Made by a program: the position numbers and the translations under genes. From an uncultured Chthonomonadaceae bacterium (GTDB taxonomy: Bacteria; Armatimonadota; Chthonomonadetes; Chthonomonadales; Chthonomonadaceae), in NCBI GenBank assembly GCA_963835065.1, contig CAWIEK010000015.1, positions 64,001-128,000 of the forward strand: 64,000 nt of DNA, in the 5' to 3' direction. The notes under the pieces are model-generated. The model was not told the origin of the DNA, ran no database searches, and saw only the letters and a list, made by a program, of their open reading frames with translations. Below are positions 1-64,000 of the stretch, piece after piece (position 1 is the stretch's first letter; each line of letters begins with the position of its first letter).

Positions 1-427
1 ACAGAAGCCTGACGAACAATCTCAAAGCCGAATCCGCGAATTGTGCGACCTGACCCGCTTCCCCGCCGATGGCCTTGACCGCTATCCTGCCGAACTGTCC
101 GGCGGGCAGCGGCAGCGCGTCAGCCTGATGCGCGCCCTGATGCTCGAACCGGATGTTCTCCTGCTCGACGAACCGATGGGCGCGCTCGATCCTTTAGTCC
201 GCGCAAGCCTGCAAACCGACCTGAAAACGATTTTTGACGGGCGCAAACAAACCGTTGTTCTGGTCACGCACGACATGGCGGAAGCGGGCTATCTCGCGGA
301 TCATCTCGTTTTGCTGTCGGAAGGCAAAATCGTGCAGCAGGGCAGCCTGGAAGATCTGCGAGACCGTCCCGCCGCCCCCTTCGTCTCGCAATTTCTGTCC
401 GCGCAACGCAGCCTTGTGCAGTTATAG
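1..427 (+). CDS. ABC transporter ATP-binding subunit, osmoprotectant (OpuA/ProV-like); 5' truncated by window edge
   Basis: LSGGQRQR signature, LLLDEP Walker B, VTHD H-loop; directly upstream of a betaine-type permease. Confidence 0.9.
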   Translation, partial: QKPDEQSQSRIRELCDLTRFPADGLDRYPAELSGGQRQRVSLMRALMLEPDVLLLDEPMGALDPLVRASLQTDLKTIFDGRKQTVVLVTHDMAEAGYLADHLVLLSEGKIVQQGSLEDLRDRPAAPFVSQFLSAQRSLVQL

Positions 428-447
428 AACATGGAGAGAAGGGGAGA

Positions 448-552
448 ATTTACCACGGATGAAACAGATGAAACAGATGAACACGGATAAAAACAACAAA
501 CTTCTGAATGAATCCGCGTTCATCCGCGCTATCCGTTTCATCCGTGGTAAAT
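448..552. repeat. Inverted tandem-repeat element, 9-mer CACGGATGA-like family
   Basis: ATTTACCACGGATGAAAC (448-465) is the exact reverse complement of 535-552. Confidence 0.9.
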
Positions 553-2063
553 CTTCTTCACGCTTGCTTGTTGGTCCATTTCTTTTGCTTGCTTTGCTGT
601 TGTTGACGGTAAGTGGCGGGGCGCAGACGATTACGATTGGGTCGAAGAAGGATTCGGAGTCGCATGTGCTGGCGGAAATCGCCCGCAGGCAGATACAGAA
701 CGCAGGCTTTGCCGACGTACAGCACCTGCCGGGATTGGGCGCGACCGGGATTGTCTGGAACAAACTTAAAAGCGGCGAAATCAGCGCGTACCCGGAATAC
801 ACCGCCACACTCAGCGAGGAGATTCTCAAACTCAAAGGAACGGTGACCGAGGAGCAGATACGCAGCGCATTGAAAGCCGAAGGCATCGGCATGACGGGCG
901 ATTTGGGCTTTGACGATAATTACGCCCTCGTGATGCGCAAAGAGCGGGCGCAGGCGTTAGGAATCGCAAAGATCAGCGACCTGAAAGCGCATGAAGATTT
1001 GCATGTTGGCCCGACTTCGGAGTTTCTAAACCGCAAGGATGGCTTTAACGCACTGTGCCAGCGCTATGGCCTGAACTTCTCCGATGTGGCCGCGCTGGAA
1101 CACTCCATCGGCTACGCGAAACTGCGCAGTGACCAGATAGATTTAATGGAGTGTTACACAACCGACCCGGAAATCGCCGAATACAACCTGATTGTTCTCG
1201 ACGATGACCTTCACTTTTTTCCCCGCTACAAAGCCCTGTACGTGTACCGCCTGGAACTGCCGGAAAAAGCGGTCAACGCTTTGAAAGGGCTGGAAGGAAA
1301 AATCAGTCAGGACGCCATTATTCGCCTGAACACGCAGGCGAAGAACATAAAAAAGGATTCGGATTACGCGATTGTGGCGGCGGGCTTTTTCGGCAAGGAA
1401 GCGGTTCAGCAGGCAAGCCGTAATGCGGAAAGCGTTGCGCATTACATTCTGCGGCTTACGGGCGTCCATCTGAAACTGGTGGGCATTTCGCTGCTGCTTG
1501 CCATACTTGTCGGCGTCCCGCTCGGCATTGCGGCAAGCCGCCCCGGTTCCCTGAGTACGATTATCTTAGGCGTGACCGGCATTGTGCAGACGATCCCTTC
1601 CCTCGCGCTGCTGGCCTTCCTGATTCCCATCCCCATCTTAGGCAAAGGCGCAACGACCGCCATCGTCGCCCTGTTCCTGTACAGCCTGCTGCCCATTGTG
1701 CGCAACACGGCAACAGGCTTGCAGAACATTGCCCCTTCCATCCGTGAATCCGCCGCCGCGCTCGGCTTGGAACCATCCGCGCAACTGCGCAAAGTGTTCC
1801 TGCCCATCGCGTCACGCACCATCTTAGCGGGCATCAAAACCAGCGCCATTATCAACGTCGGCACTGCCACCCTTGCCGCCTTCATCGGGTCGGGTGGGTT
1901 AGGCGAACCCATCCAAAGCGGCCTGAGCATCAACAACAACAATTTAATTTTGCAGGGCGCAATTCCCGCCGCCGTCCTCGCGCTGCTCGTACAGGCAGGC
2001 TTCGATCTGCTGGACCGCTTGCTCATCCCACGCGGCCTGCGCCTGCCAGTTAAAACAGAATAA
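459..2063 (+). CDS. Glycine betaine/choline ABC transporter, fused substrate-binding domain and permease
   Basis: ITIGSK...YPEYT binding-protein motifs followed by QTIPSLALLA and an EAA-loop permease; start uncertain (ATG 459 lies inside a repeat element). Confidence 0.85.
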   Translation: MKQMKQMNTDKNNKLLNESAFIRAIRFIRGKSSSRLLVGPFLLLALLLLTVSGGAQTITIGSKKDSESHVLAEIARRQIQNAGFADVQHLPGLGATGIVWNKLKSGEISAYPEYTATLSEEILKLKGTVTEEQIRSALKAEGIGMTGDLGFDDNYALVMRKERAQALGIAKISDLKAHEDLHVGPTSEFLNRKDGFNALCQRYGLNFSDVAALEHSIGYAKLRSDQIDLMECYTTDPEIAEYNLIVLDDDLHFFPRYKALYVYRLELPEKAVNALKGLEGKISQDAIIRLNTQAKNIKKDSDYAIVAAGFFGKEAVQQASRNAESVAHYILRLTGVHLKLVGISLLLAILVGVPLGIAASRPGSLSTIILGVTGIVQTIPSLALLAFLIPIPILGKGATTAIVALFLYSLLPIVRNTATGLQNIAPSIRESAAALGLEPSAQLRKVFLPIASRTILAGIKTSAIINVGTATLAAFIGSGGLGEPIQSGLSINNNNLILQGAIPAAVLALLVQAGFDLLDRLLIPRGLRLPVKTE

Positions 2064-2235
2064 ACCACAGAGGCACAGAGACACAGAGGGGTCACAGAGG
2101 GGAAGAAAGAAGAAGAGAAGAAGAGAAGAAAAGGAGATGGGGAACCGCGAAACACACGGAACAAACGAAACAAGACGAAAAGATTCTTCTTTTCTTCTCT
2201 CTGTGATTCCTCTGTGTCTCTGTGCCTCTGTGGTT
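2063..2235. repeat. Inverted tandem-repeat element, CACAGAGRN 9-mer family
   Basis: 27-bp perfect inverted arms 2063-2089 and 2209-2235; contains a solo arm of another family at 2142-2170. Confidence 0.95.
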
Positions 2236-2249
2236 CAATGGAGTTGCTT

Positions 2250-2972
2250 ATGCGTTCAGATAAGATTTCAGCGGCGGAACCCGTTAGCCAGTTGCGGTTT
2301 GTGAAGATTGTGGAGAACGGCGAGGAACTGGTTGATTTTCTGGAATTTTGCCCCGACTTGATGCTGGATCGAGCGCGGTTTCATTACCGGCGCGAAACGT
2401 TGATGCGGCGGAGTTTGGCGGAAAGGCTGTGTCAGGCGAACCGCGCGTTGCCCGCAGGGTATCGGCTTGCCATTATTGAAGGCTGGCGCGCGCCGCACAT
2501 TCAGCGCCGTATGTATCAGGCCACGCGCGCCCGCTTCCAAACCATTCATCCCGACTGGTCGGAAACGCAATTGACGCGAACCGTCAACCGTTTCAGCGCG
2601 CCTCTGAGCAAACAGGTTCCGCCGCCGCATACGACGGGTGGGGCAGTTGATCTGATGCTTGCGGATATGGAAGGGAACGCGCTTGATCATACCAGCCCGT
2701 TTGATCCTTATGACCCGCATAGCGCCTCGTTTGGGGCTTCAGGACTTTCGGATATTGCCCGCAAGCACCGCGACATTCTGGCCGAAGCCTTAATCCCTGC
2801 CGGCATCACCAATTATCCGAGCGAGTTCTGGCACTGGAGTTACGGCGATCAGGGCTGGGCGTATCGGGAGCGGCATCCTCACGCGCTGTATGGAGCCATT
2901 ACGCCGCAAGACTGGCAGCCTGCGCCCGAAGACGACATTGATACGCCTCTGGAAATGTTCGATACTCCGTAG
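2250..2972 (+). CDS. D-alanyl-D-alanine dipeptidase (VanX/DdpX, peptidase M15D)
   Basis: EGWR, PPHTTGGAVDL and EFWHWSYG zinc motifs; GGAG RBS. Confidence 0.85.
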   Translation: MRSDKISAAEPVSQLRFVKIVENGEELVDFLEFCPDLMLDRARFHYRRETLMRRSLAERLCQANRALPAGYRLAIIEGWRAPHIQRRMYQATRARFQTIHPDWSETQLTRTVNRFSAPLSKQVPPPHTTGGAVDLMLADMEGNALDHTSPFDPYDPHSASFGASGLSDIARKHRDILAEALIPAGITNYPSEFWHWSYGDQGWAYRERHPHALYGAITPQDWQPAPEDDIDTPLEMFDTP

Positions 2973-2999
2973 ATTTATATAGCCTCGCCGCGCATTACG

Positions 3000-3027
3000 G
3001 GAACACCCTGCCTGCCTTCCGCGTCTG
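3000..3027 (+). promoter_or_regulatory. Putative ECF-sigma promoter of the YsnF stress genes
   Basis: GGAAC-N18-GTCT, the same geometry as the motif at 12330-12357. Confidence 0.35.
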
Positions 3028-3128
3028 CATACCGGCTTGCAGCAAATGCCGCGCAAACCGCGCTCTTGTTAGATTAAACCTTAATCATGGCGCAATCCTG
3101 GCGTATGGGAGTCGGGGAAGGAACGAGT

Positions 3129-3932
3129 ATGAATCAGGCGGACACAATGTTTGTTACGGACACCAACGGGCAGCGCGGCTCTATCGAATCCTTGCCTGAT
3201 GCGCAGAACAATGCCGGAGCGCCGATTACGATACGCCTTGAAAACGGACAGAAGTTTCTCGTGCCGCAATCCGTGCTGACGCAAAGCGCGGACGGTTCCT
3301 ATCATTTGCCGTTTGCCATGTCCGAGTTTCTGACGGCTGGTTCCGGCGTTTCGCCTGCCGTTTCCTCCACCACTTCTGCGCAAACAGCGTCTACTGTCAT
3401 GGCAACAAATGCAGCGACAAACCTGACCGTTGGCGAGGCGTTCGATCTGCAAACGTCGGAGCATCAGCCTCGGACGGAAGTGGATGAGATCGTTATTCCT
3501 GTCGCGGTTGAGCAGATAGCGGTTGACAAGCGGGTTGTGGAAACAGGCACTTTGCGCGTCGTCAAAACAGTCTCCGAAGTTGAGGAAGTCGTGAATGTGC
3601 CACTGATAAGCGATCAGGCGGACGTTCAGCGCGTTACGGTAAATCGCGTACTGGATGCGGCTCCCGAAGTTCGGCGCGAGGGCGACACGCTGATTGTTCC
3701 TCTTTTGGAAGAAGTCCTCGTCGTGGAAAAACGGCTGATGCTGCGGGAAGAACTCCATATCCGCATGAAGCGCGAAGAAACGCAGCATACGCAGCAGGTC
3801 ACGCTCCGGCGTGAAGACGTGCAAATCGAGCGGGTCGCAAGCGATCCGTCTGTGGTGAAGGAAGAACCTGCCATCACCCTCAGCAGCGCCCCGGCTGCCA
3901 CAAGCAGTGAAACGGCAGTAACAGGAGCCTGA
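3129..3932 (+). CDS. YsnF/AvaK (DUF2382) domain stress protein
   Basis: IPVAVEQIAVDKR...PLLEEVLVVEKRLMLREELHI pattern. Confidence 0.85.
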   Translation: MNQADTMFVTDTNGQRGSIESLPDAQNNAGAPITIRLENGQKFLVPQSVLTQSADGSYHLPFAMSEFLTAGSGVSPAVSSTTSAQTASTVMATNAATNLTVGEAFDLQTSEHQPRTEVDEIVIPVAVEQIAVDKRVVETGTLRVVKTVSEVEEVVNVPLISDQADVQRVTVNRVLDAAPEVRREGDTLIVPLLEEVLVVEKRLMLREELHIRMKREETQHTQQVTLRREDVQIERVASDPSVVKEEPAITLSSAPAATSSETAVTGA

Positions 3933-3982
3933 TACAAGGTTCGCGTTCGTACAACTCAATAACGGCTGACAGGGCTGCTAAA

Positions 3983-4043
3983 GAAGTTGATAGCTGAAAG
4001 TTCCTAACTACTGGTTCCCTATCAACTATCAACTATCAACTTC
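3983..4043. repeat. Inverted heptamer element (ATCAACT)n
   Basis: GAAGTTGATAG at 3983 pairs with (ATCAACT)3 at 4021-4043. Confidence 0.8.
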
Positions 4044-4085
4044 AAACGCAACCCCTGGAAGCAATCAGACAATGGAGAATGGTTC

Positions 4086-5222
4086 ATGTCACAAACAGTC
4101 ATCGGTTTATTCGATAGTTTCAGCCAGGCGCAAGCCGCCGTATCCGATCTGGAAGGTATGGGCGTCCCGCAAAGCAGCATCAGCATCGTCGCCAACAATG
4201 CCAACGATGAATATACCACTTGGCGCGACACACAGGGCAAGGACTATGCCCCGTCTCCTGCCGGAAGCGGCGCGAACACGGGCGCGGTTGCGGGCGGTAT
4301 CGGCGGTATCCTGCTTGGCTTGGGACTGCTGGTAATCCCCGGTCTTGGTCCTCTCGCCGCTGCCGGTCCTCTGGTTGCGGGCTTGACCGGCGCGGGTGTC
4401 GGCGCGGCGACGGGCGCGGTTGCAGGTGGATTGGTCGGCGCGCTCACCAATCTGGGCGTTCCCGAAGAACACGCGGGCTATTTCGCGGAAGGCATCCGGC
4501 GGGGCGGTACGCTGGTCACGGTTTCGGCTGCCGACAACATGGTTCAAAGCGCGATTGAGACGCTGAACCGTCACGGCGCGGTGGACATCAACGAGCGCGC
4601 GTCTTACTATCAGCAATCCGGTTACACGGGCTACAACGCGACTGCGCAGCCGTACACCGCCGCCGAATTGACGGCAGAGCGTGAGCGCGTTCGCGCCGCT
4701 ACCATTGCCGCCGCTCCCGTAACAGCCGCGCCGATGACAACCGAACACGTCACGACCAACCGAACTGCTACAGATGTCAGGCAGACGGTAAACGCGCAGG
4801 GCGAAACGGTTCTGCCCGTGATCGAAGAAGAAATCGCGCTCGGCAAGCGGCAGGTGCAAAGCGGCGGCGTCCGCGTGTACACCCGCGTGACGGAAACGCC
4901 CGTGCAGGAAAGCATTAATCTGCGCGAAGAGCATGTCACTATTGATCGCCGCCCCGTGGATCGCGCCGTGCATCCGAGCGACCTGACCGCATTCAAGGAA
5001 GGCGTGATCGAAGTGACGGAAACGGCGGAAGTGCCGGTTGTCGCCAAAGAAGCGCGGATCGTCGAAGAAGTGGTCGTCGGCAAAGCCGCTACGGAGCGGA
5101 CGGAAACGGTTCACGACACCGTTCGCCGCACTGATGTGGAAGTGGAGCAAATCGCCGGTCACACCACAACAACGGGCACGACGCCCAACACGGCGAATGA
5201 AGAACTCCTTCGCCCGGTGTAG
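4086..5222 (+). CDS. General stress protein (17M-like, Gly-rich TM hairpin) fused to YsnF/AvaK domain
   Basis: TVIGLFD, IPGLGPLAAAGP, EGIRRGGTLV, then PVIEEE...LREEHVTIDRRPVDR. Confidence 0.85.
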   Translation: MSQTVIGLFDSFSQAQAAVSDLEGMGVPQSSISIVANNANDEYTTWRDTQGKDYAPSPAGSGANTGAVAGGIGGILLGLGLLVIPGLGPLAAAGPLVAGLTGAGVGAATGAVAGGLVGALTNLGVPEEHAGYFAEGIRRGGTLVTVSAADNMVQSAIETLNRHGAVDINERASYYQQSGYTGYNATAQPYTAAELTAERERVRAATIAAAPVTAAPMTTEHVTTNRTATDVRQTVNAQGETVLPVIEEEIALGKRQVQSGGVRVYTRVTETPVQESINLREEHVTIDRRPVDRAVHPSDLTAFKEGVIEVTETAEVPVVAKEARIVEEVVVGKAATERTETVHDTVRRTDVEVEQIAGHTTTTGTTPNTANEELLRPV

Positions 5223-5227
5223 TGAGT

Positions 5228-5329
5228 AGATATAAGATACAAGATATAAGATATAAGAAGGACAAGAAAGCGACAAAGGAAAATCTTTAGCCGCATCTTC
5301 TAATATCTTATATCTTGTATCTTATATCT
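5228..5329. repeat. Inverted heptamer element (AGATATA)n
   Basis: 27-bp perfect arms 5228-5254 and 5303-5329, including a mirrored variant unit. Confidence 0.95.
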
Positions 5330-5392
5330 TTTCGCTTATTTTCCTCTAAAAGAACTTCACGAACTTCCTATATTTCGGGTATCCTGCTACAA

Positions 5393-6277
5393 ATGCAGAG
5401 TGAAAATGTCTCCACCTTTCAGGCTTCCCTGGAAACATATACGCAAGAATCGGATGGTTCCGGCTACGCTGTCGTTGCCGGCAAAGAAGCCTCATGGCGG
5501 CAACTGCTGCCGTCGCACCGCTTGCCGGTCATCGCGAAGACGCCGATTCTGGTAGCAGTAGGCGTCTACATGGCAGGCGGGCAGTTCAATCAACTGCGCG
5601 TGGCGCTGACCATGATAGTCACTGCCGCGCTTTGGACGGTTCTCTATGCCATTAACGAGTCTACGGATTTAGCGCGGGAGCATCAGGTTCGGGTGGCAGG
5701 CAAAAAGCGCCTGCTTTTGTTTGGCGCGTGTACTCTCGTTTGCGCCGGCGCGTTCTGGCTGTCGCCACTGGCAGGCGGGGTGTGCCTGCTGATGGCAGGC
5801 GGACAATTGGCGTACTGTGAGCCACCAGTTCGGCTCAAGCGGTTTTGGTGGGCCGTGCTGCTGCTGAGTGGGATGCTGAATCCCTTTTTGCGGCTGCAAT
5901 GTGGGGCGCTATTAGGGAATCATGCGATTTCCACCCTGACCTATCTGGTGTTCGTAAGCCTGCATTTAGGGGCGTCCATCCGTTCACGGGTGCTGCAAAG
6001 ACAACGGGATCGGAAACTGGGTTATCAGGTCGCGCCGCCGCGTATCGAATGGGCGGGAATGGCGTGTACCGGGGTCGGATTGGCGGGCGCGTATGCGCTG
6101 TGCTGGCAGGGCGTTTTGCCGCATATCTTTGTGCTGTTCGTGACTATCGCTACCGTCTTTTCCGTTTACGCCTGGTCCAATCATGTTACCAGCGTATCCC
6201 GTCTGCGGCAGGGCTGGCTCTGGTTCGCCATCCTCGCCCTCGTCGCCTTCGCCCTGCTCTACTTCAACAGGTCATAG
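5393..6277 (+). CDS. UbiA prenyltransferase-like multi-pass membrane protein
   Basis: YAINESTD and AYCEPPVRLKR resemble UbiA motifs, but the Asp-rich motifs are degenerate; about 8 hydrophobic segments. Confidence 0.55.
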   Translation: MQSENVSTFQASLETYTQESDGSGYAVVAGKEASWRQLLPSHRLPVIAKTPILVAVGVYMAGGQFNQLRVALTMIVTAALWTVLYAINESTDLAREHQVRVAGKKRLLLFGACTLVCAGAFWLSPLAGGVCLLMAGGQLAYCEPPVRLKRFWWAVLLLSGMLNPFLRLQCGALLGNHAISTLTYLVFVSLHLGASIRSRVLQRQRDRKLGYQVAPPRIEWAGMACTGVGLAGAYALCWQGVLPHIFVLFVTIATVFSVYAWSNHVTSVSRLRQGWLWFAILALVAFALLYFNRS

Positions 6278-6283
6278 GAATTC

Positions 6284-6643
6284 ACCACCCGCTGCGCTAG
6301 AGACACAGAGAGAAGAGAAGAAAAGGAGAAGAGGAGAGGGGAAGGTAAGGAACCGCAAAACACACGAAATAAACGAAAAAAGACGAAAAGAAGAAAGACG
6401 AAAAGAACCAGGCAAGTCACCAGAGGCCACCGCATCTTCAGGACAAGCAAGGTTCCCTCTCTACCGTAATCCTGTTTAATCCTTCTAATCCCCTTAATCC
6501 TGTCTATTTCCTCTTGTTCTTTTTGCATTTTCTTTTCGTTTAGTTCGTGTGTTTCGCGGTTCCCTCTCCTCTTCTCCTTTTCTTCTTTTCTTCTCTTCTT
6601 TTTTCCCTCTCTGTGTCTCTGTGTCTCTAGCGTAGCGGGTGGT
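6284..6643. repeat. Nested composite of inverted repeat elements between convergent genes
   Basis: Outer arms 6284-6310/6617-6643, purine/pyrimidine arms, inner arms 6349-6379/6533-6563, solo TAATCC array 6467-6504. Confidence 0.9.
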
Positions 6644-6654
6644 TCATTTTCATT

Positions 6655-7617
6655 TCATGGAAAGCCCGGGGCAGCGCAGACGCGCAGGGCAGCGCAGTCT
6701 ACGCGCAGGCGCACGGGGGTTTGGCCGCACAGGTCGCCATCCAATACAAGAGGCTGCGGGGTAGGGGTTTCAATCGTCACGTCATCCGTGAGAAAGGCGC
6801 GCATATCGGGCATGTGGAAAATGCGGCCATGCTTGACGTTCATCGCCATGTTCAGAAACGAGCGGCGGTGGCGGGCGGGAATGGCGTAGAAGGCAAATTT
6901 GTCTACCGCAAGGTCAACGCCCGGTATTTCCACTTTGCCGCCCATCCAGTAATGTCCCTTGATCACGCCGGCTTGCAGCGCGTCAATGCACTCCTCGGTT
7001 TCGTCGTGCCGGAACGTGATTTTCAGGTTGCGCAGGCTTCGATACGCTAAGACGCTGGCAAGCAGATAGCCGAACGGCCCGCACATCTTCTTTAACTGCG
7101 GCTTGAGCGACAACTGCGACTGCGCGGAAAACCCTAAACTAGCCGTGATAATAAATGGCTCCTCATTGGCCCTGCCGATGTCTATCAGCGCGGTATGGCC
7201 TTCGGCAATCACTTTGCAGGCCGCTTCCACATTGGCTTCGATCCCCAAATTCCGCGCAAAATCGTTGACGGTTCCCAATGGTAAAACGCCGAGTGTGGCA
7301 TCCGTATGCGCGAGCAGCCCGGCAGCCGTGCGAAACGTGCCGTCTCCTCCCCCGATAATAATCAATTTGGCTCCGGCTTTGAGGTCGCTTTTAATTACGT
7401 CGGTGAGTTTGGAAGGGTCTTCCAGTTCATGCGCGTCCTGAAGTTCCACGCCCTGCGTTTTAAGGCAGTCTACCGTCGGCTGATACCACTCTTTGCCCCG
7501 GCGGGACTTGGTGTTGACGATCAGCGTGGCGGGACGAAGCGCCACCTCCGTTGGCGTAGACTGTTCGGCTTCTGACGCCTTCGTTGGCGGTTCGCGGAGC
7601 ATGGAGTCTGTTGTCAT
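6655..7617 (-). CDS. Diacylglycerol kinase family lipid kinase (YegS/BmrU-like)
   Basis: GGGDGT, LPLGTVNDFAR, LDGD motifs. Confidence 0.9.
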   Translation of the reverse strand: MTTDSMLREPPTKASEAEQSTPTEVALRPATLIVNTKSRRGKEWYQPTVDCLKTQGVELQDAHELEDPSKLTDVIKSDLKAGAKLIIIGGGDGTFRTAAGLLAHTDATLGVLPLGTVNDFARNLGIEANVEAACKVIAEGHTALIDIGRANEEPFIITASLGFSAQSQLSLKPQLKKMCGPFGYLLASVLAYRSLRNLKITFRHDETEECIDALQAGVIKGHYWMGGKVEIPGVDLAVDKFAFYAIPARHRRSFLNMAMNVKHGRIFHMPDMRAFLTDDVTIETPTPQPLVLDGDLCGQTPVRLRVDCAALRVCAAPGFP

Positions 7618-7979
7618 AGTTTGCCAGGCCCTCACAAGTGCCTGCGAATAAAGCGTGTTAAGATGCGACTGAATAGACAGCGCAATCAGCAAGGAGACTG
7701 AGTTTAATCTTCCATCGTCCGAAAGACGTATCTGTAGGGCGAAATGTTCGGCAATGTCGGGCGGGCAGAAAACATACCGAACTTTGTCAATGTTCGATAG
7801 AAGCAGTAGTGTGGTATTTTCAGAAATGTTTTAATGGGAAGAGGCGCTCACGGCATCGAACCGGACGTTGCCTGAAACTCTAAAATTAATTTGCGTGATT
7901 TTGCCGCTTATTGGTTCTTGTCGGCAGTGAGTAAGCAGAACCCGCCGTTTCACCACTGTTTGCAGGGAGACAACGCGCC

Positions 7980-8822
7980 ATGAGCGAAACTGCCACACCC
8001 ACCGAACACACGCAGACGATTTTTGCCTTTATTCAACAAGGCGACACCGAAGCAATCGCACAACTTCTGGACGCCGATCCGATGCTGGTTCATGCGCGAC
8101 ACGCCGACCCCAATCTTCACCACTGGACAACGCTGCAATTCGCCGCCTCCGAGGGGCAACTTGCCGCCTGCCGGTTGTTAGTGGAGCGCGGGGCGGAAGT
8201 CTACACGAACCCGATGGCGACATACCCGCCCGTGATTCAGGCGGCATGGAAAGGCCATCAGGACGTGGTGGACTACTTCCTCAACGAAATCCCGGATAAA
8301 GCGGAGGGGACAAACGGGCTGGGCGTGGCAATCAACCTTGCGGGGCGGGAAGGGTGGATCGAAATTGTGCGCAGGCACATCGAAGCCGATCCGTTGAGCG
8401 TTCATCAGCGCGGCTGGATTGGCGACACGCCGCTGCACTGGCCTGCCCACAACGGGTACATCGAAATCGTCCGCCTGCTCCTGGAACACGGGGCCGATGT
8501 GAGGGCGCATGAAATCAACTGGATCGGTGGAACGCCGCTGCACTGGGCCAGCGAACGCCATCCTGACATCGTCCAACTGCTCATTGACGCCGGGGCAGAC
8601 GTAAACGCCCGCGTGGTTCGTCCCGGTTCGCATCACTTGGGCGGAACGCCGCTGCACTGGTGCGCCCGTCAGAAGGACGACTGCGCCGAAGTCATAGCCG
8701 TCCTGCTCGAAAACGGCGGCGACCTGGCCTTGACCGACGCTTTCGGCAAGACCGCTCTACAATACGCCGAAGCAGCCGGACACGCCCGCGTCGCCGAAGT
8801 CCTACGCTCGAACGCCGTGTGA
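7980..8822 (+). CDS. Ankyrin repeat protein
   Basis: Repeated G(D/G)TPLHW...LL..GADV units. Confidence 0.9.
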   Translation: MSETATPTEHTQTIFAFIQQGDTEAIAQLLDADPMLVHARHADPNLHHWTTLQFAASEGQLAACRLLVERGAEVYTNPMATYPPVIQAAWKGHQDVVDYFLNEIPDKAEGTNGLGVAINLAGREGWIEIVRRHIEADPLSVHQRGWIGDTPLHWPAHNGYIEIVRLLLEHGADVRAHEINWIGGTPLHWASERHPDIVQLLIDAGADVNARVVRPGSHHLGGTPLHWCARQKDDCAEVIAVLLENGGDLALTDAFGKTALQYAEAAGHARVAEVLRSNAV

Positions 8823-8870
8823 CGCAAACCCAAAGCGTTTCAACAGCTATTTTCCACAACGGCAATAATA

Positions 8871-8910
8871 CGGCTGATCGCGCTGGACAAGCACAATCAG
8901 CCGTTCTTTG
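8871..8910 (+). terminator. Probable intrinsic terminator
   Basis: ACGGCTGAT...ATCAGCCGT stem followed by TCTTT, downstream of the ankyrin gene. Confidence 0.45.
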
Positions 8911-9033
8911 CTTAAAAGGGCGGTTTCAACAACTGCAATACATTCGACAGGAGTAAAGCGGAAAATTCAAGGAGGAAAAAGAGAATATTTTGGTGAACAT
9001 AATGCCAATACTCAAACGATAGGGAGAACTTCA

Positions 9034-9585
9034 ATGAACGTCTGGAAATTAATTCTTCATCACGAGAAGGACGTGAATGGCGATGTCATAGACCCGGAAA
9101 TTCGACAGAAAATGCTAAGTTGGTCGCTCGACCAAAAACGTATTGCTATTGGATGGGGGAAAATTGGAGACATTGCAAAATATGCTGAATTTGATGACCC
9201 ATCCGAACGGATTGCTCAAGAAATAGGCAGCAAATACCCTCATGTTGGCTCCCGCAATAGGGAACATGGCGGTTACAGCCTATGGAACTTCTTTCACGTA
9301 GTTAAAGAGGGGGATTTAGTCATACTTGTTGGTAAAGGTTCCCATCGAAAAGCGGTGATGCGGATTGGTGATGAGGATGTGAAGAATGGCGACTATTTCT
9401 GGGAGCCAGAAGAACAGCCCTCTTTTTCCGACTACCAGCACCAGCGGAGAGCAACAAAAATAGGTGGTCACAAAGAAGCAAATAAAATATGGAATGACTG
9501 GAAGAACGGTTGTCTTGGCCTTGAAGGTGGCTCACATTGCACGTTGACACGATTGATCTTGAATGAAGAATACCGATTTCCATGA
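9034..9585 (+). CDS. Hypothetical AT-rich protein resembling the N-terminal domain of Mrr/McrB-associated restriction proteins
   Basis: IAIGWGKIGD...F...VKEGDLVIL pattern; GGGAGA RBS; visibly lower GC than flanks. Confidence 0.5.
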   Translation: MNVWKLILHHEKDVNGDVIDPEIRQKMLSWSLDQKRIAIGWGKIGDIAKYAEFDDPSERIAQEIGSKYPHVGSRNREHGGYSLWNFFHVVKEGDLVILVGKGSHRKAVMRIGDEDVKNGDYFWEPEEQPSFSDYQHQRRATKIGGHKEANKIWNDWKNGCLGLEGGSHCTLTRLILNEEYRFP

Positions 9586-9744
9586 TGGGAATCATGCAAC
9601 AATCGGCACACAGTAACTACAGCAAAGAATTCATCCTTCCTTCTTTTTATGCAGTGCCTTGCCTCGGCCCGTAGGTGACTTACGGGGAGTATGCACTGGT
9701 AAAGGACAAGTTCTTTCGACTGCGCAAGGTGAGTTCGTGTTTCG

Positions 9745-10030
9745 TCAGGCAAGCAGTTCCGACCACGTTTCCACTTCCAGCAGGCGATACAGAAGTTGTT
9801 CCAGAGGTTCCAGATCGGTGAGACATTGCAGAATGTTCAGGGTTTCCGCGTCGGGTTCTCCGAACTTCTTACGTCCCAGGCGAAGAAGCCATTTTCGCGC
9901 TGTCTCGGCGCTCCGCAACTTGGCGGTCCTATGGCTTCACCTTTCGCGAGAATATCCTGATAGGTGACGGATTCCTCCAGGAAGGCGGGGAATGATGTTG
10001 ACAAGAAGTAGGCGCATAATTCTTCCAAAG
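9745..10030 (-). pseudogene. Orphan second copy of the Rpn C-terminal (DUF4351-like) cassette, frameshifted
   Basis: LEESVTYQDILAKGEA...ARKWLLRLGRKKFGEPDAETL...LLEVETWSELLA* parallels the 3' end of the upstream gene. Confidence 0.75.
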
Positions 10031-10063
10031 CTCTGACTCCTTTGAGCAGCTCTCCCGCTTTTG

Positions 10064-10931
10064 TCAGGCGAAGCAATTCCGACCATGTTTCCACTTCAAA
10101 CAAGCGTTCCAGAAGTTGTTCCAAACGTTCCAAACTGGTGGGGCTTTGCAATATGCTCAGGATTGTTGCGTCCGGCTCACCCAGGCGTTTGCGTCCGAAA
10201 TGCAGCAACAGTTTACGCGCCTCGCCCGCCTCACCTTCGGCACGTCCCTTGGCTTCACCTTTAGCTTCACCTTTGGCGAGAATATCCTGATACGTGACTG
10301 ATTCTTCCAAAGCTATCACTCCTTTCAGCAATGCGGCTGCTTCTTCGAGCGGGTAACGCACACCCATCAGTAGATACGTTGATGTCCACAAATGATCTGC
10401 TTCGGAAGCCGTTGCTTCCTGCTGAATACGGCTTTCCATGCTCCGTATCACGTCGGGCAAGCGGTCTGCGGCTTCATCGGTGAGCGGGGCCAGTGGCAAG
10501 GCTGCCAGATCGCCGCGCAACAACTCGTCGAGAGGCAACTCCCACACCCGTATGATACGATAACGAAACGACAGCAAACCATCTGGAGCCGTAGCATAGT
10601 CCACCCGGCCAGTCATGCGCGGGCCGTCTGCTGAGGGACGCATCAGGAAAATCACGCTTTGCACCGGCAGGTCGTGTTGATAGTATACCAAAACATTGTA
10701 GCGCAAAGTACGATCCGGCAGATCAGGCTTATATTTGACCTGAAACTCTATGTGAGTCAGGTAAGGATTGGGGGTATTGACGCGCAATACGCGGTCAGCT
10801 TCCGTGCTGACGGTGGCAAGGTCCGTGTTGAGGAGTTCGGTCGGGCCAACGGGAAGACCGGCCAGACGTATCCATGCTTCCGGGTCGGCCTCTACGAGTT
10901 CTTTCGTTGTGACATCATACGGTTTTGACAA
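10064..10931 (-). CDS. Rpn/YhgA-like PD-(D/E)XK nuclease with DUF4351-like C-terminus
   Basis: PYDVTTKEL, ADRVL...HIEFQ, EESVTYQ, (GEAK)n; natural stop probably at 10064-10066, displaced by one extra base at 10070. Confidence 0.8.
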
Positions 10932-11150
10932 TTAGGTTGCGCCCCCGGTAACATTGAAGTTCAGCAACCGTGCCGGAGAAACCATCCGTGAAAAGTTGCC
11001 GTGTTTCGGGGACGGCAAGAGCGTTCCCCCGCTTTGGTCAGGAAGCGTTGCAAGACACGCGGCGAGGCAGGCACGGTTTCGGCCAAGTTTTCCGCGTTAC
11101 GGCGTTCTTGGGGTTGCACCAAACAGGTCACGGCTAAATGAGGTTTGTAT

Positions 11151-12068
11151 CTATGTATTTGCAGGTCTAATAGTAAGCAGTGCTTTTACAGCCGAAGGAC
11201 AGGCCGGGTTCGCTTTCACCGCAGCCGCTGCCATAACATCAACCAGTGCGCGACATTCATATTTTCCTGTTGCCAGCAGCTCGCGGAAGGATTTGATACG
11301 GGATACTGACCAGAGCATACAGGCGATCAACGGTGTTGGAGAAGCATCAATCAATCTTTTTGCGGAGGGATACAGGCGGTATCCTAACCCCTTGATAATT
11401 GCGAAGCCTCCATGCACCCCGCGAGCGACGGCCATCGCCTCCGCCCATGAAGCGCCGTTGCCTCGCTGTTGACCAAGAACCGATATACTTTCCATAGCGA
11501 TGCACATGGGAACGTGACAGCGTAGCCAAAGCGGCATGTCCGCTTCAAAGGCCGATGGTATGCCCGCGCCGGCAAATAGCTTTACCCATCGTTGGTCACT
11601 GTGAAGGGTTTTCCGACTTGAACTGACGGTGAAATTGAGATTGCCATCCTGCTCCAGCGTAGCCATCACGAACGGCATACCGAAGGTGCAACGATGCTCG
11701 CCCATTGCGTTTTGTAGATGCTCAGGGGTGAAGGTGTTGAACATGAAATGAACGTATTGGGCTTTGCTGCGCTGCAAAGCCGGGAGCAGAACTTCGACTT
11801 GATGGGCGGCAGTCGTTACTACCACAAGGTCGTAGGTAGCCTGCTCGTCCAGCGTATCGGCAACGCGCGTCTCCGCCCGTTCGCCGGTTTTACTTACAAT
11901 GCCACCGTCGCGTTGTAGTTGCTGGAAACGTATGGAACCTGGCCGCGCAACAACGGTCACATCATGCCCCGCCCGCGCGAGATGGTATGCGAATGTGCTT
12001 CCAATACTGCCGACACCGATGAGCGCGATTGATAAAGGCGAATTGGTTAGAAGCGGGACTTTAGGCAT
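11151..12068 (-). CDS. Ketopantoate reductase (PanE/ApbA) family oxidoreductase
   Basis: IALIGVGSIGS Rossmann motif, GHDVTVVAR, YDLVVV. Confidence 0.75.
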   Translation of the reverse strand: MPKVPLLTNSPLSIALIGVGSIGSTFAYHLARAGHDVTVVARPGSIRFQQLQRDGGIVSKTGERAETRVADTLDEQATYDLVVVTTAAHQVEVLLPALQRSKAQYVHFMFNTFTPEHLQNAMGEHRCTFGMPFVMATLEQDGNLNFTVSSSRKTLHSDQRWVKLFAGAGIPSAFEADMPLWLRCHVPMCIAMESISVLGQQRGNGASWAEAMAVARGVHGGFAIIKGLGYRLYPSAKRLIDASPTPLIACMLWSVSRIKSFRELLATGKYECRALVDVMAAAAVKANPACPSAVKALLTIRPANT

Positions 12069-12204
12069 ATATTGCTTTCAGGAGTTATAGCATTCAAACG
12101 GATGCTTCACGCACTTGTGCTTTACCATCGTTGGCATGGGCTTGGAAACTCATTATACCCCGCAAGCACGTTGACATAGATTTACGGACTTGTTTGTTAA
12201 TGTG

Positions 12205-12235
12205 AAAACGCCCCGGATCGGTGCTGATCCGGGGC
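12205..12235 (-). terminator. Intrinsic terminator
   Basis: GCCCCGGATC/GATCCGGGGC stem followed by TTTT on the minus strand. Confidence 0.6.
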
Positions 12236-12293
12236 ACTCACTTGTTGTACGGAAAACCTTGCATCGGCGGCAGCGGCATAGTCCACCCGACCT

Positions 12294-12545
12294 GCAAAAA
12301 AGAAAAAACCGCACAACGCGAAAAAAGGTGAACCCTTTGCTCTGTACAGCCGTCTAAATAGTAGAATACAGTCTAGTGTTCAAATGTTAGACACAGGAAG
12401 GGAGGTGCAAGCCTATGTTTCACCCCTCCCGTTCGCCCTGACGCTGCCGAGGCCATGACGCCTCTCTCCTACAACTTGACACAACGAGACATCGGGCTGG
12501 AAGCGCTGCATTGCCAAGATTTCGACGATGCCTCTACATACTCTT
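12294..12545 (+). ncRNA. Dispersed repeat unit, copy 1: ECF-type promoter, micro-ORF and conserved structured RNA candidate
   Basis: Homologous to the reverse complement of 60241-60550; 3' block of about 110 nt differs at about 9 positions. Confidence 0.6.
12415..12441 (+). CDS. Candidate micro-ORF MFHPSRSP
   Basis: GGAGG 9 nt before ATG; SD spacing and stop position are conserved in the second copy. Confidence 0.4.
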   Translation: MFHPSRSP

Positions 12546-12557
12546 ATCTCCTATCTC

Positions 12558-15500
12558 TTATTTCTCCTCCTTCGACCTTTGCTTTCGCCGGAAGGTGACG
12601 TACAGCAGGGGTACGAAGAACAGGGTGAACAGCGTGGAGAAGCTGAGGCCGCCGATGACGGCGACGGCGAGCGGCTTTTGCATTTCGGCTCCCGCGCCTA
12701 GTCCGAGCGCGAGAGGGACGAGGCCAAAATGGCCGTCAGGGTTGTCATCAGAATGGGGCGGAGGCGCACTTCTGCGGCGTGGACGACCGCTTCTTCCAAT
12801 CCCATGCCGTTTAGTTCGCCCTTTTGCGCCTGATCCAGCAGCAGGATTCCGTTCTTCACGACGATGCCCACGAGCATGATTGCGCCCATGAACGAACTGA
12901 CGTTTAAGGCGGTGTGCGTTGTCCATAGTCCGAGCGTGACGCCGAACAGGGAAAGGGGCATGACGAGGAGAATCACGAGCGGGGCGGTGAAGTTGCGGAA
13001 TTGGAACAGCATCACGGCGAACACGAGCAGTATCGCCAATCCAAGCACTTCCAGCAGGTTGCGGAACGATTCCGTCTGGCTTTGCGCCTGACCCGCCAGC
13101 ACATACGTGACGCCGGAGGGCAGGGGAGTGCGTTTCATCAGGGTAGAAACGTCCCGCATTGCGCTGCCCAGATCGCGGTTGTCCAATCGCCCCGAAACCG
13201 ACACGACGCGGCGCTGATCTTCGCGGTTGATTTCCGTCGTGCCGGGTACGGTTTCAATCTGGCCCAATGAGGTAAGCGGCAGGTTGAAGCCGCCGGGGGC
13301 GCGGATGGGAAGCAGCGCCATTTGCGTTTTGTCGGCGCGAAACGCAAGCGGGTAGCGAACCCGAACCCCGATTTGCCGATCTCCCTGCAATAACTGCGTG
13401 ACGGTATCGCCAAACATAGCCGCGTTCGCTTGGTCGGCGACGGCGTTCGTGGTCAGGCCAACGCGCCCCGCTTTAAGCGGATCAATACGCGCTACCAGTT
13501 CCGGCCCGGTTTCCACGACGCCGGATTTTACGTCTACCACGCCCTGAATTTTGCCCAATTTGTCGGACAGGCTTTTGGCAAGCGCCATCAATTTTGTCTG
13601 GTCTTCGCCGAACAGTTTAATCTCAATCGGGGCGGGAGCGCCGGACAGGTCGCCAATCAAGTCCTGCAAAATCTGCGAGAAATCAACGTCTATTCCCGCC
13701 ACATCTTCTTTGATTTTGCCGCGTATGTCGTCAATCACGGCATCAATGCTCTTTTTGCGATCCTGCTTCAGCACAACGGCGAAGTCGCCCGTGTTCGAAC
13801 TCGTGTATCTCGAAGCCCAGCCCGGCTCCCGTGCGGCGGGAATAACCGGCCACTTCGGGCGTTTCGTGAAGAATGGCCTCGATCTGCCGCAATACGCGAT
13901 CCCCCTCCACCAGACTCGTGCCGGGCGGGAGAACATAATCCAGCACGAACGCGCCCTCGTCCATTTCGGGCATCAGGCCGGTTTGCAAATGCCCGCCCAT
14001 CCACACGGTCGCGCCGATAATGGCAACCGCGCCGATGGGAAGCAGCCATTTGTGATGCAGCGTAAAGCGCAGCAGTTTTTCGTACAAGCGCAAAAACCGC
14101 TCGAACAAGCGGCCATGCTCCTGCGCCCCCGCCCGCGTTTTCAGAAACGCCGCGCACAGGGTCGGGCTTACCAGCAGGGCAAGAACAAGCGACACGAGCA
14201 GGGCAATGGTCAGCGTCACGGCAAGCGCGGTGAAAAACGCGCCGTACACGCCCGCCACCAGCACAAGCGGCAGAAACACGACAACCGTTGTCAGCGTCGA
14301 AGAGATCATCGGCACGGCAATCTCCTGCGCCGCCAATTGAACCGCGTCTTCCCGACTCGTGCCCGCCGCCAGATGCCGAAACACGTTTTCCACAACCACA
14401 ATCGCGTCGTCAATCACCAATCCGATGCCGACGGCGAGCGCGCCCAATGTCATCAGGTTCAGCGTCAGCCCGGACAGGCGCATCAGCAGAAACGTAATCA
14501 GAACCGTAGCCGGAATAATCGCCGCCGTGACAAGCGTAGCGCGTAAATCGCCCAAAAACAGCAGCAGCACGACAACCGCCAGAACCGCGCCGATAAGAAC
14601 CGCATCGCGCACGCTGTTGATGGCGTCGTGAATCAGTACGGACTGGTCGTAGAAGGTTCCCACCTGCGTACCGGCAGGAAGCGTTTTGCGCAGGCCGGCG
14701 ATTTCCTGCCGAACGCCCTCCACCACCGTCACCGTATTGGCGTCCGGCTGGCGCGAAATGTTGAGCAGGACGCTTTCCGCGCCGTCAGCCGTGATTACCG
14801 TCGTCGGGTCCTGCGTGGAAGGCGCAACCGTCGCCACCATGCCCAATGTGATAGGAACGCCCGCCCGCTGCGTCACCACGATTTTGCTCAACTGGTCGGC
14901 ATCCGTAATTTCGCCGGAAACAAGCGCCTGAAACTGCTGGTACTGCCGATTGAGAACGCCAACGGAGCGTACGATGTTGGACTGCTGCAGCGCCTGCTCC
15001 ACATCCAGCAGGGACAATTTATACGCGGCCAGTTTTTGCGGGTTGACCTGTACGGCCATTTCGGGGATGCGCCCGCCCTGCACGTTCACGCGGGCAACGC
15101 CGGGTACGCGGGTCAGCAGGGGCTTGAGCGTATACGTGGCGTAACTCCACAACTGTGTTTGCGACAGGTGATTGGATTGCAGCGACAGGCCCATGATGGG
15201 AAACACGGTCGGGTTCATGCGCTCCACCCGTACCTGCGTTTCGGGCGGCAGGCTGGGCCGTACCTCGTCCACTTTACCCGTAATCAATTGCTGCGCGGTG
15301 AGCATGTCCGTTCCCCACGCCATGTCAACCGACATTTCGGTTGTGCCCCGCGTAGAATTGGAGCGCAGGCGCGATACATTGGGAACGGTAGAAATCGCTT
15401 CTTCCAGCGGGCGGGTAATCCCGGCAACCATCATGCGCGCAGGCCGCTCGCCCGAATCGGCAATCAGTTTGATGCGCGGAAACGTCACATCCGGCAGAAT

Positions 15501-15605
15501 GGAAACCGGAAACGAGCCAAGCAAAACCGCGCCGATCAAGCACAGCACGACGGTAACGAACAAGACGGCTTTAATGTTGGCCGTAGCAAAGCGGCTGAGG
15601 TTCAT
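12558..15605 (-). CDS. RND efflux permease (CusA/CzcA/AcrB family), split by two frameshifts (about 13805 and 12727)
   Basis: GLVIDDAIVVVEN, GIVVKNGILL, RLRPILMTT and PLAVAVIGGL motifs across three ORFs. Confidence 0.9.
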
Positions 15606-17484
15606 GGCTTGCCGCCTTTCTCATCTGAGGAGGTGTTTGCCGCGCCGGGTTTGGGAGTATCGGCTTTCTTCGTGTCGGCTTTGTCCGCGTCGGGTTTAGC
15701 CCCGTCAGATTTGGCGTCGCCTTTTGGGTCCGGTTTTGCGCCCGGTTCCGCTTTGGCGTCATCCTTCTTATCGTCTTTCTTATCGTCCTTTTTGCCTGCC
15801 GCGTCCGGCTTGTCGTCACTCCCCGCTTCCGCCGCTTTGGTCTTTGCGCCGTCCGTGAGTTCGTAGTTGCCTACGCTGACGACCTGCTGCCCCGCTTCCA
15901 GTCCACTGAGCAGGGCGATACTGCTGCCGCCCCCAACTTCCGGGCCAACCGTGACCACATGGGCGTGAGCCGTATCATCTTTGGCAACCGTATAAACCGT
16001 CGGCTTGCCGTCCTGCGTGACAACCGCGCTTTTGGGCACGACAACGGCGCGATTGATGCGGCGGAGGACAATATCAGCCGTTGCGAACGCGCCCACGCGC
16101 AGGCTGCCGGGATTGGAAACCGCAATTCGCACCGACAGCAGATTAGTTTGCGGATCAACCTGCCCCACGCTCAAGACTCGCCCCGGAAAGATTTTGCCCG
16201 GAATATCAGACGTGGCTACATGCGCCTCCATGCCCGCTTTTACTTTCAAGCCATCCTCGGCGGGAAGATTGGCGACTAAATTCAAGCCGCGCGTGTTGGA
16301 GATTTCGAGAATGGGCGCGGTCACATCGGCCATATCACCCGCGTTGGCGTTGCGTTTAGTAATCGTGCCGTCAATCGGCGCGACAATCTCGGCGTAATTG
16401 GCGGTTGCCTGCGCCGCCGCATAATCGGCCTGTTTCTGGTTTACCATGTCGCGCATCGCCTGCGCGTCTTGTTGTTTCACGGCGACATTGAGACGGCTGC
16501 GCTCGGCCTGCTGCAAGGCGGCGCGGGCCTGCTGTACGCGGGCATCGCCACCCTTCTGCGCCTGCGCCAGCGTGTCGCGGGCAGCGTCAACGCGCAACTG
16601 CGCGGCGCGCAAATCTTCCTGCCGCGCCCCCGCCCGGAGCAGATTAGCCGCCTGTTGCGAACTTGTCAGGGAGGAGTTGGCGACGGTAAGCGCAGTCTGC
16701 GCGTCGTCGAGTTGGCGTTTGGCGGCAATGCCCTTGTCGAACAAAAATTGAACGCGGGTGAGTTCCGTTTGGGCGCGGTCACGAGTGGCCTGCGCCTGCG
16801 CAATGGTTTGTTCGGCCTGCGCGATTTCCTGCGGACGCGCGCCCGCGCGGGTTTTGGCAAGATCAGTCTGCGCGGATTCCAGCGCGTTTTGCGCCTGCCG
16901 CGCGGACGCTTCCCGATCCAGCGTGGCGGATTCTAAGCAAGCCGCGCCGTCTGCACCGAGCCGGACTGATCCACCTGCGCCGCGCTTGCCGCCAGTCGCG
17001 CGGAACGCGCCTGCGCCTCCGAAGCGACCAGCGCGGCCTGCGCGCTCTTTGCCTGCGCCTGCTGCGGGCGATTGTCTACGACGGCCAGCTTCTGCCCCGC
17101 CCGGACGCGCTCGCCTTCGCGGACATACACGCCAAGCAGCCGTCCCGCAATCGGAGCCGTCACCCGAACATTGCCGCCCTGTCCCGGCGACAGCGTACCC
17201 TGCGCCCCAACTGTAATATCCACAGACTGCACGGTAGAAGCCGCCAATTCCACCGTGACGGGCGCGGCAGTTTCCGCCTCGCCCTTGTCCGCTTCACCGC
17301 CCCCCGCCGCGCCCTTCTTGCCGCACCCGCTCAACAGTAAACCGCAGAAGACGCAGGGGAGCAGGAACCGCGAAAAACGCGAACCAAACGAAAAATAGAA
17401 TACAAAAGGGGAGGGGCCAAAATGGTGTCGCCGCTCAAAAAGTGAAATAGATGTTAAGGATTTCATTGTATTGTTGAACTTCAT
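15602..17484 (-). CDS. RND periplasmic adaptor (membrane fusion lipoprotein), frameshifted at about 16935 and 16750
   Basis: LLSGC lipobox, APIAGR...VREGERVRAGQ and APIDG lipoyl halves, long coiled coil, K/D/A-rich tail. Confidence 0.85.
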
Positions 17485-17569
17485 GGTGGATACAATTCTT
17501 GCTTTGTAGCTGTGTTGTTTTCCGTGTATTTTTGGTTCTTTTTTCGTTTGGTTCGTGTGTTTCGCGGTT
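17366..17569. repeat. Inverted element of the AACCGCGAAA family overlapping the adaptor gene start
   Basis: 30-bp arms 17366-17395 and 17540-17569 with 2 mismatches. Confidence 0.85.
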
Positions 17570-17577
17570 TATCCGAA

Positions 17578-18975
17578 TTACGGCAGTTGTCCGCCAACAG
17601 CCCGCTGAAGGGCGGCGAGGGCGATGTTGTAATCAGCGAGGGCGCGGGTGTAATCGGTTTGTTCGGTACGATACACTAGCTGCGCGTCGAGCAGTTCCAG
17701 ATACGTGGTCGCGCCCTGCGCGTAGCCGATTTGCGCCATCGTAAGCAGTTCGCGGGAATTGTCAAGCCTGCCTGCCCGGAAACCTTCCACAGTTAAACGC
17801 GCCTGCTGAAGATTGCGGTACGCGGTTTCCACATCAAGGAGGGCCACGCGGCGGGTTTCAGAGATGATGGCTTCCTGTTCGGATAGGGCGGCTTTGGCGC
17901 TCGACGCATCCGCGCGGTTGCGTCCGAAGTCGTACAGGGGGAACAGCAGTCCGGCGCGAAGGGTGTTGCCGCCCTGCGTCGGGTCAATGTTGCCGTGCCG
18001 CGCTTCCACAAAAAGGTCGGGCTGCGACTGCGCTCTTGCGCCATGCAGCAAGGCTTCCCGGCTGGCGCGGGTTTGCTGCGCGGACTGCAAATCGGGTCGG
18101 CGCGTCAGGGCGTATTGCTGCAAGTCTTCCAGTTTATAGGTAGCGGGCGTGAACGGCAGCGTGGCGGCAACTCCGAATTCCGAATTGCCTTCCATGCGAA
18201 CCAGACTGCGCAGGGTGGCGAAGCGGTTGGCGCGTTCGGTTTGGGCGGCGGCAAGCGCCTGTTCCGCGCGGGATTGCTCGATGCGGCTGCGCACGACCTG
18301 CGTTCGGGCCACATCCCCGGCGGTAAACTGCAATTGCGCGGTTTCGGCAAACTTGCGGGCGTTGTCCAGCGCGTCCAGAGCCAGTTGACGCGCGGCATCG
18401 GAACGCTGCGCTTCATAATACGCCGACTGCACCGCAAAGGCAAGATCATTACGCGCAGCCTGCCGATCCAGCGTCACAGCCTCCCGTTCCGCCCTTGCCG
18501 CAAGAACGCGCTGCCGCCGCTTATCCCCCAACTCGAACGACTCGGACAGCAGAATGTCTTCGTCCGTGCCGCCCGTGTTCTGGCCGACATGCCCCGCGAT
18601 GCTCAACACAGGATTGAGCAGCCTGCCCGCGCCCGTTAATCGCGCCGCCGCGCCGACAACGCGGGCGTCGTACTGCTGCGTGGTAAAGCTGCGCGATTGC
18701 GCCATGTTCAGCGCATCCGATAACGCGAGGGTGTTAGTCGCCGGACTTTGAATGTTCGGTGTTGGGTTTTGGGCGTTAGGCGTGATGTTGGCAGCCTGTC
18801 CGGGCGCAGGAACGGCAGGAGACGCGGCAGGCGCTGAAGCCGGGGGAGTGGCCTGTCCAAACGCGCACGAAGCGGACAAGCCACACAAAGCAAAAATAAC
18901 GGGAAAACAACGCAGACGCACGATAACAATTTGCCTTTCGTGTAACAACTTACTTCTTGCCGCCATTCGGCCCAT
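17578..18975 (-). CDS. TolC/CzcC family outer-membrane efflux protein (start uncertain)
   Basis: Helical OEP repeats, YAQGATTYLELLDAQ, C-terminal LQRAVG; in the RND operon. Confidence 0.9.
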   Translation of the reverse strand: MGRMAARSKLLHERQIVIVRLRCFPVIFALCGLSASCAFGQATPPASAPAASPAVPAPGQAANITPNAQNPTPNIQSPATNTLALSDALNMAQSRSFTTQQYDARVVGAAARLTGAGRLLNPVLSIAGHVGQNTGGTDEDILLSESFELGDKRRQRVLAARAEREAVTLDRQAARNDLAFAVQSAYYEAQRSDAARQLALDALDNARKFAETAQLQFTAGDVARTQVVRSRIEQSRAEQALAAAQTERANRFATLRSLVRMEGNSEFGVAATLPFTPATYKLEDLQQYALTRRPDLQSAQQTRASREALLHGARAQSQPDLFVEARHGNIDPTQGGNTLRAGLLFPLYDFGRNRADASSAKAALSEQEAIISETRRVALLDVETAYRNLQQARLTVEGFRAGRLDNSRELLTMAQIGYAQGATTYLELLDAQLVYRTEQTDYTRALADYNIALAALQRAVGGQLP

Positions 18976-20029
18976 AAACCAAAATCACAGCGGAGTTCGG
19001 TTCCATTGTGGGACGGCGCTGCTGCCCGCCTGCCGCGCTGCCATCTGCCGGCTTGAATTTGGCGGTAATCAGGTAGAGGCGGTGCGTTATGGGATCAATG
19101 GTCATGGTGCGCGCGCCAACCTGCGTGGGCACGGTGGCCTTAACAGAAAATTTGTCCTTGCTGTCCTCATGCACCAGCGTCATGGTTCCATCCTGACCGT
19201 TGGAACTGATGGCAAGTTTGGCAGCCGGATCGAAAGCGCAGGCGTCGGGGCCGTTGCCAATCGCGGGCGTGGCGACAACCTTGCCGGTGTCCGCATCCAC
19301 AACCGCCATTTTCTGATTGCCGCACACGGCGAACAGGCGGCGCGTGGTTTTATCGAACGCCAGACCGGAAGGCCCATCGCAGGGTGCAATAGACCAGTGA
19401 TGCTTGACCGTCAGGGCTTTGGCGTCAATAGCGACGATTTCATTTTTATCTTCGACATTGGCATACACCATTCCTTTTTCATCCGTCGCGGCGAACTCCG
19501 GCTTGCCGCCGACGGGGATGGTTCCCAGCACTTTGCCCGTTCCCGAATCCAGCGCGGTCACGTCACTGCTGCTGCCGTTAAACGTAAACACGCGTTTCGT
19601 AGCCGGGTCGTACAAGATGGCATCGGGATTTTTGCCGACAGGAACCCGCTGCAATTCCTTCAACGTTTTCAAGTCGAAAATCGTTACCGTGTTTTCCCGC
19701 CCATTGCTGGTAAAGCCTTTGTTCAGCGCGGTCGCGATGGCAACGCCGTGAACGCCGGGCGTGTTGGGAATGTCGCCGACAAGGGCATCTTTCGCGGTGT
19801 CAATCACCATAACATGCGTACCCCGCGTGACATACAGGCGATGCGCCGCGCTGTCCACGCTCAGGTAATCCCAGCCGCCCTCGCCGCCAAGCGCGATTTT
19901 GTTGATCTGGTGGTACGGCAACATCGTGGGTTCCGCCGCGTGGGTGCGCAGAGAAGAAAACGAGGTCAGCAGCGCGGCCAATCCGATGCTGCCGACTAAA
20001 AGAGAACTGAAACGCAAAAATTGTGACAT
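18950..20029 (-). CDS. Secreted YncE/YVTN beta-propeller protein
   Basis: Signal peptide; GGWDYL, HGVA, PVGKNPDA, GARTM repeats. Confidence 0.85.
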   Translation of the reverse strand: MSQFLRFSSLLVGSIGLAALLTSFSSLRTHAAEPTMLPYHQINKIALGGEGGWDYLSVDSAAHRLYVTRGTHVMVIDTAKDALVGDIPNTPGVHGVAIATALNKGFTSNGRENTVTIFDLKTLKELQRVPVGKNPDAILYDPATKRVFTFNGSSSDVTALDSGTGKVLGTIPVGGKPEFAATDEKGMVYANVEDKNEIVAIDAKALTVKHHWSIAPCDGPSGLAFDKTTRRLFAVCGNQKMAVVDADTGKVVATPAIGNGPDACAFDPAAKLAISSNGQDGTMTLVHEDSKDKFSVKATVPTQVGARTMTIDPITHRLYLITAKFKPADGSAAGGQQRRPTMEPNSAVILVYGPNGGKK

Positions 20030-20082
20030 AGGGGAACCTTTCCTTAACACAGAGTATGTGCCGGCGAACGTAAAGTTTAAGA

Positions 20083-20125
20083 TTTAGCCGCAAATACACG
20101 CAAGTACACGCAAATAGGTGCAAAT
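20083..20125. repeat. Solo 10-mer array (CAAATACACG-like)
   Basis: CAAATACACG CAAGTACACG CAAATAGGTG CAAAT. Confidence 0.5.
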
Positions 20126-20156
20126 GTACAGGATGCAAAACGGCGGAAAGCATTGT

Positions 20157-21488
20157 TTACAGGGGCAATGCGTCCAGCGAAAAGGCAACTTGCGCTGTTA
20201 CCCAACCTGCCTCGCAATTCAACGTCAACTGCCAGCCGTTGACGGCGGAAACGGCCTTGCAGATGGCTAACCCCAAGCCGTTGCCCCCGGATTGCAGGTT
20301 GCGCGAAGCGTCAGGACGGTAAAATGCCTCGAACCATTTATCCGGCGAATCGGATGCGCTTGTTTCACAGGAGTTTGCGATTTCCAGATGCGCCGCACTG
20401 CCGACAGTGGACAAGCGCAGGCAAACCGTCCTGCCCGCAGTGGCATAGCGAACCGCGTTTTCCAGCAGATTGCGAACAAGAATGTCGGCATGAGTGGCTG
20501 CGGCGGCGACAATCACTTCTTCGGCAAGTTCCACTTCCACATTCAAGTTTCGCGCCTGCGCCTGATTTGTCAGCGTTCGTAAGGTTCGGGCGCACACTTC
20601 AGTTAAATCTACCGGCTCCTGTGGAGGGCGCGGACTGCCTTCCAATTGATGCAGGCGCAGCAGGTCGCGCACCAGAGAGGTCAGCCGCCGTGTCTGCGCG
20701 TTCGCTTCCTGAACCGCGTCGTGGTACTCCTCGCGGCTGCGCGGTCTTTGCAGCGCCAGTTCCAGATGCCCGGAAAGCGCTTGAAGCGGAGTGCGCAGTT
20801 CGTGCGACGCGGCGGCATAAAAGCGCCCTCGCGCCGCAATGGTTTCACTCTGACGCGCAAGCAGATCGTTCAGGGTTTGCACCAATTCTTGTACTTCCGC
20901 GTCCTGCGAGGGCGGCACGAGTTGAATATGGTTTTCGCCCCCGCCCAGAACCTGCGCCTGCTGCGACAGTTTGCCGATGGGAGAAAGCGTTCGCCCCACC
21001 AGCAGCCACGCGCCCAATGTAGCGAGTATTCCCGTTGCCATGCTGAACACGAACAGGGTACGCGCCTGTGTGTCCAATCCGCGCTGAGTTCGCGCCCAGG
21101 GCAAGCCGACAACCACTTTATACGCGCCGGTAGGCACATTGAGCGTACGCCATTCGGCCTGACGCGAACTGCCGGGCAACGCCTGCGCCAGCGAAGACGC
21201 GGCAGGATAGGTTTCCACAACGCGCCCCTGCGCATCCAGCAGAACAATCGCCAGATGGTTGTCGTCCAGATCGCTTTCCACTTCGCGTAATTCAGTCAGG
21301 TTGAGCGTGGGCGCATCTATGGGCAGTTCATGCCCTATCTGCGCGGCGGCGTTGTGCAGCAAAGCATCGGCATTGTTTTCCGCCTGTTTCTGCGCGTAGC
21401 GGGTCAGCAGCAGGCACGACGCCAGCATCAGCGCAAAAATGCAGACCGCAAATTGAAGCGTCAAGCGGGCGCGAATGGAGTTGGGCAT
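20157..21488 (-). CDS. Sensor histidine kinase (HAMP-HisKA-HATPase, CusS/CzcS-like)
   Basis: ASHELRTPL, NLLENAVRY, GNGLGLAI; two TM segments. Confidence 0.95.
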   Translation of the reverse strand: MPNSIRARLTLQFAVCIFALMLASCLLLTRYAQKQAENNADALLHNAAAQIGHELPIDAPTLNLTELREVESDLDDNHLAIVLLDAQGRVVETYPAASSLAQALPGSSRQAEWRTLNVPTGAYKVVVGLPWARTQRGLDTQARTLFVFSMATGILATLGAWLLVGRTLSPIGKLSQQAQVLGGGENHIQLVPPSQDAEVQELVQTLNDLLARQSETIAARGRFYAAASHELRTPLQALSGHLELALQRPRSREEYHDAVQEANAQTRRLTSLVRDLLRLHQLEGSPRPPQEPVDLTEVCARTLRTLTNQAQARNLNVEVELAEEVIVAAAATHADILVRNLLENAVRYATAGRTVCLRLSTVGSAAHLEIANSCETSASDSPDKWFEAFYRPDASRNLQSGGNGLGLAICKAVSAVNGWQLTLNCEAGWVTAQVAFSLDALPL

Positions 21489-21500
21489 GGCAAGCCTGAT

Positions 21501-21616
21501 AATGATGAGTGATGAATGATGAGTGATGAATAACATGCAATAGATGTCCAGCGAACGTGCCTAATGCAAATTGGAGATGTGCGATATTCATCACTCATCA
21601 TTCATCACTCATCATT
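21501..21616. repeat. Inverted heptamer element (GATGAGT/GATGAAT)n
   Basis: 32-bp perfect arms 21501-21532 and 21585-21616; contains the regulator stop codon. Confidence 0.95.
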
Positions 21617-22332
21617 TCCCTTTCCAGCCGATACCCTGCGCCGCGCACGGTATGGATGAGCGGGATGGAAAACCCTTTGTCTATTTTGCCGCGCAGGTAA
21701 CTGATGTAAACATCTAAAACGTTGTCGTTGCCGTCGAAATCGTATTGCCACACGTGTTCCAAAATCATGGAGCGGGTGAGGACGCGGCCTGCATTGCGCA
21801 TCAGATATTCCAGCAGGGTGTATTCGGTTGCGGAAAGCGCAATGGCTTTGCCGGCGCGAACCGCTTTGCGCGTTGCCGGGTCCAGCGTCAAATCGCCGAC
21901 GCGCAGCAGGGTGGGGGAAGGAACGGCGCGACGGAGCAGGGCGCGGGTGCGCGCCAGCAATTCCCCGATTTGAAACGGCTTCACAAGGTAATCATCCGCG
22001 CCGCTGTCCAGTCCTTTGATTTTGTCTTCCAGGGCGTCGCGGGCGGTAATCAGCAGAATCGGCGTGGAAACGCGCTCGGCGCGTAATCGGCGGCAAACCT
22101 CGAAACCGTCCATACCGGGCAGCATAATGTCCAGCAAAATCAGGTCGAAGGTTTGATCCTGCGCCCACGCAAACGCGGTCAGGCCATCCGAAGCAACGCG
22201 AGTGGCGTGTCCGGCTTCCGTCAGCGCCTGCTTCAAGAACCGCGCCACGCTGTCATCATCTTCCACGATCAGCATGTTCACGGCTGCCCGTTTTTGGTCT
22301 TTCCCATCTTCCATCTGCTGCACCTTCAACAC
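21598..22332 (-). CDS. OmpR-family response regulator (CusR/CzcR-like)
   Basis: LIVEDD, LLDIMLPGMDG, GADDYLVKPF, IHTVRGAGY. Confidence 0.95.
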   Translation of the reverse strand: MLKVQQMEDGKDQKRAAVNMLIVEDDDSVARFLKQALTEAGHATRVASDGLTAFAWAQDQTFDLILLDIMLPGMDGFEVCRRLRAERVSTPILLITARDALEDKIKGLDSGADDYLVKPFQIGELLARTRALLRRAVPSPTLLRVGDLTLDPATRKAVRAGKAIALSATEYTLLEYLMRNAGRVLTRSMILEHVWQYDFDGNDNVLDVYISYLRGKIDKGFSIPLIHTVRGAGYRLEREMMSDE

Positions 22333-22607
22333 AGTATGGAAGACGAATCTTAAAATGCTGTTAAAATTTCCTGAGAGTTTTTTAAGGTTTAGGGCGCAAT
22401 AGGAGGCGTGAATCTATGCGCTTCATGCAATTATGATAGACGCGCAAGCGTCGGCAGGGATAACACCGTTTTCGCCTGAGCCTTCAACAAAGTCTGCGTT
22501 CAGAAAATTCTCTTGTGAATGTAAACATATTTTTCCGCAACCGTGACATTCCGGCAGGAAATTGGCAGAGCGCGGTGAACAGGAAAGCAGCAGGGAGGGT
22601 ACGAGGC

Positions 22608-23639
22608 GTGCGCGTGTTGGTAACGGGCGGAACGGGGTTTTTGGGTGGGCATGTGGCGCGAACTTTGCAGGTGCAGGGCGATTTTGTACGGGTTTTGGGG
22701 CGTAATCCTGTACAATGCGACCGTCTGGAAGCAGAGGGAATAGAAGTTGTACGCGGCGATTTGCGTGACAGGGAACAGGTCATTGCCGCCTGCAGGGGCA
22801 TGGAAGCGGTCGTTCATGCGGGCGCATTTTCCGCGCCATGGGGAGCCAAAAGCGATTTCGAGGCTGTGAATGTGGCCGGTACGCAGCATGTCATAGAGGG
22901 ATGCCGGCAAAGCAGGGTACGGCGGCTGGTGTACGTTTCGTCGCCAAGCGTAATGTTTGAAGGCCACAATCAAGTGAACGCGACGGAAGGCGGGCGACAC
23001 GCGCGGCCTTTTATGTCAACGTACTCCCGGACAAAAGCGCGGGGCGAAAACTATGTGCTGATAGCGGGCGGATGGGCCGGCCACAAAAAACGATGGGAAG
23101 ACATTGCGCCGCAAATGGAAACGGTAATCTTGCGTCCAAAAGCCATTTTCGGGCCGGGAGATACCTCCCTGCTGCCCCGCCTGATTGCCGCCGCTCAATG
23201 TAATCGCCTGCCGCAAATCGGCAACGGCGCGAACCGCGTGGATTTGACGTATGTGGACAATGTTGTTCATGCCATTACGCTGTCACTGACGCAAGCGGAA
23301 GCGTCAGGCGGCATATACACCATCACGAACGGCGAGTCGCCCCGCGTGTGGGACGTGATACGGCGCGTCCTGCGCGAACTTGGCTTGAATGACCGCCTGC
23401 GTCAAGTTCCTTACCACGCGGCGTACGCCATCGCGGCCTGCATGGAAGCCAAAAGCGCGCTGACCGGGCGCGAACCCCTCCTGACCCGCTACACCGTCGC
23501 CGTGCTGGGCCGAACGCAAACCTACGACATTTCCGCCGCCCGTCGCGACCTGAATTACACGCCGCAGGTTTCTCTGGAAGACGGCATCGAACGCGCGATT
23601 GCGGCAATCAAAGAGAGTACTGCCGCGCCCGGTATATGA
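22608..23639 (+). CDS. NAD-dependent epimerase/dehydratase (3-beta-HSD/OleD-like extended SDR)
   Basis: VLVTGGTGFLG, YVSSPSV, YSRTK, LRPKAIFGPGD. Confidence 0.85.
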   Translation: MRVLVTGGTGFLGGHVARTLQVQGDFVRVLGRNPVQCDRLEAEGIEVVRGDLRDREQVIAACRGMEAVVHAGAFSAPWGAKSDFEAVNVAGTQHVIEGCRQSRVRRLVYVSSPSVMFEGHNQVNATEGGRHARPFMSTYSRTKARGENYVLIAGGWAGHKKRWEDIAPQMETVILRPKAIFGPGDTSLLPRLIAAAQCNRLPQIGNGANRVDLTYVDNVVHAITLSLTQAEASGGIYTITNGESPRVWDVIRRVLRELGLNDRLRQVPYHAAYAIAACMEAKSALTGREPLLTRYTVAVLGRTQTYDISAARRDLNYTPQVSLEDGIERAIAAIKESTAAPGI

Positions 23640-23654
23640 ATGTATAGCCGTTCC

Positions 23655-23906
23655 TCAGCAGATGACCTCAAAGGGCTTGACGCTTGCCGCCACCAACTCG
23701 TTGCCCTTGTCGTCCTCCACGAGTAGCAGGTGAACCCCTTTCTGCTCGGCAAGGGCTTTGACGGCCTCAATCCCGCCCCCGCGTTTTTCAATGGAGGTCA
23801 GCTTGCGCTGGCTCATCGTGCTGGAGCCATTGGCGACGGCATCCAGCCATTCCGCAGCCCATTGGGTTGTCGCATCCGTTGTCATATCCTCTTGTTTGGT
23901 GTCCAT
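23655..23906 (-). CDS. Small hypothetical protein
   Basis: Clean ORF with AAGGA RBS, co-oriented with its neighbours. Confidence 0.65.
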   Translation of the reverse strand: MDTKQEDMTTDATTQWAAEWLDAVANGSSTMSQRKLTSIEKRGGGIEAVKALAEQKGVHLLLVEDDKGNELVAASVKPFEVIC

Positions 23907-23940
23907 GCTGTTTTCCTTTTCCATGTTCCCATCGGATTGT

Positions 23941-24546
23941 TTATTCGCCTGCCCTCAACAGGCGGTAATGTTCGTTGATGATCGCGTTAATGCTGCCGGA
24001 ATCCCACGTCTGCCCTTCAACAACCTGCGTATAAGCGGCGTACATCTGCTTTGCGCAGATTTCTGCCGGCATTTCACCCGTTGCTGTTGCTAATCCCGGA
24101 CAGATAACGCTTTTAATGGCTCCGGGAAAGAGGGCGTTATGTTTCTGAATGATGCGGAGGGACGCTCGGAAAGCCAGATACGCATTAAGCGTATTACTGA
24201 CATTGGCAGGTGCGCGCATCGTTGGCGCGCTAATCAGGTAAGGCAGATTGGGATCTCCGGTTCCCAATAAAACCGCCATGCCGATAGGCAACTCGCCTTC
24301 GTACTCCTCCCGAAGCAACTGCCGCAAACGCTCTTGCAGTTGCCAGCCGAAGCGTCGGGAGTAAATCAGGTCAATGCCACCATCCATGAACCCGAAACAG
24401 TTCGCGGGACTGATGATCGCATCCGCTTGTACGCCGAAGATGTCGCCAACGGAAGGGTGAACCTGCGGAATATCCGCAAAGTATTTTGACCATGCCGCCA
24501 CAAGAGGAGCATTGATGTCGCGCAGATAATAGATGACCTCAGACAC
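23941..24546 (-). CDS. Macro domain protein (ADP-ribose/Appr-1-p processing family)
   Basis: GDI, SPANCFGFMDGGID, APTMR, PGLATATG. Confidence 0.85.
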   Translation of the reverse strand: MSEVIYYLRDINAPLVAAWSKYFADIPQVHPSVGDIFGVQADAIISPANCFGFMDGGIDLIYSRRFGWQLQERLRQLLREEYEGELPIGMAVLLGTGDPNLPYLISAPTMRAPANVSNTLNAYLAFRASLRIIQKHNALFPGAIKSVICPGLATATGEMPAEICAKQMYAAYTQVVEGQTWDSGSINAIINEHYRLLRAGE

Positions 24547-24563
24547 ATTTCACCTCCCATTGT

Positions 24564-24821
24564 CTACGCAGCCATCGGTCTTTGCTGCCTGCCCGCCAGA
24601 AGCAGAACCGCAAGAGCGGGCGGCAGTTCGGGAAGTTCCTCCGTCAAGCCGTAAAGGTAGTGGCTGATGCGGTTGAACTGATGGTGACTGATGTGCCATT
24701 GCCGCATAAAAGCGTCACAATCCACGCCCGCTTGTTCCAACAAGGTTCCGAAAGCGATTTCTGCATCTGTTTCCTGTTCGATGCGCCGTTTGTCGCTTTG
24801 ATAACGATCATAAGTTGTCAT
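24564..24821 (-). CDS. Small hypothetical protein
   Basis: GAGGAG RBS; between pheA and the macro domain gene. Confidence 0.55.
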   Translation of the reverse strand: MTTYDRYQSDKRRIEQETDAEIAFGTLLEQAGVDCDAFMRQWHISHHQFNRISHYLYGLTEELPELPPALAVLLLAGRQQRPMAA

Positions 24822-24860
24822 TGGTTCTCCTCATCCGCCGATTTTGCCTGTGCAGCAAGT

Positions 24861-25925
24861 CTAACTGGATTCGGGGTAGGAACCGAGGACGCGGACGAAC
24901 AGGACGTGTTCTTTGAGCAGCGTGATGGCTTTTGTCACCGACACGTCTTTGGTATGGCCCTGCGCGTCCACGTAAAACACATACTGCCACGCGGCGGTTT
25001 TGTTGGGGCGCGATTCGATCATGGTCAGGTTCACGTCGTACTTTTCAAAAAAGTTCAGCGCGTGTACCAGTTCGCCCGCCCGGTTGGGAACCGCGAACAT
25101 CAGCGAGGTTTTATCCTTGCCCGTCGGCTCCGGTTCGTTATAGCCCAACACCAGAAAGCGCGTCCGGTTGTTCGGGTTGTCTTCGATATGCTCGCACAAG
25201 ATGGGCATGTCGTACTTTTCCGCCGCCAGCGTGGTCGCAATCGCCGCGCTGCCCTCATCCTGTGAGGCGAGTTCCGCCGCTTTCGACGTGCTGGACGCTT
25301 CGATTTCCTCCACATGCCCCAGGTGGCTGCGCAGCCATTGCCGGCACTGCGCGAGCGGCTGAAAGTGCGAGTACAGCCGCTTGACCTGCTCCAAACTTTC
25401 GCACCGGGTCAGCAGATTATGGCGTATCGGCTGGTATACTTCCGAGACGACGCGCAGATTGGAGTTCATGAACGTGTCCAGCGTTTCGGGAACCACGCCC
25501 GCCCACGAATTTTCTACCGGCACGATCCCATAGTCACACGCGCTGCGCTCCACCTGCGCGAACACGTCCGAAATCGTGGCTTCGGGGGAGAATTGTGACG
25601 ACGTTCCGAACTTCGCCAGACTCGCCAGATGGCTGAACGTGCCTTCAGGTCCCAAGAACGCCACCATCAGCGGTTTTTCCAGGGCGCGGCACGCGGAAAT
25701 GATCTCTTTGTAGATCGCGCGCACCGAATTGGTCTCCAACGGCCCTTTATTCAGCGACTCCAGCCGTTTGAATACGATATGTTCGCGTTCCGGGGTAAAA
25801 TAATGGGAACGTGTGTTGGCTTTGGCGTGGCCGATCTGCTGCGCGCACTCCGCGCGCCGATTCAGCAGTTCCAGAACTTGCGCGTCAATGCGGTCTATTT
25901 CCTTGCGCCATTCAGGCAAACTCAT
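24861..25925 (-). CDS. pheA: Chorismate mutase/prephenate dehydratase (P-protein)
   Basis: RKEIDRID chorismate mutase, FLGPEGTFS, PVENS, NRTRF, ACT domain IESRP, LGSYP. Confidence 0.95.
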   Translation of the reverse strand: MSLPEWRKEIDRIDAQVLELLNRRAECAQQIGHAKANTRSHYFTPEREHIVFKRLESLNKGPLETNSVRAIYKEIISACRALEKPLMVAFLGPEGTFSHLASLAKFGTSSQFSPEATISDVFAQVERSACDYGIVPVENSWAGVVPETLDTFMNSNLRVVSEVYQPIRHNLLTRCESLEQVKRLYSHFQPLAQCRQWLRSHLGHVEEIEASSTSKAAELASQDEGSAAIATTLAAEKYDMPILCEHIEDNPNNRTRFLVLGYNEPEPTGKDKTSLMFAVPNRAGELVHALNFFEKYDVNLTMIESRPNKTAAWQYVFYVDAQGHTKDVSVTKAITLLKEHVLFVRVLGSYPESS

Positions 25926-26077
25926 AAGGTTATTCCTCGTGTAAGGGTTTTAGTTGATAGTTGATAGAGAAATGCGCGGCGACATTGCGGCGCGGGTTTG
26001 TTGGATGTGTGGCTGCAAGATTCCGCATGGCACATTAGATTTCCTGCATAAAGAAGGCGTTGAGGTTTTATAAAGAT

Positions 26078-26932
26078 ATGGCCCGTGGAAGTTGGTTTAA
26101 CCGGCACAAGCGCAACGGCAGCGCGCCCGTTGACGTGCCCGAAGGTTTGTGGACGAAATGCGACCGTTGCAGCGACATTTCGTTTACCAAAGACGTGCAG
26201 CGCAACCTCATGGTGTGCGCCAAGTGCGGCTATCACCACAAATTAACGGCCAGAGAGCGGCTGGAAATGCTGGCGGACCCCGAAAGTTTTGTGGAAATGG
26301 ATGGGGAGTTGAAATCGCTCGACCCGCTCGGATTTCCCGATTACGGCGATAAAATTGGACGGGCGCGGACCAAAACCAGCCTCACCGATGCAATTTTAAC
26401 GGGACATGCGCGTATAGAGGAAAATCCCTGTCTGATTGGCGTGGCGGATTTCGCGTTCATGGGCGGCTCGATGGGCAGCGTCGTGGGCGAAAAAATCGTC
26501 CGAGCGATGGAAGCCGGGACGCGCGAACGCCTGCCCGTTGTCTTAGTCACGGCAAACGGCGGCGGGGCGCGGATGCAGGAAGGTATTTACTCGCTGATGC
26601 AGATGGCGAAAACAAGCGCGGGCGTGGCGCGTCTGGACCGCGCCGCTATCCCTTATATTGTCGTTCTGACCGACCCCACAATGGCCGGCGTGTACGCTTC
26701 CTTCGCTTCGCTTGGCGATGTAATTTTGGCGGAACCGGGCGCATTGATTGGGTTTGCCGGGCGGCGCGTGGGCAATCAGGACATGGGCGTGAAACTGCCC
26801 GACGATTTTCAAACGGCGGAATTTCAATTTCGCTGCGGCCAGATAGATCAGGTTGTGCCGCGCAAGGAACTGCGGGGAACGCTGGCGCGTCTGCTGGCGT
26901 TTTTTGCAGAGGAGACGCCTCGTGTCGCTTAA
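26078..26932 (+). CDS. accD: Acetyl-CoA carboxylase carboxyltransferase beta subunit
   Basis: LWTKC..C zinc ribbon, FMGGSMGSVVGEK, GGARMQEG. Confidence 0.97.
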   Translation: MARGSWFNRHKRNGSAPVDVPEGLWTKCDRCSDISFTKDVQRNLMVCAKCGYHHKLTARERLEMLADPESFVEMDGELKSLDPLGFPDYGDKIGRARTKTSLTDAILTGHARIEENPCLIGVADFAFMGGSMGSVVGEKIVRAMEAGTRERLPVVLVTANGGGARMQEGIYSLMQMAKTSAGVARLDRAAIPYIVVLTDPTMAGVYASFASLGDVILAEPGALIGFAGRRVGNQDMGVKLPDDFQTAEFQFRCGQIDQVVPRKELRGTLARLLAFFAEETPRVA

Positions 26933-27938
26933 CAGCCCCTTTGACTTTGAAAAACCGATTGCCGAACTGGACGATAAAATTATCGAACTGAAGCGGTTTG
27001 CGACGGAAGCCGGGGCGCGGGCGGACGCGCAGGCGCGGGGCATTGACATTGACGCGGAGATCGCCAAGTTGGAAACCCGACGGGAGCAAGCCATGCGGCA
27101 CATCTTCTCACACCTGACGCCGTGGAACGAAGTGCAAATGGCGCGTCACCCGCAGCGCCCGTATACGCTGGATTATATCAGCCTTCTCTTCGAGGACTTT
27201 ACGGAACTGCACGGCGACCGCGTGAATGCCGACGATCCGGCGATTGTCGGCGGCTTCGCCCGCTTCCACAACAAATCCGTCGTCGTCCTGGGACACCAGA
27301 AAGCGCGCGACCTGAAAGAGCGCCAACTGCGCAACTTTGGCAGCGCGCGCCCCGCCGGGTTCCGCAAAGCCCTGCGCCTGATGAAATTGGCCGACAAGTT
27401 CAACAAGCCCTTAATTGTATTCGTAGATACCCCGGCTGCGGAAGCGAATCTGCTGGCGGAAGAAGAGGGTATCAGCGCGACGATTGCCGTAAACCTGCGC
27501 GAAATGGCCGGCCTGCGCATCCCGATTGTGGTTGCGGTTATCGGCGAGGGTGGCAGTGGCGGCGCGTTAGGCATTGCCGTTGGCGACCGTATCTTAATGC
27601 TGGAACACGCGATTTATTCCGTAATTCCGCCCGAATCCTGCGCCGCGATTTTGTGGAATGACCGCGCCCGCGCCCCCGAAGCCGCCGACGCCCTCAAACT
27701 TACCGCCCACCATGCCTTAGAATTCGGCATTATAGACGAGATCGTTCCCGAACCACTGGGCGGGGCGCACCGCAACGTAAACGAAATGGCCGCCACCCTC
27801 AAACAAGGCATCAGCCGCAACCTGACCCTGTTAAGCAAACTCTCGCCCGACGAACTGCAATGCGCCCGCTATGAGAAATTCCGCCGCATCGGTGAATGGG
27901 AAGACCCTACAGTGTTGCTGAAGACGGGAACGGAGTAG
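26922..27938 (+). CDS. accA: Acetyl-CoA carboxylase carboxyltransferase alpha subunit
   Basis: FEKPI, ARHPQRPYTLDY, ELHGDR, GEGGSGGALG; GTG start with GAGGAG. Confidence 0.97.
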   Translation: MSLNSPFDFEKPIAELDDKIIELKRFATEAGARADAQARGIDIDAEIAKLETRREQAMRHIFSHLTPWNEVQMARHPQRPYTLDYISLLFEDFTELHGDRVNADDPAIVGGFARFHNKSVVVLGHQKARDLKERQLRNFGSARPAGFRKALRLMKLADKFNKPLIVFVDTPAAEANLLAEEEGISATIAVNLREMAGLRIPIVVAVIGEGGSGGALGIAVGDRILMLEHAIYSVIPPESCAAILWNDRARAPEAADALKLTAHHALEFGIIDEIVPEPLGGAHRNVNEMAATLKQGISRNLTLLSKLSPDELQCARYEKFRRIGEWEDPTVLLKTGTE

Positions 27939-28063
27939 TTCACCACCAAGACACAAAGAACACCAAGAAAAACAAAGAGAAGAAGCGAGAAGAGATGCAA
28001 AGCAGAACTTGCTCTGAATTCCCTTCTCCTACTTGGTGTTCTTCGTGTCTTGGTGGTGAACTA
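27936..28063. repeat. Inverted element, CACCAAGA-like 9-mer family
   Basis: 32-bp arms 27936-27967 and 28032-28063, 1 mismatch; begins at the accA TAG. Confidence 0.9.
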
Positions 28064-28073
28064 TAACGAAAGT

Positions 28074-28105
28074 GCGGGCAGTCCGTTCCGCCTCGGACTG
28101 CCCGC
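28074..28105. terminator. GC-rich hairpin, probable terminator
   Basis: GCGGGCAGTCCG/CGGACTGCCCGC 12-bp stem; short T run on the minus strand. Confidence 0.6.
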
Positions 28106-28463
28106 GTCGTGTGTTCCCGTCAGCAACGTCAGCGCCCCCGTCGTTACTGTTGGTGAACCGCACGGCTGAAGGGGAGGGCAAGTGGTTCCGGTTTCTCGGA
28201 AAAGGCTTGCCCCGGCCCCGGATTCGCAAAATCTGTTTGGTAAGGTCTTGCGCTATGTAAAGTGGAAGCAGTGAGAGCGTGGCTGCGCCTCGCAGATCGG
28301 GAAGCGGGTTGTGACAGTCGCGGGTGGCATCAGGAAAACGATCATGGTTTTCGACGATGCAACGGCTTGCGGCCATCAGGATGCTTCCGAACCCTTTCTC
28401 CTTCGCACAGGGTTAGGAAACGCAGGCGGGTTTGCAGCGTGACACCTTTTGTCAAAAAAGTTT

Positions 28464-28502
28464 GTGTTCGGTGTTCAGGTATTCGGGTGTTCAGGTATTG
28501 GG
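28464..28502. repeat. Solo octamer array (GGTRTTCR)n
   Basis: GTGTTCG GTGTTCAG GTATTCGG GTGTTCAG GTATTGGG. Confidence 0.7.
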
Positions 28503-28590
28503 CTGAACTCTGCTGACCCGGTTTGTTCGCGTGGGGTGGGAGTTTTGCTTTGTGGCGGCGAAACGAGGGTGGAAAATTTTACATTTGCTG

Positions 28591-28619
28591 TTGTAGCGAA
28601 TGGCGGACTGTGCTATAAT
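28591..28619 (+). promoter_or_regulatory. Sigma70-type promoter of the DUF2946-like/TonB locus
   Basis: TTGTAG-17 nt-TATAAT with extended TG. Confidence 0.6.
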
Positions 28620-28661
28620 CGAAAGAATGGTTTGCAAATGCTGAGGAAAGGAGGAAAACCG

Positions 28662-29205
28662 GTGTACCGTCTGCTGCATGGTTTGTTACATCGTCCGTTT
28701 CAACGGAAGCGTTACCTGCGCGTCATGGACAATGCTGCTTGGGCTGTGCTACCTTGTCGTCAGCGTTTTCCTGCCTTTTCAGCACACGCATATCGGTGGC
28801 GAAGACGAAGCGGGGGGCATCAGTTCGACGTGGGCGCAGGCGAGTGAGCGGCAACTCGTTTTCACGCAAGCCACCGCCGTTCAAATAGTCTCTGCGCAAA
28901 CAGCCTCCGTTCAAGCAACTTCCACGCGCGATGCTTCCCGGCATAATAGTTCGTTACGCCGCTCGGCTCTCGGTAAGGCTTCTCAGCACACGTATGCGCC
29001 CAAACCTGCCTTTGTAAAAGCGGGCAAAAAGCGTTCCACACACTGTCTTGCCTGCGAGTGGGAATCTATGCAGGTGTCTGCCGCCCTGCCGACATTCACA
29101 CTGTATTTAACGGACGCCACACCGCCTCGTGTCGTCACAACCCTGCCGCGCTACTTACGTTCGCGGGCGATTGCCACCTCCTCGCGTGGCCCGCCCACCG
29201 TTTGA
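28662..29205 (+). CDS. DUF2946-like (CruR/CutF-type) leader protein with HxH, CxxC and C-terminal RGPP; probable frameshift near 28720
   Basis: AAGGAGG then GTG 28662 gives a basic n-region; hydrophobic segment, QHTH, HCLAC, SSRGPPTV*; upstream of a TonB receptor. Confidence 0.75.
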
Positions 29206-29394
29206 ACCTCTACAATGCGCTTCCTCGCGCATGTTCGCGTTTCATCACTTACTTCTTTACAATTCAATGTCTTGCGTTAAGCGTCCAGATGCCTGTTTGC
29301 GGGTTTCCGGCTGCTTATTGCCTGCCTGGTTTTGTCGCATTAGAGACTCTCAAGGATTGAAAGTCCATGAGATAAATCTCGCGGCTGTGGTAAC

Positions 29395-29418
29395 GTAGGG
29401 ACATAACATGTTATGTCC
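29395..29418. repeat. GTAG-preceded perfect 20-bp palindrome (REP-like or operator)
   Basis: GTAG followed by GGACATAACATGTTATGTCC. Confidence 0.6.
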
Positions 29419-29784
29419 TGCCTTCGGGTACTGCAACAGCTATGTCGAGAGAACATCTTTGCTGTGATAAAAGCCTTGTGACGACGTTTGCAATACCTGT
29501 TTACGGCTATTGGGATTCCCAATTTGCCTGTGAAATCATGGTTTTGCCGATGTTGCCACACCCATAGTAACTTGCCGACTGCGGTTCGTTGACAATCCAT
29601 CACTACGGGATTGTTGACGCCGCGCCGCGCATGTTACGCATGGGCAGACGACAAAAAGGCGCACAGGTGCTGGTAACACCCATGCGCCGGGCGAGCGTGA
29701 CGAATCACGTCCGGTTCCAACCGTGATTGTAGCACGTCCTCGCCCTTTCGTCCACCCGTTCTCAACGAAAGGGAGGATATTCTC

Positions 29785-32480
29785 ATGAGTGATCGGTACA
29801 AACCGATCCTGCGCGTGTTCGGCCTGTTTGTCATGGCTGCTTTTCTAAGCCTGATGGCGGTCGGACGCGCCTGCGCGGACGTCGTCGGACGCCTGCGCTT
29901 TATAGTCAAGGACGCTAACGACAAGAACGAAAAGCCTATTATGGGCGCAAAAATCGTTCTGCACGACACGGCAGGCGTACGCCCCGACATCACGCTGACT
30001 TCGGACGCCAAAGGCAACGCCACAAGCCCCGAACTGGACAACCGCGACTGGCAAATCACCACCACTGCCGAAAACTACCAGCCGGATAAGCAGATCAAGA
30101 CCGTTATCACCGACCGCGCGACCGATGTGGAAGTGTTGCTCGAACCCGTGGGGCCGGAAAAGGTTATCAAGGTCACAGCGGGCAAGGAAACGACGGACAA
30201 GCGCAACACCACGAACGAAACCCGCCGTGACCAGAAGTTCGTGCAGACGTTTCCCGCCACAGCAGGCAACCCGCAGAACCTGGGCAGCGTCACCCGCACC
30301 GTTCCCGGCTTCGCGCAGGATTCGGTGAACCAGTTCCATCCGCGCGGCGAACACTCCGCAACCGCCATTTTCCTCAACGGCTTTGAACTGCCGGACGCGC
30401 TGCAAGGCCGCGCCGGGCAGATTCTGGTTCCCGATGTTATTCAAAACCTCGACGTCCAGACGGGTGGTTTCGCGCCCGAATATGGCGGCGAAACCGCAGC
30501 CATTCTCAACCTGAACCTGCGCTCCGGGCCGATTACGCCCTTCGCCAGCGCGGAACTGCAAGGCGGCGAGTTTTCCACCTTCTACAGCGCGTTCTCCTTT
30601 GGCGGGCAATTGGGGCAGGCAATCGGCACGCCGGACGCGAACGGACGGCAGGCACACGCGCTAGGTTATTTCTTTAATCTCAACGCGCGCCGCACGACAA
30701 ACGCGCTGGAGCCACCCCAGCCCGACAATCAGGAAGCGCACAACACGGGTTCCCAACTCAGCGGTTTCGGCAACCTCACCTATCAGGCCGGGGCGCGGGA
30801 TCAGGTTTCCCTCACGCTCAACAGCGCGCCCGCGTATACGCAAATCGCCAACCGCGCGGGATTGCCCAATGCCTTTCGTCCCGTCGGGCAGGGCTACGGC
30901 CTGTTCGGAGCGCGCAACGCGGACGGGACGCGCCCGGATGTTGTCACCGACCCCACCGATCCCAACTTCAACGCCAACGCGCTTGGCGCGGCGCCCCTCC
31001 AACTTGGCTCCCAGCAGGCGGATGGACAGGACATCAACCAGCGCGATACCAACGACTTCGGCCTGCTCAGTCTGCGCCACACGTTCAGCAGCACCACGAC
31101 GGGCCTGCTTTCCTTCGGGCTTGTTCATTCCGGGCAGGACATTAAGAACAACAACAGCGCGTTGAGCATTAACCCCAACGCGCCGGGTTTCGGCTTGCCC
31201 ATTGACAGTTCGCTGGAATTCAATCCCACTATCATTCGCAACTACCACCACGCGCAGATACAGGGCAGCGTGACGGCTGCGCGTCACAGCCACACTTACA
31301 AGGCCGGCCTGCTCTACGACAATCAGGAAGGGGATGAGTCGTACCAGATCACGCCCGGCAGCCAACTGGCGCTCAACGCGCTTGCCGTGTTCACGCCCAA
31401 TCTGGCTCCCACAGGCGCGGCGCAGCAGGCCGTTAGGAGCCAACGGCCAGCCGAGCGTGGACGCTAAGGGCAATCCCGTGTTTGTCACTGATGTCAACGG
31501 CAATCCTATCTATGTGCCCACGTCCGGCTCTTCGCCCATCGTCAACGTGCATCGCACCGGCTTTTATGCGGCGGGCTATTTGCAGGATACATGGCTTGCC
31601 ACGGCCCGGACGACGCTCAACTATGGATTTCGCGTGGACTGGTATCAGCAGAAGCAGAACCTGGGCCAGCCCTCCGTAGATCAGGTACACCTGTCGCCGC
31701 GCATCAATCTGGCCTATCTGCTCACGCCTAAAACAGTGGGCCGCGTGTCCTTCAATCGCCTGTTCATTCAGCCGCCGCTTGCGCAGGGGGCGATTATCGG
31801 TCAGCCCATCCGCCCCGAAACGCTCAACCAGTACGAGGCCAGCATAGAGCGGCAGATAGGGCCGGGGCAAACCGCCAAAGTCGCCTACTACTACAAGGAC
31901 ATTTCCAACCAGATTGATACCGGTTTGCTCATTCCCGGTTCGCAGATCGGCGTCTACTCTTCGGTCAACTTCGAGCGGGGAGCCGTGCATGGCGCGGAAT
32001 TCTCCTACAATCTTGTGCCCCGCAACAACATCGGCCTGAGTTCCTACGTGTCCTACGCTTACGCCATCGCCAAGCCCAACGGCCTGGACAACACGGGCGC
32101 GCAGGCTCCGACCTTCAACGACCATGACCAGTTGAACACCATCAGCGCGGGACTGGCTTATACGCTGAAAACCGGCGCCAACTTCGGCCTGAACCTGTAT
32201 CACGGCAGCGGTGTCGCCTCCAGCCCTGATCGTCAGCGCCAATCCCAACAGTACGGCCACCCTGTTCAACGGCCAGCGGCAGCCGCGCACGGAACTCAAC
32301 CTGTCGCTTTCCACCGGCCCCCGGCTTTTCGGCGGCGGAGCGGGCGGCAGGGGTGGCCTGACGGTTGCCGTCGAAAACGTTCTCGATGACCGCAGCGTTA
32401 TCAACTTCAACTCCGGCTTCAGCGGCACGCGCTTCCAGCAGGGCCGGCGCGTTCTGCTGTCGCTGTCAGGCAACTTTTAA
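29785..32480 (+). CDS. TonB-dependent receptor with N-terminal carboxypeptidase-regulatory-like domain; frameshifts at about 31432 and 32222
   Basis: Signal peptide, plug motif TGGFAPEYGG, YLQDTW, SPRINLAY, C-terminal GRRVLLSLSGNF. Confidence 0.9.
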
Positions 32481-32600
32481 GGTGTCAGGTTTCAGGTGTC
32501 AGGTGTCAGGAGATTACATCAATGCGTTGTCTTCACGATATGACAGCAAGAGTGTTGGCAGCAACGGTCCTGACACCTGACACCTGACACCTGACACCTT
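32479..32600. repeat. Inverted heptamer element (AGGTGTC)n
   Basis: 33-bp arms 32479-32511 and 32568-32600, 1 mismatch; begins in the receptor TAA. Confidence 0.95.
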
Positions 32601-32616
32601 TCCGAAGGAACTACTC

Positions 32617-33330
32617 ATGTCAAACATCGCGCATTTCATACGGGCGGGCGGGTTTGTAATGTACCCCCTGCTGCTGCTTTCTCTTATAGCAATTGTGGTA
32701 ATCGTGGAACGGGGATTGGCGTACCGGCAGTTCGGCGGCATCGCGCCCGGCCTGCTTGGGGAAGTTCTCAAGCAGTGCCGGGGTGGGCAGTATGACGCGG
32801 CATTGAAAGCGTGTCAGGCGCGCAGCGGGCCAGTGGCCGCGTGTCTGACAGTTGTGTTGCAACACCGCAACCAGCCGACGCGGGAAGTGGAGCGACTGGT
32901 GGAGGAGGCCGGGCAGGACTACTTTATCCGGCTGGAACGGCTGCTGCCCGTGCTGGATACCACAACGACCATTTCGCCCCTCCTGGGCTTGTTGGGAACC
33001 ATTGTCGGCATGATCGGCACATTCAGCGCGATTGCCAGTCAGGCCAACCGCAGCAATAGCGACGCGGTTCTGGCGGGAGTGGGGGAAGCCCTGTACGCAA
33101 CCGCGACGGGCATTATGATCGCCGTAATCTGCTTCGTCGCCTACAACTACTTTGCCGCGCGCCTGCGAACCGTCACATCGGAAACCGAGCAGGCGGCAAC
33201 GAAACTTATCAACGCGCTGACCGAGCGGCATCATCAGGAACGCGCGCAGCACAACCATACGGAGGCAGGAATGGAGATCAACATGGAGGAAGGAGCCGTT
33301 CGTGGAATTCAAGCGACGCCGCGAACTTAA
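32617..33330 (+). CDS. exbB: MotA/TolQ/ExbB proton channel
   Basis: GGFVMYPL, SPLLGLLGTIVGMI, EALYATATG. Confidence 0.9.
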   Translation: MSNIAHFIRAGGFVMYPLLLLSLIAIVVIVERGLAYRQFGGIAPGLLGEVLKQCRGGQYDAALKACQARSGPVAACLTVVLQHRNQPTREVERLVEEAGQDYFIRLERLLPVLDTTTTISPLLGLLGTIVGMIGTFSAIASQANRSNSDAVLAGVGEALYATATGIMIAVICFVAYNYFAARLRTVTSETEQAATKLINALTERHHQERAQHNHTEAGMEINMEEGAVRGIQATPRT

Positions 33331-33746
33331 ACGCACCAGAATCGAGATCATTCCCATGATAGACACGATGTTCTTTCTGCTCGTGTTCTTCATGCTGTCC
33401 TCATTGGCGTTGGTTCGGCTTAATGGCCTGCCGGTCAATCTGCCCCGCGCATGCTACCGCGCCCAAGCAGCCGGCAAGCGACCTGACCATTACCGTTGAC
33501 AAAGACCAACAAGTCTATGTCAACAAGGAGCCGGTCACATTGGAAACCCTGACAACGGTTCTGGTGCAGAAGGCAGGCGGGCCGAACGTGGATTTGGCGA
33601 ACGCTTCCGTTGTCATCAACGCCGACTTGACCGTGCCGCATGGCATTGTCGTGAAGTGCATTGACGAATCGCGGAGCGTGGGCATTACCAAGTTCGCCAT
33701 TGCAACCGCCCCGGAGCACGGGAAAGCGGAAAGGAGAAGTTGCTGA
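33302..33746 (+). CDS. exbD: Biopolymer transporter ExbD/TolR, frameshift at about 33450
   Basis: IEIIPMIDTMFFLLVFFM, VNLP, VINAD..VPHG. Confidence 0.9.
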
Positions 33747-33825
33747 TGTAGCAACTCCAATAGGCACGGACCAATGGGGGCATGGACTGCGCCAAATGCG
33801 ATGGACAGTCAGGGCATGGTTTTGA

Positions 33826-34824
33826 ATGACCCGATCGGATAAGCGGTTGGGAATAGCGGCGGGCGTTTCCCTGTTGCTGAATTTGTTGCTGTGGAGCGCG
33901 GCTTCCGCGGTGGCCGTGCATCCCGTGCATTTCCATGATCCAAGCCCCGTCGAGATTACGCGCGTTGTCATTCAGCCCAACGGCAAGCGGGTCGAGAAGG
34001 TGATTAAGAAAGAGCAGATCGCGAAGAAAATGGTTCAGGTGCATAAGGAGATTATAAAGCCCCGGCCAGTACCTATCATTCCGCGCGAACGTCCGCATAT
34101 CGTCGCGCCTGCGCCCCGTCGGGAACGCCCACAGCTTGCGCGACGGACAACGCCCCGGCCCATAGACCCAAAACCGGAACCGCAAAAACCGGTGACGGGC
34201 AATCCCCTTCCGACGCCGCCAACCGCGCACAACCGCGTACTGACCGCGCCGGATACCAAAGCGCCCGCCCCCAACGATCATGTCGTCCTGCCGGGCGGCA
34301 ACGCGGATGTGGGCAAGCCGACCAATCAGCAGGGCGTGGGCAACGCCAAAACCAACCCGGATGTTGTGGTGAAAAACGCCGGTTCCACAGCCGGTTCCCA
34401 AACCGGAGCCGAAAAGCCGGACGCCCAAACACGAAGCCGAATGCCTGCGCAGCCGGCAGGCAACGATAAAAAGGATGTGCCCGCGCCGGAACCGCAGCCC
34501 AAACCGGAACCGAAGCCCGAACCCATCCCGGAGCCAAAACCTAAAAAGCGCGGGCCGACAAAAGAAGCCGAAGCGCAGGAGCAAGTAAAGCCCGACATTC
34601 CCGACGAACTCAAGCACGGCGATTTCAAGTCGTTCGTGCGCGTGGCCGTAGAAGTGGATGCGGACGGCAATGCCAGCGTCACGCTGCGCACCTCATCGGG
34701 CAATCAGGAGATTGACAGCCGCGTGTTGAGCGCCCTGAAAAAGTGGAAGTGGAAGCCCGCCCTCAAAAACGGCGAACCCGTCAGCAGCGTACAGCGCTTC
34801 AAGTTCGAGTTCCTTGTCGAGTAA
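33826..34824 (+). CDS. tonB: Energy transducer TonB
   Basis: N-terminal TM, Pro-rich (PEPK)n linker, SSG...D...LKKWKWKPA C-terminal domain. Confidence 0.85.
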   Translation: MTRSDKRLGIAAGVSLLLNLLLWSAASAVAVHPVHFHDPSPVEITRVVIQPNGKRVEKVIKKEQIAKKMVQVHKEIIKPRPVPIIPRERPHIVAPAPRRERPQLARRTTPRPIDPKPEPQKPVTGNPLPTPPTAHNRVLTAPDTKAPAPNDHVVLPGGNADVGKPTNQQGVGNAKTNPDVVVKNAGSTAGSQTGAEKPDAQTRSRMPAQPAGNDKKDVPAPEPQPKPEPKPEPIPEPKPKKRGPTKEAEAQEQVKPDIPDELKHGDFKSFVRVAVEVDADGNASVTLRTSSGNQEIDSRVLSALKKWKWKPALKNGEPVSSVQRFKFEFLVE

Positions 34825-34903
34825 GGACTATGCGCTGAACTTGGAAGGCAGTATCCAGCGCAACGCGCAGCATTGAAATGGAGTAAGCCACCCATAAACC
34901 AGT

Positions 34904-34983
34904 AAGCAAAAAGAGGGGCAGAAGTTTGTTCGCAGCAAACTTTCGCCGGACGATTGCGGCAGGGTCTCAACCGTTGACCAACG
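34904..34983 (-). ncRNA. Candidate small RNA, tandem copy A
   Basis: 38-nt block with 4 differences from copy B, then a hairpin with CTGCGAA loop and a T run. Confidence 0.5.
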
Positions 34984-35146
34984 AGTTTCACCCTCCCCGC
35001 CTCACATCGTTTCCTTCGCCTCACGCAATTTTCATAACCTTTATTCAAAATCGCTGTTTTTGTCGGCGGGCGGATCGTTTCGCCTGTTCACAGGGCAACG
35101 TGGCGCGACGCGCAGTGTTTTCATCAGGCGCAAAACAAGCCTGCTG

Positions 35147-35222
35147 AAGCAAAAACGTGGACGGCCGTTCGCAGCAGCCGTCCACCGGGCGATTGCGGCA
35201 AGGCCACAACCGTTGACCAACG
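35147..35222 (-). ncRNA. Candidate small RNA, tandem copy B
   Basis: Preceded by a TGGACG-17-TATAAT promoter; ends in an 11-bp hairpin plus TTTTT. Confidence 0.6.
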
Positions 35223-35224
35223 GC

Positions 35225-35253
35225 ATTATAGCACGTCTTGCCGCAACCGTCCA
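35225..35253 (-). promoter_or_regulatory. Sigma70-type promoter driving the sRNA candidate
   Basis: TGGACG-17 nt-TATAAT with extended TG on the minus strand. Confidence 0.6.
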
Positions 35254-35314
35254 TACGCAATCAAATACCCGCCCGGCAGAATTTATCGGTTTTATTATCA
35301 AGAGAGGGAGTTCT

Positions 35315-35599
35315 GTGGCAAGTATAGCGACATTACGCAGATTGATTCGGACGGGGTCTTACATCCTTGTCTGTATGCTGGCCGCAATGCCTGCCGCCCA
35401 CGCGCAAGGCGACGACGACACGCCTTCCCCGGATCAAATCGTTTGGGGAGTATCGTGCTTTGTTGTTACGTTTATCTTCGTGTTGCGCTTGTGCCTGCGC
35501 CCACCCAAACGGGCGCGTTCCCGCTTTCTGTCGTCACGTTTGCCCCGCCACCGTCTGCGCCCTGTACCTACCCGGCGCGTGAAAGGAAGAAGACAATGA
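35315..35599 (+). CDS. Small exported/membrane protein (signal peptide, short acidic linker, TM, Arg-rich tail)
   Basis: GGGAG RBS and GTG; AHA-Q cleavage-like site. Confidence 0.45.
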
Positions 35600-35631
35600 G
35601 AATACGGATTGCACAAACAAGGAGGGACGCA

Positions 35632-36426
35632 ATGCGTTCACGACACGGGTTTACTCTCATCGAACTGCTCATCGTCATCGCCATTATCGCTATTTTAGCG
35701 GCGATCCTGTTCCCGGTTTTTGCGCAGGCGCGTTCGGCGGCGCGTAAGACGATCTGCATTTCCAACATGAAGCAGATCACCCTTGCCAACCGGATGTACA
35801 GCGACGACTACGACGGCTACTTTCCGCGTATTCAGGCCAGCGATGGCAACGGCGATTGGGAAGTCGTGAGTTGGTACGCCGTTCACTTTTACCAGCAGGC
35901 GCTCGACCCGTACATCAAAATGGGGCGCGGAACCGCCAACAAGCAGAGCGTCTGGTGGGACCCCTCCGACCCTTCCAAGAATATGCCCTACATGTGGGGT
36001 TCGTTTGTCAACAACGGCCTGCTGACGTGCAACAACACGAACGAAATATCCATTGACAAACCCTCAGAAACAATTTACAGCACCCTGCGCGCTAAAGATT
36101 GGGACGTTGTTACCGGAACTGCGCCCCTGCCCGTGCCTGCGCCGCTCGTGGGCGACCCTTTCTGGACTTCGGAATTCTTCGATTTTGGCGTAGACCCCTA
36201 CGAGAAAACGGACAAAACAAGTCCCTACTGGTGGAGCAACGGCAAGATATTCCCGCCCTGCTCACTGTTTCCCAACGATGCCTACTGTCTGGATTGGGAG
36301 CCATTGCTGGACACGAAACGCTACGCGAATCAGGCTCCTTACTCGTTCGTGGATGGTCACGTGAAAACGCTTCGGTTCGCCGCCACGTACAAATCGTCCG
36401 ACGACAACTATTGGGATATTCATTAG
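35632..36426 (+). CDS. Prepilin-type N-terminal methylation protein (DUF1559/H-X9-DG type)
   Basis: [52 protein letters not shown]. Confidence 0.92.
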
Positions 36427-36529
36427 CCGTGAACACAATTTACTCGACAAGGTTCCCTAAACGGCGTGGATTGTGCTATACTAAGCAAAGTTTCCGTCTT
36501 ATAGCCATTGTCGAGGAGTTCTCAAAAAC

Positions 36530-36664
36530 ATGAAACGTACTTTTCAGCCCCATAATCGTCGTCACAAGAAGGTGCATGGCTTCCGCAAGAAAATGCAGAC
36601 GCTGGATGGCCGCAACACGCTGCGCCGCCGCCGCTTCAAAGGCCGCCACGAACTGATCAAGTAG
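36530..36664 (+). CDS. rpmH: 50S ribosomal protein L34 (missing from the ORF track)
   Basis: [22 protein letters not shown]...[31 protein letters not shown] extended -10 at 36474. Confidence 0.97.
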
Positions 36665-36845
36665 AACATTCTTCCACTTTTCAAAAAGAACACGTGAAGG
36701 CGCTTTGAAAGCCTATTTCAGCCGCGCTATTGCCTCTCATCACCCATGCCAAAGCGCGTATCTTCGCAAACTATTACCCAAAACTACGTCAAGGCGCGAA
36801 AGGGAAACCGTTCGCGCCTTGCGTCCGTAAGGACAAGAAGACGAG

Positions 36846-36954
36846 GTAGGGTTTTAGGGTTTTAGGGTTCTAAGGTTTTAGGGGAACAGGCTTCGTTAGT
36901 CCTGTCGGAACTAAACACTTAAAACCCTAAAACCCTAAAACCCTAAAACCCTAC
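36846..36954. repeat. Inverted octamer element (TTTTAGGG)n
   Basis: Arms 36846-36882 and 36918-36954. Confidence 0.9.
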
Positions 36955-36958
36955 TCCC

Positions 36959-37357
36959 ATGCTGCCCGCCAACCAACGTTTGCAGCGCAATCAGGACTTT
37001 CGGCGCGTATATAAAAGGGGGCGCGAATACGTGCATCCCCTGGCCGTGCTGTATGTCATGCGGCGAACCGGGGAAGAGGCCGTACAAATTCCCGGCAGGC
37101 GCGTGGGATTTGTGGTAAGTAAGAAGCAGGGCAACGCGGTTGTTCGCAATCGCATCAAGCGGCGTCTGCGGGAAGCCATGCGCTTACAACTGCATCAAGT
37201 CAAGCCCGGAGCCTACGATCTTGTTTTTGTCGGGCGCGGACGCTTGAAAACCGCCGCGTGGACCGAAATTCAGGAAGCGGTGGGCGTTCTGTTGAAACGA
37301 GCGGGGATGCTGGAAGAGGCAAAAGCGGAAAGTGGAGCGAATGAAGCCGCTAAGTGA
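36959..37357 (+). CDS. rnpA: Ribonuclease P protein component
   Basis: RL...DFRRVY, GFVVSKK.GNAVVRNRIKRRLRE; synteny. Confidence 0.97.
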   Translation: MLPANQRLQRNQDFRRVYKRGREYVHPLAVLYVMRRTGEEAVQIPGRRVGFVVSKKQGNAVVRNRIKRRLREAMRLQLHQVKPGAYDLVFVGRGRLKTAAWTEIQEAVGVLLKRAGMLEEAKAESGANEAAK

Positions 37358-37568
37358 ATGGCCGCGCCGAATGGTCATCGTGTGCATACGCGCGTATCAG
37401 GCGACAGCGCCCATGCGCCCCGCCGTGTGCCGCTTTCATCCCTCGTGTTCGGAATACGCGGCGCAATCCGTATTGAAACACGGCGTGTTTGTGGGCGTGG
37501 CGCTGGGAATTCGCCGTATCCTGCGCTGCAACCCGCTAAGTTCCGGCGGCTACGACCCGGTTCCCTGA
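37341..37568 (+). CDS. yidD: Membrane protein insertion efficiency factor
   Basis: CRFHPSCSEYA, RILRCNP...GYDPVP. Confidence 0.95.
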   Translation: MKPLSEWPRRMVIVCIRAYQATAPMRPAVCRFHPSCSEYAAQSVLKHGVFVGVALGIRRILRCNPLSSGGYDPVP

Positions 37569-37670
37569 TGTTTGCGCTTCGCATATATTAAGATATATGC
37601 GATAACCTTGCTTTTTAATGGTTGCCCTGACGTTGTACGGCAGCCTTGTAATGATGCTGAGGAAAAACTC

Positions 37671-38981
37671 TTGAAATTATCCGCGCGAAATTCGCTGTTG
37701 AGCGTGATGCTGGTGGTGCTGGCAATGCTGCTGAGTGGGTGCGGGCAGGGGCCGCAGGGCGATCCGCCGCTCACGCTGGACCATGCGCAGCAATTGGAAG
37801 CGACCAATCCCAAGCTGGCCGTCGAAACGTACATGGCGACGCGCAGTGAGTTCGACAGCAAGGATAAGGAAACAGCGGCAACCGCGCTGTTACGCGCCGC
37901 GCAACTGGCTTCCGACCCCAGTCGCTACGTGCTGCCCGCGCAAAAGGTTGGGCAGAGTCCGCAGCAGATCGAAGACCTGTATGGCGCGGGAGATACCGCC
38001 GCCCGCGAAGCGATCCGGCAGTTGGAGCGCAATTACGCCGGAACCAAAGCCGCCCAAATCGCGCATGACCAGAACCTGCTTACGCAAATCGAACACAGCA
38101 TTGACGTGCGCAATTCGCACAGCACGTACTACAAAGTGGTAGACGGGCTGGTACACATGACCGGCGCGATGCCCGCCTTCAGCTACTGGTTCGCGCTGTT
38201 TTTGATTGCCGTGTTCATCAAAGTGATTACGTTCCCGCTGCTGCTCAAAACCTACAAGAGCGGGCGCGAAATGCAGCGCGTCCAGCCCATCATCAAGAAG
38301 ATTCAGGCCGAGTACAAAGACAACCCGCAGGAAATGCAGATCAAGACGATGGCGGCGTACAAGGAGCATGGCGTCAGCCCGTTTGCGTCCTGTGTGCCGG
38401 CCCTGGTTCAGATGCCTGTCTTTTTCCTGATGTTTGCGCTGATACGGGCGTATGAGATTCACTTTCAGAACGGGCATTTTCTGTGGATCAATCCCACGGT
38501 AGCGGCTTCTCCCCTCGGTCAGAGATTGGGTATTGCGCCCGACCTTGCCCATCTGGACATGCCGATCCTGATTATGTACGCGGCCAGCATGTACATTTCC
38601 ATGAAACTCGCGCCCTCGCCCGACCCGCAAATGGCGCAGCAGCAGAAAACCATGTCCATTATGATGACGGGCATGATGATCTACTGGTTCATGGTGACAA
38701 AATGGGCGTCGGCGTTCCTGCTGTACTACCTGGTGCAGAACATCATTTCCACCTGGCAGCAGTATAAATACATGTACAAGCCCAACAAGCTGAACGCGCT
38801 CAATAACCCACCCGACCCGCTGCCGTCCCCGAACAAATACACGCCCAAAGCCTCGCCTGGAGTCCACGACGTGACGTTTGTAGAAACCAAAACCAGTACG
38901 GCCACCGCCCCGCGCAACGGCAATGGAACAGCGGCTTCCAACAACAGCCGTCCGCGCCCGAAGCGGAAAACGCGACGATGA
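37671..38981 (+). CDS. yidC: Membrane protein insertase YidC with lipoprotein-type N-terminal helical domain
   Basis: LLSGC lipobox; MQRVQP.IKKIQ, YKEHGVSP, LVQMP, FLWI, LYYLVQN. Confidence 0.92.
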   Translation: MKLSARNSLLSVMLVVLAMLLSGCGQGPQGDPPLTLDHAQQLEATNPKLAVETYMATRSEFDSKDKETAATALLRAAQLASDPSRYVLPAQKVGQSPQQIEDLYGAGDTAAREAIRQLERNYAGTKAAQIAHDQNLLTQIEHSIDVRNSHSTYYKVVDGLVHMTGAMPAFSYWFALFLIAVFIKVITFPLLLKTYKSGREMQRVQPIIKKIQAEYKDNPQEMQIKTMAAYKEHGVSPFASCVPALVQMPVFFLMFALIRAYEIHFQNGHFLWINPTVAASPLGQRLGIAPDLAHLDMPILIMYAASMYISMKLAPSPDPQMAQQQKTMSIMMTGMMIYWFMVTKWASAFLLYYLVQNIISTWQQYKYMYKPNKLNALNNPPDPLPSPNKYTPKASPGVHDVTFVETKTSTATAPRNGNGTAASNNSRPRPKRKTRR

Positions 38982-38986
38982 AGCGT

Positions 38987-39096
38987 GGTAGACGGTAGAC
39001 GGTAGACGGTAGACAGTAGAATGTTGGCTCTTATGGAAGGTATCTGCTTCCAGTAAGAGTTATCTACCGTCTACCGTCTACCGTCTACCGTCTACC
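38987..39096. repeat. Inverted heptamer element (GGTAGAC)n
   Basis: 34-bp arms 38987-39020 and 39063-39096, 1 mismatch. Confidence 0.95.
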
Positions 39097-39113
39097 TTAC
39101 GAAGGAGACCACT

Positions 39114-39650
39114 ATGACGGACTTGCACGACGCAGACAGTTTGCCGGACGCGGAAGAAAGCGCGTTGCAGGCCGGTATTGACCCCGCAACGCTGCGCCCG
39201 GATCAGCAGACCGGGTTTGCGCTGATGCAGGAGATTTGCGCGGCGATTGGGCAGGACACGCGCCCGGTGGTAATGGCGGTACAGGGCGCGTACATGCACG
39301 TTGCTCTCGTGGGAAGTGACGTTGCCGCAACGTGGGGGCGCATGGGGCAATCCTTGGACGCGCTGCAAATGCTCGCCAACATGATTTTATCGCGGCAAGT
39401 CGGCAGTGACGTGCGCCTGATGCTGGATGCCGACAACTACCGCGAACGCCGCGCCGATACGCTTAGAGGTATTGCGCAGGAGTATGCCCGCGAAGTGAAA
39501 GAGCGCAACGAAGAAGCGGAAATGGAACCCCTCCCCGCCCACGAACGCCGCATCATCCACTCCGCATTGGTAGACGACCCCGACATCGAAACCTACAGCG
39601 AAGGCGACGAACCGCACCGGCGGATTGTGATTTCGCCAAGAAGACAGTAG
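39114..39650 (+). CDS. jag: Jag/EloR/KhpB RNA-binding protein (KH and R3H only)
   Basis: GRMGQSLDALQ, LDADNYRERR, ERRIIH, TYSEGDEPHRRIVI; synteny. Confidence 0.9.
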   Translation: MTDLHDADSLPDAEESALQAGIDPATLRPDQQTGFALMQEICAAIGQDTRPVVMAVQGAYMHVALVGSDVAATWGRMGQSLDALQMLANMILSRQVGSDVRLMLDADNYRERRADTLRGIAQEYAREVKERNEEAEMEPLPAHERRIIHSALVDDPDIETYSEGDEPHRRIVISPRRQ

Positions 39651-39756
39651 TCGGTAGTCGGTAGTCAGTAGAACAGCTCCTACTCCAACTACTTTCGTAA
39701 ATGTATAAAGCATTGAATAGACAGGCATTTCTACTGACTACTGACTACTGACTACT
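39646..39756. repeat. Inverted heptamer element (GTAGTCR)n
   Basis: 28-bp arms 39646-39673 and 39729-39756; contains the jag TAG. Confidence 0.9.
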
Positions 39757-39768
39757 TTCTTCTTCCTC

Positions 39769-39797
39769 TTGACTTCCCCCCGATTCTGCCGTATAAT
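39769..39797 (+). promoter_or_regulatory. Sigma70 promoter of ssrA
   Basis: TTGACT-17 nt-TATAAT, 11 nt upstream of the mature 5' end. Confidence 0.85.
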
Positions 39798-39808
39798 AAA
39801 CTATATCC

Positions 39809-40159
39809 GGGGGTGATTGGAATCGACCTGGTGGATAGTGTTTCTGGTTGCGAGCCGAGGCGCCGCTGGCCTCGTAAAAAGCGGCAAACCAATAAACGCG
39901 AACACTAATCAGTACGCGCTCGCGGCCTAAGTGCTGCGATGTCCGCCGCGCTCCTGTCGGCCGAGCGTGATCCGGGCATAATTTATGCCGACTTACCGAT
40001 CTCAAATTTGTATGCCGTTTGAGCGGAACATTAGACGCATTCTAGCGCGCCGTTAGCCTGGTCCCTGTGGCAGACGGACGCGAAACACAATCAGGGGCTA
40101 TGCTCGTAGACGCTAGGGGCGCAACGCTGGGCACGCGAGTTCGAATCTCGCCACCTCCA
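39809..40159 (+). ncRNA. ssrA: tmRNA; tag ANTNQYALAA encoded at 39898-39930
   Basis: GGGGGTG/CACCTCC acceptor stem with G3-U, T-arm GTTCGAATC, YALAA* tag; CCA not encoded. Confidence 0.97.
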
Positions 40160-40169
40160 TAGAACAATG

Positions 40170-40210
40170 AGTATCGGCTCACAACAGATTAGGGTTGTGA
40201 GCCGGTACTA
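40170..40210 (+). terminator. Hairpin downstream of ssrA
   Basis: AGTATCGGCTCACAAC...GTTGTGAGCCGGTACT. Confidence 0.7.
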
Positions 40211-40218
40211 ATTTGGCT

Positions 40219-40366
40219 GTCTGAACCATGATTTTTCATGATTTAGATGATTACCATGAGGCTTCGTCGTCTCAAATCAAAATTTGCCTCATTCACAAAG
40301 GGTAAAACAAACGCTTACCCGCAATCATGGTAATCACCTAAATCATGAAAAATCATGGTTCCAGAC
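40219..40366. repeat. Inverted element, CTGAACCATGATT family
   Basis: About 41-bp arms 40219-40259 and 40325-40366; supplies the stop codon of the dehydrogenase. Confidence 0.9.
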
Positions 40367-41948
40367 GATCTTTGCTCAAAGCGTTGTCCACGAGCCGCCA
40401 GATGCCGCGCGGGTTGGCGTCCTGCAGTTCGGGCGGCAGAACGTCGGAAGGGAAATCCTGATAGCAGACGGGGCGGGCGAAGCGGAAGATGGCTGCCGTG
40501 CCGACAGAGGTAGTGCGGCTGTCCGTCGTGGCGGGGTAGGGGCCACCGTGCTGCATGGACGGGCAGACTTCTACGCCGGTCGGGAAGCCGTTGAAGAGCA
40601 GGCGCCCTACTTTGGTTTCCAGTACGGAAATCAGGGCGTGGTACTCGCGCAGGTCGTCGGGAGTGCCGTGAATGGTGGCGGTTAGCTGGCCTTCCAAGCC
40701 CTGCGCCACAGCCGCCATTTCGTCAGGCGTTTTGCACATCACGAGCAGGGTGGACGGGCCGAAAACTTCGTGCGCCAGTTCCGGCGTGTTCAGAAATGTG
40801 TCGGCCTGCGTGGAGAAAATCGCGGCATTGGCCTGCGCGAGATTGGCGTCAGCCAGTGTTGCGATTTCGTGTTCCTGCCGAACGCCCGGCGTAGCCTGCA
40901 AACGCGCGATGCCCTGCCCGTAAGCGCTGCAAATGGCGGGGTACAGCATATTACCGGGCGCGGCCTGCCCGATCTTTTCCGCCGCCTTGCTCACGAAGCC
41001 CGTTATGTCGTCGTTTTGCAGGCTGACGACAAGGCCGGGATTGGTGCAAAACTGCCCCACGCCCATAGTCACGGATGCCGCCAATCCTTCCGCGATCTTT
41101 TCGCCCCGTTCCCGCAAGGCTCCCGGCAGTACAAAGACGGGGTTCACGCTGCCCATTTCCGCGTACACGGGAATTGGGCGTTCGCGCTGATTGGCCGCGT
41201 CGAACAAAGCGCGTCCCGCGCCAAGCGAACCCGTAAACCCGACCGCTTGCATCAGGGGATGCTTCACCAGCGCCATGCCCGTGTCTTTCAAGCCGTGCAG
41301 GAGGGAAAACACGCCATCCGGCATACCCGTTGCAGTTGCGGCGCGAAGAACGGCCTGCGCGGTCAGTTCGGACGTGCCGGGATGCGCGGGATGGGCTTTC
41401 ACGACGACCGGGCAGCCCGCCGCCAGCGCGGAAGCCGTATCGCCGCCCGCAACCGAAAACGCGAACGGGAAATTGCTCGCGCCAAACACCCCAACCGGCC
41501 CAAGCGGAATCAACATGCGGCGCAAATCGGGTTTGGGCAGGGGCTGACGGTCCGGCTGCGCCCGGTCAATGCGCGCGTCCACCCACGAGCCTTCCCGCAC
41601 AACCGCCGCAAACAGCTTCAACTGCCCAACGGTACGCCCTCGTTCTCCGGTTAAACGCGCAATCGGCAGCGCGGTTTCCTGATTGGCGCGTTCAAGCAAC
41701 CCATCCCCAAGCGCGACAATCTCCTCCGCGATCCGCTCCAAAAACGCCGCCCGCTGTTCCGCCGTCAAACCGCGATAAACAGGAAAAGCGTCATTCGCCA
41801 ACTTGACGGCGCGATCCACTTCCGCGTCATTGGCTATGTGAAAATCAGGCGTGAGCGTTTCGCCTGTCGCCGCGTTGGTGGCTGTAATCTTGTCCGTTCC
41901 CGCTGAGGAAACGGCGTTCCCGATAAAATTCTGTCCGTGTAGTTGCAT
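40353..41948 (-). CDS. 2,5-dioxopentanoate (alpha-ketoglutaric semialdehyde) dehydrogenase, NADP+
   Basis: FGASNFPFAFSVAGGDTASALAAG, FTGS, AEMGSVNP, GQFCTNPG, HGGPYPAT. Confidence 0.9.
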   Translation of the reverse strand: MQLHGQNFIGNAVSSAGTDKITATNAATGETLTPDFHIANDAEVDRAVKLANDAFPVYRGLTAEQRAAFLERIAEEIVALGDGLLERANQETALPIARLTGERGRTVGQLKLFAAVVREGSWVDARIDRAQPDRQPLPKPDLRRMLIPLGPVGVFGASNFPFAFSVAGGDTASALAAGCPVVVKAHPAHPGTSELTAQAVLRAATATGMPDGVFSLLHGLKDTGMALVKHPLMQAVGFTGSLGAGRALFDAANQRERPIPVYAEMGSVNPVFVLPGALRERGEKIAEGLAASVTMGVGQFCTNPGLVVSLQNDDITGFVSKAAEKIGQAAPGNMLYPAICSAYGQGIARLQATPGVRQEHEIATLADANLAQANAAIFSTQADTFLNTPELAHEVFGPSTLLVMCKTPDEMAAVAQGLEGQLTATIHGTPDDLREYHALISVLETKVGRLLFNGFPTGVEVCPSMQHGGPYPATTDSRTTSVGTAAIFRFARPVCYQDFPSDVLPPELQDANPRGIWRLVDNALSKDRLEP

Positions 41949-41993
41949 ATCATCTTTCTTCTGGAGTCTCTGTGACTGCGCAGGGAGAGTCAG

Positions 41994-42826
41994 TCACTCA
42001 ACCGTATTGACCAGCGTACCGATACCTTCAATGGTAATAGTAATGTTGTCGCCGGATTGCAGCGTGAAGGTGGACGGCGGCACGATGCCCGTTCCGGTCA
42101 GCAGGAAACAGCCGTTTGGGAAACTGGTTTCGCGGTAAAGGAATTCGACAAGTTCCTGCGGCGTTCGTTTCAGTTGCGCCAGCGTGGTTTCGTTTTCAAA
42201 GGCCGTTTGCCCGCCGCGCTGAATGGTCAGTTTGATGGCGGTGGCAGGCGAAAGCGGCTCACTCGTCACCAAAATGCCGGGGCCGAGGGCGCAGGCTCCA
42301 TCGTATACTTTGGCCTGCGGCAGATACAGCGGGTTTTCGCCCTCAATGTCGCGGGAACTCATGTCGTTGCCGACCGTGTAGCCGACGATTTCGCCCTTTG
42401 CGTTGATGGCAAGCGTCAGTTCCGGTTCCGGCACGTTCCAGCGCGAGTCGCGGCGGATACGGACGTTCTGCCCACTGCCGACAACGCGATAGGGCGGGGC
42501 TTTGAAGAACAGTTCGGGGCGTTCGGCCTCGTACACGCGGGCGTAAAAATCTTCGCCGCCCGCCGTCTTCGACTTCCTCCATACGGGCGTCCCGGCTGCG
42601 ATAATACGTCACGCCCGCCGCCCACACTTCCTGCCCCTGTATCGGCGGCAGCAGTTCCTCCGGCTTCAGCGCGTCTTGTATCGCCGACCGAATCCGCCAC
42701 AAGCCGCGCAACCGTATCGGCCAGATTGTCGCTGTTGAAAACAACGTCCCAGGCCACATCGCCCAGAGCATAAAACGTATCGTCCACCTGCGCTAAAACG
42801 CCGCGCGTGGTGCGGTAAAGGTGCAT
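41994..42826 (-). CDS. Fumarylacetoacetate hydrolase family protein (2-keto-3-deoxypentonate dehydratase-like), frameshift at about 42570
   Basis: [47 protein letters not shown]. Confidence 0.85.
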
Positions 42827-42843
42827 GATTGTATCCTTGAGGA

Positions 42844-42962
42844 AGGTTTCAGGTTTCAGGTTTCAGGTGTCAGGAAGGCTGGCATGTTTGCTTTCCTTTT
42901 CTGACAGCAAAGTTGAACATGTGGCAGAGTTCCTGACACCTGAAACCTGAAACCTGAAACCT
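42844..42962. repeat. Inverted heptamer element (AGGTTTC)n
   Basis: 33-bp perfect arms 42844-42876 and 42930-42962 with a mirrored variant unit. Confidence 0.95.
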
Positions 42963-44212
42963 AGTACCTATCCGGCGACAGCGCCCCAATATCCAGCGAA
43001 GTGGGCGCGTCGGAGAGAAGTTCTGCCATTAGTTTACCTGTAATTGGCGCGAGGCTGATGCCCATCATGGCGTGTCCCGTCGCCGCGCTGAGATTTTGGT
43101 AGCGGGCGAAGCGTCCGATGTAGGGCAGGCCGTCGGGGGAACAGGGGCGCAGGCCGCTCCAGACGGGCAGATCGCGGAAATCAGCGGGCGTGAAGTCGGG
43201 AAAGTAGTTTGGGATCGCTCGTAAAATGCCCTGTACGCGGGATTGGTTGATGGACATATCCAGTCCGGCAACTTCCATTGTGCCGCCGAAGCGCAGAGTT
43301 TGGCCCATCGGCGTGACGGCGACGCGGGCTTCCGTGAGAATGGAGCAAAGTGTCGGCTGCTGTTTGGGATGCGGCAGGGTGATGCTGTACCCTTTACCGG
43401 CCTGCATCGGCAGGTTGATGTTCAGGCCGCGCAGGAGGGACGGCGACCACGACCCGCCCGCAATCACGTACTCGTCCGCCGTGACATCGCCCTGCGTGGT
43501 TAGCGCGGCGTCAATGCGTTCCCGCGCTGCTGCGCCAGCCCGTCACTTCGGTTGACCACGCGAAACACGCGCCGTTTTGCTGTAGTTCCTGCGTCAGTCT
43601 CGCCAGCAGTTTTCCCGGCGACAGGTGGCAGTCCTGCGGAAAATAAATCGCGCCGGCCACGTCCATGCGTATAGCGGGATCATGCTGCGCGGTTTGTTCG
43701 CGGTTCAGGACTTCGGCGGGCAAGCCGAGTTCCCGCGCCTGTTCCGCGACATGCGCTTCCTCGTGCAGCGTTTGCTCCGACTTGCACAGCATCAGCAGGC
43801 CCTTTTGCACCAGTTCAAACGGATTGCCCCATTGCGCGGCCAGTTCCTCGTAACACGCGCGGCTGGCAAGATTGAGATCGCGCAGCAGGGGCGCGGAACG
43901 GGAAACGTGGGCGGCATTTGCGCTGCGGACAAATGCCATGCCCCACCGCATCAAATCGCGGTCAAGGCGCGGGCGGATGTAAAAGGGGCTTTGCGGCTTG
44001 AGCATCATGCGCAGGCCAAGCGATACCATGCCCGGCGCGGCCAGAGGAATGAAATGTGAGGGCACAATCATGCCCGCATTGCCGAGCGAACAGGCGTCAT
44101 GGTCAGGATTGCCGCGCTCCAAAATGGTGACGCGATGCCCCGCCTGCATAGCATAATACGCCGTACACAGCCCGATAACGCCGCCCCCGACAATGCAGAT
44201 AGATTTCGACAT
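42961..44212 (-). CDS. FAD-dependent D-amino acid dehydrogenase (probable D-hydroxyproline dehydrogenase), frameshift at about 43520
   Basis: IVGGGVIG, SLGNAG, GKGYS, WSGLRPCSPDGLPYIG, GHAMMG; gene context. Confidence 0.85.
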
Positions 44213-44220
44213 AGAATATA

Positions 44221-45153
44221 TTAGATGCCCCAACAGAAAGGGTCGTCAGGGTTGAAAATCAGGGTTGCCTCGGCGTTGACATAGGCGGAGCCGCGAATAG
44301 TCGGAATTAATGTATCGCCTTCCACGCGGATACTGCCCTCGAACACGCTGCCGATAATGCTTTCCTGCCGCCAGATTTCGCCTTCGCGTAATTTGCCGTC
44401 CGCGTACAGGCAGGCCAGTTTCGCGCTTGTGCCCGTGCCGCAGGGCGAGCGGTCATACGCTTTGCCGGGACAAAGGACGAAGTTACGGCTGTCTGCGTCG
44501 GGAGTATCCGAGGGCGCGAACAGTTCGATGTGGTCAATTTCCTGCCCGTCGCGCCCCGTAATTCCCTGCGCCGACAACGCCTGCCGTATGCGCCAGGTGA
44601 AATCCGTCAGGGCTTCGACGTTGCGCAACGTTAATTCCTGTCCGTGTTCCTCCACCAGAAAAAACCAGTTGCCGCCCCACGCCACATCGCCGCGAAGAAC
44701 GCCGATGCCTTCCACAACGACATTGACGCCTTTTGCATAACGGTAAGCGGGCACATTCTCAACGGAAACGTCGCCTGCCTCGTGCAGCGTGGCCGTGACA
44801 ATGCCGACCGGGGTTTCAATACGGTATGTACCCGGAGTGAGGTGTTTACAATACGCAAGCGTGACCACAACGCCAATCGTGCCATGCCCACACATGCCTA
44901 AGTAACCGACGTTATTGAAGAAAATCACTCCAAATTCGCAGTCGGGTTCTTGCGTTTCGGCGAACAGTGCGCCCACCAGCACATCGGAACCGCGCGGCTC
45001 ATTAACGACGGCAGCGCGAAAGCGGTCATGCTGCGTTTGAAACACGCGCATTTTTTCCGCAACGCTGCCGCCGCCCAAATCCGGCCCGCCGTCCACAACC
45101 ACCCGCGTCGGTTCCCCACCAGTATGCGAATCTATTACAGAGACTTTGTTCAT
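44221..45153 (-). CDS. 4-hydroxyproline 2-epimerase (proline racemase family)
   Basis: [15 protein letters not shown] and DRSPCGTGT catalytic Cys motifs. Confidence 0.92.
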
Positions 45154-45238
45154 GTTTGTCTTCCAAGTAACAAATCCTTTAGGGCAGATTGTTACATAAA
45201 CGCGATTGTTCGGAGTGACCTTGCTCCGCAAGTGGATG

Positions 45239-45389
45239 CTGAACCATGATTTATGTGATTAGAATGATTACCATGATCTCAGGAAGCGCGCTCCTCTGTT
45301 TGAATTATGATGTGACTGATGAGAGGATTGCCATGATGAAGACCAGCCCAATCATGGCAATCATCCTAATCACATAAATCATGGTTCAG
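45239..45389. repeat. Inverted element, CTGAACCATGATT family
   Basis: 39-bp arms 45239-45277 and 45351-45389, 2 mismatches; supplies the stop codon of the DapA-like gene. Confidence 0.9.
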
Positions 45390-46290
45390 ACAAAAGTGGT
45401 CGCGTCTCAACCCCGTGCCGAATAAGTTGCAACACTGACTCGCGCTCTTCGCCCGCAAGCGGCAGGCGGGGAGCGCGTACCCATTCCTGCCCCATGCCGA
45501 CTTCCTGCAAGGCGAGTTTGATCTTTTGCACGAAATGCGGACCGATGTCTAATGTCATCAGGGGCAGGAACCAGCGCCACAGTTCCCGCGCCTTGTCCCA
45601 CTCGCCCGCTTGCATCAAGTCCCACAAATGGGCGTTTTCGCGGGGAAAGGCCAGCCCCACGCCCGCAATCCAGCCCACCGCGCCCAACAGGGTACACTCC
45701 AGCGCCAGCGTGTCTACGCCGCCGAAAATCGCGTAACGATCTCCGACGGTATTGAACAATTCGGTAATGCGCGTGGTGTCGGCGGACGATTCTTTGATGG
45801 CGACCAGATTTTCCACTTCCGCCAGTTCCGCGAACATCTTGGGCGTTACGTCCACATGGTAGCCGATAGGATTGTTGTATACGATGATGGGCAGGGAGGT
45901 TGCAGAAGCGACGGCGCGAAAATGCGCGGCGGTTTCGCGGGCATCGGCCTTGTACACCATTGCCGGCAGCACCATTACGCCGTCTGCGCCCAGGCGTTCC
46001 ATGTCCCGAACATACGCGCAGGCGGCTGCCGTCGAGTTTTCCGCCACGCCGCTCAACACGGGTACGCGCTTATCAACGACGGAAATCGCCATACGCATCA
46101 CGTCGCGCTTTTCTTCCGGCGCAAGCGTTTGGTTCTCGCCCAACGAGCCGCACATTACAATGCCATGTATGCCCGATTGAATGAGAATTTCCAGATGCTT
46201 CGCGGTGGCGTCCAAATCAAGCGATTGGTCTGCTTTTAACTGCGTGGTTGCGGCGGGAAATACGCCTTTCCAGTGTGTTGTTTGAGTCAT
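45379..46290 (-). CDS. DapA-family lyase (probable 1-pyrroline-4-hydroxy-2-carboxylate deaminase)
   Basis: WKGVFPAATT, GSLGE, YNNP, IKESS; gene context. Confidence 0.85.
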   Translation of the reverse strand: MTQTTHWKGVFPAATTQLKADQSLDLDATAKHLEILIQSGIHGIVMCGSLGENQTLAPEEKRDVMRMAISVVDKRVPVLSGVAENSTAAACAYVRDMERLGADGVMVLPAMVYKADARETAAHFRAVASATSLPIIVYNNPIGYHVDVTPKMFAELAEVENLVAIKESSADTTRITELFNTVGDRYAIFGGVDTLALECTLLGAVGWIAGVGLAFPRENAHLWDLMQAGEWDKARELWRWFLPLMTLDIGPHFVQKIKLALQEVGMGQEWVRAPRLPLAGEERESVLQLIRHGVETRPLLSEP

Positions 46291-46300
46291 AGTGGTTGTT

Positions 46301-47104
46301 TTACTGGGGTTGTTTGCTCGTTTGCGGCGGCGATTTCGGTTCGCCCCATACCTGAACCATCAGCCGATAGCCTGTGGGGTCATGCTGCGCCAATTCCTGC
46401 CGCGTGAACGGGTAAAAGTCGTTTTTGCCGAAATAGGCTTCCGACAGTTCCGCGAAATACTCTTCGGCGTTGGTGGCGGCATAAGCCTTGCGCTTGCCGC
46501 CGTGAACGTAGGCTACTAAATCATACCGTTTTTCGCGCATTGCCTGCGCATAGGCGTCCTGAACGCCCGAAAAATGTTCGCCAAGCGTTAGAAAACGATA
46601 CGCATGCGCCAGTTCGTGCAGCAGCATCCAGGGCTGTTCGTTATGCGACCATTGTATGAAGTGCGCGGCATTAGAAATTTCCACGCACCCGGCTTTGTCC
46701 GGGTTGTAGCCATGTTCCCGCAGCCATTGCGCGGACGGATGGAACTCCGCCGCGCCGTCTTTGCGGTTCTCCCATTCCAGCCAGATTTTCACCTTATGCA
46801 AAGCGCTCAAAGGCTTATCCGGCACGACGCCGTTGATTGCCTTCAACTGCGCGGCCAGTTCCGCAAACGCCGCTTTCGCGCCCTCTGTATGGGTTTCCAA
46901 TTCAGGATTGATCAGAACGGTAAATCCCTCCACCTGCCGCCGTTTATAAGCGGAAGTTGGCTCAGAAGCGTTTACGGATGGCAGCCATATAAAGATAGCA
47001 GAAAGGCATACTATCAGGCCGAACAAGCAACGCATCCACTGAATGTTAACCTTCTGACACCGCATGATGACTCCATTTACACTAAAGGCGCGTGAAAAGT
47101 TCAT
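46301..47104 (-). CDS. Secreted zinc metallopeptidase-like protein
   Basis: Signal-like N-terminus, HELAH, NAEEYFAE. Confidence 0.7.
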   Translation of the reverse strand: MNFSRAFSVNGVIMRCQKVNIQWMRCLFGLIVCLSAIFIWLPSVNASEPTSAYKRRQVEGFTVLINPELETHTEGAKAAFAELAAQLKAINGVVPDKPLSALHKVKIWLEWENRKDGAAEFHPSAQWLREHGYNPDKAGCVEISNAAHFIQWSHNEQPWMLLHELAHAYRFLTLGEHFSGVQDAYAQAMREKRYDLVAYVHGGKRKAYAATNAEEYFAELSEAYFGKNDFYPFTRQELAQHDPTGYRLMVQVWGEPKSPPQTSKQPQ

Positions 47105-47175
47105 CGCGTAGGGGCTTGATTCATCAAGTCCGTTCTCAGGTAACTATTCAGCCCCATCTTGGAATTCAAGATTAG

Positions 47176-47217
47176 CCCCTCTCCCATGCTTTTTGGGAGA
47201 GGGGTTGGGGTGAGGGC
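47176..47217. repeat. REP-like palindrome (CCCCTCTCCC/GGGAGAGGGG-GGGGTGAGGG type)
   Basis: 11-bp stem followed by a TTGGGGTGAGGGC tail. Confidence 0.75.
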
Positions 47218-47225
47218 AAGAATTG

Positions 47226-47663
47226 TTACTCCATCGGCGCAGTCGGTACGGTCAACTTGCGGGCAATCAAGTACAGCACGAATCCGAGCGGGCACAACAT
47301 GCTGTTGAGGAACAGAATCGGCCCCATCAGCCACACGTTCATGTTATATTTTCGGCTATCCAGATACACCCATCGCCCGACAAACAGGTCGGCGGCAATA
47401 AAGTGCAGCCACGCCAGCGTCGCCCCGGATTCCGAACCCAGCAGGGCGCGGATGCCGGGCAGGTTGGGGCGCGTGAACAGGAGCAGGGCAGGCAGGGCGT
47501 TGGGAATTTCCAGCACGGCATACGCCAGCATGAATGGCACGACGATCCACAGCGACGACATGATTTTATGCGTTGTCGGCCACCGGGGCGCGAAAATCAT
47601 CAGCATCCAGACGGGCAGCACCAACATGCTGAACAGCGAAAAGGCGATCTGGTAAGCGTTCAC
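47226..47663 (-). CDS. ABA4-like (DUF4281) membrane protein
   Basis: PVWMLMIFAPRW, WLHFIAADLFVGRW, PLGFVLY. Confidence 0.8.
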   Translation of the reverse strand: MNAYQIAFSLFSMLVLPVWMLMIFAPRWPTTHKIMSSLWIVVPFMLAYAVLEIPNALPALLLFTRPNLPGIRALLGSESGATLAWLHFIAADLFVGRWVYLDSRKYNMNVWLMGPILFLNSMLCPLGFVLYLIARKLTVPTAPME

Positions 47664-47981
47664 AAGCCTGCTCCTTCCTGAACTTGAACCTTATGGGCAA
47701 ACCGCTTGAACTTTGCACAATCTGGTGTCCGCAGGACAATTGGCCGCTGGCCTAACAACCGGATTTTTATAATCCGATTGATACGGACATACCATTATAG
47801 GCCGAAGCAGGCGGCAATGTCAAACCGCAGCCCTCGAAACATAGTGAAAAAATTAACTTGCCGCGTGTGAAAAATTAACAAGCGGAATAAAAGGAATAAC
47901 GGTATTCTTTACAGAATACTCTTGTAGCAAGAAAATCAGGGAGTAAACATTGACGTTCACTATTGCGGCAGGGAGGCAGAT

Positions 47982-49244
47982 ATGGCGCAAAACGCCCTCA
48001 GCGTTGTCACGCGCATCAAAACCGGGGAAACCGACGCGCTGGAAACATTGCTGGACAAGATCGGCGGGGATGTTCAGCACAATACGCTGGTTCCGTTTCC
48101 GAAATTGCAGACGCTTCACTTCGCCTGTTGGGTGGTGCTGAAGCGCGATCTCAACTTTCCACCATGCCTCGTCCTCGAATGTAATTTCGACGGCGAGCTG
48201 GACGCGCATCTCAACGAGTTCGTTGCCTGCGCCCCCGAAGGACTGCGCCAGATTTACGCCCATTGCGAAGGTTTTCCCGCCGACGCCGCAACCAACCCGG
48301 CGCGAATCAAGCAGTATTTGCTGGAGCATCGGGTTCCCGACGCCGCCTTTTACATCGGCTGCTACGGTCAGTCGCTTCCGGCCATACAAAGCGCCCTTGC
48401 CGCCCGCCAAAGCATCGAAACCTATTTGGATGGGGAACAAGCATCCGGGCAGAAATTGCGCGGGCTGGCTCCCACGCAAATCTATGAGCGCATCAAGGCT
48501 TATTTCAAAGAGCATCCCGTCGCGCCACCGTTCCACTCTGCCCAGACTTACAGCAGCCTTGTCACGCGCTCCAAACTCAACATGGCGATTGCCGTTGTCG
48601 TGGGCATCCTGCTGCTGCCCCTGCTCCTGCTGTTCCTGCTGTGGTACGTTCCCACGCTACGCAAATACGAACACCACGACGACACCACCCCCGGCCCACC
48701 CCTCGGTGGAGTAGACCCGCGCTTGTTCGGCAAGGAAGACATCTGGGTACAAAACCACCTGACCACGCTGACCAACATCAAGCCGGGCAAGTTCCGGCTG
48801 AACACGCTCAAGGGCGTTCTGTGGATCATCAACCTGCTGGCGAAGACCGTGTTTATTACGGGACAGTTGGGTGGTATCCCGACGATTCACTTTGCGCGTT
48901 GGCTGCTGATTGACAATGACCGCCGCCTGCTGTTCTTCAGTAACTACGACGGCAGTTGGGCCAGTTATCTGGGCGATTTCGTGGACAAGGCCAATTACGG
49001 CCTGACGTCGGTATGGAGCAACACGGATAACTTTCCCACCACGCGCTTTCTGTTCTTCGGCGGGGCGCAGCACATCGAGGAATTCAAGGCGTGGAGTCGG
49101 CGCGGCAACGAGTACGCGGCAGTCTGGTACAGCGCGTATCCCTACGCGAGTGTGCGCAACATCACTCAGGCGGTACAGATCAGCGAAACGCTGAACGGCA
49201 GCCCCAACGAAGCGGAGATCAAGGAATGGCTCAAGAAACTTTAG
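47982..49244 (+). CDS. Uncharacterised DyP-associated protein with duplicated HFAxW...N(F/Y)DG domain and central TM helix
   Basis: TLHFACW..NFDG and TIHFARW..NYDG; GGGAGG RBS. Confidence 0.75.
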   Translation: MAQNALSVVTRIKTGETDALETLLDKIGGDVQHNTLVPFPKLQTLHFACWVVLKRDLNFPPCLVLECNFDGELDAHLNEFVACAPEGLRQIYAHCEGFPADAATNPARIKQYLLEHRVPDAAFYIGCYGQSLPAIQSALAARQSIETYLDGEQASGQKLRGLAPTQIYERIKAYFKEHPVAPPFHSAQTYSSLVTRSKLNMAIAVVVGILLLPLLLLFLLWYVPTLRKYEHHDDTTPGPPLGGVDPRLFGKEDIWVQNHLTTLTNIKPGKFRLNTLKGVLWIINLLAKTVFITGQLGGIPTIHFARWLLIDNDRRLLFFSNYDGSWASYLGDFVDKANYGLTSVWSNTDNFPTTRFLFFGGAQHIEEFKAWSRRGNEYAAVWYSAYPYASVRNITQAVQISETLNGSPNEAEIKEWLKKL

Positions 49245-50760
49245 GCGGGGGGAGCGGCGCGGCAAGCGACACCCAACTGCCCCGCGAAGAACTGCCCGAC
49301 ATACAGGGATTGGTGACAAGCGGCTACGGGCATCTCACCTGCTCCAATTTTATCTTTCTGCAGATAGACTCGCCGGAACAGGCGCGCGCCGGGTTAAAGC
49401 AGCTTCTGCCCTTTATTACCACGTCCGCGTACCGGCCCAGGGGCGAACCCAAGCCCACCTTCGGCTTCAACATCGCCTTCACGTATGACGGGCTGCGCCT
49501 GCTCGGTCTTCCCCCAACTCGCTGGCAATGTTCGCCCGCGAATTTCAGGAGGGGATGGCAAGCGGTGAGCGCCCCCGCGTCCTCGGCGATACCGGAGACA
49601 GCGCGCCCGAATTGTGGGACATGGGCGGGCCGAACAATGAGCCGTTTCATCTGTTGCTGATGATGTACGCGCAGGATGATACTGTCCTGACCGACGTTCA
49701 GAACCGCCTGATGCCGGCGGTACAAACGGGAAATCTGAAAATCGTGTACGAGCAGAGTACCGGGCGCATCAGCAACAAGGAGCCGTTCGGTTTTGAGGAC
49801 GGGGTTTCGCAGCCGTTCATTGCGGGCAGTCCGGGCAAATGTACGCCCGGTGAAACGCCGGTCAATGCGGGTGAGTTTCTGTTCGGCTACCGCAACGGCT
49901 ACGACACGGTTTCCACCTCGCCAACCGTTCCCGCTTCCGCCGACCCTAACGCCATTCTGCCCGCGCAGACAAGCGCCGGTTCCAGCGTCCGGGATTTCGG
50001 CAGGAACGGCACGTTTCTCATCTACCGCAAAATGGGGCAGAACGTGGACGGCTTCTGGAATTATGTCAGGTCACAGGCCGCGACATTGGACATGGAACCA
50101 ACGCAGGACACGACCAACTTCATCGCCGCCAAGATCGTGGGACGCTGGCCGAGCGGCGCTCCCCTCGTGCTGTCTCCCACGCAGGACAAGCCCGACCTGC
50201 GCGACAGCAACGATTTCGCTTATATGACAACCGATGCCGAGGGACTGGCCTGTCCGATTGGCGCGCATATCCGCCGCGCCAATCCCCGCGATTCGCTATT
50301 GCCGAACCCGGCGCGTTCCCATGTCCTGTCCAACCGCCACCGAATCATACGGCGAGGGCGGCACTTTGAAGATCAGCGCAAGCCCGGCGAAACGTGGAAT
50401 CCTTCGGGCGTGGAACCGGGGCTGTGCTTCATCTGCCTCAACGCCGACATTCAGCGCCAATTTGAGTTTGTGCAGCAGACATGGCTGAACAGCACGAAAT
50501 TCGGCGGCCTGTACGATGAAAAAGACCCGCTCATCGGCGATAATGACGATGGCAAAGGGCGGCTGACGATACCCGCCAACCCCATACGCACGCGCCTGAA
50601 CGATATTCCACGCTTTGTGCGAGTGCGGGGCGGGGGCTACTTTTTCATGCCCGGCGTTCGCGCCCTCCGTTTTCTGGCGGAACTGACGCCGACAGGGACA
50701 ACAACTCAAACGCCTGCAGGTCAAGCCGCCGCGCCGCCATCCGCCGCCGTCAATCTGTAG
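49226..50760 (+). CDS. Dyp-type (dye-decolorizing) peroxidase, frameshift at about 49520
   Basis: DIQG, FGFEDGVSQP (GxxDG), GAHIRRANPR, IIRRG, QFEFVQ. Confidence 0.9.
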
Positions 50761-50840
50761 GCCGCAAACCTTATCATTGCGGTTCCGACAAGTACACTAC
50801 CAACAATCGCAATTTCGACAATGCCACCGGGAGGGGCGTT

Positions 50841-52139
50841 ATGAACATACTTCATCAGTTATGGCAGGACGCGCTTGCGGAAGAACAAGCGCTGCATCAC
50901 GAATTGCTGGATTTGAAGGAGAAGTTTACCAAAAAACTGGAAACCATGCTGGCGCGTCCCGTTCCTCTTCGCGCCCTGTTCAAGCACCTGCGCGAACACG
51001 ACCCGATTATGGTGGTTCCCGGATTGGCCGTCGTTTCCAAATACGACGACGTGCTGGAAGTGCTGAAGAACGAGGCTTCGTTTTCGGTGACGGAAATCTA
51101 TGCCGCCAAAATGGAGCGCGAAACGGGTGACTTTGTACTCGGCATGGGCGACACGCCGCAATACCGCCACGAGCGCGACCTTATGCAGCAGGCGGTTCAC
51201 GCCAACGACTTAGCCTACATTCAGAACTTTGTCTCCTCAACGGCGGACGCGCTGGTAAAGACGGCGGAACCGTTCGGGCAGATAGACGCCGTAGGGCATT
51301 TTTCCCGCGTTGTGCCGTCGCGTCTGGTGGGCGATTACTTCGGAACGCCGGGACCCGACGAAGCCACGCAGATGCGCTGGATGCGCGACATCTTCCGCGA
51401 TATTTTCCTGAACTTGGGCAACGATGCTGAGATGCAGGAAAAGGCGGTTGCCGATGGGAAAGCCCTGCGCGATTACATGAACAATCTCATCGCCACGCGC
51501 AAAACCGAAATCGCCGCCGATCCTGACCGTTACGACGATTATCTCAGCCGCCTGCTCAAAATACAGCAGGCACAACCCGGCATCGTGGACGATGATACCA
51601 TACGCCGCATTCTGGGCGGCACCATCGTCGGCACGGTAGACACCAATTCCAAAGCCGTGTCTCAGGCGCTCGACCAACTGCTGGATCGCCCGGATGCCCT
51701 TGCCGCCGCGCATGAAGCGGCTGTCGCCAACGACGACGCCAAAGTAACGGCCTACGTGTTTGAGGCGCTGCGCTTCAACCCGCAAAACCCGTTCCTGCTG
51801 CGGCATTGCGAACAGGATACCACAGTGGCAAAGGGAACGCCCCGCGAACGTACCATTCCCAAAGGCAGTCTTGTGGTTGTGGGCACGACCTCGGCCATGT
51901 TCGATGTGGACAAGTTCCCCGACCCCGAAAACTTCCACGCTGACCGTCCCTACGCCGATTACATCCATTTCGGGTACGGCAACCATACGTGTTTCGGGCA
52001 GCACATGGCCCACATCGTCATTCCGTTCACCGCCAAAAGCCTGCTGCGCAAATCCAACCTGCGCCGCGCCCAAACCGACGGCCAAATCGTCTACGATGGC
52101 GCGTTCCCTGATCGCTGGCTGCTGGAATTTCACGCTTAA
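50841..52139 (+). CDS. Cytochrome P450
   Basis: EALR (ExxR), FPDPENF, HFGYGNHTCFG haem-ligand motif. Confidence 0.93.
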   Translation: MNILHQLWQDALAEEQALHHELLDLKEKFTKKLETMLARPVPLRALFKHLREHDPIMVVPGLAVVSKYDDVLEVLKNEASFSVTEIYAAKMERETGDFVLGMGDTPQYRHERDLMQQAVHANDLAYIQNFVSSTADALVKTAEPFGQIDAVGHFSRVVPSRLVGDYFGTPGPDEATQMRWMRDIFRDIFLNLGNDAEMQEKAVADGKALRDYMNNLIATRKTEIAADPDRYDDYLSRLLKIQQAQPGIVDDDTIRRILGGTIVGTVDTNSKAVSQALDQLLDRPDALAAAHEAAVANDDAKVTAYVFEALRFNPQNPFLLRHCEQDTTVAKGTPRERTIPKGSLVVVGTTSAMFDVDKFPDPENFHADRPYADYIHFGYGNHTCFGQHMAHIVIPFTAKSLLRKSNLRRAQTDGQIVYDGAFPDRWLLEFHA

Positions 52140-52156
52140 CGCTCCCCGCTAACGCC

Positions 52157-52202
52157 GAACAGCCTGCTTTTATCGAAGTTTACCGATAAAAGCAGGCTGT
52201 TC
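52157..52202. terminator. Hairpin between convergent genes
   Basis: 19-bp perfect stem GAACAGCCTGCTTTTATCG/CGATAAAAGCAGGCTGTTC. Confidence 0.8.
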
Positions 52203-52219
52203 TCAGAACAAAATGTCCG

Positions 52220-53191
52220 TTATCGGATCACTTTGCCCTTCACATCCAGAATCTCCGTCGCGCAGGTATCGTTGCCAAGCGCGGTCATATTCTTCATCGT
52301 CCACACGACTTTTTTGTCTTTGTCGTGTGTCACTTCGATCAACTGCGGATTGTCCGGGCCGGCGTGAGTGTTGCCAATGACTAAATGGTTGTTCGGCAGC
52401 ATTTGCAGGCCCGTCACCCAGTACAGATGGATGCCCGGCAGTTCGTTGTAATCTACGCTCCACACGATTTCACCGGCTTTGTTCACTTCAATCACGCGGT
52501 TGTTGTTGCCGCCGCCGATGAGCGTGTTGCCGTTTTTCAGGCGGATGGCGTTGAAGACGTTCGTTCCGTGTCCGTCGTGTCCGGGCGTTTCCGGCCTGCC
52601 GTTCAAATCCAGTTTGTACGACCACACCACTTTGCCACTCGGATCGTACTCGCGCACCACGCCGTCGCCCTCATGGCAGGCGAGATAGTTGCCGTTGTCC
52701 AGTTTGCGGACGCGGCGCGTGTCGCGGTGTTCGTTGGGATGGTCTACCGTAATCGGCGTTTCGTGAACGATTTTGTCGTCCTTGTCCACTTCGATAATGC
52801 GCAGGTTGCCCGTTTCCGCCACCATCGTATTGCCGTCTTTCAAACGCTGAAAGGCATGGATTTGCACGTGGCCGTTGAAGCCTTCTTTGGGCGTGGAAAC
52901 GTGTTTCCAGACTACGACCTTGCTCGGCGTCATTTCCTCAATAGTCGTATCGCCGGTGTGAATCAGCACGTTGCCGTTGGGCAGCATCTGAATGTCGTGG
53001 GACGTGTAACGGCAGGGAACTTCCCATTCTACATCGCCCTTGTCGTTCAAAATCACGACATGGCCTTTGTCCTGCGCCAGTACACGATGCGTCACAGCCG
53101 CGTCTTTTTTGTGCGCCGGTTTGGTAAAGCCCAAAGTGGCAGGCAGGAGTATGGAAAGAGTAAGCGCGACAGTAAAGCGGCAGATGTTCAT
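52220..53191 (-). CDS. Secreted beta-propeller protein (PQQ-like/arylsulfotransferase-like repeats)
   Basis: Signal peptide; repeated L.NGN.L and G.VVW units. Confidence 0.7.
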   Translation of the reverse strand: MNICRFTVALTLSILLPATLGFTKPAHKKDAAVTHRVLAQDKGHVVILNDKGDVEWEVPCRYTSHDIQMLPNGNVLIHTGDTTIEEMTPSKVVVWKHVSTPKEGFNGHVQIHAFQRLKDGNTMVAETGNLRIIEVDKDDKIVHETPITVDHPNEHRDTRRVRKLDNGNYLACHEGDGVVREYDPSGKVVWSYKLDLNGRPETPGHDGHGTNVFNAIRLKNGNTLIGGGNNNRVIEVNKAGEIVWSVDYNELPGIHLYWVTGLQMLPNNHLVIGNTHAGPDNPQLIEVTHDKDKKVVWTMKNMTALGNDTCATEILDVKGKVIR

Positions 53192-53203
53192 GGATGAGTC
53201 CTT

Positions 53204-54709
53204 TTAGATAATTTGGCTGATGGGCGGCGTGTATTCCACGCCGACAAGTTTTTGGTTTAAGCCGCCGTAGAAGTAGGAAAGGCGGTTGGGGTCTACGCCC
53301 ATTTGCTGCAAGATGGTGGCGTGAAGGTGTTTCACTTTGAACGGGTCTTCCACCGCCGCGCTGCCCAACTCGTCCGTTTGGCCGACGGAAACGCCGCCCT
53401 TGACGCCGCCGCCCGCCATCCACATCGTAAACCCGTAGGCGTTGTGGTCGCGGCCCGTGCCTTCCGCGTATTCGGCGGTTGGCTGGCGTCCGAACTCCCC
53501 GCCCCACACAATCAGCGTACTGTCGAGCAGGCCGCGTTGTTTCAGGTCTTTGAGCAGGCCGGCAATCGGCTTGTCGGTTTCGCCCGCGTGAAGGGTATGG
53601 TTGACAACAAGATCGTTGTGCGCGTCCCATGTCGAATCCACATGGTTGCCGCCCGAATACAGTTGGATGAACCGGACGCCCCGCTCTACCATCCGCCGCG
53701 CCATCAGGCACTGCCGCCCGAACACCGCCGATTTCTTGTCGTTCAGCCCGTAGAGTTCCTTGATGTATTCCGGCTCCGCATTGATGTCTACGGCTTCGGG
53801 CGCAGCCGCCTGCATCCGGTACGCGAGTTCGTAACTGGCAATCCGCGCGGCAAGGTTGGAGTTGTCGGCGTGAAGCGCTTCGTGTTCCTGATTGTAATCG
53901 TGCAGCGTGTCCAAAATTTCGCGCTGCGCCCCATCCGTTTGTCCCTGCGGGCGCTTCAGGTCAAGAATGGGCGTTGCGCCCGCATTCATAACCGTTGCCT
54001 GATAGCTGGCAGGCATGTAGCCGCTGCTCCAGTTTTTCGCGCCGGAAATCGGTCCGCCGCGCGGATCGAGCATCACGACAAAACCCGGCAAGTTCTGGTT
54101 CAGGGTTCCCAATCCATAGTTGACCCACGATCCGATGCACGGGCTGCCCGACAGAATTTTGCCCGAATTCATTTGCAGCATGGCCGAGCCATGAATGGGC
54201 GAGTCGGCGGTCATAGAGTGCAGGAACGCAATGTCATCCACGCACGTCGCCAGATTGGGGAACAGATCGGAAACGTACTTGCCGCACTGCCCATACTGTT
54301 TGAACTTCCAGCGCGGCTCCACAATCCGCCCCTGATTTTTGTGCCCGCCCCGCCCAAACGTCTTGATCTGGATGGTTTTGCCGTCCATGCCGTACATCGT
54401 GGGCTTATAATCGAACGTGTCAATCTGGCTCGGCCCGCCATACATATACAGGAAAATCACGCTTTTGGCTTTCGCCGGAAACATGGAGGGCTTAGGAGAT
54501 AGCGGGTTGAGGGGAGTCGGTGTTCGGTGTTCGGTGTTCGGTATTCGGGAAGATTTGGCGTCGGCGCGGGCAGAGGGCGCAAAAAAGCCGTCGGCGGACA
54601 GCAGGCCGGTCAGGGCGAGGCCGGTGAAGCCCGCGCCGCCTTCCCACAGAAACTCACGGCGCGTCCGTCCGCAAAACTCGCCCGTTTTATTAGAGGATTG
54701 GTTGCTCAT
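53204..54709 (-). CDS. DUF1501 (sulfatase-like) protein with Tat signal
   Basis: TRREFL, AKSVIFLYMYGGPSQIDTFDYKP, GEFGRQP, GRDHN. Confidence 0.9.
   Translation of the reverse strand: MSNQSSNKTGEFCGRTRREFLWEGGAGFTGLALTGLLSADGFFAPSARADAKSSRIPNTEHRTPTPLNPLSPKPSMFPAKAKSVIFLYMYGGPSQIDTFDYKPTMYGMDGKTIQIKTFGRGGHKNQGRIVEPRWKFKQYGQCGKYVSDLFPNLATCVDDIAFLHSMTADSPIHGSAMLQMNSGKILSGSPCIGSWVNYGLGTLNQNLPGFVVMLDPRGGPISGAKNWSSGYMPASYQATVMNAGATPILDLKRPQGQTDGAQREILDTLHDYNQEHEALHADNSNLAARIASYELAYRMQAAAPEAVDINAEPEYIKELYGLNDKKSAVFGRQCLMARRMVERGVRFIQLYSGGNHVDSTWDAHNDLVVNHTLHAGETDKPIAGLLKDLKQRGLLDSTLIVWGGEFGRQPTAEYAEGTGRDHNAYGFTMWMAGGGVKGGVSVGQTDELGSAAVEDPFKVKHLHATILQQMGVDPNRLSYFYGGLNQKLVGVEYTPPISQII
54517..54548. 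repeat. In-frame heptamer array (TCGGTGT)n inside the DUF1501 gene
   Basis: Encodes PNTEHRTPT just after the Tat peptide. Confidence 0.85.
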
Positions 54710-54726
54710 GGTGTGCGTGTTTTTCT

Positions 54727-56020
54727 TTACGTTGTCGGGATAAGGCGAACGGCAAGCGTGGCGGGCTTGCACAGGTCGCGCAGTTTGGTTTCAAGAATTG
54801 CCCGTTCCGGTTCGATGGCGGCGCGATTGGTTTTGTGATAGGGCGCGTAGCCCAAACTATGCCATTGCTGCACAAGCGGCAAAATCATTCGGCTTTGCGT
54901 GACGCTTGGACTGTCGGGCAGGGCGTTCATATCCAGCCCATCTTTAAGCTGCTTGGGCAGGAAGCGTCCGCAGTTTACGTCATTGATATAGACATTATAA
55001 GCGGGCAGGCGCAGGCGCGTCACGTGCAGCGTGTGCTTGTTCAGCGCGGGCGCGAACTTTTCCAGCGCGAGTGAATCGCCATCCCAATTGGGATCAGTAG
55101 GCATCGGCAGGCGCGTTGTCCAGTTGAAATTGGTTCCCGACACGTCTACCGACAGGCGGCTAACATTGCCCGACAGCACCGTATTGCCCTGCGAGTCAAT
55201 ATGCGCTTCGTCCACGAATGCGGGCGCGTTCCACGACTGGAGCAGCGTCATGGCAATCAGCAAATGCCCGGTTGCGTCGGGGTGAATGGCATCGCCCTGC
55301 ATACGGAAATTCGGGGCCGTTTTGCGCCGCGTTTGAATATGGTTCTTCATGCGCGTATGCAAATCCACGACTGTCACGCCGTTGAGGCGCAGGCCGCGCT
55401 CCCATTCCGCGTACTTCGCCAACACCTGATCGTAATCGGCAAACGGCTGTTTGTATCCGTAAGCCTCGTCCGGGCGCTCATCGGGCTGTCCTGCGTTTAG
55501 TGTATCACAAACCGGCGGCGTCAGCAGGACAAGCCGCGCTTTCGTCTGCGTCGTGCAGGCGGTCAATCAAGCCCTGTACGCCCCGCTTGAAACGGTCAAA
55601 GCGCTCCGCGCCGAGGGGATGATAAATGCCGTCGTTCATGCCATAGCAGGCGACGACAACGTTCGGATCGTAATCCGCCACGTCGCGGGCAAAGCGCTCA
55701 AACAAAAGGGGGCGCGGGCCGGGATGATCCGCTTCCGTCATGCCCGCGAGGGTTTCACTGCTGCGCCCCGAATTGATCAGCCGAAACGACTTTTCCGGGA
55801 AGCGCGTTCGCAGATAAGCGTCAACGTAGTGGATATACCCGCCCGCCTGCGTGATGCTATCCCCGACAAACACAACTGTATCGCCGTCCGCAAGCCCAAA
55901 ATTACGCCCCCGGTTGTCGTCACCCGAAACATCCGCGTGAGCTGCTAACACGGATAGATTACTTGCCGTGAGCAAGGCTGCCGCTCCATTGCCGATTAGT
56001 TGTCGTCTGGTGTATGGCAT
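54727..56020 (-). CDS. SGNH/GDSL hydrolase with Tat-like signal, frameshift at about 55555
   Basis: VFVGDSIT, YGMND, DAIHP. Confidence 0.85.
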
Positions 56021-56034
56021 TGTTTTTCCTGCTG

Positions 56035-58749
56035 CTAATCCAAATACAAAAACTCGTTCAAGTTCAACGCTACGATGCAGTACGCCCGCAGCGCCTCATC
56101 CGCCGTGTAATGGTGCTTGGTCTGCATGGCTTGCAGGAAATTGCAGCCGCGCATCACTTCCTTCTGGTTGGGTTCGCGCTGAAGGACACGGCGGAGTGTC
56201 AATGTCACCTGCTTTGCCGGTTCGCTGCCTGCTTGTTTCTTCACGAAATCGGCAAATACCTGCGCCTGCTCGTTAATAAACGCGCTGTTGAGCAAACCCA
56301 ATGCCTGCGTGGGCTGCGTGGTGGCGAAGCGAACGGGGCACGTCGAATCGGTATCCGCCGCGTCGAAACTGGCGAGAATGGGAACCGTCAGCGAACGCTT
56401 GATGTGAATGTAAATGCTGCGCCGCGCCTTGTCTTCCGGCGTGGACATTTCCCAATCCGCGCCCGGACGCGACTGCCCCGCCAGCACTTCAGGGGGAATA
56501 GTCGGATAAATGCTCGGCCCGTACATTTTCGGATTCAAACTGCCGTTCGCGGCCAGAATTGAATCGCGCACCTCTTCCGCATCCAGCCGCCGCATATCGA
56601 ACCGCCACAGCAAATCATTGGCCGGGTCCTGCGCCAGCGCTTTCGGGTTCGCCTCCGAAGACATCCGGTACGCGCTCGACATCAGCATCAGCTTGTGCAG
56701 TTTCTTGAAAGACCAACCGCAGGCAAAGGAGTTGATAGTTGATAGTTGATGAGTTGATAGGGGCGATTTCTTCATTATTCCCTCTTTCCCTTTTCCCTTT
56801 TTCCTCCGCAACGAAGTGGCTCGCCAGCCAGTCCAGCAGTTCGGGGTGCGTGGGCTTGTCGCCGGCGAAGCCGAAGTTGGAGGTGGAGCGGACAAGGCCG
56901 CGTCCGAAATGGTGCTGCCACAGGCGGTTGACGATCACGCGGGCGGTGAGCGGATTGGACGGACTGGCAATCCAATCGGCGAGGGCGAGACGACGCCCGG
57001 AAGAGGGGATACCGGCTGCGGGCGCGTGAATGTCGGGCGCAGGTGGGGCCAGCACGGACGGAAAACCGGGCGTCACCGGATCGCCGGGAACGTGCGGGTT
57101 GCCGCGCAGCATTATTGTCGTTGGCGGAATGACTGGCGTTTCGGTCACGCAGAGAGCTTTTTCTAAGGTGGGCGGCGGCGATTTCAGCAAGGCATCCTGC
57201 TGCTTCATCAGGTCGGCGTACTGATTGTACTGTTCCTGCGACAGCAGTTTGGGTACGCGCTTCTTCAGAATGGCAAGCTGCGCCTGCTTGTTGCGGAACT
57301 CTTCTTTTTCCACGGGCGCAAAATCTTTATCCACCAGTCTCACGATGTTGGTCATCTGCTGCCGGGTCGTGTCCAATTTGAGACGATAGGCGTTTTCTTC
57401 CCCGAACACGCGCTGACGATCTTCCGGCGTACCCAACACGCGCAGGGAGTTTTGTTCGGGCGAATGTCCATTCCCGCCGTAACGGGTTGTACCCTGAAAA
57501 AAGGCGACGAGGCGGTAATAATCCTTCTGCGGAATGGGGTCTATTTTATGGTCGTGGCAGCGGGCGCAGTTTACGGTCAGGCCGAGAAACACCTGCCCCG
57601 TTGTCGCCACCACATCGTCCAGTTCATCGTAACGCGCCTGTTCGGGGTCGGACGGCTCATCGTCCCACGAACCCAAACGGTAATAGCCTGTGGCAATCAG
57701 CGCGTCATTGCCGGCAGACGGCAGTTCGTCGCCTGCAAGCTGTTCCCGGATAAACTGATTGTACGGCTTGTCCGCGTTCAAGGCCCGGATTACGTAATCC
57801 CGATAGCGCCACACGAACGGCTTGGGGCTGTCGCGCTCGAAGCTGTTGGTTTCCGCGTAGCGCACCAAGTCCAGCCAGTGCCGCGCCCACTTTTCGCCAT
57901 ACTGCGGACTGGCGAGCAGTCGGTCCACCACTTTTTCATAGGCGTTGGGCGATTTGTCCGCCAGAAACGCCCGCGTTTCTTCGGCAGTCGGCGGCAGGCC
58001 AATCAGATCGTAGGTGACGCGGCGCAGCAGCGCGTTTTTACTCGCAGGCGGCGCGGGCATATACCCGTTCTTTTCCAGTTTGGAAAGGACAAAAGCGTCA
58101 ATCGGGTTCGTCACCCACGCTTTATTTTTGACAGGCGGCACAACAGGGCACTTCACCGGCTGAAACGACCAGAACTTCATGGTTTCGGCGTTGACGGGCG
58201 GCGGGCCGTGCTTGGCGGGAGCGGCATCGGTTTTGCCGTTTGCAGCGTCCGCTTTGCCGCTTGTTCCACTTCCGGCCTTGCCGGGTGTGGCTGTTCCGTT
58301 CTTACTCGTTTTCGGCGCGTCTGTCATGGGCAAGCCCATTTCAACCCACTTCGTCAGGGTATCAATCTGCGCTTTCGACAGCCTGCTGCGCGGCGGCATG
58401 GAGCGCCCATCGCCCTTGACGGCGCGTAAAATCAGGCTTTCCTGCGGCTTCTCCAAATTCACGCCCGGCCCGGAACTGCCGCCCTTCAGAATAGAAGCGC
58501 GAGTTGACAATTCCAGTTGCCCGCTCGAACCTTCGCCTTCGTGACAACTGTAGCAGGTTGTTTTGAGGATCGGCAAAACCTGCGCCGTGTAAAACTCCAG
58601 ATTGGACTTTTGCTTGTCGCTTTGCTTATCACTTTTGCCTGCGGGGTGGGCGCGGCAGGCGTTTGCGCGAAGGCAACGGTCAGCCCTGCTGCCAGCGTGG
58701 GAAGCGTGAGAAGAAGCGCCAATTTAGTATTGAAAAGCCTGTTTGTCAT
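56035..58749 (-). CDS. Planctomycete cytochrome c + DUF1549 + DUF1553 (PSD1) protein; frameshifts at about 58595 and 56751
   Basis: [60 protein letters not shown]. Confidence 0.92.
56729..56805. repeat. Two heptamer arrays, (AGTTGAT)n and (TTCCCTT)n, inserted within DUF1553
   Basis: Lie between WLASHFV and GWSFKKLH, which are normally nearly adjacent. Confidence 0.85.
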
Positions 58750-58796
58750 CAGATAACTTTCACGTTTTCGCCGAGCTGACTTCTCGTTCCCATTGC

Positions 58797-58924
58797 GGCG
58801 ACGGGCTGAACCCCTTCGCTGTATGGCCTGCGGCCCAGTGTTCGGACACATTCTCTATACGAGGGTTTCTGTCCGAAGGACAGTTGGTGGAACGCCATAC
58901 AGCGAAGGGGTTCAGCCCGTCGCC
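58797..58924. repeat. Paired REP/BIME-like inverted element
   Basis: 31-bp perfect arms 58797-58827 and 58894-58924, internal TGTCCGAAGGACA hairpin; followed by (AATCGRA)3. Confidence 0.85.
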
Positions 58925-58956
58925 AATCGAAAATCGGAAATCGGAATCATCAACTC

Positions 58957-60124
58957 TCAACCCATATCCGGCACAACAGCATCGGTTAAATGATTGATAA
59001 TGGCGGCCACAGCGCCCTGCCGCTTGCTGCCCTGCGCCTGCACAATACGGCAATCGGCAAATGCGGGGGGCAGGGCGCGGCGTCGGGTTTCGTCAATCAG
59101 GCAGGAGAACAAATTCGCGTCCGCCGCAAACAATTTGCCATGCACGAACAGCGTGGACGGATTGAACAGGTTGAGAACCGCCGCCACGCCAACCGCAAGA
59201 TAGCGGCACGTTTGCTGCAATTCCGCGCGCAGGTCGAAGTCGCCGGACTGAATCAGGGCAATGGTCTGCTTCCACCGTGATTTTGCGCCCTAACTTTTGC
59301 CCCACCAGCCACGCGAGAGCCGCATCGCTGGCAACGGTTTCCAGACAGCCCCGGTTGCCGCACCCGCACGGCCTGCCGTCCATCTGTACCGTGACGTGTC
59401 CGAGTTCCCCGGCAAGCCCGCTATGCCCGGTCAATAATCTGCCGCCGCTCATCACGCCAAGTCCGATGCCCGTGCTGACATCCAGCATGGCAAAATTGTC
59501 CAGCCCCCGCGCCGCGCCGAAATGCCGCTCCGCAAGGCAAAGCGCATGGGACTCCTGCACCAGTATACATTCAATTCCTAAATGGCGGGACAGGGCTTCT
59601 CCGGGCGCGCGTTCATTGGTAATGGGAACGTTGGGAGAAAGCAGGCTACGGTTCTGGCGATTGTCCAGCAGGCCGGGAATACTGACTGCCATGCCCAATG
59701 TTGCCACATCCGCGCGCTGCATCAGGCGCCTGGCATAGTAAACGGACGTTTTAATCAGGGCGTCATACGTGGCGGGCGTGGGAAACGATTCGACGCAGCC
59801 GTCATGCAGTTTGCCGTCCAGCCCGGCGCAAACCACGCGGCATTGTTCCGCGTCAATCACCAATCCCAACACCTGAACGCGCGAACTGGCAAGCTGTAAC
59901 TTTTTGCCCGGACGCCCCCGCGCCAGTTCCGGCGCGTCGCCTTCTTCCACCAGCCCCGAACGCAGCAGCGACTCAACAGCTTTGGAAGCGGTCGGGGCGC
60001 TGATGCCCGAATGACGCGCAACCTCAGCCCGCGACAATGGCCCCTGCGCCTGCAAAGCGCGAAGCACCTGCCGCTCGTTGATTTTGCTCAATAGCGCGGG
60101 TTGTACGACGGATAGACTGCTCAT
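58957..60124 (-). CDS. ROK-family transcriptional regulator, frameshift at about 59270
   Basis: HTH SRAEVA, GIGLG, GELGH, CGCGNRGCLET. Confidence 0.92.
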
Positions 60125-60130
60125 AGAAGG

Positions 60131-60159
60131 ATTATACAAACCTTCAGGCTGTTTGTCAA
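60131..60159 (-). promoter_or_regulatory. Consensus sigma70 promoter, probably giving a leaderless ROK mRNA
   Basis: TTGACA-17 nt-TATAAT ending 6 nt before ATG. Confidence 0.8.
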
Positions 60160-60240
60160 GACTGTTTAATAAAGAATCTTTAGAAAATTTCTGTTCCGGT
60201 TTGTACGACTGTACGGCAGTGAGAAAATCTAAGTGGGAAA

Positions 60241-60550
60241 AAGAGTATGTAGAGTCATCGTCGAAATCTTGGCAATACAGCGCTTCCAGCCCGATGTCTC
60301 ATTGTGTCTGGTTGTAGGAGGAGGCGTCGTGGCCTCGAAAGCGTCAGGGCGGGCGGGAAGAGTTTACAGGCATCTTCTTGCGCCTCCTTTCCTGAGTTGA
60401 TAGTTGATAGTTGGTAGTTGATAGGAACTGCGAACGTTCCGCCTTTCTTTGCGAATAGTAGACACTTGTACTTTTTAGACAGGGTATGTGGGGCAAAAGG
60501 TTCGCTTTTCTTCGCGTTATTTTGATCTTTTTTCTGTTTCTTTTTTGCGG
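60241..60550 (-). ncRNA. Dispersed repeat unit, copy 2 (see 12294-12545), carrying an ATCAACT array at 60394-60425
   Basis: GAAC-N19-GTCTAA, AAGGAGG SD, micro-ORF, conserved 3' block. Confidence 0.6.
60344..60373 (-). CDS. Candidate micro-ORF MPVNSSRPP
   Basis: AAGGAGG with GGAGG 9 nt before ATG; paralogous to 12415-12441. Confidence 0.4.
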   Translation of the reverse strand: MPVNSSRPP

Positions 60551-60717
60551 GATTGTTGCTTGGGCTGTGTGGAGAGAATGGGGAGGGGTTTGCTGAGTAT
60601 TCGTAACTGTTTTGCTTCCCGCTGCCTGGGAAAAGAGGAATCAGAAAAATGAATGGCGAACCATTGAGCAATCCGACGCTTACCGCCCGACCAAAATTAG
60701 AAAGTTTACTGAGCCAG

Positions 60718-63210
60718 ATGCTTTTAACGGACTACCACGCGAAATACTTTGCGTATGACCTTACCAAACGCTTTCCTTCGAGTAGTATGGAGAAACTTGC
60801 GGGCGCGGTGGCGAGCGCGCAGGTTGACCTCAACCCGCATCAGGTGGATGCTGCCCTGTTTGCCTTCCATTCTCCTTTGTCACGCGGGGCGCTGCTTGCG
60901 GATGAGGTCGGCTTGGGGAAAACCATTGAAGCGGGCCTGGTAATTTCGCAGCAGTGGGCCGAGCGCAAGCGGCGCATTTTGGTTATCACGCCTGCCAACC
61001 TCCGTAAGCAGTGGCATCAGGAATTGCGCGAGAAGTTCTTTTTGCCGTGTATGATTCTCGCATCTCGTTCTTATAATCAGGCCATCAAGCAGGGCAGTTT
61101 TCGGCCTTTTGAGACGGAAGCGGCGGTGGTTATCTGTTCTTATCAGTTTGCCCGCAGCAAAGCGTCCGATGTTCATGCTGTAGGCTGGGATTTGGTTGTA
61201 ATTGATGAGGCGCACCGCCTGCGCAATGTTTATAAGCCCTCCAATGTCATTGCCAACACGCTCAAAAACGCCCTTGCGCATACGCGCAAACTCTTGCTGA
61301 CAGCGACGCCGCTGCAAAACTCTCTGCTCGAACTCTACGGGCTGGTGAGTTTCATTGACGAACAGACGTTTGGGGATGTGAAGAGCTTCCGCGAACAGTT
61401 TGCCAGTCTCAATCAGGAGCAGGTGTTCCAGATGCTGAAGGATCGCCTGCGCCCGATCTGCCACCGTACCCTGCGGCGGCAAGTGACCGCGTATGTTCCT
61501 TATACCAAACGCCTTCCGATTGTGGAAGAGTTCACGCCGGAAGAGGGGGAAGACCGTCTTTTCAGCCTGGTTTCCGTTATTTGCTGCGGGAAAATCTTCA
61601 GGCGCTTCCTTCAGGGCAGCGTTCGCTGATGACGCTTGTGCTGCGCAAATTGCTGGCGTCCTCCACATTCGCTATTGCCGGGGCGCAGGAAACAATTTCT
61701 CATCGGCTGAAAGCGAAACTACAGCAACAGACAGAGGGGCCGTCGCTGGAAGAGGAACTCACTTCGGATTATGAGGCGCTGGATACGACGGCGGAAGAAT
61801 GGCCGGAAGAAGAAACCGATCCGCTTTCTCCTGCCGACCTTGCCGCCCTGCAAAATGAAATCGTTGACCTGGATACGTTTGCCGCGCTTGCACTTCCATT
61901 GAACACAACGGGTGTCGTGAACTATGACCTGGCCTGGAACCCGAGCGATCGAGCAGTTGGCAGGTGTCACCGCTACGGGTAGAAGCATGAGTCGTGGTCG
62001 TCAATTTCCTCAACGCAAGAACGAGGCGGACAAGCGCGTGTTTGAACTGCTGTCCGAAAAATTTCAATTATTCGAGGGCGTGTTCGGGGCCAGTGACGAG
62101 GTATTGGGAGCGATTGAATCGGGCGTGGATTTCGAGAAGCGCATTGCCGACATTTATCAGCGCTGCCGCCAGACGGAAGAGATCAAGGCCGCGTTCGATC
62201 AATTGCAACTGGAACTCAGCCTGGAAATCAACGAGGCTATGACGCGCACCCGAAAGCAATTGCTGGAAAACTTTGATGATGAAGTACGGGAAAAGCTGCG
62301 CGTCCGCGATGAAGACGCCAAAGCGTATTTGAACCGCTACGAAAGCCTGCTGATGCAATTAACGCGGCACGAATTGGACGGCTGCGCCGAATTCCGGGGC
62401 GAGTCGGCGTTTCGGCTGCTGTCACATCCGTTTGAAATGGCGCAGGATACCGCTCCGACCGGGTTGTATGAACTGCCGCGTCGTTCGGGCGAGGCGCACC
62501 TGTACCGTTTGAATCATCCACTTGCAGAGGCGATTCTGGCGCGGGCCAAAGGGCGCGATCTGCCGCCCGCAGAAGTCTGTTTCCGCTACGGCGACCACGA
62601 GGGCCGCGTGAGCATTTTGCAGCCGTACATCGGAACGGGCGGCTGGCTTATGCTGTCACAGTTCAGCGTGGCCGCACTGGATCAAGCCGAAGATCATCTG
62701 CTGTTTGCCGCCGTTACGGAGGGGGGCGAGATGCTGGAGCATGACACGGCCTGCCGCCTATTGACCCTGCCGGGAAATGTGGGGCAGCCCGCGTTACCGT
62801 CTGCGGAAATGTCACACAAAATGGAATCGCATACGCGGAAGCGGCAACAGGAGATTCAGCGCGACATTTCCGAGCGCAACGCCCGGTTCTTTGCTGAGGA
62901 AGCCGACAAACTGGATGGGTGGGCCGAAGACCTGAAAGTGGGATTGGAGCGCGAACTGCGGGAAATGGATCGGCAGATCAAGGAAGCCCGCCGCGCCGCA
63001 ACTCTGGCCCTGACGCTGGAAGAAAAACTCAACGGCCAAAAGCAAATCAAGGCGCTGGAGTCGCTGCGTAACCAGAAACGCCGCTCACTCTTTGACGCGC
63101 AGGATCAGGTAGACAGGCAAAGGGAAGAGTTAATCGCGCAGGTTGAGGGTAAACTAAAACAGACAAGCGACCTGCAAACCCTGTTTACCATTCGCTGGCA
63201 ACTGGCTTGA
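60718..63210 (+). pseudogene. SNF2-family helicase (restriction/defence-associated type), disrupted or mis-assembled
   Basis: LADEVGLGKT, DEAH, LTATPLQN, NYDLAWNP, GRCHRYG; several frameshifts and no motif IV-V region. Confidence 0.8.
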
Positions 63211-63253
63211 AGTTGCAAACGCCTCCTATCAGTATGCCGTACAGAAAAACACT

Positions 63254-64000
63254 ATGAAACTGGAAATAGAAAATCTTGGAGCGCTTTCTGTCGGCAAATT
63301 GGACCTTGCGGATTTGACGGTGATTTGCGGGGAAAACAACACGGGGAAAACGTATCTCACGTATACGCTTTATGGCCTGCTCAAAACATGGAGTACCTTT
63401 CTCAAACTGCCTGACTTCGATTTGCAGCCGTTGCGTGAAAGCGGGCTTATGGAAATCAATCTCGCTAATCGCGTGATTGCCCATGCGCCCCAAATACTTC
63501 AGCAGGCAGTGGAAGATTATTGTGTGAACCTTTACCGCGTTCTGGCGGCGCAAACCAATCGCTTTGATAGTACCAAACTTCGCATTGAATTGAACTTCAA
63601 AGATGTGCTTTTGCCGGAGTATAAAAGAGAGTTTACAACGGATCGCAGTCGGCGCATTATTTCTTTTGTAAAGCGAGCAGACAGCCCAATTTTGAGCATC
63701 AGCGCCGTGACAACGGAAGTAGGCAGCGATCCCGTTTCAAGATTTCGCTACCAGCCAATAATCGAACGGGTTATCAAGGAAATTTGTTTCAGCCCGGTAT
63801 TGCCGGAACCATTCATTGTCAGTACCGAGCGGACAGGGGCGGTCACATTTCAAAGCGAATTGAACCTGTCGAGAAATCGCCTGTTCGATCTGGCGCGTGA
63901 AGTCACCGGCGCAAACGCCCCGGAACCGAGCCGATTGATAAATGATGTTTAGGCGGCGGCTATCCGATGCCGGTCAAGGACAATGTGGACTTTATCAATA
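63254..64000 (+). CDS. AAA/ABC-type ATPase (AAA_15/AAA_21-like), 3' truncated; apparent frameshift near 63950
   Basis: IENLG, LTVICGENNTGKTY Walker A, STERTG; a protein-like frame continues as YPMPVKDNVDFIN. Confidence 0.8.

Follow-up and report, generated by a model that had tools for sequence, protein, structure and literature searches.

What kind of genetic element keeps its architecture while its sequence differs from one copy to the next? The question is raised by a stretch of 64,000 nucleotides from an uncultured bacterium of the Chthonomonadaceae (the window), in which a sequence-only reading had recognized a family of hairpins, each made of short tandem units in two inverted arms around a spacer, and had proposed that they are non-autonomous or emptied units of an undescribed system. 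Cyanobacterial STRR heptamer repeats have a similar look.

Hairpins in the window

The family is real. An inverted-repeat scan of the window returned 18 pairs at a score of at least 17, while Markov-3 simulations of the same stretch gave no pair in nine of ten runs and one pair in the tenth, which excludes a chance origin. These pairs resolve into 14 distinct tandem-arm sites, a non-tandem palindrome (58797) and a short hairpin (52157); beside them there are a further pair of weak score and several arms that stand alone or are mismatched, and every unit type named in the sequence-only reading was recovered. Folding of six elements as RNA gave z-scores of -6.4 to -12.1. An assembly artefact is likewise excluded: an independent run yielded a contig that reads through the whole element at 40223, with 19 differences over 254 bases, and the congener G002, assembled separately, has the same architecture.

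Among the heptamer hairpins, AGATATA (5221..5336, the scanned site starting at 5228), GATGART (21501..21616) and GGTAGAC, which lies between yidC and jag (38987..39096), each face ACGAGAT in G002. AGGTGTC (32479..32600) faces GGTAGAC, AGGTKTC (42844..42962) faces ACGAGAT/AGATAGG, and GTAGTCR at the jag stop codon (39638..39764), whose unit is that of the C8 four-helix cassette, faces AATATAGG; the octamer hairpin TTTTAGGG, just 5' of rnpA (36846..36954), has AGGTTGTT as its counterpart. At 38987..39096 the contigs of 96-98% relatives stop fitting, and at 42844..42962 a 94% relative has 110 unlike bases, both being recognized from loss of contig fit and not from the letters. The weak heptamer pair (3972..4054, score 14) belongs to the AGTTGAT family and has an eroded left arm.

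In the 9-mer class, the CACGGATGA hairpin (448..552), the CACCAAGA hairpin at the accA stop codon (27936..28063) and the CATGATT hairpin spanned by the independent contig (40223..40361) face the same family in G002. A second CATGATT hairpin (45239..45389) faces a CAGGATT-type element, and the AACCGCG hairpin (17366..17569) faces an arm relic only. A composite of the 8-10-mer class, with CACAGAG outer arms and additional inner left arms, lies immediately 3' of a stop codon (2063..2235); three nested inverted layers occupy the space between convergent genes at 6279..6648, where G001 has a different nested 9-mer element.

Unpaired arms are found at 20089..20113 (a 10-mer arm, with a related solo arm in G002), 25951..25967 (AGTTGAT; empty in G002), 28470..28496 (AGGTGTTC type), 54517..54548 (TCGGTGT), 58925..58946 (a right arm of AATCGAA type adjoining the palindrome, 58797-58924) and 60395..60424 (AGTTGAT). 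A mismatched pair, AAAAGGG on the left and AGTTGAT on the right (arms at 56730 and 56785), sits inside a DUF1553 gene on the reverse strand (56730..56805), at a codon where paralogues bear other units; the reading frame shifts inside this insert.

Genome-wide population and enclosed genes

Across the genome, which is 92% complete and whose ORFs were called with our own hexamer-based caller, about 690-700 hairpins form two classes, with units of 7-8 nt and of 8-10 nt. About 25 unit families coexist, the largest being AGGCATT with 109 copies, and an arm holds about four units. Most units are without G-tracts. The spacers had been described as unique, but not all are: 163 of 501 group into clusters, and the AGTAGTC family has one spacer consensus in common. 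A left/right mosaic test of the spacers gave a weak result on star-like data (r 0.22, against 0.29-0.46 for random splits).

One imperfect 26-mer arm is present at 28 sites, and others at 20, 16 and 12. Since these imperfections are common to arms at many sites, the arms were copied from templates and not grown by local slippage. For bacterial heptamers, an origin by slippage has been suggested in print (PMC4692102), and the two arms of a pair are co-corrected, 3.8% of positions deviating in both arms and 3.5% being mismatched. An account by polymerase slippage and fold-back template switching, which would need no dedicated protein and would make gene association a by-product of insertion by small dispensable genes, is nonetheless very improbable and already disfavoured: polarity is fixed, with the G-rich arm first in 573 of 596 elements, imperfect arms and spacers recur at many unrelated sites, and two gene families are enclosed with a class-specific period, against none of 94 control windows.

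The sequence-only reading had named four-helix-bundle and GxxExxY genes as often flanked by such arms, and this proved correct at all six loci of this genome: three four-helix genes (TIGR02436) lie between arms like the 7-8-nt units and three GxxExxY genes between arms like the 8-10-nt units. Family-wide, matching arms enclose 12 of 18 four-helix and 28 of 34 GxxExxY loci, after setting aside 2 of 20 and 2 of 36 that had no alignment or lay at a contig edge; the controls gave 0/31 and 0/63. The same did not hold for RT genes, as neither of the two RTs lies between arms. Neither is near a four-helix match, and DGR-like or RT-written arms are unsupported; spacer substitutions fall over all bases with no A-bias, an unbiased spectrum that leaves hypermutated spacers unneeded.

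The four-helix protein belongs to PF05635, and the GxxExxY protein to PF13366, a nuclease family of the PD-(D/E)XK fold. The model of the latter (pLDDT 93) had no Foldseek match at E<=0.001; Cas4 came first (E 0.005), and archaeal Holliday-junction resolvases matched weakly. For this predicted structure, the search does no more than agree with the Pfam fold. We know of no catalytic activity for the four-helix protein, and of no function assigned to TIGR02436 or TIGR04256 (GxxExxY), both large families. With three proteins per class and about 25 unit families, one-to-one matching is impossible. The C19 GxxExxY cassette differs from its G002 orthologue in the left arm and agrees with it in the right, and at the site of a G002 GxxExxY cassette G000 has only the left arm and no gene.

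G001, without a four-helix gene, has 0.5 heptamer hairpins per 100 kb (vs 7.8 and 4.8) and about equal numbers of the 8-10-mer class (1.7 per 100 kb vs 2.1 and 2.0). Four-helix genes are also present in G005 and G045, yet heptamer hairpins are lacking from the 80 and 57 kb examined there; on samples of 20-80 kb, having the gene is therefore not enough to predict how many elements a genome carries.

The hairpins are mobile. Whole elements at 94-98% spacer identity occur in unrelated flanks, and comparison of orthologous junctions, to which the sequence-only reading had looked for empty sites, located such sites at G002 junctions and at MetRS. The stated lack of a target duplication stands, direct repeats in the flanks of 558 and 131 elements being equal to those of shuffled pairs. 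The stated lack of a transposase stands for the window; the genome has four Y1-transposase (PF01797, RAYT) matches outside it, of which one sits within non-tandem inverted ends. Among the 90 long arm pairs listed, with ORFs judged by eye, the only genes with a clean tandem-arm enclosure are four-helix and GxxExxY genes; transposase-like ORFs sit between non-tandem ends, and no autonomous insertion sequence with the same ends and a transposase was found. A search for a GTAG tag at the foot of the arm was negative: in 248 elements with a TAG-less unit, an outer-end GTAG occurs in 19% (upstream) and 8% (downstream). The proposal of an undescribed system is partly supported. Most short elements of this genome, however, are not cassettes that have simply been emptied; for the largest family, AGGCATT, no cassette was found in the 92% of the genome at hand.

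Orthologous sites and the exchange of units

Conserved positions might also be expected of RNA elements. In 23S rRNA, intervening sequences carry an S23p four-helix ORF (PF05635) in a long inverted repeat. A PF05635 ORF inside an inverted repeat is found here too; unlike the ribosomal case, all three four-helix cassettes lie between protein-coding flanks and most elements are ORF-less. The hairpins could, by analogy, be domesticated RNA elements, long duplexes at the junctions of operons that RNase III cleaves or the four-helix protein binds, with units drifting by concerted evolution. Their predicted structures are stable, 440 of 525 intergenic heptamer elements lie between co-directional genes (vs 74% background), site occupancy is conserved, the protein is of PF05635, and the Xanthomonas repeats are transcribed and stable in position (PMC4692102). 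We consider the idea quite improbable all the same: arm clusters lie within 227 of 7,143 called ORFs (about 3%), including the aminoacyl-tRNA synthetases LeuRS and MetRS, where a cut would do damage; of 22 co-directional sites scored as empty in G002, about 15 seem genuinely so; and G001 is nearly without the heptamer class.

G002, saturated at neutral sites, is the sole congener compared at depth; JGI metagenomes held no close relatives (0 matches, and in another search 5 loci at 39-69% identity). The junction table draws on 1.6 Mb of G002 and comprises 457 orthologous junctions. G002 has a heptamer element at 44 of 71 junctions that have one here, and at 10 of 344 that are empty here, and the table of classes reads 44/0 and 2/8 (p 4e-8). 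Of the 44 heptamer/heptamer junctions, 2 have the same unit in both genomes, 5 have units differing by a single base and 37 have different units. The claim that architecture and not unit sequence is conserved can therefore be seen site by site, at G002 junctions and at places within genes. Because a related species mostly bears repeats at these spots too, made of other units, existing copies have likely been overwritten by new ones.

Spacers are clearly orthologous in 2 of 26 testable junction pairs, the other 18 of the 44 having a spacer outside 35-75 nt (a first test gave 1 clear case in 28), so that a general change of arms in place, with an inherited spacer, is unsupported. By rank, the spacers are weakly enriched in orthology (KS p 0.049) and several exchanged units are related (AACAGGG, AAAAGGG and AAAAGGAG), so part of the change may have been gradual. 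The counterpart of a GTAG-containing arm tends to contain GTAG as well (7/9 vs 5/35, p 6e-4).

The copies inside proteins and the exchange at the same site had both escaped the sequence-only reading. G002 also has arms in 31 of 37 rows of orthologous in-gene places (35 distinct places), mostly different ones, with a family in common for the left arm in 5 of 23 and for the right in 4 of 26. The in-gene comparison and the first spacer test, among others, kept junctions whose flanks end within 90-120 nt of the element. Exchange here proceeds one side at a time, left and right arms separately. In-gene AACAGGG left arms number 17 here and 1 in G002, AAAAGGAG 2 and 14, and ACGAGAT 0 and 8. In MetRS, all eight relatives listed outside G000 and G002 have a short loop, and G000 and G002 bear different units at that codon; in LeuRS, five of the eight best homologues have inserts of repeat type in one and the same loop, at least four kinds in all. 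Even G001, which has no four-helix gene, shows repeat tracts at 3 of the 6 places within genes.

Ordinary cut-or-copy miniature transposons, with a preference for landing in an older hairpin loop or just 3' of a stop codon, would turn exchange into nested insertion and decay, the older arms being deleted. In the 8-10-mer class some layers are indeed fully nested (window 6279), and nested insertion followed by deletion can therefore yield part of the pattern. As an explanation of the whole it seems unlikely, though it carries some weight. The 831 multi-arm heptamer clusters include 516 matched, 152 mismatched, 20 half-nested and no fully nested cases, with a right arm before a left in 6; exchange also affects mismatched in-gene pairs unable to form a hairpin, passing through a stage with a stop codon would be costly for single-copy MetRS or LeuRS, and target duplication is absent.

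Known systems and a possible mechanism

Donor-templated overwriting of existing arms, REPIN/RAYT-like with other proteins, is our best reading. At a probability of roughly 55%, we take these to be gene-less mobile hairpins whose arms of about 30 bases are likely copied from donors onto existing arms, the site staying occupied, with the two enclosed genes probably supplying recognition and the predicted GxxExxY cut. The participation of the four-helix and GxxExxY proteins in the exchange is something that we infer. The process would begin with a nick or break in an arm already present, made in the 8-10-mer class by the PD-(D/E)XK protein GxxExxY and in the 7-8-mer class by some nuclease partnering the non-catalytic four-helix protein. 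Repair would be templated by an ectopic arm or whole element through short purine-rich ends in common. Colonization of new sites would be rarer, mostly just 3' of stop codons, and selection would retain, between genes, hairpins with matching arms and, in proteins, arm pairs that are hydrophilic and free of stops.

Like REPINs, the elements are inverted doublets around a spacer; they are non-autonomous, lie mostly outside genes and are copied as a unit. RAYTs likewise offer a low-copy, largely stationary neighbour gene thought to act in trans, and clusters form at existing copies (PMC3116915). REPIN arms are small palindromes whereas those here are tandem arrays, RAYT is an HUH tyrosine transposase in place of a four-helix or PD-(D/E)XK protein, and, unlike in REPINs, about 25 units coexist and replace one another, with many copies in proteins (PMC3116915). 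The heptamers GGGAATC of Xanthomonas and GGGGA(C/T)T of Nostoc share arrays of about four units, convergent inverted pairs (70 and 75 cases), and stable positions near stop codons between aligned ORFs (PMC4692102). A single unit per genome is described there and read as a G-quadruplex repeat, unlike the units here, most of which lack G-tracts; the available part of that account reports no link to a mobile element or protein and no unit exchange (PMC4692102). In-frame insertion in unrelated genes is present here as in Rickettsia palindromic elements, palindromic inserts in often metabolic genes, although those are conserved families of about 150 bp, whereas ours consist of stacked heptamer arms, with one codon bearing different arms in different species (PMC10969869). 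Ssn with its NTS/SRM hairpins resembles our cassettes as a small nuclease gene flanked by a genome-filling repeat; Ssn has a GIY-YIG fold, a non-tandem hairpin and demonstrated activity, whereas the activity of the PF13366 PD-(D/E)XK nuclease here is predicted (PMC11893778).

Tentatively, and with considerable doubt, the elements may exemplify a widespread transposase-free selfish DNA, in which an arm of about 30 bases overwrites arms of the same polarity genome-wide, even in essential proteins, driven by two orphan families, the GxxExxY nuclease and an Avd-like four-helix pentamer. 'Tandem inverted repeats' that have an associated protein have reportedly been described from a Patescibacteria genome, which could lower the novelty; our literature search did not find the paper. 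Heptamer repeats are over-represented in bacteria, an excess left unexplained, and the part of the published record available to us holds only bare heptamer pairs (PMC4692102). The present genome pair links such repeats with TIGR02436 and TIGR04256, and offers class-faithful arm exchange at fixed sites as the behaviour to test. If the overwriting of arms is true, it would account for the over-representation of 7-base repeats in bacteria and would represent a natural short-range DNA rewriting activity. The repeat-made loops that differ between congeners are a fast source of new protein sequence.

Tandem-arm elements in the window and across the genome

The window contains 14 strong sites with inverted tandem arms, along with one weak pair and several arms that are solo or mismatched. 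An inverted-repeat scan finds 18 pairs, compared with 0 to 1 per simulated window; the paired elements described in the sequence-only reading are real. An independently assembled contig bridges the element at 40223 from end to end. In the source assembly (8.0 Mb, 92% complete; the window is C15:64001-128000), 1,158 inverted pairs have spacers no longer than 1.6 kb. Of the outer elements whose spacer does not exceed 330 nt, 558 belong to class H (7-8-nt units), 132 to class G (8-10-nt units with a short end motif in common) and 302 to neither (621 class H and 165 class G under looser settings), which upholds the proposal of a genome-scale family with many unit sequences. The G-rich arm leads in 573/596 tandem elements, and heptamer arms hold a median of 4.4 units.

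With our own gene caller (7,143 ORFs), 440 of 553 class H elements were placed between co-directional genes, 51 between convergent and 34 between divergent genes, and 28 within ORFs. The co-directional elements start no more than 15 nt from the upstream stop in 76% of cases, in part because several units include a stop codon. Spacers of the AGTAGTC family have a near-constant length (quartiles 55-58 nt; the centre for all heptamer elements is 116 nt) and a median pairwise identity of 55% over their first 33 bases, which points to a length constraint. The non-tandem palindrome at window 58797-58924, probably a REP-like element, represents another repeated family and is also found nested with a second one at C9:150057. 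Five window genes, encoding an RND permease (12698-15605), an adaptor (15602-17484), a D-amino-acid dehydrogenase (42961-44233), a DUF1553 protein (56035-58576) and a DISARM DrmD-like SNF2 helicase (60649-63210, in two pieces and scoring under the curated cut-off), are split between two frames or ORFs, which suggests assembly indel errors or pseudogenes.

Shared sites and changed contents in a congener

Of 6,098 junctions tested, the 457 with an orthologue in the 1.6 Mb of sequence that covers them in the congener G002 were compared (median flank identity 82%). Class H faced class H at 44/71 junctions, and junctions empty in the genome under study held class H in the congener in 10/344 cases; class G faced class G at 8/22, and class H of the genome under study was never opposite class G of the congener. 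At the 44 H-H junctions the two units matched exactly in 2 cases, differed by a single base in 5 and were different in 37, and spacers were clearly orthologous in just 2/26; shared ancestry explains that junctions are occupied, not what they contain. Architecture rather than sequence is conserved at a site, as had been supposed. Within the window, the elements at 5228, 21501, 32479, 36846, 38987, 39638, 42844 and 45239 are unlike those of the congener, while those at 448, 27936 and 40223 are of one family in both genomes. Judged by contig fit, not letters, relatives at 94-98% identity cease to fit at 38987 and have 110 unlike bases at 42844, where a 93% relative retains the arm.

Elements whose spacers are 94-98% identical occur in unrelated flanks. 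Twenty-two co-directional class H junctions were scored empty in G002; by eye, 7 hold eroded arms and about 15 seem empty, so that orthologous empty sites, the sign of mobility sought at the outset, do exist. At the cleanest, our element lies between a stop codon and a ribosome-binding site or start codon, and its first left-arm bases overlap bases present at the empty site as well. Target duplication, already inconspicuous to the first reading, is absent from element flanks in this genome. Methionyl-tRNA synthetase (MetRS) has a short loop in the relative G001 and in seven further relatives among those listed, and inserts in both our genome and G002, which gives the direction of change.

Two side observations concern site use. 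A relative at 96% identity (run X1) has contigs that no longer fit on either side of the element at window 39637-39764, for 255 and about 2,000 bases, which suggests a larger insertion or rearrangement there. At the G002 orthologues of C27:1933, C49:396398 and C11:89154, where our genome has tandem arms, lies a GTAG-tagged REP-like palindrome; unrelated repeat systems therefore share some sites.

Arm exchange within proteins

ORF interiors contain 259 arm clusters in 227 ORFs, and adjacent left-right pairs fall within ORFs in 19/531 matched versus 133/248 mismatched cases. In-ORF use declines as hydrophobicity rises (rho -0.65, p 6e-4; 24 stop-free arm types), a trend that can be read as selection favouring hydrophilic loops. 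Arms are present in G002 at 31 of 37 orthologous in-gene rows (35 distinct places), of the same family in 5/23 left and 4/26 right arms, and AACAGGG in our genome gives way lineage-wide to AAAAGGAG and ACGAGAT in G002. Several units occur at one codon in LeuRS homologues and DUF1553 paralogues: of 15 of the latter with a conserved motif, 10 have repeat-type inserts at a shared codon, built from several different units, while one more has another repeated insert close by and the remaining four lack any (examples: C2:19509, C22, C50, C53, C63 and window 56730). One LeuRS homologue, at 63% identity, bears the name Chthonomonadaceae, which hints at the lineage.

The observations as a whole are in keeping with donor-templated overwriting, in which arms or elements already in place are the target (probability about 0.55): a break at an existing arm would start the event, and a donor template would then overwrite that arm or the whole element. 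The main rival, nested insertion followed by deletion, we regard as unlikely; the 831 multi-arm clusters comprise 516 matched, 152 mismatched (a count stemming partly from close unit definitions), 20 half-nested and 0 fully nested, and the right arm precedes the left in 6. Mismatched in-gene pairs cannot form a hairpin, and their arms are exchanged nonetheless. A role in RNA fits less well and is improbable. Slippage without a protein also fits more poorly, and is the least credible account; arm variants with the same imperfections turn up at as many as 28 sites.

Genes enclosed by arms and known systems

The first reading's statement that such arms often flank four-helix (TIGR02436) and GxxExxY (TIGR04256) genes proved sound. 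All six such genes in the genome, three of each, are arm-bracketed (five matched, one mismatched); across the family, 12/18 four-helix loci (periods 7-8) and 28/34 GxxExxY loci are enclosed, against 0/31 and 0/63 control windows, the sets including five loci of our genome and omitting two dropped from each. Of the 28, 15 have period 8-10 and 13 weak periodicity. One GxxExxY cassette has its left arm alone changed, another both arms changed in step, and a third is down to a single arm in our genome. PF05635 is the family of the four-helix protein, which shows a bAvd match below threshold and has a five-chain PDB relative, 2gsc; the GxxExxY protein is PF13366, whose predicted structure gives weak matches only, to Cas4 and archaeal resolvases. 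Each role given to a protein in overwriting is deduced from co-location and from the match of class.

In G001 (97% complete) the four-helix gene was not found, class H hairpins are almost nil in 400 kb and class G density is normal. A simple rule linking gene and class is countered by the relatives G005 and G045, which have the gene and no class H hairpin in 80 kb and 57 kb, respectively, and by the unit families of our genome, for most of which no cassette of their own was found. One four-helix cassette site of G002 corresponds to a gene-less 9-mer class element here (C40:6872), a cross-class exchange. A reverse transcriptase gene lies at C49:681456-683452, adjoined by putative cas1- and cas2-like ORFs; a second (477 aa, type unclear) lies at C50:52482-53912.

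One earlier paper reportedly deals with a protein linked to tandem inverted repeats; the full-text search did not locate it. That search, with most subscription journals outside it, found no literature linking these arms to either protein; passages of PMC4692102, PMC3116915, PMC3733652, PMC10969869 and PMC11893778 were covered. GxxExxY appears in three papers, incidentally in the passage covered, and PMC10462680 contains no match to the search terms. Repeat positions tabulated in the PMC4692102 supplements could bear on exchange. The system works like REPIN/RAYT, yet belongs neither to that family nor to any other that was tested. It is real, mobile and genome-wide, and its distinctive result is exchange, arm by arm, at fixed sites.
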